Notes under the pieces: model-generated
Seen by the model: only the letters and a program-made list of their open reading frames with translations
Told to the model about the DNA's origin: nothing
Databases searched by the model: none
Translations under genes and position numbers: made by a program
Assembly (NCBI GenBank): GCA_022340905.1
Contig: JAJDNB010000084.1
Span: 1,920 to 65,919 of the forward strand
Source of the DNA: Deltaproteobacteria bacterium
GTDB taxonomy: Bacteria; Desulfobacterota; Syntrophobacteria; BM002
DNA: 64,000 nt
Direction: 5' to 3'
In this document: positions 1 through 64,000 of the stretch, piece after piece
How the letters are laid out: every line of letters starts with the position of its first letter
Numbering within the stretch: position 1 is the first letter of the stretch

Positions 1-1611
1 AGTGCGCTTACTAAAAAAGGTTAAGATTTTACCCATGGCCTGGGAATAGTGAGAACTCATCATGAGCCTGTTATAGGCATAGGCCTTGAGATTCAGATCG
101 CTGTTGACCCCAGTTTCAGTCGCCTGATCAATCATGGCGGCAAATGTTTCCTGCTGAAGAGGCGAAAGATCCCAGAGTATGTAATGGTCCTGCACATAAA
201 GGAGCTGCAAATGCCGCTGCTGAATTCTTTCTACTAAAGTTTCCGGATTCCTAATGAGGGTGGAGTGGGACTTTGCACAAAAAAAGCGAGCGGTCTGCCC
301 CGGAAAAATTACCACTTCGGGAAAAACACTCAGAGCGGTTTGGCGGAGCAGCTTCAAATATTTTGCCTGAAAGGGACCCAGCGCAGTTTCGGAAGCACTG
401 ACAGAAAAGGAAAATACTCCACCGGGGTGCATCTTGCTGGCAGCCAAACGGAAGAAATCTTCGCTGTAAAATCTGTTTATTTGTGCGGTAAATGGCTCAG
501 GGAGATTGATCAGAATGACGTCGTAAAGCTTCGATGTTTGGGCCAGATATAGTCGACCGTCTTGGGTGTGGACCACGACCCGCGGATCTTCCAAAGCCGC
601 AGTAACCTGCGCCGGCAAAAGAGCCTTTCCCAGCTCAATGAGCCTGGGATCCAATTCTAGGTAGTCAACGTGGCGAACACTTGGGTGCTGGAGTAATTGA
701 CCAAGAGATTCAGAGACCCCCCCTCCTATGAGAAGAACAGACTTTGGCTCAGGATGCTGGAGCATGGCATAGTGGACCGCCTCTTCGGCGCTTAATCGGT
801 CTGGTACCGCAAAGTTCCATAGACCAGTTTCAAAGAAGGAAATCTGTTTTTCTTTCTCCACTACAGCTATGTGGCCAAAAATGGTTTCCTCTGAGGCAAT
901 AAGGTGAAAACCAGGCCACTGCCACTGATGGCTAATCTTGTCCAAATTAAAACTTTCCTTTTGAACTATTAAAAGAACGACAAAAGAAAGAAGAAAGACT
1001 GGATAGTAAATCCAAGGGCGACGACTGCTCTCCCGGGTAAGGGCGAAACCTGAAATGCAAAGCAGTAAGGCTATTGCAGCACATATTTGTATGGCATTGA
1101 GGTGATGAATGAGTAAGAGGGTAAAGATTAGCCCACCAATGCCGGCTCCAAGCCCTTCTAGGAAGTAGACCAAGCCGGGAGATCTCGTCCAGCGAGGAAT
1201 CAGCTTGGCCAACAGTGAGCAGGCGAGGCTGAATAAAGATCCAGAAATAAGACAGAAGGGAGCGAGAGTGAGGAAAGAAATGGCGAGCATCTGCCCCAGA
1301 GTGACCAGCTCTCCGGCTCCGAGTCGGAACACGAGACGGGCACTGCGGATGAGAAAAATAGTTGCTGTTAGTGTGAGACCGCTGCAGCACTGGAGGTACC
1401 CGAAGGAAGATTGCGTAGCCCAGCTATATTGCGAGATCTTCCCACCAAGCAGACTGCCAAGGGCCGTCCAAAAAAGCCAGGCACCAAGAACAATAGCCAC
1501 TGCCAGTTCACTGCCGGAGTATACGGTTAATAACTCCCGCAAAACGATAATCTGGCCCATGGTGGCCGCAAAACCAATGAGTAAGAAAGCACTTACCGTA
1601 GTGAGCTTCAT
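1..1611 (-). CDS. Membrane-fused spermidine synthase-like (SAM-binding) protein, 3' end outside window
   Basis: Absent from the ORF track because it has no stop in the window. Manual translation from ATG at 1611 gives MKLTTVSAFLLIGFAATMGQIIVLRELL (hydrophobic), later AEEAVHYAMLQHPEPKSVLLIGGG...VDYLELDP. Frame spot-checked open at several points including 1-120. Confidence 0.8.
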   Translation of the reverse strand, partial: MKLTTVSAFLLIGFAATMGQIIVLRELLTVYSGSELAVAIVLGAWLFWTALGSLLGGKISQYSWATQSSFGYLQCCSGLTLTATIFLIRSARLVFRLGAGELVTLGQMLAISFLTLAPFCLISGSLFSLACSLLAKLIPRWTRSPGLVYFLEGLGAGIGGLIFTLLLIHHLNAIQICAAIALLLCISGFALTRESSRRPWIYYPVFLLSFVVLLIVQKESFNLDKISHQWQWPGFHLIASEETIFGHIAVVEKEKQISFFETGLWNFAVPDRLSAEEAVHYAMLQHPEPKSVLLIGGGVSESLGQLLQHPSVRHVDYLELDPRLIELGKALLPAQVTAALEDPRVVVHTQDGRLYLAQTSKLYDVILINLPEPFTAQINRFYSEDFFRLAASKMHPGGVFSFSVSASETALGPFQAKYLKLLRQTALSVFPEVVIFPGQTARFFCAKSHSTLIRNPETLVERIQQRHLQLLYVQDHYILWDLSPLQQETFAAMIDQATETGVNSDLNLKAYAYNRLMMSSHYSQAMGKILTFFSKRT

Positions 1612-1777
1612 GGTTTCATGAATACACTATTTCTGGCGGGCATTCCAAGGATTTCCTATGAGCGGATTGCACCAGGCTTCCAAATCTTTAGTGATACTCC
1701 ATTTTCGTTCTCAACCCTCCTGATCCACACAATGACCGACCTTACTTTTAAAGGATCTCATAGGACTTACTTTCTTA

Positions 1778-1824
1778 TTGACAAAAGAGTTGGCTCAGGA
1801 TACTATCGCAAGTTATTCGCAATA
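1778..1824 (+). promoter_or_regulatory. Sigma-70 promoter of the fur-feo operon with overlapping candidate Fur box
   Basis: TTGACA(1778)-17 nt-TACTAT(1801). Imperfect palindrome TATCGCAAGTTATTCGCAATA at 1804-1824 over the expected start site. Confidence 0.6.
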
Positions 1825-1833
1825 AGGATTGCC

Positions 1834-2268
1834 ATGAAAAACGAGATCGACGTCTTTAGAGAATTTATTCGCAACAAGGGCTTGAGAAATACGGTTGAGC
1901 GCGAACAGGTGGTCAAGGCTGTCTTTTCCATACATCGCCACTTTGACGTGGAAGAGCTTTATTTGTTGATCCGTAACCAGAACGACAAGATCTCGAAGGC
2001 CACGGTGTATCGGACTATCCCCCTACTACTTGAGAGCGGTCTCATTCAAGAAGCCTACTTTGAAGATGGTCATCTCCATTATGAACACATTTATGGACAT
2101 GAGCACCACTGCCACCTGCGCTGCGTGGATTGCGGCAAGGTGGTGGAGTTCACCGAGGAAGCTGTAAGGGAAGTTGAGCAGAAGGTTGGAGAGCATTACG
2201 AATTCATTGTGACTGGACACAAAATGGAAGTGTACGGTTATTGTGCAAAATGCAAGGTTCATCAGTGA
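1834..2268 (+). CDS. fur: Fur-family transcriptional repressor
   Basis: ISKATVYRTI helix-turn-helix, HEHHCHLRCVDCG, C-terminal GYCAKC. ATG at 1834. Confidence 0.9.
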   Translation: MKNEIDVFREFIRNKGLRNTVEREQVVKAVFSIHRHFDVEELYLLIRNQNDKISKATVYRTIPLLLESGLIQEAYFEDGHLHYEHIYGHEHHCHLRCVDCGKVVEFTEEAVREVEQKVGEHYEFIVTGHKMEVYGYCAKCKVHQ

Positions 2269-2306
2269 TTTTTTTCTAGGTGAATCGAGGAGAGACAGGA
2301 AGGCCC

Positions 2307-3005
2307 ATGGAAAGGCTGCATCAATACGAAAAAGAAGAATTCATCACCATCTGTAAAGAGCACGGACTCAACTACAGTGATAAGCGGTTGCTGGTACTCG
2401 AGGAATTTCTGCGGACAGTCGAGCACCTCACAGTTACGTCCCTCCAAGATAGAGTTGAAGCTGAAGGGCACCGATTGGACCGTGATTTTATCGCCGAGAC
2501 TTTGGATCTCCTTTGCAAATATGGTTATGCTTACAAGAAGGAATTCGAAGGCCAGGAAGTCCAGTACGAGCATCGACACGTTGGTTGGCATCATGACCAT
2601 CTGATTTGTGCCGAGTGCGGCAAGATTCAAGAATTCCACGATTCTGAAATTGAAATATTGCAGAGGCAGATCGCAGTGAATAGGAATTTTACCTTGCTCC
2701 ACCACAAAATGGAGCTTTATGGCGTCTGTGGGGATTGCAGAAAGCAAAGGCGACCAGTTATGCCGTTGTCTTTTGTACTTCCAGAGGAAAAAGTTGTCAT
2801 AGACAGATTAGTGGGCGGCAGTAGGATGCAGCAAAGACTGGCTGACATGGGTCTCACGCCTGGAACAGCTATAGAGGTTATCAAGTCGAGTGGCCCCGGC
2901 CCATTAATTGTCGCCTTTCGAGGTAGCAGAATAGCTTTGGGGCGCGGCCTTAGCAATAAAGTGCTAGTCTCGGAGAATAGCGGTCCTACCAGTGAAACTG
3001 ACTGA
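2307..3005 (+). CDS. Fur-family domain fused to a C-terminal FeoA domain
   Basis: HHDHLICAECG...GVCGDC followed by RLADMGLTPGTAIEVIK...GPLIVAFRGSRIALGRG (FeoA motif). Confidence 0.85.
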   Translation: MERLHQYEKEEFITICKEHGLNYSDKRLLVLEEFLRTVEHLTVTSLQDRVEAEGHRLDRDFIAETLDLLCKYGYAYKKEFEGQEVQYEHRHVGWHHDHLICAECGKIQEFHDSEIEILQRQIAVNRNFTLLHHKMELYGVCGDCRKQRRPVMPLSFVLPEEKVVIDRLVGGSRMQQRLADMGLTPGTAIEVIKSSGPGPLIVAFRGSRIALGRGLSNKVLVSENSGPTSETD

Positions 3006-3107
3006 GGAATTCCACTCAGACCGGTTCCCAGTTAGAATTTTTTTCTTTGGTCAACAATGACGAGAGTTTGGCAAGAGACTTTACTCGCCGGCTCTGGAGA
3101 AATGTCG

Positions 3108-3344
3108 ATGACTCCCTTGAGTGAGTTCAAAGAGGGCGAACGAGGCGTGATTGCCAAAGTGAACGGCAGGGGGAGGTTTCGCAAGCGCCTTCAGGAGATG
3201 GGTTTTATAAAGGGGGCGGAAGTTTTGGTGGAAAAATATGCTCCGCTGCGAGATCCCATGGAGTTGGTATTGAAGGGTTACCATGTTTCCTTACGGGTTG
3301 AAGAGGCCGCCCAGATAATGATGGAGAAACTGGAGAATAGGTGA
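3108..3344 (+). CDS. feoA: Ferrous iron transport protein A
   Basis: RLQEMGF...APLRDP...VSLRVEEA. GGAGA RBS upstream. Overlaps the feoB start. Confidence 0.9.
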   Translation: MTPLSEFKEGERGVIAKVNGRGRFRKRLQEMGFIKGAEVLVEKYAPLRDPMELVLKGYHVSLRVEEAAQIMMEKLENR

Positions 3345-5521
3345 AGCAGGAAAATATTACCATTGCCCTCACCGGAAATCCTAACTCCGGAAAGACCACC
3401 ATGTTCAATAATCTCACCGGCACGCGTCAGCATGTAGGGAACTGGCCTGGGGTTACGGTGGAAAAAAAGGTAGGAACCGTAGTTCATAACGGCTATCGGT
3501 TGCGAGTCGTCGACCTCCCGGGTACTTACAGTTTAACCGCGTATTCCATCGAAGAGATAGTTGCCCGCCGCTTCCTGGTGGATGAGCGGCCAGATGTGGT
3601 GGTCGATATTGTCGATGCGTCCAATCTAGAGCGAAACCTCTATCTCGCCACCCAACTTATAGAACTGGGGGTCAAATTGATCCTGGTACTTAATATGGCT
3701 GATGTAGCGCAGTCCCGGGGACATCAGATCGATGCTGCCAGCCTGGGTAAATTACTAGGCGTGCCGGTGGTATTCACTGTTGGCAGCAAAAACGTGGGAA
3801 CAAAAGACTTACTGGACAGAGTTTTAGAGGTGGTCGAGGATCGGGCCACGGTGAGTCGGCACATCCACATTTCCTATGGCCATGAACTGGAAAAGGAGAT
3901 CAAGAATATCCAGGACGTTATCTGGCAGGACTCCTCGATAGGGGAGCGTTTTTCAACCCGCTGGTTAGCCGTGAAGCTGTTGGAAAATGACACGGCTGTT
4001 CAGGACAGAGTCAAGTCATTTGCAACAATAGGAGAGCAAATCCTCGCCCAAGCGGAGGCAAGCCGTGAGCGGTTGACTGAGTTTTATCAGGACGACCCCG
4101 AGATGATACTTACCGATCAGCGCTATGGCTTTATCAGTGGCGCTCTCAAGGAGGTTCTCAAGGTCACGGCAAAGAGCAAGATCGATCTGTCCAGACAAGT
4201 CGATCTGATACTAACTAACAGAATTCTAGGCTTTCCCATATTCATCTTTTTTATCTGGGCCATGTTTCAGGTGACCTTCACCCTAGGCGCTTACCCCATG
4301 GAGTGGATTGATGCGGGAGTGGGCTGGCTAGGGGGTTTGACCGCCAGCCTGATGCCGCCTGGATTGTTAAGAGATTTGTTAGTTAATGGGGTGATCGCCG
4401 GGGTGGGAAGTGTGGCCATCTTCTTGCCCAACATTATGTTGCTATTTTTCTGTATCGCCCTGTTCGAGGATACTGGCTACTTGGCCAGAGCAGCGTTTAT
4501 TATGGACAGGGTGATGCACCTAATTGGCCTCCATGGTAAATCTTTCATCCCTTTACTTATGGGTTTTGGATGCAATGCTCCGGCCATTATGGCGGCGCGA
4601 ACCCTGGAGAGTGAGCGCGATCGCATCCTCACCATTTTGATCAATCCGCTGATGAGTTGTTCGGCACGGTTGCCAGTATATGTGCTTCTGGCAGGAACGT
4701 TTTTTGGCGCCAGTGCAGGCAATGTCATTTTTAGTATATACGGACTTGGCATTGCCCTAGCCATAGCAATGGGGAAATTATTCCGGGTGACTCTCTTTAG
4801 GGGGGAAACTGCTCCTTTCGTCATGGAGCTTCCTCCATACCGGGTACCAACACTGAAGAGCCTTCTCATTCACATGTGGGACCGGAGCAAGATTTTTCTG
4901 AGAAAGATGGGTGGAGTGATTCTGGTTGGTTCCGTTGTCATCTGGGTTTTAGGAGCTTTTCCCAGACCCTCAGAATTTCCTCGAGACTATGGGGTGGATA
5001 AAGATGCGGTGAGCAACACCCAGGCCAAAGAGGTGACCCTGGGAAGTTTGGAACAGGGGGACAAGTCGCAAGAGTTAACGGCAGCACACAAAGGCAATGT
5101 TCAAGCGGAGGCTTCGGCCAGATTAAGCCAAAGCTACCTCGGCCGGCTGGGGCAGGCGATTCAACCGGTATTTGATCCCCTTGGTTTTGACTGGCGCACC
5201 AGTGTGGCAGTAGTCACGGGTTTTGTGGCAAAAGAGATTGTGGTAAGCACCCTCGGGGTATTGCATGCCGCCGGGGCGGACGCCAATGAAGAAAGCGAAG
5301 CCTTACGCCGCGCCTTGCGCGCTTCGGGCATGACCCCCCTGGGCGCATACACCCTAATGGCTTTCGTGCTCATTTACGTTCCCTGCTTGGCCACAGTGGC
5401 AGTTATCTCTAGGGAGACGAATTCCTGGAAATGGGCAGCCTTCAGCATTGCGTATTCGTTGGCTTTGGCATGGGTGGTGTCGTTCCTGATATATCATGGG
5501 GGTAAACTACTCGGGTTATGA
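3341..5521 (+). CDS. feoB: Ferrous iron transport protein B
   Basis: GNPNSGKT, VGNWPGVTV and DLPGTYSL GTPase motifs; GFGCNAPA and YVPC membrane motifs. Confidence 0.97.
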   Translation: MKQENITIALTGNPNSGKTTMFNNLTGTRQHVGNWPGVTVEKKVGTVVHNGYRLRVVDLPGTYSLTAYSIEEIVARRFLVDERPDVVVDIVDASNLERNLYLATQLIELGVKLILVLNMADVAQSRGHQIDAASLGKLLGVPVVFTVGSKNVGTKDLLDRVLEVVEDRATVSRHIHISYGHELEKEIKNIQDVIWQDSSIGERFSTRWLAVKLLENDTAVQDRVKSFATIGEQILAQAEASRERLTEFYQDDPEMILTDQRYGFISGALKEVLKVTAKSKIDLSRQVDLILTNRILGFPIFIFFIWAMFQVTFTLGAYPMEWIDAGVGWLGGLTASLMPPGLLRDLLVNGVIAGVGSVAIFLPNIMLLFFCIALFEDTGYLARAAFIMDRVMHLIGLHGKSFIPLLMGFGCNAPAIMAARTLESERDRILTILINPLMSCSARLPVYVLLAGTFFGASAGNVIFSIYGLGIALAIAMGKLFRVTLFRGETAPFVMELPPYRVPTLKSLLIHMWDRSKIFLRKMGGVILVGSVVIWVLGAFPRPSEFPRDYGVDKDAVSNTQAKEVTLGSLEQGDKSQELTAAHKGNVQAEASARLSQSYLGRLGQAIQPVFDPLGFDWRTSVAVVTGFVAKEIVVSTLGVLHAAGADANEESEALRRALRASGMTPLGAYTLMAFVLIYVPCLATVAVISRETNSWKWAAFSIAYSLALAWVVSFLIYHGGKLLGL

Positions 5522-5605
5522 GCATAGCGCATAGTGCATAGAGCATAGAGTAAAATAATAATTTTGAATTTTGGAGTTCAAAATCCGAAATCCGCAATCC
5601 GAAAT
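5522..5605. repeat. Heptamer tandem arrays (GCATAG(C/T/A) x4; (A/C)AATCCG x3 with inverted arm)
   Basis: gcatagc gcatagt gcataga gcataga at 5522-5550; attttgaattttgga ... aaatccgaaatccgcaatccgaaat at 5561-5605. Confidence 0.8.
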
Positions 5606-5635
5606 AATCCGGATTCCGACTACTGGTTTTTTGTT

Positions 5636-6346
5636 ATGGCAATGAAAGATTATCAAGTAAAAAGAATGTTCGAGAGCATTGCCTTCTCCTATGACTTCCA
5701 GAACAGCTTTCTATCGTTGAGGAGAGATACATATTGGCGGCGAGTTATGGCCCAGTGTCTTCACTTGCCGGGAGAAGCTTCTGTACTAGACATGGCCACT
5801 GGTACGGGTGAAGTGGCAGTAGAAATCTGCAGGCACCACCCCAGGGCAAAGGTGATTGGAGTGGATTTCTCTCCCAAGATGCTCACCGTAGGCCGGGAAA
5901 AGAAAAAGTTCAAAAAGTTCGCTAGCCGCATCCACTTGAGTCTGGGCGATGGCCGCCAGCTGCCCTTTCAGAGCGGTTCCTTTGAGGCCGCCACGATCGC
6001 ATTTGGGATCAGAAATATCGAGGAGAGAGAGCAAGCGCTGAGAGAGTTCTATAGAGTGCTCAAGCCAGGTGGTCAACTCCTTATCATGGAGTTCGACATC
6101 CCTAACGATCCTTTACTGGGGGGTATATATCGGCTTTACTTTGACTACTTATTGCCACCTTTGGGCAACTTGCTCTCCCGGACAAATTATGCATACAGTT
6201 ATCTGGCCACTTCGGTACATGACTTCCCCACGGAACGGGAATTCTTGCAGGAGATTGGCAGAGCCGGATTCGTTTCACCGGGGGTAAAAAGACTCACGTA
6301 CGGGGTTGCCAAGATTTTCCGAGGAATCAAACACGCTAGGAGTTAG
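5636..6346 (+). CDS. ubiE: UbiE/MenG-family quinone methyltransferase
   Basis: VKRMFESIAFSYDFQN, VLDMATGTGE, AFGIRN, RVLKPGG, YAYSYLATSV. Confidence 0.8.
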   Translation: MAMKDYQVKRMFESIAFSYDFQNSFLSLRRDTYWRRVMAQCLHLPGEASVLDMATGTGEVAVEICRHHPRAKVIGVDFSPKMLTVGREKKKFKKFASRIHLSLGDGRQLPFQSGSFEAATIAFGIRNIEEREQALREFYRVLKPGGQLLIMEFDIPNDPLLGGIYRLYFDYLLPPLGNLLSRTNYAYSYLATSVHDFPTEREFLQEIGRAGFVSPGVKRLTYGVAKIFRGIKHARS

Positions 6347-6408
6347 ACATTCGCAAAAGTTGGTGTAGGTAAGGAGGATTTTGTAAAGAGGCAAAGTTGC
6401 CCCTTGAA

Positions 6409-6593
6409 GTCATTTGCCTTCGGCGTCATTCGGGCTGGCGCCCGTCATTTATGGTCATTTGTTGGTATGTGATCTATTTATTCTGTTTCACATTATCACC
6501 AATCATAATGACCTAGGAACGACACATGGCAGCGAAGCGTAATGACGGCCACTTTAGTGGCCTAATGACAGCGTAGCGTAGTGACCCAATGAC
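6409..6593. repeat. GTCAT/ATGAC mini-hairpin dispersed element, copy 1
   Basis: gtcatttgccttcggcgtcattcgggctggcgcccgtcattt ... ctaatgacagcgtagcgtagtgacccaatgac. Segments shared with copies at 7825, 21930 and 48536. Confidence 0.8.
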
Positions 6594-6668
6594 TAACATT
6601 GTGGACTATGCCCTATGCTCCTTGCTTATCGCAACGGACAACTGACTACGGACGTCACTAGGTGATGC

Positions 6669-7262
6669 ATGAAAGTTAACTGGGCGGAAAGACTTTGGGT
6701 GAATAGCCCATTGCGATTCTTGATCCAACAGAGGGAAACCCGTTTTTTTAGAAGATTGAGAAAGCTCGAGCCCGGGACTAGATGTCTGGAGATTGGCTGT
6801 GGTCACGGTGCGGGTGCGAGAATTATTCTTGATATCTTTCAGCCCGCCCGCCTGGATGGGCTCGACGTTGACCCATTCATGATCAGATTGGCCTCAAGAC
6901 GGCAGAGGAAAGGGAGAGGGGGCCAGCTTCGTTTTCTGGTGGGCGACGCCCAGAATCTTCCCTATGTAAACGGCAGGTTGGATGCTGTGTTCAATTTTGG
7001 CATTATTCACCACCTAGAAAATTGGCGACAAGGCATACGTGAGGTTGCTCGGGTGCTTAAAAGTGGGGGCGGATTCTATTTCGAGGAGATCTACCCTCCC
7101 CTTTACGCCAATGCAATCACCCGTATAATGCTCGAGCATCCCACTGAGAACCGTTTCCACGGGCCCGAGTACCGAGCTGCACTGCAAAGGGAAGGCCTGA
7201 GGCTGCTGCCGGGCTATAAGGAGTCACGCTTCGCCATTCTGGGAGTAGCAGTCAAGGAGTGA
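6669..7262 (+). CDS. Class I SAM-dependent methyltransferase
   Basis: LEIGCGHG motif I, GDAQNLPY, IIHHL, RVLKSGG. Confidence 0.88.
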   Translation: MKVNWAERLWVNSPLRFLIQQRETRFFRRLRKLEPGTRCLEIGCGHGAGARIILDIFQPARLDGLDVDPFMIRLASRRQRKGRGGQLRFLVGDAQNLPYVNGRLDAVFNFGIIHHLENWRQGIREVARVLKSGGGFYFEEIYPPLYANAITRIMLEHPTENRFHGPEYRAALQREGLRLLPGYKESRFAILGVAVKE

Positions 7263-7403
7263 GCTGGCAGCAAGCAGCTGCAGGCACCGTTATTAGTTGT
7301 TGGTTATAAGTTATTAGGGTACTAATATTTAGAATTGCCGACTAAAAATTGAGGCTTGAATTTTCGAAGAAACCAAATAACGTATAACTAATAACGTATA
7401 ACG
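7263..7403. repeat. Inverted heptamer arrays (GTTATTA-type / AATAAC-type) plus a GCTGGCAGC-type array
   Basis: gttattagttgttggttataagttattag (7289-7317) versus aataacgtataactaataacgtataacg (7376-7403). Confidence 0.75.
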
Positions 7404-7473
7404 TTATAGGCCCTGCACCTTAAGACCCTATCGCTGAGAACTGAAGGTTGGTTGCTGACAAAAGGAGTTAAGA

Positions 7474-7806
7474 TTGAGTGCTGGTAAGCTGAAAGATCTA
7501 ATGCCGAAAAACCCTCGTTACTATGATGATTTGCCCGGAAAGCTAAAGGACAAACTGGCCAAGGTGTACGAAATATTGCAGGATGTGCCCTATTTAAATA
7601 AACAGCACTTTGATAAATGGCAGGAGCGTTTTTGCTATTCTCCAGAACCTGAGCGTGAGATCGCCATATGGGAGTGGTTAGCCAAAGAGTACGAAGAACA
7701 AACCGCCAAGGTGGAAGACCAGCGAGAAAAGAATCGTGTTTTCAAGAGGCTATTATCAAAATCAATTGATTACGAACCTTTGGGTGTGAGGAAGTTGCCC
7801 GAATAA
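7474..7806 (+). CDS. Hypothetical protein
   Basis: 110 aa ORF with AAGGAG RBS upstream; PEREIAIWEWLA segment; no family recognised. Confidence 0.6.
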   Translation: MSAGKLKDLMPKNPRYYDDLPGKLKDKLAKVYEILQDVPYLNKQHFDKWQERFCYSPEPEREIAIWEWLAKEYEEQTAKVEDQREKNRVFKRLLSKSIDYEPLGVRKLPE

Positions 7807-7824
7807 GCAGAGGGCATTCTCAAG

Positions 7825-7922
7825 GTCATTTGCCTTCGGCTTCACTTGGGCTAGCGCCCGTCATTTAGTCATTATGTCCTAACAATAAATCACCACCTAA
7901 TGACAGCGTAGCGTAGTGACCA
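7825..7922. repeat. GTCAT/ATGAC element, copy 2 (internally shortened)
   Basis: gtcatttgccttcggcttcacttgggctagcgcccgtcattt ... ctaatgacagcgtagcgtagtgacc; both ends match copy 1. Confidence 0.8.
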
Positions 7923-7937
7923 AGCAACACACATTCG

Positions 7938-8138
7938 TCACTCTGGCTTTGGCACCTTCTCCTGATCCCTCTCTTTCTGCCGCGCCTCGGCGATTTGCTG
8001 TTGCGCTTTCCAGGCGGGACAGTATTTTCCATGCCAGACCATAACCTTGCCAACAAGGGTTTCTGGATGAGCCCGCGCATAATTGCAGAGGGGGCAATTG
8101 TCACAAACCTTCCCCAAAGTCCGTTGCAGACGGTTCAT
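7938..8138 (-). CDS. Small Cys-rich hypothetical protein
   Basis: GAGG RBS; CDNCPLC...YCPAW; 66 aa. Confidence 0.6.
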   Translation of the reverse strand: MNRLQRTLGKVCDNCPLCNYARAHPETLVGKVMVWHGKYCPAWKAQQQIAEARQKERDQEKVPKPE

Positions 8139-8373
8139 TGTTAATACCTCATAAGGAGTCAGAATATAGGAGCCAGAAGAAAGAGAGCAGAAGTCGGAGA
8201 TCAGAGGCCGGAGGTCAGCTCACTGGGCACTGAAAAGCGGGCAGCGGACAGCGAATAACTCTTATCACCAACGCAAAATTGCTGCCTGATGCCAGCTGCT
8301 AACTGCCAGCTGCCAGCTGTCTTTCTCTATGCCCCATGCTCCATGCGGCTCACGAAGGGAGTCCATTTTTCCC

Positions 8374-8402
8374 TTGACAATGTGAAAAGTTTATCATAAT
8401 AT
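8374..8402 (+). promoter_or_regulatory. Sigma-70 promoter driving the ncRNA
   Basis: TTGACA(8374)-17 nt-TAATAT(8397), with no credible protein gene downstream on +. Confidence 0.65.
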
Positions 8403-8420
8403 TTCGCTATCTCCTGCCTA

Positions 8421-8593
8421 AAAGGGGGATCTTTCCAAGCACGACTGCTTCAATCTGGCGGTTGTTCTTTCCCAGTCATTGCTGCAATTTCGAGTTGATG
8501 CGAGCGTGAGATTGTAATGTTGGGCTGAACCCTGTGCTCTAGTTGCTATTGTTGATCCACGAGTTACAAGCTGAGGAAGATCCCCCTTTTTTT
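8421..8593 (+). ncRNA. ssrS: 6S-like rod-shaped RNA
   Basis: Ends pair (AAAGGGGGATCTTTCC / GGAAGATCCCCCTTT). Inner stems TGGCGGTTG/TAGTTGCTA, CCCAG/TTGGG and TGCAATTTCG/TGAGATTGTA include G-U pairs favouring the + strand. Central bubble contains TGAACC. About 170 nt, ending in a T tract. Confidence 0.6.
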
Positions 8594-8841
8594 CTCATAT
8601 ATCATCTCTCCGAGGCATCCAACCTGCAGTCTACCAACCTTTAGACTCCTCTTGTCTGGTTACCTCTTAGATGTGAGTCACGCACAGGGCATAGGGCAGA
8701 TGATTGCGGATTTAAGATTGTCGATTGCGAATTATAAATTCGAAACTGTCCTTCGGACTCCCACCCTCCGGGCGGGTTCCCGGTTTCGCAATTCGAATTT
8801 CGCCCTCTGCTCCATGCTCTATGCTTTTTCCTACGGATGGC

Positions 8842-11800
8842 TTAATGGCGGGTTCGGCGATTATTTCTGTTGTTGAACCGACCACTTTGCAAAGGGCCGG
8901 GTCCATTTGTGAGGACAGCGGAAACGACATCTGTGCCAAAATAGCGGTTCACCTCTTCAATCATATTGCGATGGGGTTTCACTCTGAATCTGTCACTCAA
9001 CTTTATCACGGTTTCGCATTTTTCATCGCTGCAGAGATGGATGTAAGCTTTGCAGTCACCTTTATGCCTTTCCAAAATAGCCTTGAGATCCTCTAGATTA
9101 TCCTTATTGACTTTATCAAGCGGCAATTTTACTTGGATGGCCTGGGTGAAATGCTCTTTGGCTTCCAGGAGCGTAAGAAAGCGTTGGGCTATTACCTTGG
9201 CTCCCTTGTCTTCTTGCTGTAAGGTGCCCACAATGAGTAAGGGTTCATCCACTTCAAGAAGATGGAGACTGTCTTTATAGATGTCGGCAAAAATGACCAC
9301 TTCCACTGTACCTTGCCGATCTTCTAAAGTTAGAAAGGCCATGCGATCTCCCTTTTTGGTTGTAATTTCTTTGAGATCAGCGTTGAGACCGCAGAGCATG
9401 ACCTGGGTTCCTTCAGTCTTTTCTGTCAGACTGGCCGTGTCCACAATGGCAAAGGATTTTATCTCTTTTTCATAAGTGTCAAGGGGATGCCCGCTAAAGT
9501 AAAAACCCAGGGCCTCTTTCTCCACGGCAAGTTTTTGCCGGTGATGCCACTCGGGAATATTGGGCAGGGGAGGCTCGGAGCCCCGCTGCTGTCCGGCAAA
9601 GGTGCCGAACATGCTAATTTGGCCGCTGAGCCTGTCTTTTTGAATAGTCTGGGCCATCTCCATGGCGTCTTCAAGGGCAGCCATGGCCTGACTCCTTACA
9701 GGGTGAAGAGAATCAAAAGCGCCGCATTTGACAAGGCTTTCCACCACGCGCCGGTTGACCCTTTGCAGATCCACCCTCTCGGAGAATTCATACAGCGATG
9801 CAAAATTGCCTCCATCCAAGCGGGCTTCCATTATGGAATCGACTGCACCGCTGCCCACGTTCTTAACTGCACCAAGGCCAAAACGAATGGTCTTGCCCAC
9901 CACGGTAAATTCCCAGTAGCTCAGATTAACATCGGGAGGAAGAATCTCTAATCCTTTTTCCCGACATTCATTGATGAGTTTAACCAGGCTGTCTGTGTTG
10001 CTGAGGAAACTGTTGAGCAGTGATGCCATGTATTCCAGAGGATGGTGAGCTTTGAGGTAAGCGGTCTGGTACGAGATGAGCGCATAGGCAGCACTGTGAG
10101 ATTTGTTGAACCCGTAGCCGGCAAATTTTTCCATGAGATCAAATATGTGAGCCGCCTTTTTGAGATCAATCCCGTTTTCCTTTGCTCCACCTAGGAATCG
10201 ATCGCGCTGGGCTGCCATGACCTCCGGAATCTTCTTGCCCATGGCTCGCCGAAGAATATCGGCTTCACCGAGACTATAGTTTGCCAAGACGCTGGCAATT
10301 TCCATTACCTGTTCCTGGTAGAGAATTACCCCGTACGTTTCCTGGAGAATTTCACGAAGCTCTTCCAGCTCATACTTAATCTGGATCTTGCCGTGTTTTC
10401 CATTGATAAAGTCGTCCACCATGCCGCTTTCCAGAGGACCAGGCCGATATATGGCTACCAGTGCGGTAATGTCATTGAAATTTTCTGGCCGTAACCGGAC
10501 TACGAGATCACGCATACCCGAGCTTTCCAATTGGAAAACCCCAGTGGTATCTCCCCTGCAAAGGAGTTCGTAGGTTTTGGGATCGTCCAGTGGCAGATCG
10601 CGCATGTTCAGATCGATGCCGTGATTCTTATTTATAAGTTTTACTGCCTTGTCAATTACGGTCAGATTGCGCAGTCCCAGGAAGTCGAACTTGATGAGCC
10701 CCGCCTTTTCCACGTATTTCATGGGGAACTGGGTCACCACTTCACCCTTGGAACCTTTGTAGAGAGGCATGTACTCCACAATGGGTTTGTCGGAGATCAC
10801 TACACCAGCGGCATGGGTAGATGCATGTCGGGTCAGCCCCTCGAGCGCAAAGGCTACGTCGAAAAGCTCCTGAAGGGCATGATCTTTACGTAGCTCCTGA
10901 AGACGGGGTTCGATCTTGAATGCTTTTTTCAGGGTCATATTTATAGCTGGAGGGATAAGCTTGGCTATCTTGTCCACATCACCATAAGCCATGCCGAGAG
11001 CGCGGCCGACGTCACGAATGACGGCACGTGCCTGCATGGTTCCAAAAGTGGTAATCTGAGCGACCCTGTCCTTGCCGTAGCGATCTGAAACGTAATGGAG
11101 TACCTGATCCCGGCCGTTCATACAAAAATCAACATCGATGTCCGGTAAACTCAGCCGTTCGACGTTGAGAAACCGCTCGAAAATCAGACCATGTTCAATG
11201 GGATCGATATCAGTAATGCCAAGGCTGTAAGCAACAAGGCTGCCCGCTGCAGATCCCCTGCCTGGACCGACTGGTATTGATTTTTCTTTGGCAAAGTTGA
11301 CGAAGTCGGCAACGATGAGAAAATAGGTGCTAAATCCCATCTGCTGAATTACCGAGATCTCGTGTGCCAATCGGCGACGATACTTTTCCACCAGCTCGGG
11401 CCCAAAGTCTGGACGTCTCTTTCTCAAGTCTTTGAGCCTCTCTTCAAAGAGCTTCATCGTCTGATTTTCAAAACGGGACTCTTCCGACTCACCCGGATCA
11501 AGCGGAAAATGGGGAAAATGCGGTTCATCCAGTCTTAGACTGACCTGGCAGCGCTCGGCAATTTCCAGGGTATTTCTCAGGGCTTTTGGCACCGTACCGA
11601 AGGTCGCCCACATCTGTTCCGGAGATTTAAAAAAAAGTTCACTCGTGGAAAAACGCATTCGCTTTTCCTCGAGAACGGTCTTTCCCGTTTGGATGCAAAG
11701 GAGGACATCGTGAGCCTTGGCGTCCTCAGCTCTCAAATAATGGCAATCATTCGTGGCAACTAGTGGGATGTCAGTTTTTTTACTCAGGTGAATGAGGTCG

Positions 11801-12369
11801 CGATTAACGATCTCCTGTTCGGCAGTTCCTGTGGCTTGCAGTTCTAAATAAAAATTTTCTTTGCCGAAGATGTCTCGATACTCTAAGGCGGCCTTTTCGG
11901 CGCGAGTGTAACTAGCAGCCAAAAGGTGTGATGCAACCTCTCCATGGAGGCAGGAGGAGAGGGCAATGAGCCCCTCATGATGTAAGGCAAGTAACTCTTT
12001 ATCCACCCTGGGCTTGTAATAGAAGCCTTCAAAGTTGGCTAGGGTTAAGAGTTTGAGTAAGTTTCGATAACCGGTGTTGTTTTCAGCCAAAAGAACAATG
12101 TGGAAGGTTCGCCCCCCGGCCTCACTTCCACCTCGATCCTGGCGGCTTTGTGGCGCAACGTATACCTCGCATCCGATAATTGGCTTAATCCCAAGCCTGT
12201 TAGCCTTCACATAAAATTCCAGTACTCCATGCATGTTGCCGTGGTCAGTTATGGCCACAGCGGGCATACCGTACTCTTTGGCTGTCTGGAGCATGTCTTT
12301 TATGCGTATGGCGCCGTCGAGAAGGGAGTATTCGCTGTGGACGTGAAGATGGACGAATTCCTTAGGCAT
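8842..12369 (-). CDS. dnaE: DNA polymerase III alpha subunit
   Basis: FVHLHVHSEYSLLDG PHP domain, GRGSAAGS, PDIDVDF, KFDFLGL, GYGFNKSH. Confidence 0.98.
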   Translation of the reverse strand: MPKEFVHLHVHSEYSLLDGAIRIKDMLQTAKEYGMPAVAITDHGNMHGVLEFYVKANRLGIKPIIGCEVYVAPQSRQDRGGSEAGGRTFHIVLLAENNTGYRNLLKLLTLANFEGFYYKPRVDKELLALHHEGLIALSSCLHGEVASHLLAASYTRAEKAALEYRDIFGKENFYLELQATGTAEQEIVNRDLIHLSKKTDIPLVATNDCHYLRAEDAKAHDVLLCIQTGKTVLEEKRMRFSTSELFFKSPEQMWATFGTVPKALRNTLEIAERCQVSLRLDEPHFPHFPLDPGESEESRFENQTMKLFEERLKDLRKRRPDFGPELVEKYRRRLAHEISVIQQMGFSTYFLIVADFVNFAKEKSIPVGPGRGSAAGSLVAYSLGITDIDPIEHGLIFERFLNVERLSLPDIDVDFCMNGRDQVLHYVSDRYGKDRVAQITTFGTMQARAVIRDVGRALGMAYGDVDKIAKLIPPAINMTLKKAFKIEPRLQELRKDHALQELFDVAFALEGLTRHASTHAAGVVISDKPIVEYMPLYKGSKGEVVTQFPMKYVEKAGLIKFDFLGLRNLTVIDKAVKLINKNHGIDLNMRDLPLDDPKTYELLCRGDTTGVFQLESSGMRDLVVRLRPENFNDITALVAIYRPGPLESGMVDDFINGKHGKIQIKYELEELREILQETYGVILYQEQVMEIASVLANYSLGEADILRRAMGKKIPEVMAAQRDRFLGGAKENGIDLKKAAHIFDLMEKFAGYGFNKSHSAAYALISYQTAYLKAHHPLEYMASLLNSFLSNTDSLVKLINECREKGLEILPPDVNLSYWEFTVVGKTIRFGLGAVKNVGSGAVDSIMEARLDGGNFASLYEFSERVDLQRVNRRVVESLVKCGAFDSLHPVRSQAMAALEDAMEMAQTIQKDRLSGQISMFGTFAGQQRGSEPPLPNIPEWHHRQKLAVEKEALGFYFSGHPLDTYEKEIKSFAIVDTASLTEKTEGTQVMLCGLNADLKEITTKKGDRMAFLTLEDRQGTVEVVIFADIYKDSLHLLEVDEPLLIVGTLQQEDKGAKVIAQRFLTLLEAKEHFTQAIQVKLPLDKVNKDNLEDLKAILERHKGDCKAYIHLCSDEKCETVIKLSDRFRVKPHRNMIEEVNRYFGTDVVSAVLTNGPGPLQSGRFNNRNNRRTRH

Positions 12370-12419
12370 AGGAGTAGATCCTTAGCTTTGAAGCACGAAA
12401 TGGATAAGGCTGACTGACC

Positions 12420-12499
12420 TGAGATGTGGGATGTGTGATATGGGAAGGAACAGAAAGAAATGTTTTATCCCACATCCCATATCTCAGATCTCACATCGT
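12420..12499. repeat. Inverted heptamer array (GATGTGA/GATGTGG versus TCCCACA/TCTCACA)
   Basis: gagatgtgggatgtgtgatatggga ... tcccacatcccatatctcagatctcacatc. Confidence 0.8.
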
Positions 12500-12535
12500 A
12501 TGATACTTTTGTAGAAGATTTTCAGTACCTCGGAA

Positions 12536-13669
12536 CTATGAGGTAGATTCTTCCTCTAGCTTCCGCTGCAGTTCTCCCACAGTAATTGGCTGAACAACGG
12601 CCTTGCCAATTTGAGAGATAAGGACGAAATGGCAAATGTTTCCGTGTATCTTTTTATCATTTTCCAAAGCGGACAACAGCGATTCTGAATGTATATCTTG
12701 AGGCAATTCGGTGGGCAATCCTAATCCCCGGATCAATTTTAAGGCCCGGTCCGCTTCATCTCGGTCGAGTCCAGCCCATTCTTGCGAAAATCGAATTGCC
12801 ACGCCCATTCCGGCTGCCACCGATTCACCGTGAGTTAGCTTGTATTGCGAGGCGGCCTCAACAGCATGACCCAATGTGTGCCCAAAATTAAGGATGCGAC
12901 GCAAGCCGCTTTCATGCTCATCGTGGCTCACCACTCGGCATTTCACTTCAGCTGCTTTAGCAATAATGGTTTCCAATACCTCATTATCATTCTCGAGCAG
13001 ACAAGCCCTTTCCTCCTCCAGCAGAGAAAAGAGTTCAGCGTCTGCAATAAGAGCCGCTTTAATTGTCTCGGCAAATCCCTCCCGTCTGGTTTCGACCGGA
13101 AGAGAGACCAACACATCCGGATCAGATACCACCAGCAAAGGTTGATGGAAGGCGCCTAAGAGATTCTTGCCAGTGGGGAGATCGACACCCGTTTTCCCCC
13201 CAATGGAACTATCCACCTGAGCGAGCAGGGTTGTTGGAACTTGAATGTAGGGAATGCCACGCATATAAATGGCAGCGGCAAAGCCTGCAACGTCACCCAC
13301 CACTCCGCCGCCAACGGCTATAAGGAGACTCTTCCGGTCAAAGCCTCTAGCGATTAGCTGCTCGCACAATTGGAGAACGATCCCCATATTTTTTGCACTT
13401 TCGCCAGGTGGAAAGGAAAGCAACTCGGAATGTATGTTGTGAGAGCTTAGATTGGCTTGAAGTTGTTCGGCCACAAGTGTTTTTACAAAATCGTCAGTTA
13501 TCAGGCCATAGGAGGAAAAGTTGCCGATCCCTTTTATCTCCCTGTGGAGGTCATTAAGAATGCCTCGCCCCACCAGAACGTCATATGAGCGATCGGTTTC
13601 TGCTTTCAGCTCTAAACGAAGCCGTTGCATGGCTCGCTCACTTAGCTCGCCGCAAAGCACTAAGCTCAC
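12536..13669 (-). CDS. aroB: 3-dehydroquinate synthase (start may be ATG at 13630)
   Basis: GGGVVGDVAGFAAA, PTTLLAQVDSSIGGKTG, LNFGHTLGHAVE, HGESVAAG. Confidence 0.95.
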   Translation of the reverse strand: MSLVLCGELSERAMQRLRLELKAETDRSYDVLVGRGILNDLHREIKGIGNFSSYGLITDDFVKTLVAEQLQANLSSHNIHSELLSFPPGESAKNMGIVLQLCEQLIARGFDRKSLLIAVGGGVVGDVAGFAAAIYMRGIPYIQVPTTLLAQVDSSIGGKTGVDLPTGKNLLGAFHQPLLVVSDPDVLVSLPVETRREGFAETIKAALIADAELFSLLEEERACLLENDNEVLETIIAKAAEVKCRVVSHDEHESGLRRILNFGHTLGHAVEAASQYKLTHGESVAAGMGVAIRFSQEWAGLDRDEADRALKLIRGLGLPTELPQDIHSESLLSALENDKKIHGNICHFVLISQIGKAVVQPITVGELQRKLEEESTS

Positions 13670-13687
13670 AGCGGTACATTTCTTATG

Positions 13688-14731
13688 TCAAGCTGCCTGC
13701 TGATCGCGGCTTTCGAGCAATCTCGCCCTCTGTTTGTCAGTCAAAATAGGAAGAATAGCCTCTACCATCTCAGTGAACTGCGAGGGCAATAACGCTTGCG
13801 GACCGTCACTTAATGCCATTTCAGGCTCATGATGGACTTCGACCATCAAACCGTGGGCGCCGGCAGCCACAGAAGCACGACTCATGGGGATTACCTGGTC
13901 GCGGCGGCCGCAAGCATGGCTAGGGTCGACTATGATTGGCAGATGTGTCTCTTTCTTCACTACCGGTATGGCACTGAGATCCAGAGTGTTGCGAGAATGG
14001 TCAGCGAATGTTCTGACCCCACGCTCGCATAAAATCACATCTGGATTTCCTTTGGCCATAATGTATTCAGCAGCCATAAGCCATTCTTGTATGGTAGCCG
14101 CCATGCCGCGCTTCAGAAGAACGGGTTTTTTGGCCTCGCCGGCCCGGTTGAGCAAGGAGAAGTTCTGCATATTTCGAGCACCGATCTGGATGATATCAGC
14201 GTATTCTTCTACAAGATCGCAGCGCTCGTGATCCAATGCTTCGGTAACAATGTACAAGCCGGTTTCATCTCGGACTTTGGCCAATATCTTTAGACCTTCC
14301 TCTCCAAGACCTTGAAAACTATAGGGTGAAGTCCGCGGCTTGTAAGCGCCTCCACGAAAAATACTCGCACCCTGGCTCTTGACCGCTTCAGCAATGGTGA
14401 GAGCTTGCGTCTCACTCTCCACGGCGCAAGGTCCAGCCACCAGGACGAAGTTGTCGCCGCCGATTGCCACGTCTCCGAGCTGAATAATGGTGTCCACCAT
14501 ATCGAACTCTCTACTTACCAGTTTGTAAGGCTTGGAGACGGGGATGCATTCTTTTACACCGGGCAAAAGGAGGAATGGGGCAGGATCAATCGGTCCTCGA
14601 TTTTGCAGGATCCCTATGGCGGTGCGTTCTCCCCCCCTTATTTCTCGGGCCACATAGCCGTGTCGCTGGATGGCTGCCAAGACCTGATTTATTTCTTCTT
14701 CGGTGGCATAACTGCTCATAACCACCAGCAT
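13688..14731 (-). CDS. aroF: DAHP synthase, type I-beta with N-terminal regulatory domain
   Basis: AGPCAVE, GGAYKPRTSPYSFQG, IGARNMQN, DPSHA. GGAG RBS before ATG at 14731. Confidence 0.95.
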   Translation of the reverse strand: MLVVMSSYATEEEINQVLAAIQRHGYVAREIRGGERTAIGILQNRGPIDPAPFLLLPGVKECIPVSKPYKLVSREFDMVDTIIQLGDVAIGGDNFVLVAGPCAVESETQALTIAEAVKSQGASIFRGGAYKPRTSPYSFQGLGEEGLKILAKVRDETGLYIVTEALDHERCDLVEEYADIIQIGARNMQNFSLLNRAGEAKKPVLLKRGMAATIQEWLMAAEYIMAKGNPDVILCERGVRTFADHSRNTLDLSAIPVVKKETHLPIIVDPSHACGRRDQVIPMSRASVAAGAHGLMVEVHHEPEMALSDGPQALLPSQFTEMVEAILPILTDKQRARLLESRDQQAA

Positions 14732-14959
14732 GTGACTCTCCTTTCCCAGGTTATCAAATGGAGCAAAAAGAAGGGTGACAGTCGAAAGTGCTCCGAGGTT
14801 TCCTTGCGCTTGAATCGTACCAGGTGGCAACTCCTACTAGCATAGACCCCTCATGCTGTCAATGTGTTTCCCATTGCGCTCACTGGGCTCGGCGCATAGC
14901 GCAGAGCGAAAAGGGCTAATCTCTGAAACGCTATGCGCTATGCGCTTCGCGCTCTGCGA

Positions 14960-16210
14960 TTACGGGTGCAGCCCCCTGAGTAACATAGCCTCGGTTACGC
15001 GCTTTACCGCCACAATGTATGAGGCCATGCGCATGCTAACTTTTTCCTTCTGTGCCACCTCCCAAACTTCGCCAAAGGCACGATCCATAATGCCCTTCAT
15101 TTTTGAATTAACCTCTTCCTCTGTCCAGAAATACCGTTCAAGCCCCTGGACCCACTCAAAATAAGATACGGTTACGCCTCCTGCATTAGCGAGTATATCA
15201 GGTAAATGGTGTTTGCCCTTCTCAAAAAGAACTTTATCAGCGGCAGGAGTTGTCGGGCCGTTTGCCCCCTCGGCAACTATGTCTGCCCTGATGCGGTCTG
15301 CGTTTTTCTGGGTAATTTGGTTTTCCATAGCGGCGGGTATGAGGATAGAGCAGTCAAGTTCCAGTAGCTCTTCGTTGGTGATCTTGTCAGCGCCTGGATA
15401 TTCCGTTACAGAGCCAGTCTGCTCCTTGTGTTTTGCTAGAGCCCGAGGATCGAGGCCTTTAGGATTAAAAACCCCACCCTTGCTGTCGGAGACCGCAACG
15501 ACTTTGGCACCAGCGTCGTGGATGATCTGGGCGGCGTGGTAGCCCACATTGCCGTATCCTTGGACGGCAATAATCTGGTCTTCCACCTTGCGGTTCAATT
15601 TCTGCAGCAGCGAATAAATTGTGAATACACAGCCGCGGCTGGTGGCTTCATTGCGGCCGAGAGAACCGCCAACTGCTATGGGCTTGCCGGTTACCACCCC
15701 GGGCTCGGCATAGCCCACAGACACACTGTAAGTATCCATGATCCAGGACATGATCTGGGGATTGGTGTAGACGTCCGGGGCCGGTATGTCTGTTTGGGGC
15801 CCGAAAACATTGATTAGTTCAGAAGTATACCTTCTGGTTAAACGTTGAAGCTCTGGCCTAGACATTATTTTAGGGTTGCAGGCAACTCCACCCTTTGCGC
15901 CGCCATATGGGATATTGACCACCGCACACTTCCAGGTCATCCACATGGATAGGGCGGTGGTTTCCTCCAGAGTGATATCAGGGTGGTAGCGAATGCCACC
16001 TTTGGCAGGTCCACGAGAAGTATTGTGGTGAACTCGATAGCCCTCAAAGACCTCCACCTCGCCGTTATCCAGACGGATGGGGACCGAGACGATGTAACTC
16101 CTTGCCGGTTTCTGGAGTCTTCTGTGAATGGAAGGATCTAAGTTGATACGTTCGGCGACCTGGTCAAGCTGTTGCACAGCAACGTCCAGGGCGTTGTCTT
16201 TGCCGCTCAT
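14960..16210 (-). CDS. gdhA: Glu/Leu/Phe/Val dehydrogenase (glutamate dehydrogenase type)
   Basis: GPAKGGIRYH, GGAKGG, DIPAPDV, QGYGNVG, ANAGGVTVSYFEW. Confidence 0.93.
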   Translation of the reverse strand: MSGKDNALDVAVQQLDQVAERINLDPSIHRRLQKPARSYIVSVPIRLDNGEVEVFEGYRVHHNTSRGPAKGGIRYHPDITLEETTALSMWMTWKCAVVNIPYGGAKGGVACNPKIMSRPELQRLTRRYTSELINVFGPQTDIPAPDVYTNPQIMSWIMDTYSVSVGYAEPGVVTGKPIAVGGSLGRNEATSRGCVFTIYSLLQKLNRKVEDQIIAVQGYGNVGYHAAQIIHDAGAKVVAVSDSKGGVFNPKGLDPRALAKHKEQTGSVTEYPGADKITNEELLELDCSILIPAAMENQITQKNADRIRADIVAEGANGPTTPAADKVLFEKGKHHLPDILANAGGVTVSYFEWVQGLERYFWTEEEVNSKMKGIMDRAFGEVWEVAQKEKVSMRMASYIVAVKRVTEAMLLRGLHP

Positions 16211-16300
16211 GGTCACTCTCCTTTCCATAATTGGTACCGCGCTGAGCGCATGGCGCGTAGCGTTTTATCTGTAGAAGGTTATGCCACTGAATTATCCGGG

Positions 16301-17002
16301 CTATCTACCAAGGAGTCGATGCAGATTCTTTTCCTTCCAGGCCAGCATATGGTGATAATGTGGAAATTTTTCTTCGAACCGACGGAACCTTTTGGTGTGG
16401 GCCATTTGGCGGCCATTACGAGATTCTATTCCGAGATAGTGATGAAGCATTTCATGGTAAATGATGCCGGCAAGGACATATAGGGGGACATAGCTCCTGT
16501 CCAAAACCGGATTAATCCGGATCATCTTGGTCCTTTCCGAATAGCTCGCGAGTTTAATGGATTTTTGTCTGCGAACCGGCCTTCTGGCTCCCCAGGTTAT
16601 ATGGCAGTCTACTTTGTTGGCAAAGTAATCTTGATTGACCCGATCAAAAAGTTCCTTGAGGTTGAAGTATCTCCCCCGATGGCGGAGAACAACTCTGCGC
16701 GGTTTGGCAGGCGCTTTTCTGATTTTACTGTGGTGAGAAGCAACAAAACTTCGCAAAAGGGACGGTGCTCTCTTCTTGCGCCCAGTAATAAAACTCGCTA
16801 ATGACCTCAAAACCGCTGCATCTGCCTCCAGGAACATGTGATGCAATCTCACACGGAAACCATTATTGGAATTCCTGATATGAATCATAGAGTGGACGTT
16901 GTCGGTAATGGTGAGCTGAATGGGTCTTCTTACCAACCGGAGGAGGGACTCTTCGAGGTCCGATAAAACTTTCCCATCAATATTCCTGGCGATGGAGCCC
17001 AA
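16301..17002 (-). CDS. SprT/YgjP-like zinc metalloprotease-domain protein
   Basis: IRINPVLD, IIYHEMLH (HExxH), HTKRFRRFE. Confidence 0.75.
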   Translation of the reverse strand: MGSIARNIDGKVLSDLEESLLRLVRRPIQLTITDNVHSMIHIRNSNNGFRVRLHHMFLEADAAVLRSLASFITGRKKRAPSLLRSFVASHHSKIRKAPAKPRRVVLRHRGRYFNLKELFDRVNQDYFANKVDCHITWGARRPVRRQKSIKLASYSERTKMIRINPVLDRSYVPLYVLAGIIYHEMLHHYLGIESRNGRQMAHTKRFRRFEEKFPHYHHMLAWKEKNLHRLLGR

Positions 17003-17205
17003 GATTGTTGCCCTTCCTCCCCTGAGAGTATTGGATGCACTTCTAGCAGAAAAGTGTATACAAATACCAGCACTAATTTCATTTAACCATAGACTATGTT
17101 TATCATTGACAAGATGGTGTGGGACGATAAGCTAGGATGTCCTGTTCTTCGAGAATCGGAACCCAGGAACCCACAATTCCTCAGAGACCTAATACATGGT
17201 CGCAC

Positions 17206-17313
17206 GATGTGAGATGTATGATCTGAGATGTGAGATTTGGGATGTGAGATGTGTGATGTAGCAGTTCTACAAATGCTCTTCAAATCTCATATCCCACATC
17301 CCAGATCATACAT
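17206..17313. repeat. Inverted heptamer array (GATGTGA family)
   Basis: About 7 GATNTGN units at 17206-17259, inverted arm aatctcatatcccacatcccagatcatacatc at 17283-17313. Confidence 0.85.
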
Positions 17314-17341
17314 CAGAACTAATATTATGTGAGGTGAGCAG

Positions 17342-17764
17342 ATGGATCCGAAAATTAAACAAGCTATGCGGCAACAGGTGAAAAAGGAACCCTTCGCCCG
17401 GAAGTTAGGTCTTGATTTGATCGAGGTTGACGAGGGCTATGCGGTTGTAGAGATGGTGTGCACTGAAGAGATGGAGAACATTTTTCAGATGACTCACGGT
17501 GGTGCCATCTTCACCTTGATTGATGAGGCATTCGAAATATCCTGCAACTCCCACGGCACCGTGGCTGTGGCCCTGAATGTCAATATCACCTATCACCGAG
17601 CTCCATCACCAAACAGTACCCTTAGGGCGGAAGCCAAGGAAGTCTCGAGGACCAGGAAAACAGGCAACTATTACATTACTGTCAAGGACGATAGGGATAA
17701 TCTTATTGCCAGCTGCCAAGCTCTTGCTTACCGGAAAGGGGAGAAACTGCCTTTCTTGGAGTGA
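17342..17764 (+). CDS. PaaI-family hotdog-fold thioesterase
   Basis: NIFQMTHGGAIFTLIDEAF motif; GAGGTG RBS. Confidence 0.9.
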   Translation: MDPKIKQAMRQQVKKEPFARKLGLDLIEVDEGYAVVEMVCTEEMENIFQMTHGGAIFTLIDEAFEISCNSHGTVAVALNVNITYHRAPSPNSTLRAEAKEVSRTRKTGNYYITVKDDRDNLIASCQALAYRKGEKLPFLE

Positions 17765-18083
17765 ACTTCCTCCTTATTCCTCATGTCGACAGGATCATTG
17801 AGAGTCCGAATCATTGGAAAAGGCTGAGGTAAGACCTATTCGCCATAGAAATTTTCAGTTTGACTAACAGAGTTCTTCGAGTAATAGTTGCCTTCAGTTA
17901 CCTCTCTCCCTTACTCTGTCATTCTACTATCCAGCACCAAGTCCCTGATTTTTCCCAGCTACAGGGTGGTCCTATTGACTTTTGTTTCTCCCGGGTTAAT
18001 CTCCCAATAAGGAGAAGCGAACCACTAACTGTGGTTCATCCTAGGTCAGTTTTTAATCCTCCCGAAGAGAGGAGGTGTTTTCT

Positions 18084-18260
18084 ATGGCAAGCAATACATC
18101 GAAAAGCATTGGTGCGTGCTGCTTCAGGGAAAAGCGGAGATTGGTGGATGAGTTGAGCAATTGCGGCTATTGTTCCACCAGCTTCGAGGAATACAAGCGC
18201 TGTAGGCAGGAGGTGAGCCGTGATAGTAGCGAGCGCGCCAAGGAGTGTTCCCTAGGCTAG
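18084..18260 (+). CDS. Small Cys-rich protein (58 aa)
   Basis: AGGAGG RBS, ATG at 18084, six Cys, followed by a terminator. Confidence 0.6.
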   Translation: MASNTSKSIGACCFREKRRLVDELSNCGYCSTSFEEYKRCRQEVSRDSSERAKECSLG

Positions 18261-18287
18261 CGGTCAAAGATAACAAGTTTTCAGAGG

Positions 18288-18323
18288 CGAAAAAGCCCGG
18301 AAAAGGTCCCGGGCTTTTCGTTT
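18288..18323 (+). terminator. Intrinsic terminator
   Basis: AAAAGCCCGG-8 nt-CCGGGCTTTT followed by CGTTT. Confidence 0.7.
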
Positions 18324-18432
18324 GTTATGGTAATTAGAACTGAAAGAATATAAGCTTTAGCAAAGGAAAACGGGTTGTTTCACCGGGGAAGGAACGTTGG
18401 AATTTGAGGGGAGAGGTAACGGAGGTGAAGCC

Positions 18433-19059
18433 ATGAAGAGAGAAGGTAAGCTCTCCAGTTTTCATAAGAGCATGTCGTTGCTAGCCTTGATTTTTTTGTT
18501 GATTGCTTGTGCGGGACCTTCTGTAAAGAGGACAGAGGTAGATGAGACTATTGATCTGAGTGGCCGCTGGAACGACACTGATTCTAGGCTGGTCTCGGAA
18601 GAAATGATTGAAGACTGCCTAAATCGTCCGTGGCTGCAGAACTATCAGGCGAAGCATCAGGGAAAAACGCCAACAGTGATTGTTGGCACCGTTAAGAATC
18701 AAAGCTATGAACATATCAACACCCAAGTCTTTACGAAGGACCTGGAGAGAGCCTTGATCAACTCAGGAAGGGTGCAGTTCGTAGCCTCCAAAGATGAACG
18801 AGTAGAATTGAGGCAAGAGAAGGCCGATCAACAACAAGGTTTCACTGCCCCTGAAACGCAAAAGTCAATGTACAGGGAAGTGGGGGCGGATTTCATGCTC
18901 CAGGGATCAATCAATGCCATAAAGGATGAAATAAAAGGCAAATATGTGATGCTCTACCAGGTGAACCTCGAACTTGTGCAATTGGAAACGAATGTGAAAG
19001 CATGGATAGGCCAAAAGGAAATTAAAAAGGTGGTCAAGAGGAGTCGGCTCACCTGGTAG
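18433..19059 (+). CDS. lpoB: LpoB-family lipoprotein (PBP activator-like)
   Basis: Lipobox LIAC, IDLSGRWNDTD, GADFMLQGSI; GGAGG RBS. Confidence 0.8.
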   Translation: MKREGKLSSFHKSMSLLALIFLLIACAGPSVKRTEVDETIDLSGRWNDTDSRLVSEEMIEDCLNRPWLQNYQAKHQGKTPTVIVGTVKNQSYEHINTQVFTKDLERALINSGRVQFVASKDERVELRQEKADQQQGFTAPETQKSMYREVGADFMLQGSINAIKDEIKGKYVMLYQVNLELVQLETNVKAWIGQKEIKKVVKRSRLTW

Positions 19060-19220
19060 AGACAGCCTCCCTTGTTCCACCTACCTAGGCCTGGGGCGTG
19101 GGGCATAGAGCAAGGAGTAAGGAGTCAGAATCCAGAATTCAGGAGAAACATCTAAACTTCTTTCGAAGATTGGAATGCAGGAAAAGGGAAACCCTCTTTG
19201 GTGGAGCGTAGTGAGCACGA

Positions 19221-20675
19221 ATGATGTTGTGTCAAAGGGAAGATGCAAATATTTTTAGATTTTTTTGTTTTTACCACTATTCCAATCTTCCATTATTCCA
19301 ATCTTCCATTTTCGCCCTTCTGGCAGCACTTTTCACCGCACTCCTTTTTCTAACTACTCTCTCGGGTTGCGGCATGCCGCACCACCTCACCGCTACAGTT
19401 GATGAGATGAGCGCCAGAGAGGAGTATTCCCAGGCTCTCACCTATGTAGAGGAACATGAGGACGACTATCAAAGTCGCAATCGGTTGCTGTTTTATTTGG
19501 ATGAAGGGATGCTTGCCTTTTCGGTTGGAGAGTTCGAAAAGGCTATCCAAGCGTTCACTGCGGCAGAACGACTCGTGGAGGAACTGTACACCATTTCAAT
19601 AAGCGGGGAGGCCACCACCTTTCTGCTAAACGACAACACGGCACCTTACCGGGGTGAGGATTTTGAATCAGTGATGATCAATCTTTTTCTGGCTCTTTCA
19701 TATGCTAACCTTGCAAAAATGGAAGATGCCTTGGTGGAAGCACGGAAGATTGACAGCAAGCTGACAGCAATCAACCTGCAATACGATGCAGAGCACCAGA
19801 ACGCTTACCGCGAAGATCCATTTGCCCGAATGCTCATGGGAATTCTCTACGAGATGGGGAGGACTAAAGTTGACCTCAACGATGCCTACATATCATATTC
19901 TATGGCCATTGATGGGTACGAGTCGGAGTACCAACGCTTCGGACTAGGTGTTCCTTCGATACTTGCGGAAAACGCTCTTTCAGCCGCAGAGTTCATGGGG
20001 ACAAGCGAACAGGTTCGACTGCGGGAGCGCTTTCCCTTGCAGGAATTTCCGAGTTTGGCAGAGAAGGCGGAAAAGGCGGAAGTATTTGGCCTGCACTTTA
20101 ATGGCAGGGCTCCGATAAAGGAAGCGGGTACCATTGTTTTTCCAATGCCTGACGGCTTCTTTCTAAAGATGGCCTTTCCAACATACAGAACCATGGAAAA
20201 ACATATCACGGGCGGGCGGCTCTTTGCTAAACCGCTTGAGGAAAATAGGGTCTTTCAGGCATCTTTTATCCTTGCTGAGCCCATCGGCAAGATCGCCAGA
20301 GAGAACCTGGAGAACCGGAAAGGCCGGATTGTAGTAAAAACCCTGGCGAGGGTTACTGCCAAATATTTGGCTGTAAAAGCAGCGCAAAGAGCAGCGAGGG
20401 AAGCAGGGGGGCGGGACTACGGACCCCTGGCCGGCTTGCTAGCTGGAATTACCGGAAACATACTTGCCTTTGCCAGCGAACAGCCAGACTTGCGTTGCTG
20501 GAGAACCTTGCCAGCGGAGATTCTGATCAGCAAGTTGACTTTGGAGCCGGGAACCTATCAGTTTTGGGCCGAGTGTGTGGACCGTTCCGGTAGAGATGTT
20601 CGCAAAGTGGATCTCGGACAACGCAGTTTAAAGAGGGGAGACAAGATATTTTTGCAATTTCGTACAACGGAATAA
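19221..20675 (+). CDS. COG3014-like TPR lipoprotein (start uncertain)
   Basis: Lipobox LSGC, YRGEDFE, ALVEAR, EQPDLRCWRTLP; adjacent to lpoB. Confidence 0.75.
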   Translation: MMLCQREDANIFRFFCFYHYSNLPLFQSSIFALLAALFTALLFLTTLSGCGMPHHLTATVDEMSAREEYSQALTYVEEHEDDYQSRNRLLFYLDEGMLAFSVGEFEKAIQAFTAAERLVEELYTISISGEATTFLLNDNTAPYRGEDFESVMINLFLALSYANLAKMEDALVEARKIDSKLTAINLQYDAEHQNAYREDPFARMLMGILYEMGRTKVDLNDAYISYSMAIDGYESEYQRFGLGVPSILAENALSAAEFMGTSEQVRLRERFPLQEFPSLAEKAEKAEVFGLHFNGRAPIKEAGTIVFPMPDGFFLKMAFPTYRTMEKHITGGRLFAKPLEENRVFQASFILAEPIGKIARENLENRKGRIVVKTLARVTAKYLAVKAAQRAAREAGGRDYGPLAGLLAGITGNILAFASEQPDLRCWRTLPAEILISKLTLEPGTYQFWAECVDRSGRDVRKVDLGQRSLKRGDKIFLQFRTTE

Positions 20676-20810
20676 GGGAAACAGCGCTTTACGCTGTTTC
20701 CCAGCCAGCAGCGAACAGCAGATAGCTGGCAGCAAAAAACACAAGTCAGTTGCCGGTCAGCCAAAGGTTTTCTGCCTGCTGCTAGCAGTCAGCTGACTGC
20801 TTATTCTTTC

Positions 20811-21920
20811 TCACTGGCTTTTGCCGCGGGCGGCTATTTTGAATTCCTCCACAATCTCACCGCTTCTCATTCCATACGCCCGATCGAAAAGATTTACTAC
20901 TGCGCAAGCGTGATTGGGGATTATGCGAACTGTGTCGCCAACCTCTAGAAGTTCCTCTGGGTCAAGGTTCATAACACCGTGCTCCTCGGAAAGCCTTGCC
21001 AATGTCGCTCTTTTGCCCAAGACGATGCCGAAGCCGGAAGCCATTTCTTTACCGTGCGCCCCCTTGTCCGAGCTAAAAGCCTTGCTACCTCCGTCTATGA
21101 CGGCTCTTTCTCCGGAAGGCCGGCTAATCACCGTGGCTGCTATGGAAAGGGCGCACTCTTCCACAGTTGCCACTCCAAGAGATATCTGGATGGCATCATG
21201 AAAAATGTAGTTACCTGGCCGGATCTCATTGACCCCTTCCTGTCCCTGCCAGATCTTCATGGTTGGCGTGGACCCAACGGAAACAATTTCAGCATTAGCC
21301 CCAGCCTCTTTAAGTGCTCGTGCAGTCTCGACCATTGTTTTACTTTCGTGGCGGCTCACCTCCATGACCTCGGCAAGCGAACCAGCTGCATATACTTGCC
21401 CTGCATGAGTAAAGATTCCCTTGAATTGAAGAGAGGGAAGTTCATCTGTGGCCTGATAGAGCTCGACCGCCTCCCTTCCAGGCAAAACGCCGCATCTATT
21501 GAGACCGCTGTTAATCTCTATGAGATATTCAATGGTGAGCCCGGAAGCAGCGAATGTAGCGGAAAGCTTCTCCGCTGCCGAGATACTGTCCAACCCCACT
21601 GATATGTAGACCTTTTTTGAGAGAGCAGCGAGTCGATTCAACTTTGTTTCGCTAACCACCTGGTTGGCGATAAAAATATCTTTAATACCCGCCTCAGCCA
21701 TAACTTCTGCTTCTGAAACTTTGGCGACTGTGATCCCACGGGCGCCCAAGTCCAGCTGAAGCTGGGCAAGTTCTGGTATCTTATGAGTCTTAATATGCGG
21801 GCGAAGGTCTACCTTGCATTCATCGGCTTTCTTTTGCATCTCTTTGAGATTGCGGCGAACAATATCGAGGTCGATTAATAAAGCGGGAGTGTCTACGGCC
21901 GGTGGGTGGGGATTTTTCAT
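20811..21920 (-). CDS. Fold-type III PLP enzyme (D-threonine aldolase / D-serine dehydratase-like)
   Basis: DTPALLID, LRPHIKTHK, EIRPGNY, SEEHG, PNHAC. Confidence 0.88.
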   Translation of the reverse strand: MKNPHPPAVDTPALLIDLDIVRRNLKEMQKKADECKVDLRPHIKTHKIPELAQLQLDLGARGITVAKVSEAEVMAEAGIKDIFIANQVVSETKLNRLAALSKKVYISVGLDSISAAEKLSATFAASGLTIEYLIEINSGLNRCGVLPGREAVELYQATDELPSLQFKGIFTHAGQVYAAGSLAEVMEVSRHESKTMVETARALKEAGANAEIVSVGSTPTMKIWQGQEGVNEIRPGNYIFHDAIQISLGVATVEECALSIAATVISRPSGERAVIDGGSKAFSSDKGAHGKEMASGFGIVLGKRATLARLSEEHGVMNLDPEELLEVGDTVRIIPNHACAVVNLFDRAYGMRSGEIVEEFKIAARGKSQ

Positions 21921-21929
21921 TTCACATCT

Positions 21930-22111
21930 GTCAGTTGTCATTGGGTCACTAGGCTAAGCTGTTTTTCATGGCTGATTGTCATAGGAGCCTTAAAACAATC
22001 TAATGAAGGCCGTCAGGCCGGATGACAGGCGGAGCCGTAATGACAGACACGTTAGTGTCATAATGACTACCTGATGACGCCGCAGGCATAATGACGGCGA
22101 AGCCTTGTGAC
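21930..22111. repeat. GTCAT/ATGAC element, copy 3
   Basis: gtcattgggtcacta is the reverse complement of the copy 1 end; run of ATGAC-separated hairpins (ggcggagcc, gacacgttagtgtc, ggcgaagcc). Confidence 0.75.
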
Positions 22112-22125
22112 CTGCCGAATGGCAG

Positions 22126-23040
22126 TTAGGCGGCCAGATTGGCGATGGACCCGACACAACTAACCGCGAAGGTGCTGCCCAGTTCCTGGCTTAAACGGGT
22201 ATTAGGCCGGAACCCCGTGCAGTGGCCGGTGAGTGCCAATTGCGCTCCAGAATTCTTGATGCCGTCAATGGTCTGACTGACGACTTCGTCGCTCACTTGA
22301 GCAAGGTGAAGGCCACCAATAACAGCATATATGAGGGAGTTTCCGGTAATCTCCTGAGCATAGTGAATGGTGTTTACAATTCCTGGGTGGGAACAGCCTG
22401 AAATTACCACCAATCCCTTTTCTCCCAGGTTTATCACCAGAGCCTGCTCATCTACCAAAGGATCGTCCATATCCTGGCCGTCTTTGACAATTTTGGCACC
22501 GGGCATGGGGCCCTCAAAGGTGGTGCGGCGGGGAATCTCGCCGGTGAGAAAGACTCCTTCTGTCAATTGCTTTACATCTGCGGCGCAGATAAGCTCAGCG
22601 CCGGTTTCTTCGACTTTCCCACGATCCAGTTTCCACGGACCCACCTTGCCCCGGGGGGTCATGAGGTACTTGGGCCAGAAGACATCTGGATGGCAATAGA
22701 TGGGGAGGGGCGATCCGCGCCACTCCAGAAAGCCAAGAAGCCCTCCATAATGGTCCGGGTGCCCGTGACTCAAAAATAGGGCATCTACCTCGGCAGGGGT
22801 TCTCCCCAAGGCTTGCAAGTTATTTTTGAGTGGTTCAAAGGCATTGCCAGCATCCATGAGCAGGGTGAACGTGCTTTCTCCCTTGGTGATGTCAACCAGG
22901 TAAGCAAGCCCATGGCCAGCCAGAAGAAACCCCTTAAGCTTTCCGGGCACCGCACGTTCAACCAAGGAGGTGGAGGGTTCAAAAACATCCAAGTAATTGT
23001 CGATAACCGCGGTAACACTAACCTTTTCTGGTAGCGACAT
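22126..23040 (-). CDS. Metallo-beta-lactamase-fold hydrolase (COG1237-like)
   Basis: LSHGHPDHYGG, SGCSHPG, GGLHL, GHCTG. Confidence 0.88.
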   Translation of the reverse strand: MSLPEKVSVTAVIDNYLDVFEPSTSLVERAVPGKLKGFLLAGHGLAYLVDITKGESTFTLLMDAGNAFEPLKNNLQALGRTPAEVDALFLSHGHPDHYGGLLGFLEWRGSPLPIYCHPDVFWPKYLMTPRGKVGPWKLDRGKVEETGAELICAADVKQLTEGVFLTGEIPRRTTFEGPMPGAKIVKDGQDMDDPLVDEQALVINLGEKGLVVISGCSHPGIVNTIHYAQEITGNSLIYAVIGGLHLAQVSDEVVSQTIDGIKNSGAQLALTGHCTGFRPNTRLSQELGSTFAVSCVGSIANLAA

Positions 23041-23408
23041 AGTGAGCCTCCTTACTGCAACAATTCGTTTCCCCGTGACATACCCTAAGAGTTTTCAGGT
23101 CAACTAGCAATAGTTTATATCATCGTGCATTAAAGTGCAAAATGTTTCAGCCAGCCAAAACACAACCCAAGGATCAGTCTATTGGCCATTCACACAGGCG
23201 TCTGGCACAGGGCTCAGGGCGCAAACCGTCTAGCAGGTAGTATTGGGCATGGGGCGTAGAGCAAGGAGTCAGGAGTCAGTCTTTAATTTCGAAATTCGAA
23301 ATTTTGATCTCTGTCCTCCGACTTCTGCCTGCTGGATTCTGCCTTTTGACTCCCACACCTTTCTTGGATGGCTTATATTTTCGTTTTTCGACAGGAGTGT
23401 GGTAGTAT

Positions 23409-23430
23409 ATGTTGCAAAAGGTTGCAACAT
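23409..23430. promoter_or_regulatory. Palindromic candidate binding site of the sigma-54 activator (autoregulation)
   Basis: ATGTTGCA-AAAGGT-TGCAACAT upstream of the activator; related sites at 25264 and 25363. Confidence 0.55.
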
Positions 23431-23508
23431 GTAGTCTAGAGATATTCTTTTATATTCTCCGGCTTTTTGGCTGGGGAGCTGCTGCCAGGAGCAAAGGAAC
23501 TCAGAGCC

Positions 23509-25254
23509 ATGGTTGAAAAAGCTCTCCCGTCCGAGACCAGTATTTTACACGGGCAATTCAGCCAGCTTTTGGAAAATCTCGGTATTGGTGTTTTCACCGT
23601 TGATATGGAACGGAGGATCACCTCATTCAATGAAGCTGTGCAGCGCCTCACTGGGCTCAAGGAAGAAGAGGTCTTAGGCAAGAAGTGTTACGAGATTTTT
23701 TTCAGCGACCTGTGTCATGGCCAGTGTATGTACAGCGATGCGGTAAAAGCAAGTGGCAAGCCCCTGGCCTTCGATATGGAGATTTACGACGAAAGTGGCA
23801 ACAGACGCCACATTACCAAACTTGTTTCCCCTCTTTTCACTGGGGACGGCAGGGTGAATGGTTGCATCGAGATATTTCAGGACCTCTCAGTTTACAGTGA
23901 ACTATTAAACCGGATTCGTTATGACGAGCACAGGCTTAAACTCATTCTGGACAATTTGGACATTGGGATATTTACAGTAAACCGGGGTGGTCACATAACT
24001 TCGTTCAATTCAATGGCCGAGTCTATTACAGGCTACAAGCGTCAAGAGATTCTTGGCCAGCATCACGCCAAGCTTACAGGTTGCAATCTGCCTGGAGAGA
24101 CCTGCAGTCTGGAGGAATCAATCCTTAGCGGTAAGGTCCTGGCAAATCTCCACCGGCGATTATTTACCAAAGACGGCCGTAAACTGCCTATCCGCGCCAA
24201 CTTCATGGCCCTCCGGAATGAAGGGGGAGAAATTATAGGTGGACTAGAGACCTTCCAGGATCTTTCTCTAATCCAGCAGCTCAACCGTGCCATAAGCAAT
24301 AAATACACCTTCGCCGATATGATCGGCAAAGATGGAGTAATGCAACAAATCTTTGAGATTCTTCCTGTGGTTGCCGAAAGTGAAGCCAATGTTCTCGTCG
24401 AAGGCCCCACCGGCACGGGCAAGGATCTCCTGGCTAAGATCATCCACAATGCTTCACGGCGAAAAAATAAACCTTTTGTTAAGGTCAACTGCGCGGCCTT
24501 GCCAGACAATTTACTGGAATCAGAGATGTTTGGCTATGTCAAGGGAGCCTTTACCGGAGCGGACCGGGACAAACCCGGCCGTTTCCAGGAAGCTGACGGA
24601 GGGAGCATCTTTCTCGACGAGATAGGTGACATGCCCCTATCCCTTCAGGCCAAACTCTTGCGAGTTTTAGAAGACAGAGAATTCTATCCCCTGGGTGGAA
24701 GAAAGCTCTGTAGAGTGGATGTGCGGATCATCGCTGCCACCAACCAGATACTTGAAGATCTGGTTAGGGAAAAAAGGTTTCGCGAAGATCTTTTCTACCG
24801 TCTCCATGTGATGCGGCTAGAACTGCCACCTCTGAATGAGCGGCGTGCCGATATACCTCTGCTCATCAACAATTTTGTCAAGCAATACAACGTCACCAAA
24901 GGAGCTTCGGTAACCACAATCGCCGAAGACGCCATGGATATCCTGCTCAATTATGATTATCCGGGCAACATACGTGAGCTGGAAAATGTCATTGAACACG
25001 CCTGTGTGCTCTGCCGGAGCGCAACCATCGAGCGCAGACACCTACCCATGTACCTACAGACTCCCGGTAGCCGCTTGGGGGAGGACATCGTTTCCAGGAC
25101 TGATGTGGCCACAGTGCAGCACCAGTGGGAAAAGGAAAGAATAATAGAAGTATTGAAAAAACACCGTTGGCATCGACAACGAGCTGCCCAGGCCCTGGGC
25201 ATGGATCGCACCACCTTGTGGCGCAAGATGAAAAGGTATGACATCTCGCCATGA
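23509..25254 (+). CDS. Sigma-54 enhancer-binding protein, PAS-PAS-AAA+-HTH, no receiver domain
   Basis: GPTGTGKD, ESEMFGYVKGAFTGA, FLDEIGD, PGNIRELEN, C-terminal AAQALGMDRTTLWRKM. Confidence 0.95.
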   Translation: MVEKALPSETSILHGQFSQLLENLGIGVFTVDMERRITSFNEAVQRLTGLKEEEVLGKKCYEIFFSDLCHGQCMYSDAVKASGKPLAFDMEIYDESGNRRHITKLVSPLFTGDGRVNGCIEIFQDLSVYSELLNRIRYDEHRLKLILDNLDIGIFTVNRGGHITSFNSMAESITGYKRQEILGQHHAKLTGCNLPGETCSLEESILSGKVLANLHRRLFTKDGRKLPIRANFMALRNEGGEIIGGLETFQDLSLIQQLNRAISNKYTFADMIGKDGVMQQIFEILPVVAESEANVLVEGPTGTGKDLLAKIIHNASRRKNKPFVKVNCAALPDNLLESEMFGYVKGAFTGADRDKPGRFQEADGGSIFLDEIGDMPLSLQAKLLRVLEDREFYPLGGRKLCRVDVRIIAATNQILEDLVREKRFREDLFYRLHVMRLELPPLNERRADIPLLINNFVKQYNVTKGASVTTIAEDAMDILLNYDYPGNIRELENVIEHACVLCRSATIERRHLPMYLQTPGSRLGEDIVSRTDVATVQHQWEKERIIEVLKKHRWHRQRAAQALGMDRTTLWRKMKRYDISP

Positions 25255-25263
25255 TCTCCATTC

Positions 25264-25483
25264 GTTGCATATCTTGCAACATTAGTTGCATTATGTTGCG
25301 AATGAGCTCATCATATAAAAAATAATAGATTACAGATAGTTATAAAAAGTAGCTCCACCTGCTGTTGCATAACTGAAGCAACAAGACGCCACCCACCCTT
25401 CCATTTTTCTTGCCATTACCTGCACTAAGCAATTGAAATTAAATGATTTTGTTCCTTGCCTAGCTATCTGGCACGTACCTGGC
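25264..25483 (+). promoter_or_regulatory. Sigma-54 promoter with upstream enhancer palindromes and an IHF-like AT-rich tract
   Basis: TGGCACGTACCTGGC gives GG(25470)-N10-GC(25482). GTTGCA-N5-TGCAAC at 25264; TGTTGC-N9-GCAACA at 25363; AT-rich tract ~25426-25450. Confidence 0.7.
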
Positions 25484-25520
25484 ATTATGATCCAGACACA
25501 AACCCATTGGAGTGTTTCGG

Positions 25521-27854
25521 ATGAGTGAGTCAGTGAGAGGAAACTCAAATCGAGATTTTCTCAGAAGGTTGAGGCAAAGTCTCAGTTTTAAATTGGGTCT
25601 GGCGGTGGGTTTGATTTTCCTGGTTGCGGTACTTGCCCTCACCTTCTATCTCGTATCGCTCCAAAAAGAGCAAGCTTTTGAAAGAATGGTGATGAATGTA
25701 AACCAGTTTAGTGACACGGTGAAGCGGGGCGCCCACTACAGCATGCTCAAGAACCAGCGGGAGAGTTTGCACAAGATTATTGAGGCCATCGGTGCCCAGC
25801 CGGGAGTGGAGAAGATCCGGGTATTCAATAAGACCGGCGAAATCATGTTTGCCAGCGCGAAAGAGGATATCGGTACTAATGTAGATCTACAGGCGGAGGC
25901 GTGTTATGCCTGCCACCGGCGGGACCAGCCCCTGGAACGGCTGAGCATGAGCGATCGCACCCGAATCTATCGAAGCCCGGCAGGAAATCGAGTCCTGGGC
26001 ATGATCAACCCCATATATAATGAGCCCAGTTGCTGGCAGGCTGCTTGTCACTACCATCCAGCGAAGCAGACCGTCCTGGGGGTCTTGGATATAGGTCTAT
26101 CGCTGCAGCCTTTAGATCAGGAAATCCTTGCCACCAAGAAGAAGATTATCTTTTTTGCCACCCTCATCTTCATAGGGGTCACCGTTATTGTGGCCGGTTG
26201 CATCGTCTATTTCGTTAACCGACCCATTCGCCGCCTGGTTTCAGCTACAAAGCAACTCGCAAGAGGTGACTACGAGCAGGAGGTGAATACCATTACTCAA
26301 GATGAGATCGGCGATCTCTCCCGCTCCTTTGACAAGATGCGACAAAACATCAGAGATCAGGCCAATGCTCTCCAGAAAAGCAAGGAAGAATATCAGACTC
26401 TGTTCACACAGGTTCCCTGCCAGATCAGCGTTCAAAACCGGGACTTTCGCATCACCCAAGTGAACAGGGTCTTCGAGGAGCGCTTTGGGGACTGCCAAGG
26501 GGAGTACTGTTACCGGGCTTACAAGGGCAGGGAGGAGAAATGCTTAGTCTGCCCAGTTGAAAAGACGTTCCAGGACGGCCTGCCCCATTCAAGCGAGGAG
26601 ACGGTGGTACGCAAAGATGGCACTCTCGCCTATGTTCTTGCTTTTACCTCCCCCATATTTGACGAAGAGGGTAGGGTGGTGGCTTCCATGGAGATGGCAA
26701 CGGATATTACCCAGGTGCGGTTGTTGGAACAGGAGCTTAAGCGATCAGAGGAAAAGTACCGGACCCTGTTTAACAGTGATCCCAACCCTATTTTTGTAGT
26801 GAACCTTGACAACTTGGAGATCAAGGACGCAAACGAACGAGCCCTCAAGTTCTATGGTTTCGCCCGGGATGAAATCCTCGGCAAAAGCTTTCTGGAGCTA
26901 TCCGAACCCCAGGAATGGGATCGCCTCAGGAAAGTCCCGTGGGAGAGAGAAGGGGCAGTCTACAAGGTGAGACAGCATACTAAAGAAACTGAATCAATAG
27001 TGGTGAACATACGTTACTCTAGCCTTAAAGACATTGGCCAGGATTCCGTTATTGTCACCACCTCTGATGTGACCGAGCGGGTCAAGAGCGAAGAGCAGCT
27101 CATTCAGGCGAGTAAAATGGCCACCTTGGGCGAAATGTCGGCAGGCGTTGCTCATGAGTTAAATCAACCCCTCTCGGTGATAAAGACTTCCGCCAGTTTT
27201 CTCACCAAGAAGATAGATCGAAACGAGCCAGTGTCTCCTGATATTCTTCGGGAGTTAGCAGCTGAAATGGACAGTCAGGTGGACCGTGCTTCACTCATTA
27301 TAAATCACCTGCGCCAATTTGGCCGGAAAACAGACATTCGCAAAGCAAACGTGCAACTTAATGATTGCATTTCCGGGACCTTCACGGTTCTAGGCCGCCA
27401 GTTGGAAGTTCATGGCATCAAGGTAGAACTGGACTTGGAGCAAGAGTTGCCACCAATAAAAGGTGATCGGAACCGGTTGGAGCAAGTTTTTCTCAACCTC
27501 ATCATGAACGCCCGTGATGCCATGGATGAAAAGCAGGAGCGAGCGGGACAGGATATTGAAAAAGTACTCAGGATCTCATCAAGAACTGCAGGCGATCGGG
27601 TGCTGGTGGATGTGTCCGATACCGGACCGGGCATGAGCGAAGAGGTGAAAGAGAAGATATTCGAACCTTTTTTTACCACCAAACCGGTTGGAAAAGGGAC
27701 CGGATTAGGCCTGTCAATTAGCTTTGGCATTGTGCGGGACTATGACGGCATCATAGAGGTACAAAGTGTCGAGGGTCGAGGGACCATATTTTCCCTAAGC
27801 TTTCCAACGGCGGCAGAAGAAACCCCGGAGCCCAGGGAGGTTGCTAGTGGCTGA
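25521..27854 (+). CDS. Membrane sensor histidine kinase: periplasmic CxxCH domain, HAMP, 2x PAS, HisKA/HATPase
   Basis: Two TM segments, CYACH, AHELNQPL H-box, EQVFLNLIMNARDA, DTGPG, GTGLGL. Confidence 0.93.
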   Translation: MSESVRGNSNRDFLRRLRQSLSFKLGLAVGLIFLVAVLALTFYLVSLQKEQAFERMVMNVNQFSDTVKRGAHYSMLKNQRESLHKIIEAIGAQPGVEKIRVFNKTGEIMFASAKEDIGTNVDLQAEACYACHRRDQPLERLSMSDRTRIYRSPAGNRVLGMINPIYNEPSCWQAACHYHPAKQTVLGVLDIGLSLQPLDQEILATKKKIIFFATLIFIGVTVIVAGCIVYFVNRPIRRLVSATKQLARGDYEQEVNTITQDEIGDLSRSFDKMRQNIRDQANALQKSKEEYQTLFTQVPCQISVQNRDFRITQVNRVFEERFGDCQGEYCYRAYKGREEKCLVCPVEKTFQDGLPHSSEETVVRKDGTLAYVLAFTSPIFDEEGRVVASMEMATDITQVRLLEQELKRSEEKYRTLFNSDPNPIFVVNLDNLEIKDANERALKFYGFARDEILGKSFLELSEPQEWDRLRKVPWEREGAVYKVRQHTKETESIVVNIRYSSLKDIGQDSVIVTTSDVTERVKSEEQLIQASKMATLGEMSAGVAHELNQPLSVIKTSASFLTKKIDRNEPVSPDILRELAAEMDSQVDRASLIINHLRQFGRKTDIRKANVQLNDCISGTFTVLGRQLEVHGIKVELDLEQELPPIKGDRNRLEQVFLNLIMNARDAMDEKQERAGQDIEKVLRISSRTAGDRVLVDVSDTGPGMSEEVKEKIFEPFFTTKPVGKGTGLGLSISFGIVRDYDGIIEVQSVEGRGTIFSLSFPTAAEETPEPREVASG

Positions 27855-29475
27855 AGCCAATTTAAAGCGCGTCCTCCTTATCGATGACGAAGAGGGTATC
27901 AGAAAGGTCATGTCGATTGCCCTCAAGGACGCCGGCTATGTGGTTTGGACTGCCGAAAGCGGCGAGCAAGGGTTGGAAATATTCGAACGAGAGAAACCAC
28001 CGCTTGTTCTTACTGATATCAAGATGCCGGGGATGGACGGTATTGGAGTGCTTCGGCGCATAAAAGAAATGGAGACCGATTCCGAGGTAATCATCATAAC
28101 CGGCCACGGCGAGATGGAACTGGCCATCAGCGCCTTGCAGCTGGAGGCCTCAGATTTTATTACCAAGCCCATACATGACGAGGCCCTGTTTATTTCTCTA
28201 AGGCGGGCCGAGGAAAAAATCTCTCTTAAGAGGCAGCTGCGAGATTATACGGAGAACCTAGAGCTGAAGGTCCAAGAGGCCACTGCTGAGATCCAGCGTA
28301 TCAGTGACTTTCAGGCCAACCTCATCGACAACTCCTTGGATGGGATTGTGGCCGGAGATGCAGAGAGAAAGGTTGTTATTTTTAATGAAAGCGCCCAGCG
28401 GCTGACTGGGTACAGGGAGGGTGAGGTGGTGGGGCGGCTCACCCTAGAAGATCTCTATGATAAGGAGATTGTTGATCTTTGGCTAAGCCGGGAGGGAGAA
28501 GCGCCAGACCCCGCAAGTGAAAAGCGTACTAGTCATCTGGATACAACCATCCAGTCTCGGGAAGGAAGAAAAATTCCAATTCGATTAAATCACACTATCC
28601 TACGAAAAGAAGGCCACAAGGTGGGCTGCGTTACCTTCTTCCAAGACTTACGCGAAATTCGCCGCTTGGAAAAACGGCTGGTGCAATCAGAGCGGCTGGC
28701 TGCCATCGGTCAGACCTCGGCCACTATTGCCCATGCCATAAAAAATATAGTGGGTGGTTTGAAAGGCGGGATGTTTGTGGTCAATAAGGGCTTCGAGCTA
28801 TCAAACCAGGACTATCTGCAGAATGGCTGGGACATGGTCCAGCGCAACGTTGCCAAGATCTCAAGCCTGGCCATGGACCTGCTCACCTATGCCAAGGAGC
28901 GGAAACCTGAATACCGCTTAGCAGAAGCCAATACGGTGGCGGCGGAGGCTGTGGAGCTCTTAAAAACGAGGGCAGCGGAGTTCAAGGTGAATCTAACCTT
29001 GGAAGCCACAGAGGGGTTGGAGCCGGTTGCAATGGATGTCAGCGGTATTCATCAATGTTTGGTCAACCTGATCAACAATGCCATTGACGCCTGCTGGCCA
29101 GAAATATGTGGCCATGAACAGGGGCAGGTTGCGGTGCGCACTTGTCGCGACCCGGACTGGGCAGTCTGTTTCGAGGTGGAAGATAATGGTTGTGGAATAG
29201 AGGCGAGCAACAAAGAGAAGATCTTCACCAATTTTTTCAGCACTAAAGGGGCTGACGGTACTGGCTTGGGACTGCTCAACGTCCAGAAAATTGCCCAAGA
29301 ACACGGAGGTTCTGTTGAGGTTGAATCTGAGCCCGGCAAGGGCTCAGTATTTCGTCTCTTGCTACCCTCGGGACCCAGCAAGGATACAGAAGATCTCAAC
29401 GAAAATGGCACAGAGGAGAATGAGAACCAAGAAGCATACTCGGTCGTGGCCCAAGCAGACAGGAGGAAGTCATGA
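27847..29475 (+). CDS. Hybrid REC-PAS-histidine kinase
   Basis: LLIDDE...TDIKMPGMDG...ITKP receiver; AHAIKN H-box; DNGCG, GTGLGL. Confidence 0.93.
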   Translation: MAEANLKRVLLIDDEEGIRKVMSIALKDAGYVVWTAESGEQGLEIFEREKPPLVLTDIKMPGMDGIGVLRRIKEMETDSEVIIITGHGEMELAISALQLEASDFITKPIHDEALFISLRRAEEKISLKRQLRDYTENLELKVQEATAEIQRISDFQANLIDNSLDGIVAGDAERKVVIFNESAQRLTGYREGEVVGRLTLEDLYDKEIVDLWLSREGEAPDPASEKRTSHLDTTIQSREGRKIPIRLNHTILRKEGHKVGCVTFFQDLREIRRLEKRLVQSERLAAIGQTSATIAHAIKNIVGGLKGGMFVVNKGFELSNQDYLQNGWDMVQRNVAKISSLAMDLLTYAKERKPEYRLAEANTVAAEAVELLKTRAAEFKVNLTLEATEGLEPVAMDVSGIHQCLVNLINNAIDACWPEICGHEQGQVAVRTCRDPDWAVCFEVEDNGCGIEASNKEKIFTNFFSTKGADGTGLGLLNVQKIAQEHGGSVEVESEPGKGSVFRLLLPSGPSKDTEDLNENGTEENENQEAYSVVAQADRRKS

Positions 29476-29954
29476 TTGAATATCAAAACATTCTGTATTG
29501 CAGTGATTTTTCTGAGGAGGCAGAGATGGCATTCCATCACGCCGTAGACTTCTGCCAGCGGTATAACGCTAAGCTTCATCTACTCCATGTGCTGCACTCA
29601 GGATACAAGTACATGCGTCACGTGGTGGATGAGTATGTCGACCCCAGTAAGGATGAAGAAGTTGCAGACGATACGCTGATCAATCAAGCGGAGGAAGACC
29701 TCAAGTCTAAGTATGGAAGCCGGTTGGAAAATTGTAATCAGGCTGTCTTCGCAGTTCGAGTAGGGGTTCCCTTCGTGGAAATTGTTCGCTACGCCAGAGA
29801 GCACAAGGTGGATTTCATCATCATGGGTGCTTCGGGTAGCTCGGAGTTGGACAAGCAGACCTTCGGCAGCACGGTGGAAAATGTCGCCAGGCGGGCACAC
29901 TGCCACGTGATGGCCATCCGCAACCCGGAGCTGGCCTTTAAGCTCCCCGACTGA
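29472..29954 (+). CDS. Universal stress protein
   Basis: ILYCSDFSEEA, GVPFVEIV, IIMGASG...FGSTVENVAR. Confidence 0.9.
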   Translation: MIEYQNILYCSDFSEEAEMAFHHAVDFCQRYNAKLHLLHVLHSGYKYMRHVVDEYVDPSKDEEVADDTLINQAEEDLKSKYGSRLENCNQAVFAVRVGVPFVEIVRYAREHKVDFIIMGASGSSELDKQTFGSTVENVARRAHCHVMAIRNPELAFKLPD

Positions 29955-30068
29955 TTCGGCGGTGAACGGAATTGGTCAGGTTGGAAGGTGGAGCAGATGA
30001 GCAGATTATGGGTATAAGGCGAGGGTATTACATAAGAAGGAAATGATTCCAGTGAGAAGGAGAATATC

Positions 30069-30467
30069 ATGAAGAAAAAGAGGATCTTGGTGGTGGATGA
30101 CGAGCTGGACATGCGCACCTTCATCACCACTCTGCTAGAGACCAGTGGCTACAAACCGATTATCGCCATCAACGGAGAAGAGGGCATTCTCAAAGCCCGG
30201 GAGAAAAAACCGGCGGCAATTATCCTCGATGTGATGATGCCCCGAGAGGGCGGGATCCAAATGTATCGGGAACTGAAAACTGATGAGCAACTCAAGGATA
30301 TTCCGGTGATTATGCTGTCGGCCATAGCCAAAAAGACCTTTTTCCATTCCCAACAAGTGCTAAATACCTATAGAGGACAAAAGGTTCCAGAGCCGGCTGC
30401 ATACATAGAGAAGCCGCCGGAGACCGCGGAGCTTCTCCAGATTCTCGAACAGTGTCTCGGTTGTTAG
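30069..30467 (+). CDS. Single-domain response regulator
   Basis: ILVVDDE, ILDVMMP, IMLSA, YIEKP. Confidence 0.92.
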   Translation: MKKKRILVVDDELDMRTFITTLLETSGYKPIIAINGEEGILKAREKKPAAIILDVMMPREGGIQMYRELKTDEQLKDIPVIMLSAIAKKTFFHSQQVLNTYRGQKVPEPAAYIEKPPETAELLQILEQCLGC

Positions 30468-30509
30468 GAACGATTAATCGAATTAACTGGTTTCAAGTGA
30501 GGTTAGATT

Positions 30510-33500
30510 ATGGCAGCGAAAATTGGCGTTTACATTTGTCATTGTGGAACCAACATTGCTGGCAAGGTGGACACTGAGAAGGTGGCGGAGTTCGCTAAGG
30601 GGTTGAGAGATGTTGTAGTCGCCCGGGACTACAAGTTCATGTGTTCAGATCCTGGCCAGGAGATGATCCAAAAGGACATTCAGGAACTGGGTCTTAACCG
30701 AGTGGTGGTGGCCTCTTGCTCCCCTAGACTTCATGAGAAGACCTTTCAGGGCGCGTGCCAGAGAGCAGGTGTCAACCCTTATCTTTTTCAGATGGCTTGT
30801 ATTCGTGAACACTGTTCTTGGGTAGTCGAAGATAAGGATGAGGCCACCAGCAAGGCTAAGACTCTCGTAGCGGCGGCGGTGAGCCGGGTAAGTCAACATC
30901 AGAGACTTGCTACCAGGGAGGTGGGCGTCCACCCGGATGTGATGGTGGTTGGCGCAGGCATTGCCGGAATCCAGGCGGCGCTGGACATCGCCAAATCAGG
31001 CCACCAAATCTACCTAGTGGAGCGAAATCCCTCCATTGGTGGGCACATGATGAAGTTTGACAAGACCTTTCCCACCCTGGACTGCGCTGCCTGCATTTCC
31101 ACGCCCAAAACGGTAGCTGTAGCCCAGGAGCCAAATATCCACCTCTTTTCCTATAGCGAAGTGGCTGAGGTGAATGGCTATGTGGGAAATTACACGGTCA
31201 AGATCAAGAGAAAAGCCCGTTATGTCCGAGAGGACCAATGCACTGGCTGCGGCCAATGTTCAGAAGTGTGTCCGGTTTCCATGCCCAGCGAGTTCGATGA
31301 GTATCTCAGTGAACGCAAGGCTATTTACCGCTTTTTCCCTCAGGCAGTGCCAATTACCTATTGCATTGACAAAAAGGATCGGGCCCCATGCACCATTACC
31401 TGCCCTGCAGGCATTAATGTGCAGGGTTATGTTCAACTTATTGGCAAAGGAAAGTACAAGGAAGCTGTTCAGCTGATCATGGAACGGCTGCCCCTGCCAG
31501 GCGTGTTGGGGCGAGTATGTCCCCATCCCTGCGAGTTTCAATGTCGCCGGGCAGAAATTGATGAAGCAGTGGCCATCAGGGATCTGAAACGATTTGCAGC
31601 CGATCAGGTGGATTTGGCAGAGCTACCCAAGCCCGAAATCGAGGAACGGCCTGAAAAGGTCGCGGTGGTAGGATCCGGGCCCGCCGGGCTCGCAGTGGCC
31701 TACTATCTTCGACTGAAGGGCTACCAGATTACCATATTTGAGGCCCTGCCAGTACTGGGTGGCATGCTGCGCGTGGGCATACCGGATTACCGGCTTCCTC
31801 CAGAACTCCTTGATCAAGAAATAAACAACATACTGCGGCTGGGAATTGAAACGCAGACCGGGAAAAGACTTGGATTTGATTTTACCCTGGAAGATTTGAA
31901 GAAGGACGGTTATCAGGCTGTTTTCCTCGGTATTGGCGCTCACCGTAGCTTGAAAATGGGCATCAGTGGGGAGGAGGATTTTGAGGGTGTGGTAGATGCG
32001 GTAGATTTTCTCAGGGAAGTAAACCTGGGCGAGCGTGCAAGGCCGGGCAAGAGGGTAGTGGTTATCGGCGGCGGTAACGTTGCCATCGATGCTGCTCGGG
32101 CAGCAGTGCGCCTTGGGTGTGAGCAGGTAAACATCGTCTATAGACGAAGCCGGGAAGAGATGCCAGCGTACCCGGAGGAGATCGAGGGAGCCTTGTCCGA
32201 AGGGGTGGAGCTTCACTACCTTACTGCTCCTGTGGGCATTGTGGGCACCAACGGCAAAGTAAACGGTTTTGAGTGCATTCGAACTGAACTGGGGCCTCCC
32301 GATGAAAGCGGCAGGCGGAGGCCAGTACCGGTAGAAGGCTCTGAATTCGTCATTGAGTGTGATGCGGTCATCCCAGCAATAGGCCAGCAGCCTGATGTGG
32401 ACTGGGCAGTGGAACAGGGCGAACTCGAAATCACCAGACGCAACACCTTGGTGGTAGACCCGCACACCATGCAGACGGCAATCCCTGGTGTGTTTAGTGC
32501 TGGTGATTCAGTAAGTGGACCGGCAACGGTTATTGAAGCTGTGGCCTCCGGCCATAAGGCAGTGGAAGCCATACACCGCTACATCGAAGGGGAGGAGCTC
32601 GCTGTTTACGCCGAGGAGCTTGAAGCAAGAGAAGCCCCGGGGCAGGACTGGAGGGAGCTGCCTGAAGATTATCCGGTGGAGGCAAGAGCGCATCTGCCCC
32701 ACAAAGACCCCCAGGAGAGCAGATCTCATTTTGGCGAGGTGGCCCTGGGATTCGAGGAGGAAGAGGCGAGAAGAGAGGCGAATCGCTGCATCAATTGTGG
32801 CATCTGTTGCGAGTGTATGGAGTGTGTCCGAGCCTGTGAGAGAAATGCTGTCGACCATAACATGGAGGAGGAAGAAGTTGAGGTCAAGGTGGGGAGCATC
32901 ATCATGGCTACCGGATTTCAGGTTCTTGATCCCACTCCAATGAAGCAGTACGGTTATGGACGGTTCAAAGAGGTCTACACTGGTCTGGAGTTCGAGCGGC
33001 TGAACAATGCAGTGGGCCCCACGGGTGGAAAGATAGTAATGAAAAATGGCAAACCGCCAGCCAGCGTTGGCATCATCCACTGCGTGGGAAGTCGTGATGT
33101 TAATTACCACGAGTACTGCTCACGAGTGTGCTGCATGTATGCTCTCAAATATGGCCATCTTATCAAGGAAAAAGCCGGGCATGACACGCAGGTCTATAAT
33201 TTTTACATTGACATGCGATGTTTTGGCAAAGGATACGAGGAATTTTACCGTAGACTTCAAGAAGAGGGGATTACCTTCATACGGGGAAAACCTGCCGAGA
33301 TTACGGACCAGGCCATAGGAGCTGAGGAAGAGGGCAAACTTATCATTATTGGTGAAGACACCTTGATTGGTAAAAAGCTACGGGTGCCCGTGGACATGGT
33401 TGTTCTTTGTACGGCTATGGAGCCCACTAAAGATGCTGCTGAGGTGGCTCGGGTGTTTGGCATCAACCAGGGAGGCGATGGATTCTTCCTGGAAGAGCAT

Positions 33501-33896
33501 CCCAAACTGGGTCCGGTCTCCACTGCAACTGACGGAGTTTTTCTGGCAGGGACCTGCCAAGGGCCCAAGGACATTCCAGATGCTGTTTCCCATGCGGCTG
33601 GGGCGGCAGCTCAAGCGCTGGCTCTCGCTACCAGGGGCAAGGTGGAAATTCCTTCCACCATCTCCTGGATTGATCCTGATGTATGTGCGGGTTGTCAAGC
33701 CTGCATCAATCTTTGTCCGTATTCGGCCATTGAGTTCGATTCACGAAGAAACGTCTCGGTGATCAACGAGGCACTTTGTAAAGGATGTGGAAGTTGCGCC
33801 GGCCACTGCCCCAGTGGAGCCGCGCGAATCAACCATTTTACCGGTAGGCAGATCTTCGCTGAGATCGAGGGCATTCTGGACGACTTGGTTGGCTAG
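30510..33896 (+). CDS. hdrA: HdrL-type heterodisulfide reductase A with inserted GltD-like NAD(P)H/FAD module
   Basis: GVYICHCG, VVASCSPR, GAGIAG, DKTFPTLDC; GltD-like insert CPAG...GRVCPHPCE...GSGPAG...GIPDYRLP...GGGNVA; CVGSRD, CSRVCC; C-terminal ferredoxin. Confidence 0.92.
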   Translation: MAAKIGVYICHCGTNIAGKVDTEKVAEFAKGLRDVVVARDYKFMCSDPGQEMIQKDIQELGLNRVVVASCSPRLHEKTFQGACQRAGVNPYLFQMACIREHCSWVVEDKDEATSKAKTLVAAAVSRVSQHQRLATREVGVHPDVMVVGAGIAGIQAALDIAKSGHQIYLVERNPSIGGHMMKFDKTFPTLDCAACISTPKTVAVAQEPNIHLFSYSEVAEVNGYVGNYTVKIKRKARYVREDQCTGCGQCSEVCPVSMPSEFDEYLSERKAIYRFFPQAVPITYCIDKKDRAPCTITCPAGINVQGYVQLIGKGKYKEAVQLIMERLPLPGVLGRVCPHPCEFQCRRAEIDEAVAIRDLKRFAADQVDLAELPKPEIEERPEKVAVVGSGPAGLAVAYYLRLKGYQITIFEALPVLGGMLRVGIPDYRLPPELLDQEINNILRLGIETQTGKRLGFDFTLEDLKKDGYQAVFLGIGAHRSLKMGISGEEDFEGVVDAVDFLREVNLGERARPGKRVVVIGGGNVAIDAARAAVRLGCEQVNIVYRRSREEMPAYPEEIEGALSEGVELHYLTAPVGIVGTNGKVNGFECIRTELGPPDESGRRRPVPVEGSEFVIECDAVIPAIGQQPDVDWAVEQGELEITRRNTLVVDPHTMQTAIPGVFSAGDSVSGPATVIEAVASGHKAVEAIHRYIEGEELAVYAEELEAREAPGQDWRELPEDYPVEARAHLPHKDPQESRSHFGEVALGFEEEEARREANRCINCGICCECMECVRACERNAVDHNMEEEEVEVKVGSIIMATGFQVLDPTPMKQYGYGRFKEVYTGLEFERLNNAVGPTGGKIVMKNGKPPASVGIIHCVGSRDVNYHEYCSRVCCMYALKYGHLIKEKAGHDTQVYNFYIDMRCFGKGYEEFYRRLQEEGITFIRGKPAEITDQAIGAEEEGKLIIIGEDTLIGKKLRVPVDMVVLCTAMEPTKDAAEVARVFGINQGGDGFFLEEHPKLGPVSTATDGVFLAGTCQGPKDIPDAVSHAAGAAAQALALATRGKVEIPSTISWIDPDVCAGCQACINLCPYSAIEFDSRRNVSVINEALCKGCGSCAGHCPSGAARINHFTGRQIFAEIEGILDDLVG

Positions 33897-34009
33897 GTGA
33901 AAGGTGAATCTACCAAGGGAGAACACGGAATACCAGATAAAATCAGGGAAGGCTATTTAACAATTTTGGCATTTTAGCTCATTTTAGACATTTTAGTGGG
34001 AGGAAGAAC

Positions 34010-34432
34010 ATGTCAGACTTCGAGCCGACAATCATCGCTTTCGTTTGCAATTGGTGCACCTACACCGCTGCGGATTTGGCAGGGACCTCAAGGTTAACCC
34101 AGCCTCCCAACGTGAGGATGATCAGAATGATGTGCACCGGGATGGTGGACCCCAAGTATGTGATCAAGGCTTTATTGGAAGGGGCGGATGCAGTGCTCAT
34201 CAGCGGCTGCCATCCTGGCGACTGCCACTACATCAACGGCAACCTCAAGGCCCGCCGCCGGGTCAAATTGCTGAAGGAGATTTTGCCACGTTTCGGCTTT
34301 GACCAGCGGAGAGTTAAGCTCACGTGGATTGGAGCTAGTGAGGGCATTGACTTCGCCAACACTATGAACGAGTTGGTGGCTGAGGTCAAGGAGTTGGGCC
34401 CCAATGAAGTGCGGAAGCAGATGGTCATTTAA
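34010..34432 (+). CDS. mvhD: MvhD/HdrA-associated [2Fe-2S] subunit
   Basis: FVCNWCTYTAADLAG, MCTG, GCHPGDCHY. Confidence 0.95.
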   Translation: MSDFEPTIIAFVCNWCTYTAADLAGTSRLTQPPNVRMIRMMCTGMVDPKYVIKALLEGADAVLISGCHPGDCHYINGNLKARRRVKLLKEILPRFGFDQRRVKLTWIGASEGIDFANTMNELVAEVKELGPNEVRKQMVI

Positions 34433-34471
34433 GGATCTCTGTGTCCCAAGGAAAAGATCTGGAGGGAATCG

Positions 34472-35617
34472 ATGGCAACCACAGTGAAAATACCGATAAA
34501 AGATCAGAACTTGGTCAGTTCTTTACAGGATTTTTTCAAGGCAATGCTGCGGGACGGAGGCATAAACGGTCTCATGGTGGCCCAACACCTGCCGACGAAA
34601 AATTCAGTGATGCCCACGTTAGTGACAGACCCGGACAAGCTCGATACTGCCGATCCACTAGCACCCGTTTTTCCTATTAACGCAGCTAAAGTGGTTTCAA
34701 AGCTTACCAGAAAACCTCTCGGGGGGAAGGTGGCAGTTGTGCTTCGGCCCTGCGAGATCCGGGCCTTCATTGAGTTGGTGAAATTGAAGCAAGGGAGAGT
34801 CGATGACGTCGTCCTTATCGGGATGGACTGTCTGGGCGCATACAGCAATGTCCAATATCCTGATTTTGCCGGTGATAACGGCATGGAGGCAACCTTGAGG
34901 TTTTACCGCAACATTCAAGAAGGCAAGGGAACGGCTTGCGATGGCTTTGATGTTTCACCTGCCTGCAAGGCCTGCGAGCATCCCATACCGGAAAATGCTG
35001 ATGTGCTCATTGGCTTAGTGGGTGTGGACCTCAAAGATCACCTGCTGGCGAAGGCCAATACACCTCGAGGAGAGGAGCTGTTGGAAAATCTCGGGCTGTC
35101 CTCTACCAGTGAGCCGGAAAAACGGGGGAAAGAGATAGAAAAACTGGTGACAGAACGGCTGTCATATCGTGACCAGATGTTTGTTGAGACCAGTGAGGCC
35201 ACAGCAGACGTGGGGAAGCTTGTGAGTTATCTCGGCAACTGTGTCAATTGTTACAACTGCCGGGTGGCTTGCCCTGTTTGCTATTGCAAAGAGTGTGTTT
35301 TTCTCACCGATGTCTTCGACCACGAACCTTCGCAATATCTGAGATGGGCAAAGCGCAAGGGCATCCTAAAAATGCCCACAGACACGGTCTTCTTTCATTT
35401 GACCCGCATAGCTCACATGAGTACGGCGTGTATCGGTTGCGGCCAGTGTTCCAATGCCTGTCCCAACAATATACCCGTAATGGAGCTATTTCGAACCATG
35501 GCACACTACACGCAGACGGCCTTTGATTATGTAGCCGGACGGAGCCTAGAGGACGACCCTCCATTGTCGGTATTTCGGGAAGATGAATTCCAGGAGGTTG
35601 TGGCGAAATCACACTAG
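34472..35617 (+). CDS. FdhB/FrhB-like Fe-S subunit
   Basis: VVLRPCEIRA, IGMDCLG, ACKACEHP, CVNCYNCRVACPVCYCKEC, CIGCGQCSNACP. Confidence 0.85.
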   Translation: MATTVKIPIKDQNLVSSLQDFFKAMLRDGGINGLMVAQHLPTKNSVMPTLVTDPDKLDTADPLAPVFPINAAKVVSKLTRKPLGGKVAVVLRPCEIRAFIELVKLKQGRVDDVVLIGMDCLGAYSNVQYPDFAGDNGMEATLRFYRNIQEGKGTACDGFDVSPACKACEHPIPENADVLIGLVGVDLKDHLLAKANTPRGEELLENLGLSSTSEPEKRGKEIEKLVTERLSYRDQMFVETSEATADVGKLVSYLGNCVNCYNCRVACPVCYCKECVFLTDVFDHEPSQYLRWAKRKGILKMPTDTVFFHLTRIAHMSTACIGCGQCSNACPNNIPVMELFRTMAHYTQTAFDYVAGRSLEDDPPLSVFREDEFQEVVAKSH

Positions 35618-35844
35618 TTGTTCACGGACGATATCCGTGAACACGCATAGCGCATGGCGCCTGGGGAGATAATTTCGAATTTCGGATTGCGAATTTGAAA
35701 GACAGAGGGCAGGGATCAGAGCTCGGAGGTCGGAAAGCAATCGATTGAGCATTTCGGATTTTAAGATAATCGTCTTACGAGTTGAACGGTTTCAACGTCC
35801 TGAACGATTGGCTAGCCAGATTTTGGACTAAGAGGTATAGCGCA

Positions 35845-38800
35845 ATGAGAAAAAAGATAGGATCAGCCTTGGTGGTGGGAGCCGGAATCAGCGGTATTCG
35901 CTCCGCTTTGGATTTGGCAGAACTTGGCTACCAAGTAAAGCTCATTGACCGAGCACCGAACTTGGGAGGAACTCTTACGCAGCTTGACTACCAATTTCCC
36001 AGTGACCACTGCGGCATGTGCAAGATGCTGCCTCTGGTAGAACGGGATTCTTCTTCCCAATACTGCCTGCGCAAGGGGCTCTTTCACCAAAACATCGAGA
36101 TAATGCTCAACACTGAACTGGTGGAAATGGAGGGTGAGCCCGGCAAATTCGAGGTCACCTTGCGACAGAGACCTGCCGTAGTAGACCCAGAACTTTGCAT
36201 TGGTTGCGGAGAATGTAGTCGCGTTTGCCCGGTGGAAGTTGCAGACGAGTTCAATGCCGGATTGGCCAAGAGAAAAGCGGTCTATCTGCCAGTGCCCCAC
36301 AACATTCCTAATAACTACGTAGTCGACTTGGATTCCTGCACCATGTGTGGCGAGTGTGAAAAGATTTGTCCCACTGGGGCCATCGATTTCCGCTGGGAAG
36401 CACGGAGTCAATTTAAAATCCTGGTGGTAGATGATGAACTCATTGTGCGGGACTCGCTCAAAGATTGGCTGATCGAGGAGGGATTTGATGTTGACACGGC
36501 GGAATCCGGCCCCGCCGCTTTAGAAAAGATCGCCAAACAGCCATACCATCTGATGCTCCTTGACATCAAAATGCCAGAGATGGATGGGGTCGAAGTATTG
36601 CAGCGGGCTAAGGACATGCGGCCCGAACTTCCGGTGGTGATGATGACGGCGTACGCCACGGTGGAAACAGCAGTGGAGGCCATGAAGATTGGAGCTCTTG
36701 ACTATCTGATGAAACCCTTCGATCCAGATACCCTTGTTCCTCTGGTGGTTAAACTCTACGAGAACTTAGAGCGGGCGGGGGAGCTTAAGATGGAAGTCGG
36801 GGCGGTTATCCTGGCCGCGGGCTTTGGCTCCTTTGATCCGGCAGGAAACGGTTTGAACACGTACGGCTACGGTGAGATTCCCAATGTAGTTACCAGCATA
36901 GAGTTCGAACGGATAGTAAGTGCCAGCGGGCCCTCTCAGGGTAAACTGGTGCGTCCCAGCGATGGCAAAGAGATTCGCAAAATAGCCTGGCTTCAATGTG
37001 TGGGTTCCAGAGACATGCACGCAGATGCGGACTACTGCTCCTCCATCTGCTGTATGTTCTCCGTCAAAGAAGCACTGCTTGCCAAGGAGAGAAGCAATGG
37101 TCAGGTGGAGGCCGCGATCTTCTATATGGATATGCGAACTTTTGGCAAGGATTTCCAACGGTATCGGGACGAGGCAGAAAAGACATATGGGGTTAGGTTT
37201 CAGAGGAGCAGAGTTCACTCGGTGGAACAGAAGGAATTGGGAGGAGACCCGCGAATCGTCTACACGGATATCACGGGGACGGGACGGGAGGAGATTTTTG
37301 ACTTGGTGGTACTTGCCGCCGGCCAAAGACCACCTGCTGGCAGCGATGTCCTGGCGGAAACGACCGGAGTTGAATTGAATCAATGGGGGTTCTGCCAATT
37401 AAAACCTTTTTCTTTAAGTCTAACCAGCCAGGATGGGGTATACGTTGCCGGCTCCTTTTCGGGCCTCAGGGATATCTCCGAATCAGTAATTCAGGCAAGT
37501 TCCGCCTCCTTGAGGGCTTCCGGTCTGATACATTCAAAGGGTGGAGGCCTTGCCGAGGCCAGTGAATCAAAGGTTGCCTTTCGTGACGTATCCCGCGAAC
37601 CGCCTCAGGTCATGGTGGCTCTCTGCACCTGCGGCGACACCTTCACTCAGGCAGTTCAAATAAAAGAGGTGGAATCCTTTGTTTCGAATCTCGACTCCGT
37701 CAGCCATGTGCATCGCTTTGGAAGTATTTGCACGCAAGAAGGTTGGAATCAGCTTGAGCAAGCTATGGAAGCAAGCGGGGCAAACCGTCTCCTCATTGGG
37801 TCCTGCATGCCCTACCTTTACACGAGAAAACTTCGTGACCTGGGTGCAAATATAGGACTAAATCCTGCGCTCATGGAGGTTGTGGATATCCGGAGTTCCG
37901 TGTTTCCTGGAAATAACTCTAGCCAGGAGCAGGCGAGCCGGGAGATTCGGCTGGCGCTGTCCATGGGAGTGGGCAAACTCAAGGGGATGGACCCTTCGGT
38001 CTCGACCGGTACCCCCATTGCTCAAAAGGGGCTGGTGGTGGGCGGTGGGATAGCCGGTATGACTTCGGCATTGGGCATTGCTGAACATGGTTTCGAGGTT
38101 TTCTTGGTGGAAAAAACGGAGGAACTTGGGGGTAATCTCCGGCACCTCTATCGGACCCTCGAGGGCAACTCACCCCAGGAACTCTTGGAGCAGACGATCT
38201 CCAAGGTTCAAAGACATCCCAATATTCACCTGCACATGAATTCAAGGGTGCTCCATTCTCACGGTAGGGTTGGACGGTTCATTACTACCATTGAGAAAGA
38301 AGACGGCTCAGGTGAGACCCTTGAGCATGGGGTCACAATTCTGGCAACGGGAGGCAAAGAGGCCACCACCGAGTCCTACGGCTATGGTCAAAGTGACATC
38401 ATTGTTACCCAACACCAACTGGAGGAACAGCTCCATTCAGGTCAAATAGATCCTGCGGAGTTGGGCGTAGTTGCCATGATTCAATGCGTAGACTCACGGG
38501 AAGAGCCGCGGAACTACTGCAGCAGGATATGCTGTAGTTCGGCGCTGAAAAACGCCCTCTATTTAAAAGAACAAAATCCAGAGATCGATATTTATATCCT
38601 TTACCGAGATATTATGGCCTATGGATTTCTCGAGACTTATTACACCCAGGCGCGGCAGGCGGGGGTGATTTTCATTCAATACGACGTAGACGACAAACCG
38701 AAGGTTAACATAGAAAATGGCCGTGTCTCGGCTGCTGTCACTGATCCAATCCTGGGCCGGGAGGTGGTGGTGGAGACTGATCTGTTGGTGCTCAGTACCG

Positions 38801-39276
38801 GCATTGCTCCCGAGGGGCAAGGGAAGTTGGCAGAAATATTCGGGGTTGAAACAAACCAGGACGGCTTCTTTCAGGAGGCGGAGTATAAGTGGCGACCGGT
38901 GGATTTTCTTAGAGAAGGAGTTTTCACCTGCGGTATGTCGCATTCTCCGCGGAACATTACCGAATCCATTGCCATGGCGGAGGCAACTGCACAGCGAGCA
39001 CTTAGAATTCTTGCCAGCGAAAGACTGACTGCGGGCAGCACAGTCGCTGAGGTGCGCTACAGCCTTTGCTCACTGTGCGAGAAATGCATTGAAGCCTGTC
39101 CTTATGGAGCCAGGTGGCGAGATGAAGATGAAGAAAAGATAATGGTTGATGAGCTGAGCTGCCAGGGGTGTGGTTCCTGTGCGGCCGTTTGTCCCAACAG
39201 CGCCTCGGTTCTCCGTGGCTACCGGGATCAACAGATCTTCTCAGTGATTGATGCAGCACTGGAAGAGATTTTCTAA
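35845..39276 (+). CDS. hdrA: Tandem (double) HdrA-like flavoprotein with an embedded response-regulator receiver domain
   Basis: GAGISG FAD motif, 2x[4Fe-4S] insert, receiver (ILVVDDE...LLDIKMPEMDG...MMTAY...LMKPF), CVGSRD/CSSICC, ALCTCG, second GGGIAG FAD domain with CSRICC, C-terminal ferredoxin. Confidence 0.92.
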   Translation: MRKKIGSALVVGAGISGIRSALDLAELGYQVKLIDRAPNLGGTLTQLDYQFPSDHCGMCKMLPLVERDSSSQYCLRKGLFHQNIEIMLNTELVEMEGEPGKFEVTLRQRPAVVDPELCIGCGECSRVCPVEVADEFNAGLAKRKAVYLPVPHNIPNNYVVDLDSCTMCGECEKICPTGAIDFRWEARSQFKILVVDDELIVRDSLKDWLIEEGFDVDTAESGPAALEKIAKQPYHLMLLDIKMPEMDGVEVLQRAKDMRPELPVVMMTAYATVETAVEAMKIGALDYLMKPFDPDTLVPLVVKLYENLERAGELKMEVGAVILAAGFGSFDPAGNGLNTYGYGEIPNVVTSIEFERIVSASGPSQGKLVRPSDGKEIRKIAWLQCVGSRDMHADADYCSSICCMFSVKEALLAKERSNGQVEAAIFYMDMRTFGKDFQRYRDEAEKTYGVRFQRSRVHSVEQKELGGDPRIVYTDITGTGREEIFDLVVLAAGQRPPAGSDVLAETTGVELNQWGFCQLKPFSLSLTSQDGVYVAGSFSGLRDISESVIQASSASLRASGLIHSKGGGLAEASESKVAFRDVSREPPQVMVALCTCGDTFTQAVQIKEVESFVSNLDSVSHVHRFGSICTQEGWNQLEQAMEASGANRLLIGSCMPYLYTRKLRDLGANIGLNPALMEVVDIRSSVFPGNNSSQEQASREIRLALSMGVGKLKGMDPSVSTGTPIAQKGLVVGGGIAGMTSALGIAEHGFEVFLVEKTEELGGNLRHLYRTLEGNSPQELLEQTISKVQRHPNIHLHMNSRVLHSHGRVGRFITTIEKEDGSGETLEHGVTILATGGKEATTESYGYGQSDIIVTQHQLEEQLHSGQIDPAELGVVAMIQCVDSREEPRNYCSRICCSSALKNALYLKEQNPEIDIYILYRDIMAYGFLETYYTQARQAGVIFIQYDVDDKPKVNIENGRVSAAVTDPILGREVVVETDLLVLSTGIAPEGQGKLAEIFGVETNQDGFFQEAEYKWRPVDFLREGVFTCGMSHSPRNITESIAMAEATAQRALRILASERLTAGSTVAEVRYSLCSLCEKCIEACPYGARWRDEDEEKIMVDELSCQGCGSCAAVCPNSASVLRGYRDQQIFSVIDAALEEIF

Positions 39277-39418
39277 ATCGATACCCGATACTCGACACTC
39301 GATGCTTGATGCCAGATAAAAGAAAAAGGCAGTTTAAGCTATCCAGTATCAAGTATCCAGCATCCAGCATCTGAGCCGCTCTCAAGGCGGTGAATAACAA
39401 CAAAGGAGACAACATCCC

Positions 39419-39985
39419 ATGAGCGAAGAGACAAGAGAACTATCCGAGGGTCACGCCGAGGAAGATTTAATGGCCGCCATCCGGGAAAACATTAAAGCGT
39501 GCATGCAGTGCGGCACCTGCACCGGTTCTTGCGGCAGCGCTTATGCCATGGATTTCACCCCTAGGCAAATGTGGCGAATGGTTCAACTTGGCATGGTAGA
39601 TGAAATCTTTAATAGCCGGACCTTTTCCCTTTGCTCAAGTTGCTATTACTGCACCTTGCGCTGTCCGCGGGGCTTGCCTCTGACAGAGAGCATTCATGGT
39701 TTGAAGCAACTGGCTGTAGCCAAGGGAGTTGCAGAAAAAAAGGGAGCACGTTTCTACCAGACTTTTCTTGACACGGTCAGACGCTATGGCCGGGTGAGGG
39801 AGATGGAGCTCATGGCCAGGTACTTTATTGCCATGAAGAGTCCCGTACTCCCTCTGAGTTTCACCCCTCTCGGCATGAAACTTATGATGAAAGGCAAAGT
39901 CTCACCTGAAATGCCGCAATTCTTTAGGCCAGGGAAGTTGGACGGTATCTTTCGCAAGGTAAAAGAACTGGAGGCACGTTCATGA
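39419..39985 (+). CDS. hdrC: Heterodisulfide reductase subunit C-like
   Basis: CMQCGTCTGSC, CSSCYYCTLRCPRG. Confidence 0.92.
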   Translation: MSEETRELSEGHAEEDLMAAIRENIKACMQCGTCTGSCGSAYAMDFTPRQMWRMVQLGMVDEIFNSRTFSLCSSCYYCTLRCPRGLPLTESIHGLKQLAVAKGVAEKKGARFYQTFLDTVRRYGRVREMELMARYFIAMKSPVLPLSFTPLGMKLMMKGKVSPEMPQFFRPGKLDGIFRKVKELEARS

Positions 39986-40851
39986 AATACTTCTATTACT
40001 CCGGATGTTCTTTGGAGGGCACTGCGCTCGAATATGACATCTCCACCCGAGCGGTCATGCAAGCACTGGGAGTAGAACTGATCGAGTTGGATGATTGGAC
40101 CTGCTGCGGCGCCAGTGCAGCAGAGGCGGTCAGCGAGCTCCTTTCAATGGTACTTCCGGCTCGCAATCTGGCTTTGGCTGCAAGAATGGATCAAGACTGT
40201 GATTTTGTGATCCCCTGCAGTGCATGCTACCTCAATCTCAGGAAGGTAGACGAGCACCTAGATAGGGACGAAGGACTCCGAGAGAAAATCAATGCTGTCC
40301 TGCAGGAAGAGGAATTAAGCTACAAAGGAGGCATCAAATCTCGCCATTTGTTGGATGTACTTGCTACCGATATTGGTGCCGAGATGATCAAGGCTAAGGT
40401 AAACCGCAAGCTGTCAGGGCTGCGCATCGCTCCATATTATGGGTGTCAAGCCTTACGTCCTTACGGGGGCTACGACGACCCGGAAGAACCTCGATGTATG
40501 GAGCCGTTGATCGAGGCTCTTGGTGCAGAGGTGCATCCTTGGCCAATGGGTGCCAAATGCTGCGGTGCCGGGCTCATGACCACTAAGAAAGAAATCGCCC
40601 TTGAACTAACTGGTGAGCTGTTGAAGGCAGCGAAAGGGGCCGACTGTATTGCTACAGTATGTCCCATGTGCCAAATGAACCTAGATAGCTATCAGAAAAA
40701 GGTGTCCCAGGTCAAAGGTGAAGACTTGAGAATCTCGGTTCTCTATCTACCCCAGCTAATTGGTATGGCTTTTGGACTAAACGCAGAGGCTCTAAAATTA
40801 GATCTCAATATGGCTTATACTGATTCTTTACGAACAAAGCTCAAGAATTGA
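39982..40851 (+). CDS. hdrB: Heterodisulfide reductase subunit B-like (two CCG domains)
   Basis: YYSGCSL, DWTCCGA, PCSACY, YYGC, KCCG, CPMCQMNLD. Confidence 0.94.
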   Translation: MKYFYYSGCSLEGTALEYDISTRAVMQALGVELIELDDWTCCGASAAEAVSELLSMVLPARNLALAARMDQDCDFVIPCSACYLNLRKVDEHLDRDEGLREKINAVLQEEELSYKGGIKSRHLLDVLATDIGAEMIKAKVNRKLSGLRIAPYYGCQALRPYGGYDDPEEPRCMEPLIEALGAEVHPWPMGAKCCGAGLMTTKKEIALELTGELLKAAKGADCIATVCPMCQMNLDSYQKKVSQVKGEDLRISVLYLPQLIGMAFGLNAEALKLDLNMAYTDSLRTKLKN

Positions 40852-40866
40852 TTGCTTCAAGTGAAT

Positions 40867-40897
40867 GGGCGAGGTATATCCTCGCCCTAAGTTTTTT
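40867..40897 (+). terminator. Probable terminator of the hdr unit
   Basis: GGGCGAGG-TATAT-CCTCGCCC followed by TAAGTTTTTT. Confidence 0.6.
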
Positions 40898-40905
40898 CCG
40901 TAGAC

Positions 40906-40933
40906 ATATTACATAGTATGTGCTATGTAATAT
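40906..40933. promoter_or_regulatory. Candidate TetR operator
   Basis: Perfect 11-bp inverted repeat ATATTACATAG-N6-CTATGTAATAT directly before the TetR ATG. Confidence 0.7.
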
Positions 40934-40935
40934 CT

Positions 40936-41526
40936 ATGCCCGTGACACGCCACAATAAGAAGGAAGCGCAGGCACGAGCAACCCACAAGAAGATTCTCAT
41001 GGCCGCAACCGAATTATTCGCGCGCCAAGGCTACCACAAGACCACGATTACCGACATAGCTCAAGGGGTGAATTTGACCTCAGGCGCTGTGTTCCATCAC
41101 TTCCCTTCCAAAGAAGCTTTGCTGCAGGCAGTGGTGGACTGGTTGGCCCGGGGCATAGAGATCTATTCACAACATCTCAACCAGGCAGAAAAGGGTTCCT
41201 TGGCCGTGGCCCAGGGTGTGGTGGATATAATGTGCGAGCATTTTCGTCGGCAACCCGAGGCAACAATCTGCCTGGCAGCACTGGCCACAGAGTTTGCCGG
41301 CAGCAAGCACCCAATGGAGAAGCGGCTAAAGGTGGTCTATGAGGACTTCATCGAGGCCTTTTCTCGTATACTGCAAAACCATCCAAAGGTAACCGACTCA
41401 CGGGGGGCTGCAACCGCCCTCATAGGCGCAGTACAGGGTATCGCAGTTCAGGGCCTTTTGCAGGGCCCGGAGCGTTCCATTGATGACCTAGCTGAAGGTT
41501 TTATGGCATTGTTGTTAGAGTGGTGA
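40936..41526 (+). CDS. TetR-family regulator
   Basis: ILMAATELFARQGYHKTTITDIA...GAVFHHFPSKEALL. Confidence 0.93.
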   Translation: MPVTRHNKKEAQARATHKKILMAATELFARQGYHKTTITDIAQGVNLTSGAVFHHFPSKEALLQAVVDWLARGIEIYSQHLNQAEKGSLAVAQGVVDIMCEHFRRQPEATICLAALATEFAGSKHPMEKRLKVVYEDFIEAFSRILQNHPKVTDSRGAATALIGAVQGIAVQGLLQGPERSIDDLAEGFMALLLEW

Positions 41527-41687
41527 TACTGAGGAGAGTACTGAACCACGAAGATCACAAAGAACACAAAGTTAAGTATTGGTGGCTCTGTAATTACTTC
41601 AGGATTTCACCATAATCTCTTTGTGGCCTTCGTGTACTTTGCGGTGAGACCTTATTTATAAGCAGTAAAAGAGAAAGGAGGAGGAAA

Positions 41688-42479
41688 GTGAACATAGTGG
41701 TCTTGCTTAAGCAGGTGCCGGACACCGAGACCAAGATCAGGATCGGTGCTGGCGGTAAATCCATAGATACCAGCGACATCAAGTGGATCATCAGCCCTTA
41801 CGACGAATATGCCGTGGAAGCTGCTCTTCGGCTCCAAGACAGTGCTGGAGCGAAGGTGACCATTCTCAGCATGGGGCCGGAACGAGTGGTGGAGTCCATC
41901 CGTACCGCTTTGGCTATGGGAGCAGACCATGGGGTATTGGTTGATGACCCGGCGAGCGAAGGCAGCGATGGACTGGGCAAGGCGAAAGTTTTGGCGGCAG
42001 CACTTGGGAGCATGGATTTCGATTTGATTTTCTGCGGCCATCGAGCGGTTGACGACGATGAAAATCAGGTGGGAATTATGGTTGCCGAGCTCATGTCACT
42101 GCCGCATCTGGGGTTAGCCGTCTCAATAGAGGTTGCGGATGGAAAGGTAACAATACAACGGCCCATTGAGGGGGCAAAGGTGACTTTGGAGGGGACGCTG
42201 CCGGCACTGGTGACCTTCGGCGGCGCCCATGCAATATGGAATCCCAGGTATGCTTCGCTACCGGGAATTATGAAAGCCAAAAAGAAGCCTCTAGAGACAA
42301 AGACCCTTGCCGATTTGGGGCTGTCAGCCGCCGATGTGGGGGCTCAGGGAGCCAAAGTGAAAGTGACTTCTATGGAGTTGCCGGCGGAGAGGCAGGCGGG
42401 CCGGAAGCTTGAAGGTGACACCGGAGAAAAGGCGAAAGAGCTGGTTCGGTTGCTCCATGAGGAGGCCAAGGTAATATAG
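41688..42479 (+). CDS. etfB: Electron transfer flavoprotein beta subunit
   Basis: KQVPDT, PYDEYAVEAAL, ALAMGAD, PRYASLPGIMKAKKK. Confidence 0.96.
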   Translation: MNIVVLLKQVPDTETKIRIGAGGKSIDTSDIKWIISPYDEYAVEAALRLQDSAGAKVTILSMGPERVVESIRTALAMGADHGVLVDDPASEGSDGLGKAKVLAAALGSMDFDLIFCGHRAVDDDENQVGIMVAELMSLPHLGLAVSIEVADGKVTIQRPIEGAKVTLEGTLPALVTFGGAHAIWNPRYASLPGIMKAKKKPLETKTLADLGLSAADVGAQGAKVKVTSMELPAERQAGRKLEGDTGEKAKELVRLLHEEAKVI

Positions 42480-42555
42480 CAAATGTCTAAAATGAGCTAA
42501 AGTGCCTAAAGTGTCTAAAATTACTAACCTTTTAATATGTTAGGAGAATGCGAAG

Positions 42556-43548
42556 ATGGCACAGGGAGTGTGTGTAATAACTGAGTTTAGGGAAGGCGCA
42601 TTTCGCCGGGTATCTTTTGAAATTGCCAGTGAGGGCAGGAGACTCGCCGATGAATTGGGGGAGCCTCTCTTGGCTCTGGCACTTGGTGAGTCCATTGATG
42701 CCCTGGCAGCCGATCTCGGCAACTATGGGGTAGAGAAAGTGTATGTGGTGGACGACCCGAATCTCAAGAATTATAGAGCCGAGACCTATGTGCCGGTGGC
42801 CGCTGAAGTTCTGAATAACCTCGATCCAAAAGTGATTCTCACCCCCGCCTCAGTGGACGGAAAGGATTTCAGTGCCCGGCTAGCAGCCAGACTTGGGGCA
42901 GGTTTGGCCACAGACTGTACTGAGTTAAAGGTGGAGGGGGGTTCCCTCAAGGCCAAGAGGCCAATGTACGCCGGAAAAGCCTTTGCTTGGTATGAGTGGG
43001 CTGATGGAGCCTGGCCGCAGATGGCCTCCTGCCGGCCCAATGTAATGGACTGTCTTGCCCCTGACACCTCCAAGAAAGCTGAAGTGGAAGGAGCTGGGGT
43101 GGAAGTAGTTGCCGGTACTCAGACCCAGGTTGTGAACATTGAAAAGGATGCCGGGGGCAAACTTGACCTTACCGAGGCAGAAGTCATTGTTTCAGGTGGC
43201 CGAGGCATGAAGGGACCGGAAAACTTCGCCATGTTGGAGGAACTGGCAAAGCTACTGGGCGCTGCTGTGGGCGCCTCGCGCTCGGCAGTTGATTCGGGCT
43301 GGCGGCCCCATTCAGACCAGGTGGGGCAAACCGGCAAGGTGGTCACTCCTAACCTCTACATAGCCTGCGGCATATCTGGGGCAATTCAGCACCTGGCGGG
43401 CATGAGCTCCAGCAAGTACATCGTTGCGGTAAACAAGGACCCTGAAGCCCCAATCTTTAGTAAAGCAGATTACGGCGTGGTAGAGGATCTCTTTCAGTTC
43501 ATGCCGGCCTTAATAGAGGAAGTCAAGACGCTCAAATCAACATGTTAG
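42556..43548 (+). CDS. etfA: Electron transfer flavoprotein alpha subunit
   Basis: [29 protein letters not shown]. Confidence 0.96.
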
Positions 43549-43665
43549 CTGGCCAGGGGCCGCTAACAGCAGACAGCATGTAGCGGGCAGCAGGCAGCAA
43601 GTAAATCTTGGAAACTTTACTGCCAGCTGCGCGCTGCTAGCTGCCAGCTGATCAGGAGAGTTGCC

Positions 43666-45723
43666 ATGCAACCGGGTCATTTTCCCGCAAATATTCTGTT
43701 TTTTCTGATTTTCATTGCCGCTAACGGATTTTTCCTCTTCACTGTTTACAGGCTCTACCGAATCATGCGATTGGGCCAACCAGAGGATCGATTTGACCAT
43801 ATTGGAGAACGACTCGAGGGTGTGGCAACCTTTGTATTCGGGCAGCGGCGGGTGATAAGGGAGCCGTCCGGCTGGGGTCACTTCTTCATCTTCTGGGGTT
43901 TCGTAATAATCACCATCGGCAGCATAGAGACCTTTGGTGTTGGTATCTACCACGGTTTTGCCTACTGGAAGTTTCTGGGAAAAGGTCTCACGAGCTTACT
44001 CTATTTACTTCAGGACCTGTTTTGTGCTGCTGTTATTGTTGCCTTGGGTGTTGCGCTCTATAGACGCTTTGTAGTTAGACCCGAACGTCTCAAATATGAG
44101 GACCAGAAGGCAGTAAACCAAGATGCCTCTATCATCATTGCTCTCATCCTTCTTTTGATCGTACTGCTTTTTGGGGCGCGGGCAACGGAATACCTTCTGG
44201 CCCAGGGGGAGCCGGGTCGATACTTTCCCAGGCTGGCATTCATCTCGGTTGGCTGCTCTTATCTCTTCTCAGCGCTCACTGCAGAGAGTTTGCGGGCTTG
44301 GTACAGTTTTTTTTGGTGGGGTCACACGATGGTTATCCTGGGATTCCTCATCTATATTCCTTTCTCTAAGCATCTGCATCTGCTTGGAGCAATTCCCAAT
44401 GTATTCTTCAGGCGGCTGGGCTCAGTCGGCGCACTCAGGAAGATGGACTTAGAGGACGAAACAGCGGAAACATACGGGGTTTCAACGATAGAGGAATTCA
44501 CCTGGAAGCAACTCTTGGATCTCTATGCCTGCACAGAATGTGGTCGCTGTTCGGATAACTGCCCTGCCACTCTTACTGGAAAACCTTTGAGTCCCAAATT
44601 AACCATTCACCGTCTCAAAGAACACCTGCAAGTAAAAGGCAAAATGCTGATTGCGCAGCAGGGTTCGGCGGAAATTCCTGCAGGTAACCCCGAAGATGAG
44701 AAAGCCAAAGTGCTAATAGGAGATATCTGTCGACATGATGAACTCTGGTCCTGCACTACCTGCGGCAACTGCGTTGAGCATTGCCCGGTTTTCATAGAAC
44801 ACATTGATAAGTACGTTGATATGCGACGTTACTTGGTACTGATGGAGAGCAGTTTTCCTGCCGAGGTACAAAATGTAATGCGCAATTGGGAAACTAACTC
44901 CAATCCTTGGGGTCTCGGTTTCGCCACCCGCGGAGATTGGGCTAAAGGGCTGGCAGTGAAAACCTTGGCTGAGGATTCTCACGTTGAGTATCTTTTTTAT
45001 GTTGGGTGTGGAGGGAGTTTTGACGAGCGGGCCAAAAAGATCAGCTCCGCCATGGTAGCACTCCTGAATGAGGCGGGCGTCAGTTTTGCTATCCTCGGGG
45101 CTGAGGAAAAATGCTGTGGAGAAACGGCACGGAGAATTGGCAACGAGTATCTTTTCCAGACCATGGCTGTGGAACTGGTGGAAATAATCAACTCTTACGG
45201 AGTAAAGAAAATCATCACCACCTGTCCCCACGGATATAATTGTTTAAAAAATGAGTATCCCCAGTTTGGCGGGGAGTGGGAGGTCTACCACCACAATGAG
45301 GTCCTGGCCCAATTGCTCGGTGATGGTCTTTTACAGACAAAACTGCCACTGGACAAGCATCTGGTTTTCCACGACTCATGCTACCTGGGAAGGTACAATT
45401 CAGTTTACGACCAGCCGCGAAAGGTGATCAAGTCGATTCCGGGACTGCGATTTTCTGAAATGGATCGAAGTCGGAACAAGTCTTTTTGCTGCGGCGCAGG
45501 CGGCGGCAGGATGTGGATGGAAGAAACTCTGGGGGATCGCAAAATCAATGATGCTCGAACCGAGCAAGCCCTGACGCTGAAGCCGGACATCATAGGCGTG
45601 TCCTGTCCCTTCTGCACCACTATGTTTGAAGACGGGCTGAAAGAGCGAAATATGGAAGAACAGGTCAGGGTTTATGACCTAGCCGAACTGCTAGTCCGAA
45701 CAATAAATCCGGGGAAAAAGTAG
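43666..45723 (+). CDS. Membrane heme-b/Fe-S CCG oxidoreductase (ETF:(methyl)menaquinone oxidoreductase-like)
   Basis: N-terminal TM region with His (GWGHFFIFWGF, WWGH, SKHLH); CTECGRC..CP and CTTCGNC..CP; two CCG domains; directly after etfBA. Confidence 0.88.
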   Translation: MQPGHFPANILFFLIFIAANGFFLFTVYRLYRIMRLGQPEDRFDHIGERLEGVATFVFGQRRVIREPSGWGHFFIFWGFVIITIGSIETFGVGIYHGFAYWKFLGKGLTSLLYLLQDLFCAAVIVALGVALYRRFVVRPERLKYEDQKAVNQDASIIIALILLLIVLLFGARATEYLLAQGEPGRYFPRLAFISVGCSYLFSALTAESLRAWYSFFWWGHTMVILGFLIYIPFSKHLHLLGAIPNVFFRRLGSVGALRKMDLEDETAETYGVSTIEEFTWKQLLDLYACTECGRCSDNCPATLTGKPLSPKLTIHRLKEHLQVKGKMLIAQQGSAEIPAGNPEDEKAKVLIGDICRHDELWSCTTCGNCVEHCPVFIEHIDKYVDMRRYLVLMESSFPAEVQNVMRNWETNSNPWGLGFATRGDWAKGLAVKTLAEDSHVEYLFYVGCGGSFDERAKKISSAMVALLNEAGVSFAILGAEEKCCGETARRIGNEYLFQTMAVELVEIINSYGVKKIITTCPHGYNCLKNEYPQFGGEWEVYHHNEVLAQLLGDGLLQTKLPLDKHLVFHDSCYLGRYNSVYDQPRKVIKSIPGLRFSEMDRSRNKSFCCGAGGGRMWMEETLGDRKINDARTEQALTLKPDIIGVSCPFCTTMFEDGLKERNMEEQVRVYDLAELLVRTINPGKK

Positions 45724-45867
45724 GGTGAATATCCATCCTGCAAGAATCTCTCGACCTTGTCCATGGACATATGATAATTTGGCAGACAGTTCCAATCCGC
45801 ATTATCGCACAATAATCTCTACCCTTCGCTGCCATCTCTGAGGTGAAAGATACACGGAGGAAGACCT

Positions 45868-47550
45868 ATGGAAAAGACCTGGCACCAATTTTATGACGAG
45901 GGTGTTCCCCACGACATAGATCCACCCCAGGACCCTCTCTTTGTTTGTCTGGAAAGGAGCGCTCAAGCATTTCCTCAGATGACAGCAACCGAGTTCATTG
46001 GAGCGCGCCTTACCTATCAACAGCTTGCAGATCAGGTAAAAAGGTTTGCAGCTTCCCTCAGTCAATTGGGAGTCGAACCCGGCGACCGGGTCGCCATTAT
46101 GCTGCCGAACTGTCCTCAAACAATCATCACTTACTACGCCACCCTCAGAATTGGTGGTGTGGTGGTGATGACCAATCCCATGTATGTGGAACGGGAGCTT
46201 GGTCATCAGCTGCGCGATGCCGGGGCCAAGGTCTTGGTGGGGTTGGATCATCTTTATCCCCGGATAGACAGGGCGTGGAAAGATACTGCGGTCGAGCAAC
46301 TGGTGATTACCAGTATCCGGGATTACCTTCCCTTTCCGCTAAATTTCCTCTACCCCCTCAAGGCCAAAAAGCAAAACTTGAACATGAAGGTGCCCTATGG
46401 CGGATCCATCCATTCGTTCAAAAGACTGGTCCAGGACAGCCCCGGAAATCCACCCCTCCCGGAAGTGGCAGTAGATGATTTGGCTCTGCTCCAATATACA
46501 GGCGGTACCACGGGGGTGGCAAAAGGAGTGATGCTTACCCATGGGAATCTGGTTGCCAACGTTATGCAAATAAGCGCCTGGTTGCCCAGCCTCAATTGCG
46601 GTGAGGAACGATTTATCTGTGTTCTACCTTTTTTCCATGTCTTCGGTATGACCGCGGCAATGAACTGGCCAATTTATCTTGCCGCAACCATGACGCTCCT
46701 GCCCCGTTTTGAGACCAAGGATTTTCTGAAAACCATAAATAAGTCCGGACCAACTATAGCGCTGCTGGTACCAACAATCTTTACGGCGTTGATCAATTAT
46801 CCGGAGATCAGCAAATACAATCTCTCATCGATCAATTATGTGGTCAGCGGCTCCGCTCCCCTGCCAGTGGAGATAATGAACCGTTTTGAAAAACTGACCG
46901 GCAGCGTAATCCTGGAGGGCTACGGCCTTACAGAGTCGTCGCCCGTAACCCATGTGAATCCGGTAAAGAGTAAACGCAAGGCGGGCTCCATTGGTATTGC
47001 TCTCCCCTCCACAGACGCCCGGATAGTGGATTTGGAAACAGGAACAGAAGAGCAGCAGGTGGGACAGCCTGGGGAACTGGCGATCAAGGGACCTCAGGTT
47101 ATGAAAGGTTACTGGAATATGGACGAGGAAACCGCCAAGACCATCAAAGACGGGTGGCTCCACACCGGAGACATAGCCCACATGGATGAAGACGGCTATG
47201 TCTTTATCATCGACCGCAAAAAAGACATGATTATTGCTGGCGGCTACAATATTTACCCGCGGGACATTGATGAAGTTCTTTACGAACATCCCAAGATTGC
47301 CGATGCTGTGACCATTGGTGTACCAGATGAATACCGGGGTGAGACAGTCAAGATTTTCGTGGTGGTGAAACCCGGTGAGACGTTGACTGAAGAAGAGGTA
47401 ATAGCTCACTGTAAGGAAAGACTTGCGTCGTATAAGGTGCCGCGGCTGGTGGAATTTCGTGAAGAACTGCCAAAAACCATGGTCGGGAAGGTGCTCCGCA
47501 AAGAGCTGCGGGCAGAGGAGCTTCGTAAACGGAAAGAGAAGAAAGAATGA
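45868..47550 (+). CDS. fadD: Long-chain acyl-CoA ligase
   Basis: QYTGGTTGVAKG, EGYGLTE, GWLHTGD, PKTMVGKVLR. Confidence 0.93.
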   Translation: MEKTWHQFYDEGVPHDIDPPQDPLFVCLERSAQAFPQMTATEFIGARLTYQQLADQVKRFAASLSQLGVEPGDRVAIMLPNCPQTIITYYATLRIGGVVVMTNPMYVERELGHQLRDAGAKVLVGLDHLYPRIDRAWKDTAVEQLVITSIRDYLPFPLNFLYPLKAKKQNLNMKVPYGGSIHSFKRLVQDSPGNPPLPEVAVDDLALLQYTGGTTGVAKGVMLTHGNLVANVMQISAWLPSLNCGEERFICVLPFFHVFGMTAAMNWPIYLAATMTLLPRFETKDFLKTINKSGPTIALLVPTIFTALINYPEISKYNLSSINYVVSGSAPLPVEIMNRFEKLTGSVILEGYGLTESSPVTHVNPVKSKRKAGSIGIALPSTDARIVDLETGTEEQQVGQPGELAIKGPQVMKGYWNMDEETAKTIKDGWLHTGDIAHMDEDGYVFIIDRKKDMIIAGGYNIYPRDIDEVLYEHPKIADAVTIGVPDEYRGETVKIFVVVKPGETLTEEEVIAHCKERLASYKVPRLVEFREELPKTMVGKVLRKELRAEELRKRKEKKE

Positions 47551-47764
47551 TAACCACCTCCGTACGAGATGCGGGGAACGACAGATATCGACCGCAATAT
47601 CCAGCCGGCAGCAGGCAATAAATGAGAGGTTAGGCTTTGCTGCCAGCTGCTTGCTGGGCAAAAGGGCCGGCCAGATAAAGGAGAGAGACGGAGAAGCCAA
47701 ATGCTGCTGTATAGCGCAAGCGCATGGCATAAACGCCGTGCGCTATGCGTTTTTGGGGACAAAC

Positions 47765-48535
47765 ATGCCTACGGTAGAGGTTGAAGGACGAACCATTCAT
47801 TATGTAACTGGAGTCAATGGGATCGCCCCAGGCAGGCGGAACATAATTTTCGTTCACGGAGCCGGGGGCAACGCATTTTCCTGGCAGAACCAGCGAAGGG
47901 CTCTGGACCGGGGAGTAAACATCATCTGTGTTGATCTGCCCGGCCATGGTCAAAGCCCGGGACCAGGCTGTGCGAGCATTGCTGAGTATAGCTACTGGTT
48001 GAACCTCTTCGTCCATAGCCTGAGCTTACGAGGTGTGATCGCTGCAGGGCACTCCATGGGCGGTGGCGTGATTATTGAGGCAGCCTTGGAGGATGCGGAA
48101 ATGCTAGAGGCTTTGATATTTATTGGCAGTGGAGCCCGACTCAGGGTGAGTTCCGAAATATTGGAAAGTTTAGAGAGCGATTTTAAGACGGCGGCGGAAC
48201 AGTTGCTGCGGAAGTGCTATGGTCCGGAAAGCTCTAAAAGACTAATTGAATGGGGGTTGGAACATTTGTTTGGCGAGATTCCGGAAGTGGTTATGGCTGA
48301 CTTCCGGGTATGCAATGACTTCGATCGCATGGACGATATTGCTCAGATCAAAAAGCCCGCCTTGGTACTCTGCGGCAGTGAAGACATAATGACCCCACCC
48401 AAATACTCTCAATATCTTGTCGAGAAGCTGCCGCGAGCCACCTTGAGGATAGTTGAAAAAGCTGGTCACATGGCAATGTTGGAAAAGCCTTTCGAGGTAA
48501 ATGCTTCCATCATAAAGTTCCTGGCAACTCTCTAG
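47765..48535 (+). CDS. Alpha/beta hydrolase
   Basis: FVHGAGG, DLPGHG, GHSMGG nucleophile elbow, AGHMAMLE. Confidence 0.9.
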   Translation: MPTVEVEGRTIHYVTGVNGIAPGRRNIIFVHGAGGNAFSWQNQRRALDRGVNIICVDLPGHGQSPGPGCASIAEYSYWLNLFVHSLSLRGVIAAGHSMGGGVIIEAALEDAEMLEALIFIGSGARLRVSSEILESLESDFKTAAEQLLRKCYGPESSKRLIEWGLEHLFGEIPEVVMADFRVCNDFDRMDDIAQIKKPALVLCGSEDIMTPPKYSQYLVEKLPRATLRIVEKAGHMAMLEKPFEVNASIIKFLATL

Positions 48536-48702
48536 CTTCGCTGTCATTTGGCTAAAGCCGTGAATATGCTTCGCGGTCATTACGCTTCGCTGGCATGTAT
48601 TGCGAGAGGAGTTTTAGAATGATTGACCATGAATGGGGCAAATGACAACAAATGGCGACAAATGACGGTTGATTAGCCCAAGTGACGCCGAAGACAATTG
48701 AC
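48536..48702. repeat. GTCAT/ATGAC element, copy 4 (inverted relative to copy 1)
   Basis: gtcattacgcttcgctggcatgt and aaatgacggttgattagcccaagtgacgccgaagacaattgac are near reverse complements of segments of copies 1 and 2. Confidence 0.78.
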
Positions 48703-48748
48703 TAAAAATGGCGGCGGGTTGCTTTACGCAGGAACAGGGGCTCTATGG

Positions 48749-48778
48749 CCAATAAGGACCAATAAGGACCAATAAGGA
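48749..48778. repeat. Perfect 10-mer tandem repeat CCAATAAGGA x3
   Basis: Direct reading. Confidence 0.9.
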
Positions 48779-48802
48779 TTTGTTGAGGGGGCAAGCTCTT
48801 TG

Positions 48803-49516
48803 TTAGTCGCCCTTCCTAGGAGGCTTCATCTTAAGCCCAAAGATGAGAACAAAAACAAGTGCTATTAGGAAAAATGGTGCTACGCTCCTCAACTCTTCTG
48901 GACTGGCATAATTGAGAAAGTACGTCCAAAAACGAGGGACTCTGGGGTCAGTCTGCCAGGAAGATTTCACATCGGCAGCGGCAAGTTCGTTGCGTCCTAT
49001 CTTCCAGTAAAGCTTAGCTCTGGTTCTGTAAGCATCTGATTTGGCCCGCAGATCTCCTCTGAGTTCGATTGCCTTATTGGCATCAAGGAAAGCTTTCTCA
49101 TCTTGGCCGATCAACCGATATGCTTCAGCCCGGTAGGCGTAGGATTTGAGATTGTCCGGTTCTAGACGGATGGCGTTGCTGAAGTTACTAATGGCCGGTT
49201 CATAGTTTTCACTTTTGAGATAGCCCATGCCAAGCATCCAGTAGGCCTCAGCTTTTGCCGGTTCAAAATCAAGATATTTATTGTAATCTTCAATCACCTT
49301 GTCATATTTTTCTTGAAAATAGTAAAGCAATCCTCTTTTTTCATAGGCCTCCGCCAGGTTTGGGTTTAATTCCAATGCCTTGGTAAAGTATTCAATTTTC
49401 TTGCGAGTACTCGAGCCCTTAACTCCAAGATCGTAGTAGTCCATGGCATTTTCGCCATGAACAATGGGCACAAAAAGCAACATGAGTGCGAGGAGAAATA
49501 TGGTCGTCTTATTCAT
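48803..49516 (-). CDS. Exported TPR protein with C-terminal TM anchor
   Basis: Signal peptide, TPR repeats (KALELNPNLAEAYEKRG), C-terminal hydrophobic helix. Confidence 0.85.
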   Translation of the reverse strand: MNKTTIFLLALMLLFVPIVHGENAMDYYDLGVKGSSTRKKIEYFTKALELNPNLAEAYEKRGLLYYFQEKYDKVIEDYNKYLDFEPAKAEAYWMLGMGYLKSENYEPAISNFSNAIRLEPDNLKSYAYRAEAYRLIGQDEKAFLDANKAIELRGDLRAKSDAYRTRAKLYWKIGRNELAAADVKSSWQTDPRVPRFWTYFLNYASPEELRSVAPFFLIALVFVLIFGLKMKPPRKGD

Positions 49517-49746
49517 TGCTAGATTCGCAACCTCTGTAAGAGGTGGTTTGAGCCCGGGCAATTAGTCAATTATCCGGGCTAGACGATTAAACGCCCGACC
49601 TCGCCAAGCTTTGGAATGCTGGACGTTACAGATAAGACAATGAACCTGTTGGCCAATTATAACAAGATGGTTGAGAAGAGTATTAACTTTTTAAGCGGTT
49701 GTGCATTTTATTACGCAGCATTTTCATTCTTGCCCTTATGAGGTCC

Positions 49747-50703
49747 ATGAAAACTCAACTGAAAGAAGGTTTATTTGCGGGCTTCCGTAAAGGTTGGAGT
49801 GGTTTTGTTTGGATGATTAAGATTCTGGTTCCCATATCTTTTTTAACCGCTCTGCTGGCCTGGAGCGGTTGGATAGAGAAGGGGCAGTTCATCATCCAAC
49901 CTCTCATGGATTGGCTTAGTCTTCCGGCTGTAGCTGCCCTGCCTCTGCTCATTGGCATGCTTACGGGAATCTACGGCGGAATCGCCGCGATGGCAGTCCT
50001 TCCTTTAACCACAGAGCAGATGACCCTGATTGCCATTTTCCTCCTCATGGCCCACAACTTGATCCAGGAAGGGGTCATCCAGGGAAAATCAGGCATCAAT
50101 CCCGCCAAGGCGACGGTTTTTCGTCTAATCTGCGCCACATTGACGGTCATGGTTGTGGCCATTTTTTTGGATATTGATACGAGCGTTCAAACAGCCCCTG
50201 TCTCCTCGGAAGTGATGGGGCAGTCATTTTGGCCCATGGTATGGAGGTGGGCTTTGGCTAGTTCAAAACTTTGCATCAAGATTTTTTTTATCATAATGAC
50301 TATCTTGATAACTCTGGAAGTGATCAAGAAAATCGGCTGGATAGAACACATAGTGAGAGTGGGCAAACCCATACTAAAAACTTTGGGTCTGAGCGAAAAA
50401 GCTGGAATTCTTTGGATGACCGCTGCCCTTTTTGGTTTGGCCTACGGTGCGGCGGTAATTGTCGAGGAGGCAAACGAAGGACATCTGCACAAGGAAGAAC
50501 TGGAAGCATTACACCTTTCAATCGGCATCAATCATTCCTTGATTGAAGACCCAGCTCTGTTTTTGGCCTTGGGAGTGAGTGCTTTCTGGCTTTGGATTCC
50601 AAGGCTTATAACCGCCGTGATCGCAGTTCGTCTTTTCAGTTTTTACAACTTCCTGTTGAGAAAGAGGCGACCCGCTAAAGTTGAAATCCACCGCGACTGT
50701 TAA
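49747..50703 (+). CDS. Nucleoside-recognition/Gate-domain membrane protein
   Basis: Two hydrophobic halves with AHNLIQE and NHSLIED motifs. Confidence 0.75.
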   Translation: MKTQLKEGLFAGFRKGWSGFVWMIKILVPISFLTALLAWSGWIEKGQFIIQPLMDWLSLPAVAALPLLIGMLTGIYGGIAAMAVLPLTTEQMTLIAIFLLMAHNLIQEGVIQGKSGINPAKATVFRLICATLTVMVVAIFLDIDTSVQTAPVSSEVMGQSFWPMVWRWALASSKLCIKIFFIIMTILITLEVIKKIGWIEHIVRVGKPILKTLGLSEKAGILWMTAALFGLAYGAAVIVEEANEGHLHKEELEALHLSIGINHSLIEDPALFLALGVSAFWLWIPRLITAVIAVRLFSFYNFLLRKRRPAKVEIHRDC

Positions 50704-50902
50704 GAAAATCAACTGGCTGCGGGCTGTCTGCTGTCAGCTGCAAGTTGATAAATAGTGCTATTGCCAACAGGGACAAAGCCTTGGTATTGTGCTAGAATAA
50801 TATGGTTTACCAATAGAAAAGGGTCAGCGGTATTGGAAGATATACCGTCAAAGATAAGATCTGATCTCCATTGTTTCGAGGAGTGAGAAATAGGTATTAG
50901 AT

Positions 50903-51841
50903 ATGGCAGGGAAAGATTATTACAAGATCCTTGGCGTGAATAAAAATGCTGGTAAAGAGGAGATAAAAAAGTCCTATCGAAAGCTGGCGATGAAATATCA
51001 TCCTGATCACAACAAGGGTGACAAAGGTGCAGAGGACCGCTTTAAGGAAGTGAACGAGGCCTACGCTGTCCTGAGCGACGACGAAAAGCGCAAGCAATAT
51101 GACATGTTCGGCGCAGAGGGATTCCAGCAGCGATTTAGCCAGGAAGACATTTTTAGAAACTTCGATTTTGGTCAAGTATTCAGGGAGTTTGGCTTTGGCT
51201 CAGAAGATTTGTTCGGGCGCATTTTCGGCGGAATGGGTAGAGGCCGGCGACCTTTTGGCAGGGCTGGGGGTGGCTATTATTCCGGTGGTCCCTTTGGCCG
51301 TACTGCCCAGCAGCCCCAAAAGGGTGCTGATCTGGTCATGGACATGCAGGTGAGCTTGAAGGAGGCAGTTTTCGGTGTTTCCAAAATAGCAAGTTTCAAT
51401 CGAGGCAACCGCGTGGAGCGGGTTACAGTCAAAATTCCTCCTGGAATCTCCACCGGCAAGAAACTTCGTATCGCTGGTAAGGGCCAGGAAGGTCCATGGG
51501 GAGGTCCGCCAGGTGATTTATTAATCAAAGTACTTGTGGCTCCCCATCCTATCTACAAAAGGATTGGCGACAATCTTATAATTACCAGAGATATCAGTCT
51601 TACCCAGGCGGTCTTAGGTACTCAGATAGAGGTCCCAACCTTAGATGAGAAGATCCTCAGCCTCAAGGTGCCCCCAGGCACTCAAAGCCACACACAGATG
51701 AGGATAAAGGGGCACGGAGTACCTCATTTCAATAAAACAGGGAGGGGTGACCTTCACGTCAAGATCATCGTGCGGCTACCAAAATCCCTCACGCCAGAAC
51801 AAGAGGAGCTGTTCAAACAGCTCGCTGATCAAGGAATGTAA
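50903..51841 (+). CDS. DnaJ-class co-chaperone lacking the Zn finger (CbpA-like)
   Basis: DYYKILGV...YHPD J-domain, G/F region, C-terminal GDL motifs, no CxxCxGxG. Confidence 0.92.
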
Positions 51842-51964
51842 CCAGTGCTCATGGCGAGCCATTCTCAGATGTGGGATAATCTTTCATAATCATACGAAGT
51901 TGATGAATCACACATCAGGCTGCAAAACTCTGTTTCCTCCGAGCAGAGGCACGCCGATTTCTCT

Positions 51965-52639
51965 ATGTTTAACTTAGATCAACAAACGCTCCACACTGCG
52001 GCCGCAGACTTCCTCTATCTGCTGGACCGGAGTTACCCTCGTAAAGCAGGGCTTCAACTTGTTGGCAATCGATACAACCTCGATGCACTGCACCGGGAAG
52101 TCTTGCATCGAGGCGTTTTTGCTCGTAAGGAAGCAAGAGATAGGCGTCAGCGACTGGTGGACATAGGGCGACTGGTCGACTTCAAGCTTTTGGTGGATGG
52201 TCACAATGTTTTGATTACAGTCGAGAGTGGCCTCGCAGGTCGCCTGCTCATTGCTGCCAATGACGGGTTGATCCGAGATGTGGCGGGAGTTTCCCACCGT
52301 TATCGAATTTCAACCCTCACACATGAGGCTATAGAAGCCATTTTTCGAATCTTGCAGGAATATCCCCCAAAAGAAACTCTGTTTTTCCTGGACGCACCTA
52401 TTCGCCAAAGCGGTGAACTGGCGGCTGCCCTCCGTTCTGCCATGAATAAGTGTAGTTTGTCGGGGGGTGCACAAGCTCTCAAAGTACCAGAAATCCGGCT
52501 CAAAGGCGGAGAGGATGTTATTGCCAGCAGCGATTCTGCTGTGCTGGATGAGGTGCAAAAAGGGTTTGATCTTGCAGCCGCAGTCATCAAATCCCTTCCC
52601 CGCAGGATTAACCTCATTGATTTTACATCCCTGGACTGA
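51965..52639 (+). CDS. DUF434-like (PIN/NYN-related) protein
   Basis: YLLDRSYPRK...VGNRYNL, LLVDGHNVLIT, DGLIRD, ASSDSAVLD. Confidence 0.7.
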   Translation: MFNLDQQTLHTAAADFLYLLDRSYPRKAGLQLVGNRYNLDALHREVLHRGVFARKEARDRRQRLVDIGRLVDFKLLVDGHNVLITVESGLAGRLLIAANDGLIRDVAGVSHRYRISTLTHEAIEAIFRILQEYPPKETLFFLDAPIRQSGELAAALRSAMNKCSLSGGAQALKVPEIRLKGGEDVIASSDSAVLDEVQKGFDLAAAVIKSLPRRINLIDFTSLD

Positions 52640-52795
52640 GCGCACGGCGCAAAGCGTTCGGTGAAGGGTGAACGGAAAAGCGATGATCCCTTGCCGCCAC
52701 ACCTGTTTACCCTTTACCATTTACCCCTTGTTGGCTATACGTTATGCTCTATGCGGCGAGAAATAGCCTGTGCGTCGGAGAAAGCAAGCAATCCA

Positions 52796-53476
52796 ATGAT
52801 CAAACTCGATTCGGTTACCAAGACCTACACCCTGGGCCAGCAGCAGATAGTGGCAGTAAATGATGTTTCCTTGACCATTGAGCCGGGAGAATTTGTAGCG
52901 ATTATGGGCAAGAGTGGCTGTGGCAAGACCACCCTGCTCAGCTTAGTCGGTGGACTTGACCGTCCCGATAAAGGTCACATTTGGGTGGAGGGAAGGGATA
53001 TTACCCAATTGCCTGACGTTAAACTCACCCGTTATCGCCGAGACCAGGTAGGCATTGTTTTCCAGTTCTTCAACTTGATTCCCATTTTGACCGTTTCCGA
53101 GAATGTGGCTCTGCCCTATACCCTTCAGGGGAGACCAGAGAGGGAAGTTCAGACCCGGGTCAAAGAGTTGCTAGGTGACGTGGAACTCTGGGAGAGGCGT
53201 AATCACTATCCTGACGAAATTTCCGGCGGGGAGATGCAAAGAGTTGCCATAGCCAGGGCTCTGATCAATCGTCCACGGCTCGTACTGGCAGATGAACCCA
53301 CTGGCAATTTGGACTCTCGAACTGGACAGCAGGTTATGGAGGTGATGGCCGAACTCAGTGAGCGACATGGAACAACTTTTGTTTTGATGACTCATAGTCG
53401 TGAAGCCGCCTCCTACGCCAGCAGAAGAATACACATGAGTGACGGCTGCCTCAGCTCGGAAGAGCAATCGACATAG
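52796..53476 (+). CDS. ABC transporter ATPase (LolD/MacB type)
   Basis: [32 protein letters not shown]. Confidence 0.95.
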
Positions 53477-53497
53477 TCAAGCATCTTCTTTCTTATC

Positions 53498-53740
53498 TCT
53501 CACAGAGATCCCAGAGGGCTCAGAGCAAAATACCTGTGATTGAGCTGCTGAAAGTCAATAGTTAAAGAAGTGTTTAAAAGCTTCAGGGGGTGTTCCTGAG
53601 GGATAAAAGTAAGCTCGCTTATCTATATCCCTCAGGAACACCCTTTGATCCCGATGGAAATCCATCGGGATCGCCGCTGTTGCGGCTGCTTTCAAACAAA
53701 CTCGAAATCTTTCTCTGAGTTCTCTGTGAACTCTAGTGAG
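53498..53740. repeat. Nested palindromic insert (outer short-unit inverted arrays, inner 18-bp and 12-bp hairpins)
   Basis: GGGTGTTCCTGAGGGATA(53588-53605) / TATCCCTCAGGAACACCC(53626-53643); GATCCCGATGGA-AA-TCCATCGGGATC; outer cacagag..cagag / ctctg..ctctgtg arms. Confidence 0.8.
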
Positions 53741-53802
53741 TGGAACGAACGGGCGAGAGATTACTTCATGAGTGAATAAAGAAGAGCTCGCAGAGGGATG
53801 GC

Positions 53803-56364
53803 ATGATCAAATTGTGGCGCTGGTTTTGTCTCAGACATCTGAAAAGTTACAAAGGCCGTGCTCTCCTATGCCTCCTTGGGGTGGCCCTTGGGGTGGCAGT
53901 GTTTGTGGGGATAAAAACAGCGGCCTCAAGTGCTTTAGTGTCCTTCCAGGATACGGTAGCTGCGTTAACGGGTAAGACACAACTCCAAGTAGTGGGTCAG
54001 GGAAACGGTTTCCCTGAGGAAATCTTTGCCAGGGTGACTTCTCTGGAAGAGGTCCGTGCAGCAACGCCGGTTTTGGAATTTCAGGTTGTTGCCCCACCCC
54101 CTGTGGATGAACCCCTGCTTATGCTGGGGATAGATGTATTCAGTGACCAAGAATTTCGACAGTATAATTTTGTAGAATCCACGGACAAGGATGGAGCTAT
54201 CCTATCTTTTCTCACCGAACCTGGCGCCATTGCTCTCACCGAGAAGTTTGCAGAACGCCACGGGCTCAAGGTGAATGACGAATTGGAAATCCTCTCGGGT
54301 TCCCGAAGACTGACCTTTACTGTCCGGGCGCTCCTCAAACTCAAAGGGCCGGCTCGGGCTCTAGAGGGCAACTTGGCCCTGGTGGATATTGCTACTGCCC
54401 AGGAGGTTTTCGAACAGCTGGGGCGACTTCATCGCATAGATTTGATCCTGGCTGAAGATGTATCTCCTGTGGCGGTAATGGAAAAACTGCAAAGCCTCTT
54501 GCCCGCTGGGGTGACGGTGGAGCCGCCGCAAAAACGTCTGGGACGAATCAGAGATATGATAAAGGCCTACCGCTTGAACCTCCTTGCCCTGAGTCTCATT
54601 GCGTTATTCGTTGGTATTTTTCTGGTTTACAATGCTGTAGCCTTTGCAGTGAGCAAGAGACGTTATGAAATCGCCATGCTTCGGGTGCTCGGAACCCAGA
54701 GATGGCAAATAATTGGGCTTTTCCTGGGCGAAGCCCTGCTCATAGGATTACTTGGCGCTTTCATAGGAGTGGGTCTGGGTCTGGTAATGGCCAAGATTGC
54801 TCTTCAGGCCATGGCAGGCACCATAAGCGAGCTCTATCTCTTGGTGAGAGCCGAGACGCTCAGTCTTTCTCCCTTGGCAATGGTTCTGGGCGCAGGGGCA
54901 GCCTTGGGCGTAGCCGTGCTGGGTGGGCTCTTTCCGTCCCTTGAGGCAAGCCGTACTCTCCCAAGAGAAGCGCTCTATCAAACCGCCCTGGAGAGACGAA
55001 TGAAAATGAATCTTGCGAGGATCTCTCTAGCGGGAGTCGTCGTATTGGGAGCGGGTTATCTCTGTAGCCAACTGCAGCCGATTGACGGACTGCCTCTCTT
55101 CGGCTTTGTTGCAGCTTTTCTGATCCTGGCTGGTTTTTCCTTTCTCACACCGGCTAGCGTCCTTCTGGTGAACCGAGTTCTGGCGTCTCCACTCGCTGGT
55201 CTATTCAAAATTGAAGGCAAAATGGCCAGTCGCTATCTTGGCCGATCTCTAAATCGCTCGGCGGTTGCTATTGCTTCTTTGATGACTGCCCTTGCCATGC
55301 TCGTTAGCATCTCCATAATGATTCTCAGTTTCCGACAGACAGTCAAGGTCTGGACGGAGCAGATTATTTCCGCAGATCTTTTCATCTCGCCAGCGGGGAG
55401 GCTAACCGGCCAAAGAGGCAACTTACCTCTAGGGTTGGTTGATTCTCTGAAAAATCTTCCCGGCCTTGTCGCCATGGAGCGATTGACTGAGATTCCGATG
55501 CGCATCGATAATCTGCAGGTACTCTTGTTCGTTTCGGATCTTGGAGTCAAGGGGGAGTTGAGCAGGATTATGTTGAGAAAAGGCTCCTCCCAGGAAATTC
55601 TTCGTCGCTGCAGGGAGCAGGGACAGATTACAATCTCTGAGGTTTTGGCAAACCGATTGAGTGTCGCTGAGGGGGATCGCCTTCAGATTCCTACCCCCAG
55701 AGGGCTGCAGAGTTTTCTGATCGCGGGGGTCTTTTACGACTACCGCACAGAGGGTGGAATGGTAATGATGGACCGGTCCACATATGGGGAGTATTGGCCC
55801 GATGAACGCAGGTACACCTCCGTGGCAATATATCTTGAACCTCGCTCCAACCTGGCTGAGACACGCAATCTCGTTCGAAGCCGGCTCAAGAAAAATGAGC
55901 AGGTATTCATCACCAGCAACAAGGAACTGCGGCAGGAGATACTCCGCATTTTTGATCAGACCTTTTCCATTACCTACGCCCTGCAAGTAGTCGCAATTGT
56001 GGTGGCGATTTTCGGTATCGTAAACACCCTAGTACTCCTGGTCATGGAGCGGGAAAGGGATATCGGTGTCCTCAAGGCCGTGGGGGCGACAAGCCGGCAA
56101 GTGCAGAGAATGACCCTTCTGGAGGCCGGACTAATGGGTTTAATAAGCTTTGTCCTTGGAGCGGTAAACGGAATACTCCTGTCATTGCTTCTCATCTTTG
56201 TCATAAATAAACAATCCTTCGGCTGGACCATTCAGTTCAGTGTTCCAGTATCAATGTTTGGCAAGACCCTGATCTTGGTTCTGGTTTGTGCTCTAATTGC
56301 AGGCTTCTTTCCAGCTCGAACGGCAGCAGGGAAAAATGTCAGTGAGGTCATGAGACTAGAATGA
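53803..56364 (+). CDS. FtsX-like ABC permease (duplicated, AttF/G-like)
   Basis: LGVALGVAV, RRYEIAMLRVLG, ERERDIGVLKAVG, VINKQSFGWTI. Confidence 0.9.
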   Translation: MIKLWRWFCLRHLKSYKGRALLCLLGVALGVAVFVGIKTAASSALVSFQDTVAALTGKTQLQVVGQGNGFPEEIFARVTSLEEVRAATPVLEFQVVAPPPVDEPLLMLGIDVFSDQEFRQYNFVESTDKDGAILSFLTEPGAIALTEKFAERHGLKVNDELEILSGSRRLTFTVRALLKLKGPARALEGNLALVDIATAQEVFEQLGRLHRIDLILAEDVSPVAVMEKLQSLLPAGVTVEPPQKRLGRIRDMIKAYRLNLLALSLIALFVGIFLVYNAVAFAVSKRRYEIAMLRVLGTQRWQIIGLFLGEALLIGLLGAFIGVGLGLVMAKIALQAMAGTISELYLLVRAETLSLSPLAMVLGAGAALGVAVLGGLFPSLEASRTLPREALYQTALERRMKMNLARISLAGVVVLGAGYLCSQLQPIDGLPLFGFVAAFLILAGFSFLTPASVLLVNRVLASPLAGLFKIEGKMASRYLGRSLNRSAVAIASLMTALAMLVSISIMILSFRQTVKVWTEQIISADLFISPAGRLTGQRGNLPLGLVDSLKNLPGLVAMERLTEIPMRIDNLQVLLFVSDLGVKGELSRIMLRKGSSQEILRRCREQGQITISEVLANRLSVAEGDRLQIPTPRGLQSFLIAGVFYDYRTEGGMVMMDRSTYGEYWPDERRYTSVAIYLEPRSNLAETRNLVRSRLKKNEQVFITSNKELRQEILRIFDQTFSITYALQVVAIVVAIFGIVNTLVLLVMERERDIGVLKAVGATSRQVQRMTLLEAGLMGLISFVLGAVNGILLSLLLIFVINKQSFGWTIQFSVPVSMFGKTLILVLVCALIAGFFPARTAAGKNVSEVMRLE

Positions 56365-56419
56365 AGCAGCTAGCAGCCGGCAGCTTGCAGCGGGCAGAAG
56401 AAACTCTGTGATGTGAGAT

Positions 56420-57034
56420 ATGGGATGTGAGATGTGTGATTACGGATTGGATTTGATAGAGAAGAAGAGACTTCTGTTTGCGGTCTACAATGAGTATGAG
56501 CGGGTAGTACAACCTTTCAAAGAACAGTCGATTTGTGAAAGAGGTTGTGCCTCCTGTTGTATAGACGTTGGCAATGTGGGGGCAACGACACTTGAGGGAA
56601 TGATTATCCTGGAATATCTGCAAGGCTGGGATCATCGGGCAATTGAGGAGTTGAACCGCAGCCTGAGAGAGAATCGGAGCGAAAAGCTCAACAGTGCCCT
56701 AGTCCGCTGTCCTTTCTTGGATGAAGAGGCGAGTTGTCGCATCTATGAGGTGCGGCCTTTTAGTTGCAGAAGACTCTATTCGGTCAAGAAATGTGATGGC
56801 CAGGGGGCGGTGGTTCATAGACAGGCCTTTGTATTAGGGCAAAAGGCTGAGAAGGAGTTGCAAGAGTTGGATCCAGAGGGATGTTCGGGTCATTTGAGTT
56901 TCATTCTCCATCTGCTGGAGAGCGAAGCATTTCGCCGGGATTATGTGCAGGGAAGGTGGAGGCTGGAAGACTTCCGAGAAATTTTTGAGCGGTATAAACT
57001 ACTTGTCCACAGGCGTGAAGAGCGAGAAAGGTAA
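56420..57034 (+). CDS. YkgJ-family cysteine-cluster protein (true start may be TTG at 56447)
   Basis: CERGCASCC, CPFLD, CRIYEVRPFSCR. Confidence 0.85.
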   Translation: MGCEMCDYGLDLIEKKRLLFAVYNEYERVVQPFKEQSICERGCASCCIDVGNVGATTLEGMIILEYLQGWDHRAIEELNRSLRENRSEKLNSALVRCPFLDEEASCRIYEVRPFSCRRLYSVKKCDGQGAVVHRQAFVLGQKAEKELQELDPEGCSGHLSFILHLLESEAFRRDYVQGRWRLEDFREIFERYKLLVHRREERER

Positions 57035-58172
57035 AATCTTGCGGCAATGTTTGAAATGGAGTGGATGGCCCGTGGGTTGCCTAGTGGCAGTGATGATGTT
57101 AGCGAGTTTCATCACCGTTGTCCATGGGCGGGATGAAGGACAGCAGTTCCGCCGTGCCCTACCGGGATATGTTTACCGCTTTCCCGCCGACCATGCAGCC
57201 CACCCGGAGTTTCGCACTGAATGGTGGTACTACACAGGACACCTCAGCACGGCTAAGGGGCGCAACTTCGGTTTTCAACTTACTTTTTTTCGACATGCCG
57301 TCAGGCCTCCATCAATACAATCGAAGTCGAACTGGGCGCTCCACACCCTCTATTTCGCCCATTTCGCTGTAACAGATGAGAAAGAGAACAATTACCGCTT
57401 TCAGGAGAAGGTGAGCAGGGGAGCTCTGGGTATCGCCGGGGCTGATTCTGATATTTACCGAGTGTGGGTGGAGGACTGGGAGGTAAGTCTGCAAGGAAAC
57501 AAGCATAATCTCAAAGCGGGAAACAAAGACATGGGTGTCGATTTAACGCTGGTACCCAGCAAGTCCCCAGTTATTCATGGTGAAAACGGGGTGAGTCAGA
57601 AAGCAGTAGGTGAGGGATACGCTTCGCACTACTATTCGCTAACGCGGATGCAAGCCAGAGGCGTGGTCGACTGGGAAGGACAGTCCTACGAGGTACAGGG
57701 CTTGGCCTGGATGGACCACGAGTTCGGCTCCAATCAGTTGCGAGACTACCAGGTTGGTTGGGATTGGTTCAGTGTGCAATTGCAGAACCAGACCGAACTA
57801 ATGATCTATATTATCCGCCACAAAGACGGTAAACCTGATCCCACCTCGAGCGGGACCTTTGTGTATCCCGATGGTCGGACGGAACATCTACCTTTGGAGA
57901 CGTTTGGCGTAAGAGTATTGGGGTCTTGGAGAAGCAAAAAGACTGGTACCACTTATCCGTCGGGGTGGCTGATCCGAGTCCCGAGCAAGCAGCTTGAACT
58001 GAGGTTGATTCCCACGGTGAGAGATCAGGAACTAACCACACGGAAAAGCACTCTGGTAAACTACTGGGAAGGCGGCGTCCGGGTTGAGGGAAAACTCGAA
58101 GGTCAAGATGTTCATGGACGAGGCTACGTCGAACTCACCGGGTATGATGAGCAATTCCGACCCGACATCTGA
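57015..58172 (+). CDS. AttH/CrtC-like lipocalin-fold secreted protein (start uncertain)
   Basis: FPADHAAHPEFRTEWWY, ASHYYS, AWMDHEF, GWDWF, YWEG, GYVELTGY. Confidence 0.88.
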   Translation: MKSEKGKILRQCLKWSGWPVGCLVAVMMLASFITVVHGRDEGQQFRRALPGYVYRFPADHAAHPEFRTEWWYYTGHLSTAKGRNFGFQLTFFRHAVRPPSIQSKSNWALHTLYFAHFAVTDEKENNYRFQEKVSRGALGIAGADSDIYRVWVEDWEVSLQGNKHNLKAGNKDMGVDLTLVPSKSPVIHGENGVSQKAVGEGYASHYYSLTRMQARGVVDWEGQSYEVQGLAWMDHEFGSNQLRDYQVGWDWFSVQLQNQTELMIYIIRHKDGKPDPTSSGTFVYPDGRTEHLPLETFGVRVLGSWRSKKTGTTYPSGWLIRVPSKQLELRLIPTVRDQELTTRKSTLVNYWEGGVRVEGKLEGQDVHGRGYVELTGYDEQFRPDI

Positions 58173-58308
58173 GACGGAGAAACGGAGAGACGGAGACGGG
58201 GCGAATAAAACAACTCATCAGGCAGAAAAATCATCTCCCCATCTCCGCGTCCCCGTGTCGGGTTGTTTGCTGGTATTTAGTAATCTCGAGGGAAGAGGAG
58301 GTCGAACC

Positions 58309-58626
58309 ATGACCGACTATATTGTTGTTTACGTGACGGCCCCCGAGAACGAGGCTGTTACGCTAGCCAAAACCTTGGTTGATGAACGGTTGGTGGCGTG
58401 CGTCAACATCGTGCCGGGATTGAGATCGATCTACTGGTGGCAAGGGAAAGTGGAGGATGAAGCAGAGGTGCTGTGCATTATGAAAACGCGAACTACTCTG
58501 TTCGAGGCTCTGCGCGATCGCGTGCGGGAGCTGCACTCTTACGAGGTGGAGGAAATTATCGCCCTGCCGATTATGGCGGGCAACCCACCCTATCTGGACT
58601 GGATCAAAGAGAACACGCAACAATAA
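58309..58626 (+). CDS. cutA: Divalent cation tolerance protein
   Basis: LVDERLVACVN, SIYWWQG, LHSYEVEEIIALP, YLDWI; GAGGAGG RBS. Confidence 0.95.
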   Translation: MTDYIVVYVTAPENEAVTLAKTLVDERLVACVNIVPGLRSIYWWQGKVEDEAEVLCIMKTRTTLFEALRDRVRELHSYEVEEIIALPIMAGNPPYLDWIKENTQQ

Positions 58627-58631
58627 GAATA

Positions 58632-58738
58632 CCCTTCCCCTCCCCTGGCGGGAGGGGATAAAGGGGAGGGGGACCACCCCACCCTAACCCTCCCCCGTCC
58701 CCGCTAAAAGACAGTGGGATCTTCGACAAGGGGGAGGA
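58632..58738. repeat. C/G-run REP-like palindromic element between convergent genes
   Basis: cccctcccctggcgggagggg..aaggggagggg and ccccaccctaaccctcccc...gggggagg. Confidence 0.65.
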
Positions 58739-58763
58739 AATGTCAGGAGGTTCAGCGAGATTA

Positions 58764-59252
58764 CTAGCTAACTGCTTTTTCCTCCATCTCTGGCAATTCC
58801 AGCCTCATTATATAGAATGTTTCTTCGTCACCGGGAGTGTTACTGGGAAATACAATGATATTTGCTATTTTAAAACCAAAACTCTCGTACAGTTTTATTG
58901 CTGCTCTCTGAACAAGTTCAACGTCTAACTCAACAAGCCTGACCTTCCTTTCTACAAGTATATCCAGACACCGTCTGAGGAGCTTTTTGGCAAATCCCTT
59001 CCCCCGGTGATCGGGATGTACCGCAACTCTTATTATTACAGCTTTCTCAATATCATGGCATACACAGGCGATAAGATAGCCAGCGATTTTTTTCTCTATT
59101 TCGAGGACCAAGAATATGTCTTTGAGAGCAGACTGAAAAAAGTTGTGAATCCATGGAGCTGAAAAGGAATCTCGATCGATTTCCAGGACTCTATCAAAAT
59201 CCTCCTCAGTCGCCGATCTGATGTTTCCATCATGGTCCAGGTTTACACTCAT
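58764..59252 (-). CDS. rimI: GNAT N-acetyltransferase, RimI-like
   Basis: IDRDSFSAPW, VAVHPDHRGKG, AIKLYESFGF. Confidence 0.75.
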   Translation of the reverse strand: MSVNLDHDGNIRSATEEDFDRVLEIDRDSFSAPWIHNFFQSALKDIFLVLEIEKKIAGYLIACVCHDIEKAVIIRVAVHPDHRGKGFAKKLLRRCLDILVERKVRLVELDVELVQRAAIKLYESFGFKIANIIVFPSNTPGDEETFYIMRLELPEMEEKAVS

Positions 59253-59783
59253 GAGACCACCTGTGAATTCAATTCCCTGCATGGTTTCAGAATCTGGAGG
59301 CTCGAGCGACCGTGAGCAGAGCAAAGAAGGTGTCGAGTATCAAATCATATTACTGCTGAGAAGGTGAGGTTGAAGATGAAGTCGAATTGCTTCGAATAAT
59401 CTAGACATGCAACAATATCTCTGGAGTCCTGCAGTACCGGATGAGAAGGGCACTCCCATAAGGCCTTTGAGCTCATCGCCCTGTCTACTCGTGTGAAGCC
59501 ACCCTGTAATTATAGAGTCTGGCTTCCACGATCCGAGTGCAAACGCCCGAGTATAATGCAAGAAGATTTCAGAGGTCTTCTTCCGGATCAAGTTCCACAT
59601 GACACTTATCGCATTCCTTGGCGTTTATCATCCTCCTGGGAGGGATTTCTTCCCTACCCGATAGGTATTCTACCTCTTCCCAATAGCACTTATCACACAA
59701 TACCTTTCTTTTTAGCAAAAATGCATTTCCCATCATCTTTCTCCTCTTCGTTAGAAAATGGTATCGTTAACAAGCGCAATTAC

Positions 59784-60071
59784 TCACTGCTTGAATACGG
59801 GCATCTCATCCACCGTGGTGTACTCCTCGTAGGCTTCCGCTGCCCACTTGAATACGACCTCTTTCAAGGCTTTTTCAAGACCTGGTGGGCATCCTCGAGT
59901 ACTGCGGGCGACATATTGTATGGTTTCGAATCCGTCCAGGCTTGGCTCTCTGAATGCAATGATGAAAGATATCGGCAGGGCGCCCTTGTCAACGATTTCC
60001 ATAACATCTCCCCTGAAAACTCTAAGAAATGTTTCTAAAGCCTTTTCAAATGCTGCCAGGTCTTCATTCAT
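59784..60071 (-). CDS. Hypothetical protein
   Basis: GGAGG RBS before ATG at 60071; 95 aa; no family recognised. Confidence 0.55.
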   Translation of the reverse strand: MNEDLAAFEKALETFLRVFRGDVMEIVDKGALPISFIIAFREPSLDGFETIQYVARSTRGCPPGLEKALKEVVFKWAAEAYEEYTTVDEMPVFKQ

Positions 60072-60125
60072 TTTAGTAACCTCCTTGTGGGGGTTAGCAA
60101 GACCTTCCCTCCATATCACTGGATT

Positions 60126-60599
60126 TTAGCGAGATTTTTTTGCCCGCCTTCTCTTCCTTCCAGTGATAATGTTCCTGATCATGGTCAAAACTTCCCACTC
60201 CTCATAAGGTGCCAGAATGGAGGCGTAAGCACCAAGTTCCATGGCTTCTTTAATGAATTCGCGATTGGCTTGATCACACAAGAGGATAACGCTGCACTCG
60301 GGGCAGCCAACATTAATCCTTGAATATATCCTCGCTCCATAAGAGGTAACCATCTCGTAGTCCAGAAGCACTATCACGCTCCGTGGTCTTTTTGTTTGTC
60401 TGACCAGGTCTTCGAGATCGGTCGCTACAACCGCGTGATAATTATTTTTCTCACATATTTCTAAAATATGATTACGGACGTCCTCATTCGCAGCCAAGAT
60501 GAAAATATTAGGTTTTTTATCTTGAGCACTCAAGGTACCGAAGCTTTTTGAACTGCGACCCGGTCTTATGCTTACTTTCCACGGTCGACTGTTTGCCAA
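60126..60599 (-). CDS. Degenerate receiver-domain protein (start uncertain)
   Basis: REC-like pattern (IVLLDYE, VILLC, EAMELGAYASILAPY) lacking the acidic DD pair and the conserved Lys. Confidence 0.7.
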   Translation of the reverse strand: MANSRPWKVSIRPGRSSKSFGTLSAQDKKPNIFILAANEDVRNHILEICEKNNYHAVVATDLEDLVRQTKRPRSVIVLLDYEMVTSYGARIYSRINVGCPECSVILLCDQANREFIKEAMELGAYASILAPYEEWEVLTMIRNIITGRKRRRAKKSR

Positions 60600-60697
60600 C
60601 TAAAAGAGGAGCCTCAGGCCACACATCGCCACTTTCCACCAAAGAAATAACTAGGCGGCATTAGTCAGGATGAAACAGCCATTAGCTTGATTTAGAA

Positions 60698-60713
60698 ACA
60701 AATTCCTTGCCAA
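60698..60713 (-). promoter_or_regulatory. Candidate sigma-54 promoter
   Basis: Minus strand TTGGCAAGGAATTTGT (GG-N10-GT) upstream of the pseudo-receiver gene. Confidence 0.4.
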
Positions 60714-61097
60714 AATATTGCACAATTCTGTTTAGTCCTGCGACAAGGCAAAAACTGTTATGATAACAGTCGGTTAGACTTACAATCTAATGGAGATCGC
60801 TGCAGCCGGTCTTGGCCTGAAAACTTGTCTGGCTGGATTAACCGTCTAATATAGGACCCGCTGTCAATACTGCGAGCCTCGATGCTTATGTGCTAAAGGT
60901 TAAGACCTTGCACAGAATTGGACTTTTAGGGTCAACATTCGGACGGTCAAATTGGCTGTCAGCAATCAGCTATCAGCAAGCAGCTACTAATTGTCCATCC
61001 GGAGACTACGCTTCACCTCTCCTGTTAGGGGAAGAGATGTTTATAGTTTCGGGTATGTATGCAAGCTGAAAGCTGGCGACTGACCGCTGACTGCTTG

Positions 61098-61137
61098 AAA
61101 AATAAACGGCGGGGGTAGCAGGCCAAACCCCCCGCCG
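61098..61137 (-). terminator. Intrinsic terminator of the CoA-transferase operon
   Basis: Minus strand CGGCGGGGG...CCCCCGCCG followed by TTTATTTTT. Confidence 0.75.
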
Positions 61138-61201
61138 CTCGGTGGGTTATTGCAGGAGGGGTGAAATGCCCCTCCCGGGGTGGTGAATCTCCAACGTTAG
61201 A

Positions 61202-61627
61202 TTATGGAGCAATATAATCTAGGGTGAAAGTCAGCTTCATCCTGTCCTCAGGCCACATTTTCGTGCTAATCTTGTCGTCACCGGGCCAGACTTCCTGGTC
61301 ATTGATCTTTTCCACGATCAGCTCCAGAAAATGAAACTCGGTGAGCTCGTATTTGACTATGACCTCAGGAGGAAGAAGTACGGCAAGCCCCGATTCCATG
61401 GACATTTTCCACTCAAAGGACTCATTGGGCTCATGGGTCATCTCCCCAGTCTTGCCGGTGAATACTTTGAGCAGCTTACCAGAGATCTTGTCATTGGGCT
61501 TGACTCCGTACTCTTCATAGATCTCGTCTGATATGTGCCACCACAGACCGCGAAAGCCTGTCTTCACATATCCTTTGACGAGCATGGGATCGAACCCGCA
61601 AACACCCACGCGGCATTTCTCAGGCAT
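61202..61627 (-). CDS. Hypothetical protein (141 aa)
   Basis: AGGAGG RBS; last gene of the operon; no family recognised. Confidence 0.8.
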   Translation of the reverse strand: MPEKCRVGVCGFDPMLVKGYVKTGFRGLWWHISDEIYEEYGVKPNDKISGKLLKVFTGKTGEMTHEPNESFEWKMSMESGLAVLLPPEVIVKYELTEFHFLELIVEKINDQEVWPGDDKISTKMWPEDRMKLTFTLDYIAP

Positions 61628-61669
61628 GCTCTACCTCCTTTTGGTTCTATTTACGGCATAAGCTCGAGT

Positions 61670-62002
61670 TCATTTCCGCCAACTGTAACTGGAGTATTCC
61701 ACCAGCTTATGCCCGGATGCTTGTTCAAGCTGTTTGCTGTTCGCTTCTTCCACTGCCTGGCGCACTTCCTCAACCTGGCTGTAGCAATAGTCAAGAAACT
61801 CCTGTGCCTCAAGCCAGGTGAGATGGTCATTTTGGAACAACCTGTTGACGAAAGGGGAGACATGAGTGGAGATCTCATGGCTGAACTCTTCCAAAAGATA
61901 CTCACCCCCCCCATCGTCGGGCACCCAGCCGAGGTAGCTCCTCTTCCATCTGAGCACTATGGTCTTGAGAGTCTCAAGTTCTTTTACAACGTTCTCTTCC
62001 AT
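61670..62002 (-). CDS. Hypothetical helical protein
   Basis: Starts 1 nt after the upstream stop codon; 110 aa. Confidence 0.7.
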   Translation of the reverse strand: MEENVVKELETLKTIVLRWKRSYLGWVPDDGGGEYLLEEFSHEISTHVSPFVNRLFQNDHLTWLEAQEFLDYCYSQVEEVRQAVEEANSKQLEQASGHKLVEYSSYSWRK

Positions 62003-62003
62003 G

Positions 62004-62240
62004 CTACTTTGCCACCTTCTTGGATTCGAAGGCGTAACACTTCTTAACCACGTTGAAGTCAGCTACGCCCCAGAAAAACGGCCAGTGAATCTTCATGCAA
62101 TAGCCAATAAGGTCCGCCGGAGGGAACTTGGAGCCCTCGATCACAGGCTTGAGATGCTTGCAGTCCCAGCATATATGATCAGACTCCTTCTCCGGCTTCA
62201 GTACCTTGTCAAGGAATTCTTGTGGCGTTAACTCTGCCAT
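62004..62240 (-). CDS. Small four-Cys protein, candidate [4Fe-4S] carrier
   Basis: AGGAG RBS; C-x2-C-x20-C-x19-C-x-AF. Confidence 0.75.
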   Translation of the reverse strand: MAELTPQEFLDKVLKPEKESDHICWDCKHLKPVIEGSKFPPADLIGYCMKIHWPFFWGVADFNVVKKCYAFESKKVAK

Positions 62241-62258
62241 GCGCTACTCCTTTCTTTC

Positions 62259-62744
62259 TTACCAGTCCTTCACGTCGCCCTTTTTCTTCTTCTCCTGATA
62301 CTCTTCCCATACGTCAGGAGACAGCCTCTTGAGATCCCAGTTGAATGCGTAGCTTCCGGCTATGCCGCCGTCAGGCGGTTGCGGTCGCCAGCCCCTAACC
62401 GGTCTGTTCCGGATGCTGAACTTCACCATGTCCGGCACACCAAGGTAGATGTCCCTGGGCAGACACTGGAAGGGCCTGGTCCTGCCCTCTATACCGGGAC
62501 TATAGTTGGAGTAGCCGTCCAAGGGTTTATCGGCATAAAGTGGACTGGTGTCAGGCTTTTCGCCGGGCCTGTCCTCCGGGCCCTTGTACATGTGGCCCTG
62601 GATCATGTGGATGTAGTAGACTGCACCGCATTCGGCACAGTTGATTGTACCTTCCCAGTTCCAAAAACAGTAAGGATCCAGGTAGTTAACCGTGTTACAG
62701 GGTTTTCCACCCACATCTTTCTTGCACCAGATTATGTCACACAC
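62259..62744 (-). CDS. Hypothetical protein with N-terminal Zn-ribbon-like Cys motif
   Basis: GTG start at 62744 after AGGAGGG; MCDIIWCKK...CNTVNYLDPY...CAECG. Confidence 0.8.
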   Translation of the reverse strand: MCDIIWCKKDVGGKPCNTVNYLDPYCFWNWEGTINCAECGAVYYIHMIQGHMYKGPEDRPGEKPDTSPLYADKPLDGYSNYSPGIEGRTRPFQCLPRDIYLGVPDMVKFSIRNRPVRGWRPQPPDGGIAGSYAFNWDLKRLSPDVWEEYQEKKKKGDVKDW

Positions 62745-62758
62745 AGTTCTCCCTCCTT

Positions 62759-64000
62759 TTATATCCAGGCCTTCTCGTACCACTCTTCGATGGTTTTGGT
62801 TGGATAGCCGAGCAGCTCGTGGTAGATCTTGACGTTGTCGGCACCCACTGGCCGCCAGATCCAATAGAGCCGTCTTGGAGTCTTCTCCATCAGACCGGCG
62901 CCGTAACTACCCATCACCATCACATCGCCGAAAATGGGATCATCCTGCCACCTGATGGTTCCCCTGGTCCTCCAGTGCTCGGACTCGTAGACCTCCTTGT
63001 CATTCATCACCGGCTCGGCCAAAAGCCCGGCATCCTGGCAGACCTTTACCACCTCGGACCTGGACTTGTCCTTGGCCCACTCTTCCAGCTTGGCGTAGAT
63101 CTCTACCTGAGCCTCGGCCTTGACCCTGTCATCGTGAGCCTTGTATTTGTCGAGAAGTCCTTTCTGGCCGGTGATCTTGCAGAGCTCTGCGAAGTCCTCG
63201 TCCTGGAAGGCACTGATCATGGCGTACCTGGCGTCATACTTCTCCTGCGGGTTTTTGGCATCCGGATAATCGGACTTACCGCAGAGAATGATGCCGTGGG
63301 CGCAAAGCTGGGTATCCCAGTTGCCCCATCTCTGCCTGACAATGCCGAACCTACCATAGAGCGGCGCTGCATAGCCCAGGCACCTGGTGGCTGCCTGCAC
63401 CTGGGAGAACTCGATCATGGTGCCAAGGCCGGTCTTCCGCCGCCAGTGGATGGCCGCCAGAATGCCAAAGGTGATCTGAGTGCCGGAGTACCAGTCGATG
63501 CACCAGTTGGAGTGCTTGGCGCAATGGCCGCCAAAGTGCTCGTGGAAGCCGGTTACCGAGGCAAGACCAGCGTGGGCCTGGCCCAGAATGTCGTAGGAGC
63601 CCCCGAAGACCTTGGGCCCGTAGCCGAAACCACCTCCCCAGACATAGATAAACCGGGGGTTCATCTCGAGCAGGTAGCGGTAGGACTGTCGCCACCGGTC
63701 AAAGGTGCCGGGGCGGTAGCACTCGGTGAGCCCGTCTGACATCTTCACCAGGGAGTAGAAGGCCTCCTTCATCTCATCCAGGTGATAGTCCATGGAGATG
63801 TGGTATTCGTTGGGATTGGCGTTCAAATACCCCATACCCGTACCGGTCATGGGCCTGGTGTCGTGCAAGGGATAGAGATAAGTCTCATTGAACGGAGCAC
63901 AGTGCCGCATGGGGTCGCCCATCCGCGGCATTTCAACCTTGATCACCTCAGCCCCGAGCTCAGCCAGGTTGCTGACGGAATGAGGCGTGAAGATATACAT
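62759..64000 (-). CDS. Family III (CaiB/BaiF) CoA-transferase, 5' end outside window
   Basis: [12 protein letters not shown]...[22 protein letters not shown]...GFG, YDILGQA, candidate catalytic Asp in CIDWYSG, PVGADN. Confidence 0.9.

Follow-up and report, generated by a model that had tools for sequence, protein, structure and literature searches.

A receiver domain inserted in an HdrA flavoprotein and its association with sensor kinases in a putative sigma-54-controlled cluster of a deltaproteobacterium

Introduction

The HdrABC/HdrL complex of S. fumaroxidans is encoded by Sfum_0819-0824, and its proteins were detected only when sulfate was available (PMC5947623). Locus VIII of Desulfobacterium autotrophicum HRM2 contains hdrL, fdhB, hdrA4 and hdrCB (PMC2702500). 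According to the main texts, both share six components with the locus analyzed here: HdrL, MvhD, an FdhB-like FeS protein, HdrA, HdrC and HdrB. The same gene order, with 60-87% identity and a receiver (REC) domain in HdrA, is present in locus L008 of a Syntrophobacter sp. MAG. The main text of PMC5947623 contains neither "receiver" nor "response regulator", and the Fig. 4 legend of PMC2702500 lists "response regulator", "histidine kinase" and "CheY-like regulator" only as neighbors of hdr loci. Thus, the main texts do not link a receiver to HdrA, and the supplements may show the REC. Our literature search found no paper on a receiver inside HdrA or on its kinases. The initial annotation had proposed a candidate for an undescribed system; since the enzyme cluster is already in print as HdrABC/HdrL, this applies only to the regulatory layer.

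Results

The window is the whole 64,000-nucleotide stretch of DNA that was analyzed. Its hdr cluster and control elements are as follows.

23410..23429, unstranded: perfect palindrome, TGTTGCAA-N4-TTGCAACA, 38 nt upstream of the activator gene, with both-strand matches at 23410 and 23422
23467..25254, + strand: sigma-54 activator, PAS-PAS-Sigma54_activat-HTH_8 (PF00158 E=1.3e-69; HTH_8 7e-15; two PAS domains)
25264..25392, unstranded: GTTGCA(T) repeats together with inverted repeats; distance to the downstream promoter 80-205 nt
25469..25484, + strand: sigma-54-type -24/-12 element, TGGCACGTACCTGGCA, GG and GC kept, one mismatch
25521..27854, + strand: HK1, 777 aa; TM, periplasmic Cache-like domain, TM, HAMP, Cys-rich PAS, PAS, HisKA, HATPase
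27847..29475, + strand: HK2, REC-PAS-HATPase hybrid kinase with the H-box IAHAIKN
29472..29954, + strand: USP (PF00582 E=1.4e-26), overlapping the end of HK2 by 4 nt
30069..30467, + strand: REC1, single-domain receiver; DD, D, S and K present; an insert separates beta4 from beta5
30510..33896, + strand: HdrL, a complete HdrA that is interrupted at HdrA residue ~291-299 by an NfnB/GltD-type NAD(P)H-FAD module
34010..34432, + strand: MvhD (FlpD), [2Fe-2S] electron-transfer type (PF02662 E=9.7e-53)
34472..35617, + strand: FdhB homologue (9t1s_M 4.4e-32; 7bkb_E 7.7e-26 over residues 45-373)
35845..39276, + strand: HdrA-REC, 1143 aa (Response_reg E=1.5e-31)
36412..36759, + strand: REC insertion in HdrA, residues 190-305, with the codon of the phospho-acceptor Asp240 at 36562-36564
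39419..39985, + strand: HdrC-like ferredoxin subunit (TIGR03290 E=1.6e-23, under its cut-off)
39982..40851, + strand: HdrB-like subunit with two CCG domains, the disulfide-reducing site (PF02754 E=1.1e-24, two stretches)
40867..40897, + strand: terminator-like hairpin of the intrinsic type, GGGCGAGG-TATAT-CCTCGCCC, followed by a T-run

Pfam searches confirmed the initial gene list: from the activator and the sigma-54-type promoter through HK1, HK2, USP, REC1, HdrL, MvhD, FdhB, HdrA-REC, HdrC and HdrB to the terminator, all elements are co-oriented on the + strand and carry the expected domains. They also confirmed that the RECs of HK2, REC1 and HdrA lack a DNA-binding domain and that the neighboring sigma-54 activator lacks a REC. 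HdrL matched 5odc_A (E=3e-220) and, over residues 291-695, 5jca_L (3.7e-85). The FdhB homologue is of the flavin/FeS subunit type of Fdh-Hdr complexes, and no FdhA was found in the cluster. USP genes adjoin the cluster in 9/26 loci, and the genome encodes rpoN, cytochrome c maturation genes, dsrA and dsrC.

The initial annotation had placed a sigma-54 promoter at 25264. Such an element is present, but it lies at 25469-25484, 36 nt ahead of the HK1 start codon, and the GTTGCA repeats occupy the earlier position. Promoter matches across the window are not rarer than chance (3 found, 2.56 expected), whereas for one strand of any given 250-nt stretch the expectation is ~0.005; the weight of this element rests on its position, not on window-wide rarity. 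Comparable sites were found in intergenic DNA ahead of the first cluster gene in L004, L011, L013, L018 and L034. Because the site in relatives mostly lies directly ahead of REC1 or HdrL, a single 15-kb unit appears particular to this lineage and is putative as a transcript. The repeat group at 25264-25392 possibly provides upstream activator sites: three of the ten GTTGCAT copies of the window fall here within a span of 107 nt, with a count across the whole window that is not above chance, and similar TGTTGCA motifs occur upstream of the L004 site. The palindrome is a candidate for the activator's own binding site. Orthologues of the activator adjoin the cluster in L004 (60% identity) and L018 (50% identity). 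The hairpin after hdrB (40867-40887; 8-bp stem, 7 GC pairs) is bridged by RNA-library contigs.

Pfam and alignment to PDB structures showed two partial HdrA modules arranged in tandem in HdrA-REC. The first consists of an FAD domain, an inserted 2x[4Fe-4S] ferredoxin, the REC and the remaining FAD domain, and the second of the HdrA N-terminal domain, an FAD domain without the inserted ferredoxin, and a C-terminal ferredoxin. Together with HdrL, the cluster therefore encodes three HdrA-type flavin modules, and the "two-HdrA complex" of the initial annotation was corrected. In the alignment to 5odc_A, the insertion point of the REC falls between HdrA positions 313 and 317, precisely at the junction where the chain passes from the inserted ferredoxin domain back into the flavin domain; in solved Hdr complexes this ferredoxin domain is the exit of the low-potential branch. 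The AF2 model (mean pLDDT 85, pTM 0.86) predicted a canonical (beta-alpha)5 REC, whose alpha5 (294-310) runs without a linker into flavin-domain strand 312-318. Among 133 homologues (48-100% identity), D196 was kept in 130, D197 in 129, D240 in 132, T268 in 129 and K290 in 128, and column conservation was 0.83 for the REC and 0.60-0.85 for the catalytic domains. By its residues, the HdrA receiver looks competent.

HK1 carries two haem-c motifs, CYACH and CWQAACH, in its periplasmic domain, and the CxxCH and CX3-4CH motifs were kept in 9/9 full-size orthologues. The sensor domain matched Mcp40H-20_sensor (E=7e-4) and sCache_4 weakly, under the curated Pfam cut-offs. These features suggest that HK1 is a putative periplasmic haem-c sensor kinase. 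The clade of its kinase domain contained only genes of HdrA-REC loci (12 loci) and no paralogue from this genome. HK2, whose ORF opens at TTG 27841, likely starts at a GTG, giving an 8-nt overlap with the HK1 stop codon. The REC-HK2 clade comprised nine loci, with a partial copy in a tenth (L017). In eight loci, REC1 immediately precedes either HdrL or the pair FeS-CCG plus HdrL.

Kinase genes accompany the REC-bearing cluster in relatives, and the synteny survey suggested in the initial annotation was positive with its controls included. Of 20 REC-bearing loci whose flanks extend for at least 3 kb, 18 had a kinase within 6 kb, versus 7/40 REC-less paralogue loci. The flanks of 26 REC-bearing loci (190 kb) contained 32 kinase, 36 REC, 10 USP and 11 sigma-54 AAA+ genes, against 3.3, 3.95, 1.16 and 1.49 expected from the background density of this one genome. 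In the matched control of 40 REC-less tandem-HdrA/HdrL paralogue loci (540 kb), the corresponding counts were 10, 15, 2 and 7. Kinase and REC genes were thus 7-9 times denser beside REC-bearing clusters than beside these REC-less loci, as counted with home-made domain models in unequal windows (up to 6 kb outside the cluster for the test, ±8.7 kb around the gene for the control). The association persists although the kinase position varies (upstream, directly after hdrB, or divergent).

Full-length HK1 orthologues were detected in 20/22 relatives' genomes with HdrA-REC versus 0/19 without it; the two HdrA-REC genomes missing HK1 are 80% and 62% complete. By genus, the split was 6/6 versus 0/12. 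P values are overstated for this comparison because the 41 genomes are related, 18 of them belonging to one genus. One locus, L009, has an intact REC and no HK1-type kinase. These results show that the co-occurrence and adjacency of the kinases with HdrA-REC are specific.

Discussion

On balance, we lean toward two layers of control: a periplasmic haem sensor relay that gates the enzyme by phosphorylating HdrA, and sigma-54 control of transcription. That the enzyme is an end point of the relay, as initially proposed, is the best-supported reading because of kinase synteny, HK1 co-occurrence and the retention of catalytic residues; phosphotransfer, the cognate kinase, the effect on the enzyme, its substrates and the signal are what we infer. 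A known soluble redox complex (HdrL-MvhD-FdhB-HdrA-HdrC-HdrB), of the HdrABC/HdrL type known from Desulfobacterota, would here be joined to a dedicated signaling module. The Cache-like domain of HK1, with its two c-type haem motifs, would sense the periplasm, either its redox state or a small haem ligand. HK1 would then autophosphorylate and pass the phosphoryl group to the HK2 REC, to REC1 and, above all, to the HdrA receiver, where phosphorylation of Asp240 would shift the alpha4-beta5-alpha5 face. This shift may reposition the ferredoxin domain or change complex assembly, and could thereby gate electron bifurcation or confurcation among NAD(P)H (at HdrL), ferredoxin and a disulfide such as DsrC (at HdrBC). 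Transcription would form the second layer, with the PAS-PAS sigma-54 activator acting on the -24/-12 promoter. This suggests, in a sulfate reducer, an energy-conserving redox enzyme of the electron-splitting Hdr type that is switched directly by a signaling relay.

The absence of a DNA-binding output holds locally but not more widely, and this bears on an alternative that we regard as unlikely. The neighboring two-component genes might control transcription only, through an NtrC-type regulator that is adjacent in relatives and encoded elsewhere here. The HdrA REC would then be a side branch that tunes this pathway as a phosphate sink or competitor and leaves enzyme activity unchanged. REC-sigma54 regulators adjoin the cluster in nine loci (L008, L011, L013, L015, L019, L021, L023, L028 and L034), and sigma-54-like sites precede it in several. 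The HdrA REC is closest to NtrC-type receivers, including those of the adjoining regulators of L008, L011 and L034. In this genome its nearest receiver is that of a REC-sigma54 regulator on contig C31 (58% identity), which is similar in alpha1 (DDELVIRESLHGWL against DDELIVRDSLKDWL) and is accompanied by its own PAS-kinase. This kinase could be the true partner of the HdrA REC, or HdrA could merely share it. Yet a sink needs no linkerless splice into the enzyme core at the low-potential branch exit, and the REC is conserved as strongly as the catalytic domains. L020 has a short HK1-type gene immediately after hdrB, and the HdrA REC is the sole receiver detected in the locus; in L011 it is the sole receiver with such a gene on the operon strand, the other REC being that of the divergent upstream NtrC-type regulator. 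The window's own activator, moreover, carries PAS domains and no REC, which argues against control of transcription only.

It is also possible, though quite improbable, that the inserted REC functions as a pseudo-receiver with a chiefly structural or assembly role, and that the kinases serve the HK2 REC, REC1 and USP-linked functions while the enzyme is not phospho-controlled. Among 24 readable loci, four of the Desulfovibrionales type (L015, L016, L019 and L023) retain a degenerate REC without DD, T and K (DPDGH, DPDGH, TPDAR and AADIT), and the REC would therefore have a role independent of phosphotransfer chemistry. Since its receiver decayed, the Desulfovibrionales-type enzyme presumably works without phosphorylation. 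HK1 is usually paired with HK2 and adjoins the REC-HK2 hybrid in eight loci, so its direct target may be the receiver of HK2 rather than that of HdrA. However, the near-complete retention of five catalytic residues outside the degenerate clade is unexpected for a purely structural domain, the four loci with a decayed REC contain neither HK1 nor HK2, and HK1 tracks HdrA-REC across genomes. A reversed flow, in which the FeS and flavin centers of Hdr, through their redox state, set phosphate gain or loss of the HdrA REC so that the enzyme reports cytoplasmic electron pressure to HK2, REC1 and further outputs, is very unlikely and purely conceptual: the modeled rigid coupling of the REC to the flavin and ferredoxin domains could run in either direction, and REC1-type receivers, which also occur away from hdr loci, may have other targets, but the locus offers no known output for such a signal, and HK1 is already equipped with a periplasmic sensor of its own as well as two PAS domains.

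The enzyme resembles the methanogen Mvh/Vhu- or Fdh-HdrABC complexes (5odc, 7bkb and 8rvu) in its HdrA fold with FAD and inserted and C-terminal ferredoxins, and in its MvhD, FdhB, HdrB and HdrC homologues. Unlike in those complexes, for which the literature consulted describes no phospho-regulation, HdrA here is a pseudo-dimer formed by one chain, in which each accessory domain occurs once and the REC is added (all scores fell under the NCBIfam HdrA cut-offs, with 718.8 bits against 1100), hydrogenase and FdhA are absent, and an NAD(P)H module resides in HdrL. A further protein similar by description to HdrA-REC is the large BamE of class II benzoyl-CoA reductase, which carries two HdrA-like flavin modules in tandem; we know of no REC in BamE.

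As far as the consulted parts of their descriptions go, Geobacter GSU0582/GSU0935 and the "Cache_heme" NO sensors resemble HK1 in having an extracytoplasmic PAS/Cache-like domain with CXXCH between two TM helices, whereas HK1 has two motifs (CXXCH and CX3-4CH) with predicted haem binding and a kinase output beside an Hdr operon. The best-scoring families were AtoS/ZraS for HK1 and HK2 and AtoC/ZraR for the HdrA REC, all far under the equivalog cut-offs, and these NtrC-family systems share the sigma-54 promoter and activator; they differ in that the receiver here would have an enzyme as its output, and in that PAS domains take the place of a REC in the local activator. CheB, PleD/WspR and RpfG use a CheY-like receiver to control the catalytic domain attached to it, not DNA binding, and their REC stands N-terminal to a single small catalytic domain. 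Here, in contrast, the REC is internal to a 1143-aa multi-cofactor flavoprotein that is a subunit of a six-gene redox complex.

Organization of the cluster and anatomy of the enzyme

ORF listing and Pfam scans confirmed the co-oriented row of genes on the forward strand, with the domains that had been assigned to it in the initial annotation. The features are as follows.

23467-25254, + strand: sigma-54 activator, PAS-PAS-AAA+-HTH_8, without a receiver (REC) domain
25521-27854, + strand: HK1, haem-motif sensor kinase, HAMP-PAS-PAS-HisKA-HATPase
27841/27847-29475, + strand: HK2, REC-PAS-kinase hybrid
29472-29954, + strand: USP
30069-30467, + strand: REC1, single receiver
30510-33896, + strand: HdrL
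34010-34432, + strand: MvhD
34472-35617, + strand: FdhB homologue
35845-39276, + strand: HdrA with inserted receiver (HdrA-REC)
39419-39985, + strand: HdrC-like
39982-40851, + strand: HdrB
40867-40887, + strand: strong terminator-like hairpin

HdrL comprises a complete HdrA (versus 5odc_A, E=3e-220) that is interrupted at HdrA residue ~291-299 by an NAD(P)H module of the NfnB/GltD type, and the FdhB-like protein aligned with FdhB subunits of Fdh-Hdr complexes (E 4e-32 to 8e-26). HdrA-REC, of 1143 aa, also matched 5odc_A (E=3.7e-128), in the segments listed below.

Correspondence of HdrA-REC segments to HdrA residues
Residues 8-185: HdrA 146-313, flavin domain and inserted ferredoxin
Residues 190-305: REC
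Residues 314-464: HdrA 317-465
Residues 585-798: HdrA 2-216, N-terminal domain and start of the second flavin domain
Residues 957-1137: HdrA 465-648, including the C-terminal ferredoxin

Both modules of HdrA-REC contain the FAD Rossmann motif and the Cys pattern CxGSRD...CSxxCC, with G12, G14, G17, C385, G387, S388, R389, C398, C402 and C403 invariant in module 1 and G733-G735, G738, C881, R885, C892, C896 and C897 invariant in module 2. A full HdrA domain set per protomer is absent, as module 1 covers only HdrA 146-465 and module 2 covers 2-216 and 465-648; the two fused flavin modules therefore have one copy of every accessory domain in common. HdrA-REC is thus a single-chain pseudo-dimer and not a simple HdrA. 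It did not reach the curated NCBIfam cut-offs for HdrA/HdrA2, scoring 718.8 bits against 1100 (NF040770) and 538.9 against 1400 (NF041778). By homology, the enzyme of the cluster is predicted to carry out electron bifurcation or confurcation, with substrates assigned on the same grounds, and DsrC is a candidate disulfide because dsrA and dsrC are present in this genome. Five more tandem-HdrA/HdrL paralogues, all without REC and each with an MvhD gene, were found in this genome (contigs C40, C41, C113 and C215), and related genomes contained 2-11 matches each.

A conserved receiver domain is inserted in HdrA

The insertion in HdrA matched PF00072 with E=1.5e-31 over profile positions 1-107 of 111. 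An AF2 model of HdrA-REC, built on a 51-sequence alignment, was confident (pLDDT 85, pTM 0.86) and showed a canonical receiver at residues 191-310, its five strands and five helices in alternation (block pLDDT 79-92), with REC helix alpha5 (294-310) passing straight into the flavin-domain strand 312-318. Among 133 homologues of 48-100% identity, the catalytic quintet was kept almost throughout (D196 in 130, D197 in 129, the phospho-acceptor D240 in 132, T268 in 129 and K290 in 128), the exceptions being loci of a Desulfovibrionales type. Conservation of the REC columns (0.83) was on par with that of the redox domains (0.60-0.85). The family is large: among the matches listed there were at least 120 clusters, all with 70% identity or more across residues 100-450, annotated at source as 'response regulator', 'FAD-dependent oxidoreductase' or 'heterodisulfide reductase subunit A', and PF00072 was present in those rows that were checked.

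The receiver is inserted exactly where the inserted ferredoxin domain rejoins the flavin domain, which is nearly the site that HdrL uses for its NfnB module. According to PMC13518236, the low-potential electron of solved Hdr complexes exits the bifurcating FAD via this inserted ferredoxin domain.

The HdrA REC is an NtrC-type receiver. Among its closest relatives are the receivers of adjacent REC-sigma54 regulators in three loci from other genomes (L008, L011 and L034), where every regulator is accompanied by a PAS-kinase of its own, and the receiver of a regulator at the end of contig C31 of this genome, which is 58% identical to it with a very similar alpha1. Relatives therefore have a DNA-binding output, and this genome probably has one too, outside the locus. 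The proposal that the relay lacks a DNA-binding output therefore holds for this locus; it fails in the relatives with adjacent REC-sigma54 regulators and probably also elsewhere in the genome.

In the four Desulfovibrionales-type loci (L015, L016, L019 and L023), HdrA contains a pseudo-receiver in which DD, T and K are gone and the Asp alone is retained, DDDTK being replaced by DPDGH, DPDGH, TPDAR and AADIT. These loci are without HK1 or HK2 and have a hybrid kinase and a REC-sigma54 regulator upstream. An HdrA of ~680 aa replaces HdrL in them, and a tandem-USP gene always follows hdrB.

HK1 is a putative haem sensor kinase dedicated to the HdrA-REC locus

HK1 matched HisKA (8.7e-11) and HATPase_c (1.4e-22) in the Pfam scan. 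HK2 matched HATPase_c (4.4e-25) and not HisKA in the same scan; an H-box, 'IAHAIKN', was found by eye, and an AtoS-like alignment extended over residues 144-515. By eye, HK1 has a ~160-residue domain flanked by two hydrophobic segments, with the haem-c motifs CYACH and CWQAACH. These motifs, which the initial annotation had not mentioned, lie in the predicted periplasmic sensor (window 25590-26130, residues ~24-205). The CxxCH and CX3-4CH motifs were kept in all nine full-size HK1 orthologues, cytochrome c maturation genes are present in this genome, and Pfam matched the domain, below threshold in every case, with a haem-type chemoreceptor sensor and single-Cache domains. The periplasmic domain is likely a haem-Cache/PAS redox or gas sensor. 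The first PAS domain of HK1 (~26470-26560) contains a Cys-rich stretch, 'GEYCYRAYKGREEKCLVCP', kept as 'CY.AYKGR' in orthologues, a possible metal or Fe-S site of this cytoplasmic domain.

A tree of 94 kinase cores, drawn from the loci and the whole genome, placed HK1 in a clade made up exclusively of genes from HdrA-REC loci, with no paralogue of this genome inside. The clade comprised 12 loci (the window, L002, L008, L010, L011, L013, L014, L017, L018, L020, L021 and L028). HdrA-REC was found in 22 of 41 related genomes, and a full-length HK1 orthologue was present in 20 of these 22 and in none of the 19 without HdrA-REC, although the compared genomes are kin (18 of the 41 belong to one genus), so that association tests overstate. 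The two HdrA-REC genomes without an HK1 match were 80% and 62% complete. Counted by genus, HK1 occurred in 6/6 with HdrA-REC and 0/12 without.

In one relative (G002), a full HK1-HK2 pair lies far from the hdr cluster (G002:C1:1021462-1025377), and a truncated HK1 (residues 455-777) adjoins the cluster (1829299-1831873); the pair has been duplicated or moved. As a marker of the system HK2 was weak, REC-PAS-kinase paralogues of 38-46% identity being common, and REC1 was rejected, with paralogues 55-76% identical on contig C227 of this genome, not near hdr, and in four genomes without HdrA-REC.

Signalling genes are enriched around HdrA-REC

A scan of species-representative genomes yielded 80 loci, of which 30 (L001-L029 and L034) encode full-length relatives. 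Genes were mapped by BLAST with the window proteins and by home-made profiles (REC, kinase core, PAS, USP and sigma-54 AAA+). The REC-bearing set consisted of 26 loci including the window; REC was unreadable in L017, L022 and L028, where the gene was cut or frameshifted. The flanks of the 26 loci (up to 6 kb per side, 190 kb) contained 32 kinase, 36 REC, 10 USP and 11 sigma-54 AAA+ genes, against 3.3, 3.95, 1.16 and 1.49 expected from the density in this genome. A matched control of 40 loci at REC-less tandem-HdrA/HdrL paralogues of related genomes, with long contigs favoured, contained 10 kinase, 15 REC, 2 USP and 7 sigma-54 AAA+ genes in 540 kb. The synteny check of kinases and HdrA-REC that the initial annotation had proposed came out positive, a kinase being present in 18/20 of the REC-bearing loci whose flank was 3 kb or longer, compared with 7/40 control loci. 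REC-kinase hybrids were not found beside the REC-less relatives of the first set (L024-L027 and L029), nor beside the five REC-less paralogues of this genome, the contigs of which are short.

The signalling genes lie upstream, as in the window, in L002-L004, directly 3' of hdrB in eight loci (L005, L008, L010, L013, L014, L017, L018 and L020) and divergently upstream in five (L008, L011, L015, L019 and L023). This relocation between lineages speaks for selection and against the inheritance of a single arrangement. HK1 adjoins the REC-HK2 hybrid in 8 loci, and its first target may accordingly be the receiver of HK2 rather than that of HdrA. In L020, a short HK1-type gene lies directly 3' of hdrB and the HdrA REC is the sole receiver detected in the locus. 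On the operon strand of L011, the HdrA REC is likewise the sole receiver accompanying a short HK1-type gene, the other REC being that of the divergent NtrC-type regulator upstream. Besides the adjacency of HK1 and HK2 and the NtrC type of the HdrA REC, further observations speak against a simple account in which HK1 acts on HdrA: L009 has an intact REC and no HK1, and REC1-like and HK2-like paralogues occur elsewhere.

All six enzyme genes in the order hdrL, mvhD, fdhB-like, hdrA, hdrC, hdrB were found in the window and in L002, L004, L008, L009, L011, L013 and L018. Most other sufficiently long loci had the same order but were truncated at an end, had HdrL replaced by a shorter HdrA, or had HdrCB replaced by a fused FeS-CCG protein. 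A fused FeS-CCG (HdrD-like) protein of ~770 aa lies between REC1 and HdrL in L003 (2378-4732), L014 (1140-3431) and L034 (5341-7647); as hdrCB is missing after HdrA-REC in L003 and L014, it seems to substitute for HdrCB. A USP-REC-USP fusion (L009:15166-16485, minus strand) lies directly 3' of hdrB and adjoins a PAS-kinase. This REC and the residues flanking it almost duplicate the HdrA REC of L009, which ties USP to the same signalling input. Two REC-less control loci have one REC gene immediately 5' of hdrA, together with a kinase and a REC-sigma54 regulator (L083:6023-7018 and L114:13088-15502); this separately encoded receiver may realize the same arrangement in trans.

Transcription signals and RNA-library sequences

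Three gene pairs of the cluster overlap (HK1/HK2, HK2/USP and HdrC/HdrB), and the remaining gaps are of 39-227 nt. The start coordinate given in the initial annotation, 25264, falls on a group of GTTGCA repeats and not on the promoter; the predicted sigma-54-type element, TGGCACGTACCTGGCA, is at 25469-25484, 36 nt 5' of the HK1 ATG, and has the -24 GG and the -12 GC at correct spacing. The activator gene is directly upstream of it, and rpoN is on contig C110 of this genome. Window-wide, matches of this kind were not uncommon (3 found versus 2.56 expected), and ~0.005 were expected in the intergenic stretch containing TGGCACGTACCTGGCA. Candidate UAS motifs were not enriched window-wide (TGTTGCAW, 7 found versus 5.7 expected; GTTGCAT, 10 versus 8.5), the clustering of GTTGCA being their sole suggestive feature.

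Sigma-54-like sites with two mismatches also occur within fdhB (35499-35514) and within hdrL (30545-30560). In five loci (L004, L011, L013, L018 and L034), intergenic sites with up to two mismatches, that of L011 being a perfect match, lie 5' of REC1 or HdrL. The USP-REC1 gap of the window contains no such site at up to two mismatches, and the kinases and the hdr genes may therefore be co-transcribed here. Metatranscriptome contigs X1-X4, from four runs of two studies, are 93-99% alike and cover 13-28 of 30 bins, most of 23.4-41.6 kb. Short RNA-library contigs span the HK1/HK2, USP-REC1 and MvhD-FdhB junctions, but the terminator as well. X1-X4 are sequences of close relatives present in RNA libraries, with DNA carry-over possible.

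A hairpin, GTTCACGGA-CGATA-TCCGTGAAC, is located at 35618-35650, directly 3' of the fdhB stop in the 227-nt gap before hdrA-REC. It has no T-run and may function in transcript processing or stability. 3' of the cluster (40918-45723) are genes for TetR, EtfB, EtfA and a 685-aa FeS-CCG oxidoreductase, which resemble the EtfAB-HdrF module described for D. autotrophicum; their linkage to the cluster is kept only in the closest relatives (L001 and L003).

Discussion

Working at the thermodynamic limit, many anaerobes use flavin-based electron bifurcation to keep their pools of ferredoxin, NAD(P)H and disulfides in balance. To our knowledge, bifurcating complexes are generally treated as governed by gene expression and substrate levels. 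The comparative evidence on the HdrA-REC complex favours direct phospho-control. Our tentative and still doubtful proposal is that the periplasmic di-haem sensor kinase phosphorylates the receiver spliced into the bifurcating flavoprotein at its low-potential exit, and that the relay would act as a fast clutch on bifurcation/confurcation, switching the ferredoxin branch or HdrL-HdrABC assembly by the extracytoplasmic redox state. If so, this would be the first direct phospho-control of an electron-bifurcating enzyme, and sulfate reducers and syntrophs would switch an HdrA enzyme post-translationally on an extracytoplasmic signal. Asp240, HK1 and treatment with BeF3- or acetyl phosphate offer a practical entry point to what the abundant HdrABC/HdrL complex does physiologically, and HdrA-REC provides a natural example of a REC grafted into a multi-cofactor enzyme.

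The enzyme of the cluster is of a known kind. Published counterparts of the six-gene enzyme cluster are, in D. autotrophicum HRM2, locus VIII (PMC2702500) and, in S. fumaroxidans, 'HdrABC/HdrL' (Sfum_0819-0824), which was detected with sulfate only and for which electron confurcation towards DsrC was proposed (PMC5947623); the window cluster fits the latter description. A receiver in HdrA is not mentioned in the main text of these two papers, nor among the HdrA domain architectures listed in a preprint on these, and full-text literature searches found no publication describing one. The nearest literature match (PMC3333781) deals with a DNA-binding protein that regulates the adh-hdr operon of D. 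vulgaris. Within the literature searched, the embedded conserved receiver and its dedicated, putative haem-sensor kinase are undescribed.

Follow-up and report, generated by a model that had tools for sequence, protein, structure and literature searches.

At this locus, within a window of 64,000 nucleotides, a gene for a tandem HdrA-like flavoprotein with an embedded response-regulator receiver (REC) domain lies in a string of signaling genes and genes for heterodisulfide reductase (Hdr)-type subunits, all of them encoded on the forward strand (Table 1).

Table 1. Genes, domains and predicted functional residues around the HdrA-REC fusion gene (positions are those of the window).
Feature	Position	Strand	Basis
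Sigma-54 activator with two PAS domains, no REC	23467..25254	+	Pfam
HK1, membrane sensor kinase: 2 TM, HAMP, 2 PAS, HisKA, HATPase	25512..27854	+	Pfam, hydropathy
HK2, REC-PAS-DHp-HATPase kinase	27841..29475	+	Pfam
Universal stress protein (USP)	29472..29954	+	Pfam Usp, E 1.4e-26
Single-domain receiver (DivK/DVU0259-like)	30069..30467	+	Pfam
HdrL: HdrA with NfnB/GltD-like NAD(P)H module at the ferredoxin-domain site	30510..33896	+	Pfam, NCBIfam
MvhD-like [2Fe-2S] subunit	34010..34432	+	Pfam FlpD, E 9.7e-53
FrhB/FdhB-like flavo-iron-sulfur subunit	34472..35617	+	Pfam FrhB_FdhB_C and Fer4
Tandem (fused) HdrA-like flavoprotein with embedded receiver domain (P0001)	35845..39276	+	ORF, 1143 aa, Pfam, AlphaFold2
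Module 1, first part: start of the FAD Rossmann fold, 2x[4Fe-4S] ferredoxin insert	35845..36399	+	Pfam
Receiver (REC, CheY-like) domain, aa 191-310	36415..36774	+	PF00072, model, alignment
Acidic pocket D196-D197-E198	36430..36438	+	codons GAT GAT GAA
Predicted phospho-acceptor Asp240	36562..36564	+	codon GAC
Switch Thr268	36646..36648	+	codon ACG; Thr in 136/138
Switch Tyr287 and Lys290-Pro291 (beta5 / beta5-alpha5 loop)	36703..36717	+	codons
Module 1, second part: FAD/thioredoxin-reductase-like domain with [4Fe-4S] Cys set	36778..37644	+	model, conserved Cys
Module 2: N-terminal-domain-like segment, second FAD domain, C-terminal 2x[4Fe-4S] domain	37600..39276	+	Pfam, Cys, model
HdrC-like and HdrB-like (CCG) subunits	39419..40851	+	Pfam, NCBIfam

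Among the signaling genes, HK1 exhibits an extracytoplasmic CxxCH and Cx4CH, heme-c-type motifs which are kept in 15 of 15 orthologues, and the single-domain receiver reached 78.6 bits against NCBIfam NF045717, which is under the cut-off of 160. According to Pfam, the string of two kinases and three RECs in the window contains neither a DNA-binding REC regulator nor a visible HPt domain. A scan for sigma-54 promoters yielded 38 matches, with 36.8 being expected by chance; a site with one mismatch (25469-25484) just upstream of HK1 is suggestive by its position only. As for the Hdr-type genes, HdrL is syntenic in 11 loci, and in 12 loci the FrhB/FdhB-like gene directly precedes the fusion gene. 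In L009, L011, L013, L014, L016, L017 and L018 the pair HdrCB comes after the fusion gene; in L010, L015, L019, L020, L022 and L023 it was not found there.

The reading frame of the fusion gene is free of stops over its entire length, its GC content is flat, and the protein begins with MRKK at a start position common to its homologues. In module 1, Pfam places the start of the FAD Rossmann fold at aa 8-41 (Pyr_redox) and two Fer4 motifs at aa 111-181, directly ahead of the REC. Across 98 sequences Cys118, 128, 165, 168, 171 and 175 of this inserted ferredoxin domain are invariant and Cys121 and Cys124 nearly so; the [4Fe-4S] set of the same module (C385, C398, C402, C403) and the second four-Cys site (C881, C892, C896, C897) are invariant without exception. 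Module 2 comprises a segment resembling the N-terminal domain with conserved Cys594, 596, 629 and 654, a second FAD domain without an inserted ferredoxin (Pyr_redox_2 at 730-847, with a FAD/NAD Rossmann match at 730-766) and a Fer4 dicluster at 1068-1118. The two modules within this one chain are hence complementary: the inserted ferredoxin domain is confined to module 1, which lacks the N- and C-terminal domains, and the N-terminal-domain-like segment and the C-terminal ferredoxin domain belong to module 2. This layout is shared by REC-less sister proteins of approximately 1000-1020 aa, which also have the fused-HdrA arrangement. The AlphaFold2 model (pLDDT 89.3, pTM 0.87) matched the solved HdrA chains 8rvy_A, 5odc_A and 7bkb_A with Foldseek E-values of 1.6e-48 to 3.2e-47. 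Equivalog assignment to the CoB-CoM heterodisulfide reductase HdrA failed (NF040770, 718.8 bits with a cut-off of 1100), and NF041778 scored 538.9 with a cut-off of 1400. Judged by these profile scores the protein is HdrA-like and not an orthologue of the methanogen enzyme, while its fold and its neighbors MvhD, HdrC, HdrB and HdrL suggest an HdrA-type role. The gene product is a pseudo-dimer of two fused HdrA modules, a flavoprotein which carries a receiver domain of the NtrC family.

With the HdrA of the methanogen HdrABC-MvhAGD, Hdr-Fdh and Elp-Hdr complexes (5odc, 7bkb, 8rvy) the protein shares the overall fold (TM up to 0.78), the FAD Rossmann motifs, the four-Cys [4Fe-4S] site, the inserted and the C-terminal ferredoxin domains and, at the level of the gene cluster, the neighbors MvhD, HdrC and HdrB. 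It differs from them in being just 25-28% identical, in its two fused modules with complementary domain loss and in the receiver that follows the inserted ferredoxin domain. As the host is a bacterium, CoM-S-S-CoB is an unlikely substrate. Two complementary modules in one chain are also described for HdrA3/4 of ANME archaea and for the HdrA of the Moorella MetFV-HdrABC-MvhD complex, and the parts of that source dealing with these fused forms do not mention a receiver domain (PMC9012536). There, the N-terminal module is stated to carry the N-terminal Fe-S domain, whereas here the corresponding segment precedes module 2. A foreign domain at the site of the ferredoxin domain is likewise known from D. 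autotrophicum HdrL, whose gene belongs to locus VIII (hdrL/hdrA4-hdrCB) of that species (PMC2702500), and from ANME-1 HdrA9-11 (PMC9012536), and a HdrL gene is part of the fusion cluster, too. Pfam together with PMC9012536 puts the REC insertion at the very site of the NAD(P)H module in HdrL. In these accounts HdrL and HdrA9-11 have as their insert a flavoprotein module of about 500 aa that is catalytic and binds NAD(P)H; the insert of the fusion protein, unlike this, is a signaling domain of 120 aa with no redox cofactor.

The sequence-only reading had proposed a complete CheY-like domain in frame between the 2x[4Fe-4S] insert and the return of the first FAD domain, and both Pfam and alignment place it precisely there. 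Response_reg (PF00072) matches aa 192-298 (E 1.5e-31, 109.3 bits, gathering score 30.2) over profile positions 1-107 of 111, and 36415-36770 translates to KILVVDDE...LYENL. Alignment with REC-less tandem HdrA paralogues exposes the REC as a clean block of around 125 residues. The inserted ferredoxin domain ends in CPTGAIDx ahead of this block, and xVGAVILAxG comes after it; in the numbering of the output enzyme the REC stands between aa 185 and 312. The DDE pocket, the phospho-Asp (its codon position included), the switch Thr and the Lys are all present as this reading had listed them, and they are widely conserved: of the 138 family members 137 have D196 and 135 have D197, the position of Asp240 is occupied by Asp in 137 (the last one having a gap), Y287 is found in 137, K290 in 136 and P291 in 138, and the full DD-D-T-K set is intact in 132. 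In P0134 (DPDGH) and the fragment P0138 (DPDAK) the pocket residues are lost and the domain is nevertheless retained, which points to some role that does not depend on phosphorylation.

Structure prediction (AlphaFold2, Foldseek) agrees with the sequence-only reading on both counts, an HdrA fold and a (beta-alpha)5 receiver. The elements of the latter (b1 191-195, a1 199-211, b2 215-219, a2 222-231, b3 236-240, a3 248-258, b4 264-268, a4 273-282, b5 284-289, a5 294-310) are modeled with a pLDDT of about 90 across 190-310. Both connections to the enzyme are tight in this model: a helix (184-188) leads via a very short linker into beta1, and alpha5 runs after a single residue into the FAD-domain strand 312-318. 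The closest solved receivers are FleR (7w9h), NtrC1 (1zy2/1ny5) and NtrC (1dc7), with E-values of 4e-24 to 2e-20, the best NCBIfam matches include AtoC, ZraR and NtrC, with PleD and RssB also being among the matches, and the domain contains the motif GAxDYLxKPF. A flavodoxin in disguise was considered and rejected; no flavodoxin family is among the best 25 of 32 Pfam families, and the best solved matches are all receivers. The insert is a complete receiver whose phospho-acceptor pocket is intact.

The fusion is not peculiar to this contig. All 120 of the best relatives listed, which are 69-93% identical to the protein over aa 100-420, carry PF00072, and among the 80 loci kept from species-representative genomes 13 have the fusion in place completely and two further ones truncated by a contig end. 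A distant fusion in L080, suggested by a listed match at 1-317, was rejected and left out of this count of 15, as tblastn gave HdrA residues 315-1141 only. The fusion is also present, in one copy each, in ten of 400 further genomes drawn from the whole phylum, and it is retained across at least 8 families. The supposition that unstudied homologous fusions might exist in databases was hence well founded, and the search for architecture and neighborhood across the phylum showed that the fusion as well as the kinase cassette beside its cluster recurs. The named best relatives and the fusion loci include no isolate; all of them are MAGs. The REC-bearing proteins form one clade (support 0.999), in which two REC-less members (P0155 and P0157) and one degenerate member are nested. 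The REC was thus inserted once, with a single origin, and two lineages lost the whole domain without any replacement spacer. The REC-less members imply that the enzyme can exist without the REC, as would be expected of a regulatory add-on.

Within the family dN/dS amounts to 0.02-0.15, given only for pairs with a computed dS, as dS was saturated in many pairs. In nine of ten pairs the REC has a lower dN than the middle and the C-terminal part of HdrA, and its identity is at least as high as that of these parts in all 11 loci that have a complete REC and an HdrA identity to the window below 90%. These comparisons support purifying selection on the REC. Both REC junctions are spanned by Logan contigs from other runs, with no joints or indels being reported (X1 record 2, 36009-36692; X2 records 27, 36369-36573, and 29, 36676-36831). 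Contigs from RNA libraries also span the junction (X15 record 11, 36471-36851; X16 record 20, 36592-37016); the shares of these runs are small (0.06-0.22), and the contigs attest that the junction is present rather than that it is transcribed. A fusion unique to this assembly, with junctions not covered by reads, which had been considered beforehand, is therefore contradicted by the other genomes as well as by the bridging contigs.

The two kinases upstream, which had been put forward as phosphodonors, do stand in the same gene string, and the cassette of kinase, USP and single REC recurs beside the fusion cluster in other loci, with HK2 recurring beside HK1. An HK1-like kinase adjoins the fusion cluster in L011, L014-L020, L022 and L023 and is located within about 10 kb of the fusion in six of the ten other fusion genomes; the HK1 orthologue is approximately 220 kb away in G041 and on another contig in G147, G050 and G121. 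However, adjacency is a weaker guide to partnership here than it seems. Many genomes without the fusion have HK1 orthologues, and the cassette (sigma-54 activator, HK1, REC-HK, USP, single REC) flanks Hdr clusters without any REC in seven of eight non-fusion cassette loci, so that a cassette specific to the fusion is not supported. In L089-L091 and L093-L096 the cassette begins with a homologue of the sigma-54 activator, and in L092 the cassette is present and the Hdr cluster absent. A REC-less paralogous cluster of the same genome (contig C41, 18.7 kb, with about 13 kb of flank) showed no REC or kinase match; the contigs of the other REC-less paralogues are too short (C40 4.6 kb, C244 4.0 kb, C215 5.7 kb, C113 8.2 kb). 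The HdrA REC is most closely related to the receivers of NtrC-type regulators from the same genomes (48-58% identity), whereas it is only 22-35% identical to the cassette RECs, which suggests that the adjacent kinases may not be its partners.

Taken together, the reading that we favor, with modest confidence, is that of a real phospho-switch at the low-potential port of an HdrA enzyme. A receiver of the NtrC family would, long ago, have entered the return linker from the ferredoxin domain to the FAD domain, with the flanking ferredoxin domain acting as the port of the low-potential branch. The receiver would be a working phospho-acceptor, with Asp240 as the acceptor residue, and would be phosphorylated by a histidine kinase; candidates are the linked HK1 and HK2 and the PAS kinase that is paired with the closest NtrC-type paralogue, and acetyl phosphate is another possible donor. 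Phosphorylation would then shift the alpha4-beta5-alpha5 face, and as both linkers are very short this shift may be passed on mechanically. The pose or the accessibility of the ferredoxin domain could be altered in this way, and with it how the flavin is coupled to ferredoxin or to a different low-potential partner, presumably within a complex of HdrL, MvhD, the FrhB-like subunit, HdrA and possibly HdrCB. In the solved complexes treated in PMC13518236, the low-potential branch leaves through the inserted ferredoxin domain, which is connected to an acceptor polyferredoxin; this would put the REC at the exit port and off the element thought to move. The same source assigns gating to the N-terminal domain and the MvhD arm and not to the inserted ferredoxin domain; the idea that movement of the inserted domain is the gate, with which the sequence-only reading had started, does not fit with this structural work.

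A further step, that the coupling state of a flavin-based electron-bifurcating or confurcating Hdr complex is under the direct control of two-component phosphorylation, is put forward only tentatively. HK1, a membrane kinase with a sensor of heme-c type outside the cytoplasm, and PAS kinases within it would signal the status of redox or of H2/formate, and in syntroph-like and sulfate-reducer-like bacteria their signal would reach the receiver in the low-potential port of HdrA. Ferredoxin-linked electron flow might thereby be opened, closed or reversed within seconds and without new protein synthesis.

NtrC-family receivers typically work through alpha4-beta5-alpha5 dimer interfaces. As the closest relatives of the HdrA REC belong to this typically dimerizing group, the domain could, phosphorylated or not, mainly be a docking or dimerization surface which selects the partners of the HdrA core (HdrL-MvhD-FrhB-like or HdrCB, a second copy of the complex, the single-domain REC or HK2) and leaves electron transfer within the subunit unchanged. 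This would go along with the varying make-up of the cluster, with HdrCB after the fusion gene in seven loci and not found there in six, and the N-terminal tandem RECs on HdrL and HdrA fit docking better than they fit intradomain levers. We regard it as rather unlikely, as in the model the very short linkers give the REC little freedom toward distant partners. Conservation of the phospho-pocket does not discriminate here, for the pocket would be needed in this case as well.

Information could also flow in the opposite direction, with the redox or conformational state of HdrA determining gain or loss of phosphate at the REC. The enzyme would then drain or spare phosphoryl groups and so tune the single REC, HK2 or sigma-54-dependent transcription. 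Two kinases and three RECs without a REC-containing transcription factor in the window do resemble a branched phosphorelay, and the existence of the cassette elsewhere without an HdrA REC would make this REC an added branch. Yet phosphate sinks are usually free single-domain proteins, which the HdrA REC is not, no HPt domain was seen in the gene string, and its low identity to the cassette RECs gives no indication of a shared kinase. Altogether this appears improbable.

Slightly less probable again is a pseudo-receiver, which would be a spacer or scaffold at the ferredoxin port, unphosphorylated in vivo, with a pocket that merely binds metal or is a frozen relic. The two members with a degraded pocket would fit such a domain. 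The conservation of all five residues in nearly the entire family does not, nor would a relic be expected to hold such low dN/dS values together with an intact pocket across so many families, and a mere spacer is hard to reconcile with the two lineages that dropped the domain and put nothing in its place. That a chimeric contig or a frame error joined a response-regulator gene to hdrA, for which only the fragmentation of the MAG (278 contigs) could be adduced, is ruled out by the open frame, the relatives and other genomes with the same architecture and the bridging contigs.

Response regulators with enzymatic outputs, such as CheB, PleD/WspR, RpfG and RssB, contain the REC as a terminal domain joined by a linker. 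As in these, the expected output of a phospho-competent REC covalently joined to an enzyme is post-translational control. The fusion protein, however, does not have the classical REC-linker-output architecture, as its REC is inserted within the fold of the output enzyme, and in contrast to NtrC-family regulators no AAA+ or DNA-binding output follows the REC. What the REC is joined to is an iron-sulfur flavoprotein that serves energy metabolism, and the literature searched yielded no description of this class of output. At most, then, the fusion works like the enzymatic response regulators, and it is a member of no named output class. A description of a REC inside HdrA was not found either in the main texts searched, in line with the sequence-only reading, which knew of no characterized example.

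Flavin-based electron bifurcation provides low-potential ferredoxin to anaerobes that live at the thermodynamic limit. To our knowledge, the control of direction and coupling of bifurcating enzymes is largely unknown, and the regulation that is known is transcriptional. A conserved phospho-competent receiver in the ferredoxin port of HdrA would offer a concrete case for direct post-translational control, in which a sensor kinase may switch an enzyme of energy metabolism directly, bypassing gene expression, in uncultured relatives of sulfate reducers and syntrophs. It would add a redox enzyme to the outputs of response regulators, and an inserted instead of a terminal receiver to their architectures. 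For structural work, an Hdr complex might be arrested in its functional states by BeF3- or by mutation of D240, which makes the receiver a convenient experimental handle.

The cassette beside Hdr clusters, together with N-terminal REC fusions, points to a signaling system dedicated to Hdr-type complexes in Desulfobacterota. If phosphorylation does set the coupling state of such complexes, the N-terminal fusions would make this a general, so far unrecognized layer of control over energy conservation in this phylum. One to three phospho-competent RECs are fused to the N-terminus of HdrL or HdrA in 13 of 120 matches, and these fusions are an independent and recurrent theme; of their 27 RECs, 26 show every one of the key residues, with the remaining one being N-truncated.

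A Response_reg domain occupies aa 192-298 of HdrA(REC), the 1143-aa tandem HdrA (Pfam; E 1.5e-31, 109 bits against a threshold of 30). The key receiver residues named in the sequence-only reading, as well as the codon of the putative phospho-acceptor Asp240 (36562-36564), were exact on translation. Alignment with tandem HdrAs of about 1000-1020 aa lacking a receiver sets it off cleanly as some 125 residues. It is bounded by CPTGAIDx, the final Cys motif of the ferredoxin insert, and by the strand xVGAVILAxG, a gap spanned in receiver-less paralogues by about ten residues. A full-length AlphaFold2 model was confident (pLDDT 89.3, pTM 0.87), matched solved HdrA chains at E ~1e-48 and exhibited a canonical (beta-alpha)5 receiver (b1 191-195 to a5 294-310). 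In this model alpha5 is in line with the core strand 312-318 of the FAD domain, with one residue between them, and the chain runs from the ferredoxin domain through the receiver back into the FAD domain.

The fusion is neither confined to this assembly nor are its junctions unspanned, two findings that together made up one of the refutations named in the sequence-only reading. PF00072 was present in all of the 120 best relatives listed for aa 100-420 (from JGI, ENA, NCBI and Logan; 69-93% identical, mostly ~1140 aa), which carry names such as 'heterodisulfide reductase subunit A', 'response regulator' or 'FAD-dependent oxidoreductase'. Of 150 clusters listed from a library of 50%-identity representatives, at least 17 matched the entire ferredoxin-receiver-FAD stretch without interruption and in the same place, as did further fragments. 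Species-representative genomes, all of the carriers being MAGs, yielded 13 complete and two contig-truncated in-place matches. Carriers are labelled Syntrophobacterales, Syntrophobacteraceae, Syntrophobacter, Desulfobacterales, Desulfobacteraceae, Desulfosarcinaceae or 'Deltaproteobacteria'. Even sampling across the phylum gave the fusion in 10 of 400 other genomes, one copy each; together with the window's own genome, which has one copy among many receiver-less HdrA paralogues, these carriers span eight families. Contigs from other public runs, including two metatranscriptome libraries, bridge both junctions, and no joints or indels were reported in them. The 120 relatives, the ten genomes and the bridging contigs rule out an assembly artefact or a singleton. 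No mention of a receiver within or fused to HdrA turned up in a full-text literature search of main articles, and the architecture is apparently undescribed. PMC9012536 describes fused HdrA 'own heterodimers' as well as HdrAs with an NfnB insert (PMC2702500 for HdrL), and two-component regulators are known to control Hdr operons at the level of transcription (DVU2394; PMC3333781).

Of 138 family sequences, 132 have all five pocket residues and 137 keep Asp240. The set is incomplete in P0134 (DPDGH) and the fragment P0138 (DPDAK), both apparently degenerate receivers, and in four cases of a single deviation. Receiver dN/dS was 0.02-0.15 in pairs with estimable dS, and in nine of ten pairs the receiver had a smaller dN than the middle and C-terminal parts of HdrA, the exception being the window against locus L009. 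In a tree computed without the receiver columns, all 49 receiver-bearing sequences form one clade (support 0.999) with a receiver-less group as sister; two proteins without receiver, P0155 and P0157, are nested inside it with moderate support (0.94 and 0.73). For this midpoint-rooted tree, confined to the 98 sequences of alignment A2 that we picked from relatives and representative-cluster listings, the simplest reading is a single old insertion that was long retained, lost twice and decayed once or twice. P0134, P0138, P0155 and P0157 offer natural 'mutants' for comparison. The architecture is real and conserved: a receiver predicted from its sequence to be phospho-competent, inserted in a bifurcation-type flavoprotein within a signalling-rich Hdr cluster.

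The window is contig C178 of a MAG (4.1 Mb, 278 contigs, 94% complete), and all genes listed between 23467 and 47550 lie on the same strand as one gene string.

Genes of the HdrA(REC) region
Feature	Position	Remarks
Sigma-54 activator	23467-25254	two PAS domains, without receiver
HK1	25512-27854	membrane HAMP-PAS-PAS-HisKA-HATPase kinase
HK2	27841-29475	REC-PAS-DHp-HATPase kinase
Universal stress protein	29472-29954	
Single-domain receiver	30069-30467	
HdrL	30510-33896	HdrA with NfnB/GltD-like insert
MvhD	34010-34432	
FrhB/FdhB-like protein	34472-35617	iron-sulfur flavoprotein
HdrA(REC)	35845-39276	1143 aa
HdrC-like subunit	39419-39985	
HdrB-like subunit	39982-40851	
TetR regulator, EtfB, EtfA, HdrD-like CCG iron-sulfur protein (685 aa), acyl-CoA synthetase	40918-47550	downstream of hdr genes

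The set from TetR to acyl-CoA synthetase is also found downstream in loci L009 and L010, which suggests a link of the cluster to the electron flow of fatty-acid oxidation. Just 3′ of the sigma-54 activator gene, TGGCAC-N5-TGGCA (25469-25484) deviates by one mismatch from the sigma-54 -24/-12 consensus and ends 28 bases 5′ of the HK1 start; across the whole window such sites are no more frequent than expected by chance. The extracytoplasmic part of HK1 (aa 50-205, 25512-26200), between two predicted transmembrane helices, contains a CxxCH and a second Cx3-4CH motif, both kept in all 15 orthologues examined. These motifs suggest that HK1 may use c-type heme to sense periplasmic redox state or a gas.

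L010, L011 and L014-L022 share the order HdrL-MvhD-FrhB-like-HdrA(REC), of which the shorter L009 and L013 show the FrhB-like-HdrA(REC) part; HdrCB follows in seven loci and was not found there in six. The two upstream kinases, which the sequence-only reading had put forward for testing as phosphate donors, indeed recur: an HK1 orthologue lies beside the cluster, in varying position and orientation, in L011, L014-L020, L022 and L023, where an HK2-type kinase usually adjoins and the universal stress protein and single receiver are often present, and in six of ten fusion genomes of the phylum sample it is within ~10 kb. This linkage is, however, not peculiar to the fusion. Many genomes that lack the fusion have full-length HK1 orthologues, and in seven of eight loci fetched from such genomes (L089-L091, L093-L096; in L092 no Hdr cluster accompanies the cassette) the whole five-gene cassette from activator to single receiver directly adjoins HdrC-HdrB-HdrL(fused, ~1470 aa)-MvhD, none of the Hdr proteins having a receiver. 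A cassette specific to the fusion is thus not supported; it is an older companion of Hdr clusters, and the HdrA receiver a later addition.

The receiver itself was probably taken from an NtrC-type regulator. Its best matches are NtrC-family receivers (AtoC, ZraR, NtrC, FleR, NtrC1; NCBIfam and PDB), and among the receivers of the same genomes it is closest to those of NtrC-type sigma-54 regulators. The closest paralogue (58% identical) is in a regulator at contig C31:1-2403 of the same genome (L002), whose gene runs off the contig end; ahead of it lies a PAS kinase bearing a Cys-rich motif, a candidate cognate kinase. In L014 and L017 the counterpart of this regulator-kinase pair, with a 48-50% identical receiver, lies just upstream of hdrL. 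The receivers of HK2 (33-35%) and of the single-domain protein (22-27%) are much more distant.

The alpha4-beta5-alpha5 face of receivers changes on phosphorylation. In methanogen complexes of solved structure, the low-potential branch exits through the inserted ferredoxin domain, which is connected to the acceptor polyferredoxin. It is the N-terminal domain and the MvhD/VhuD arm to which gating motions are ascribed there (PMC13518236), not the ferredoxin domain, as the sequence-only reading had assumed. The receiver would sit at an exit port rather than on a moving element. From this outlet site, the in-line alpha5 and the phospho-responsive face, we infer as a hypothesis that phosphorylation of Asp240 might reposition or expose the ferredoxin domain and thereby tune the coupling between flavin and low-potential partner. 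Alternatively, the receiver could be an assembly or docking switch, or a branch of the kinase network that acts as a phosphate sink or gives feedback. The degenerate P0134 and P0138 lend some weight to a structural pseudo-receiver, but the conserved pocket speaks against it as the general case. A phosphorylation-dependent switch, corrected for exit port and kinase linkage, is plausible.

A second, independent way of joining receivers to Hdr flavoproteins is N-terminal fusion. Among 120 relatives listed for the HdrA part of P0133, 13 have PF00072 (P0133, P0283, P0291, P0294, P0298, P0299, P0305, P0306, P0329, P0334, P0339, P0382 and P0389, P0133 itself being counted). Scanned cases have one to three receivers ahead of HdrL (P0294, P0299, P0389) or HdrA (P0133, P0334, P0339); 26 of 27 such receivers exhibit E/D-D-D-T/S-K, the remaining one being N-truncated. 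HdrA-family flavoproteins have thus acquired receivers in at least two different topologies. In the window's HdrL, the NfnB/GltD-like NAD(P)H module occupies the ferredoxin-domain site that the receiver takes in the neighbouring HdrA, and HdrL-type proteins likewise have their NAD(P)H module there (PMC9012536); this site serves as an exchange point for input and output modules. At least four further HdrL-like and tandem-HdrA loci are present on short contigs of the same genome.
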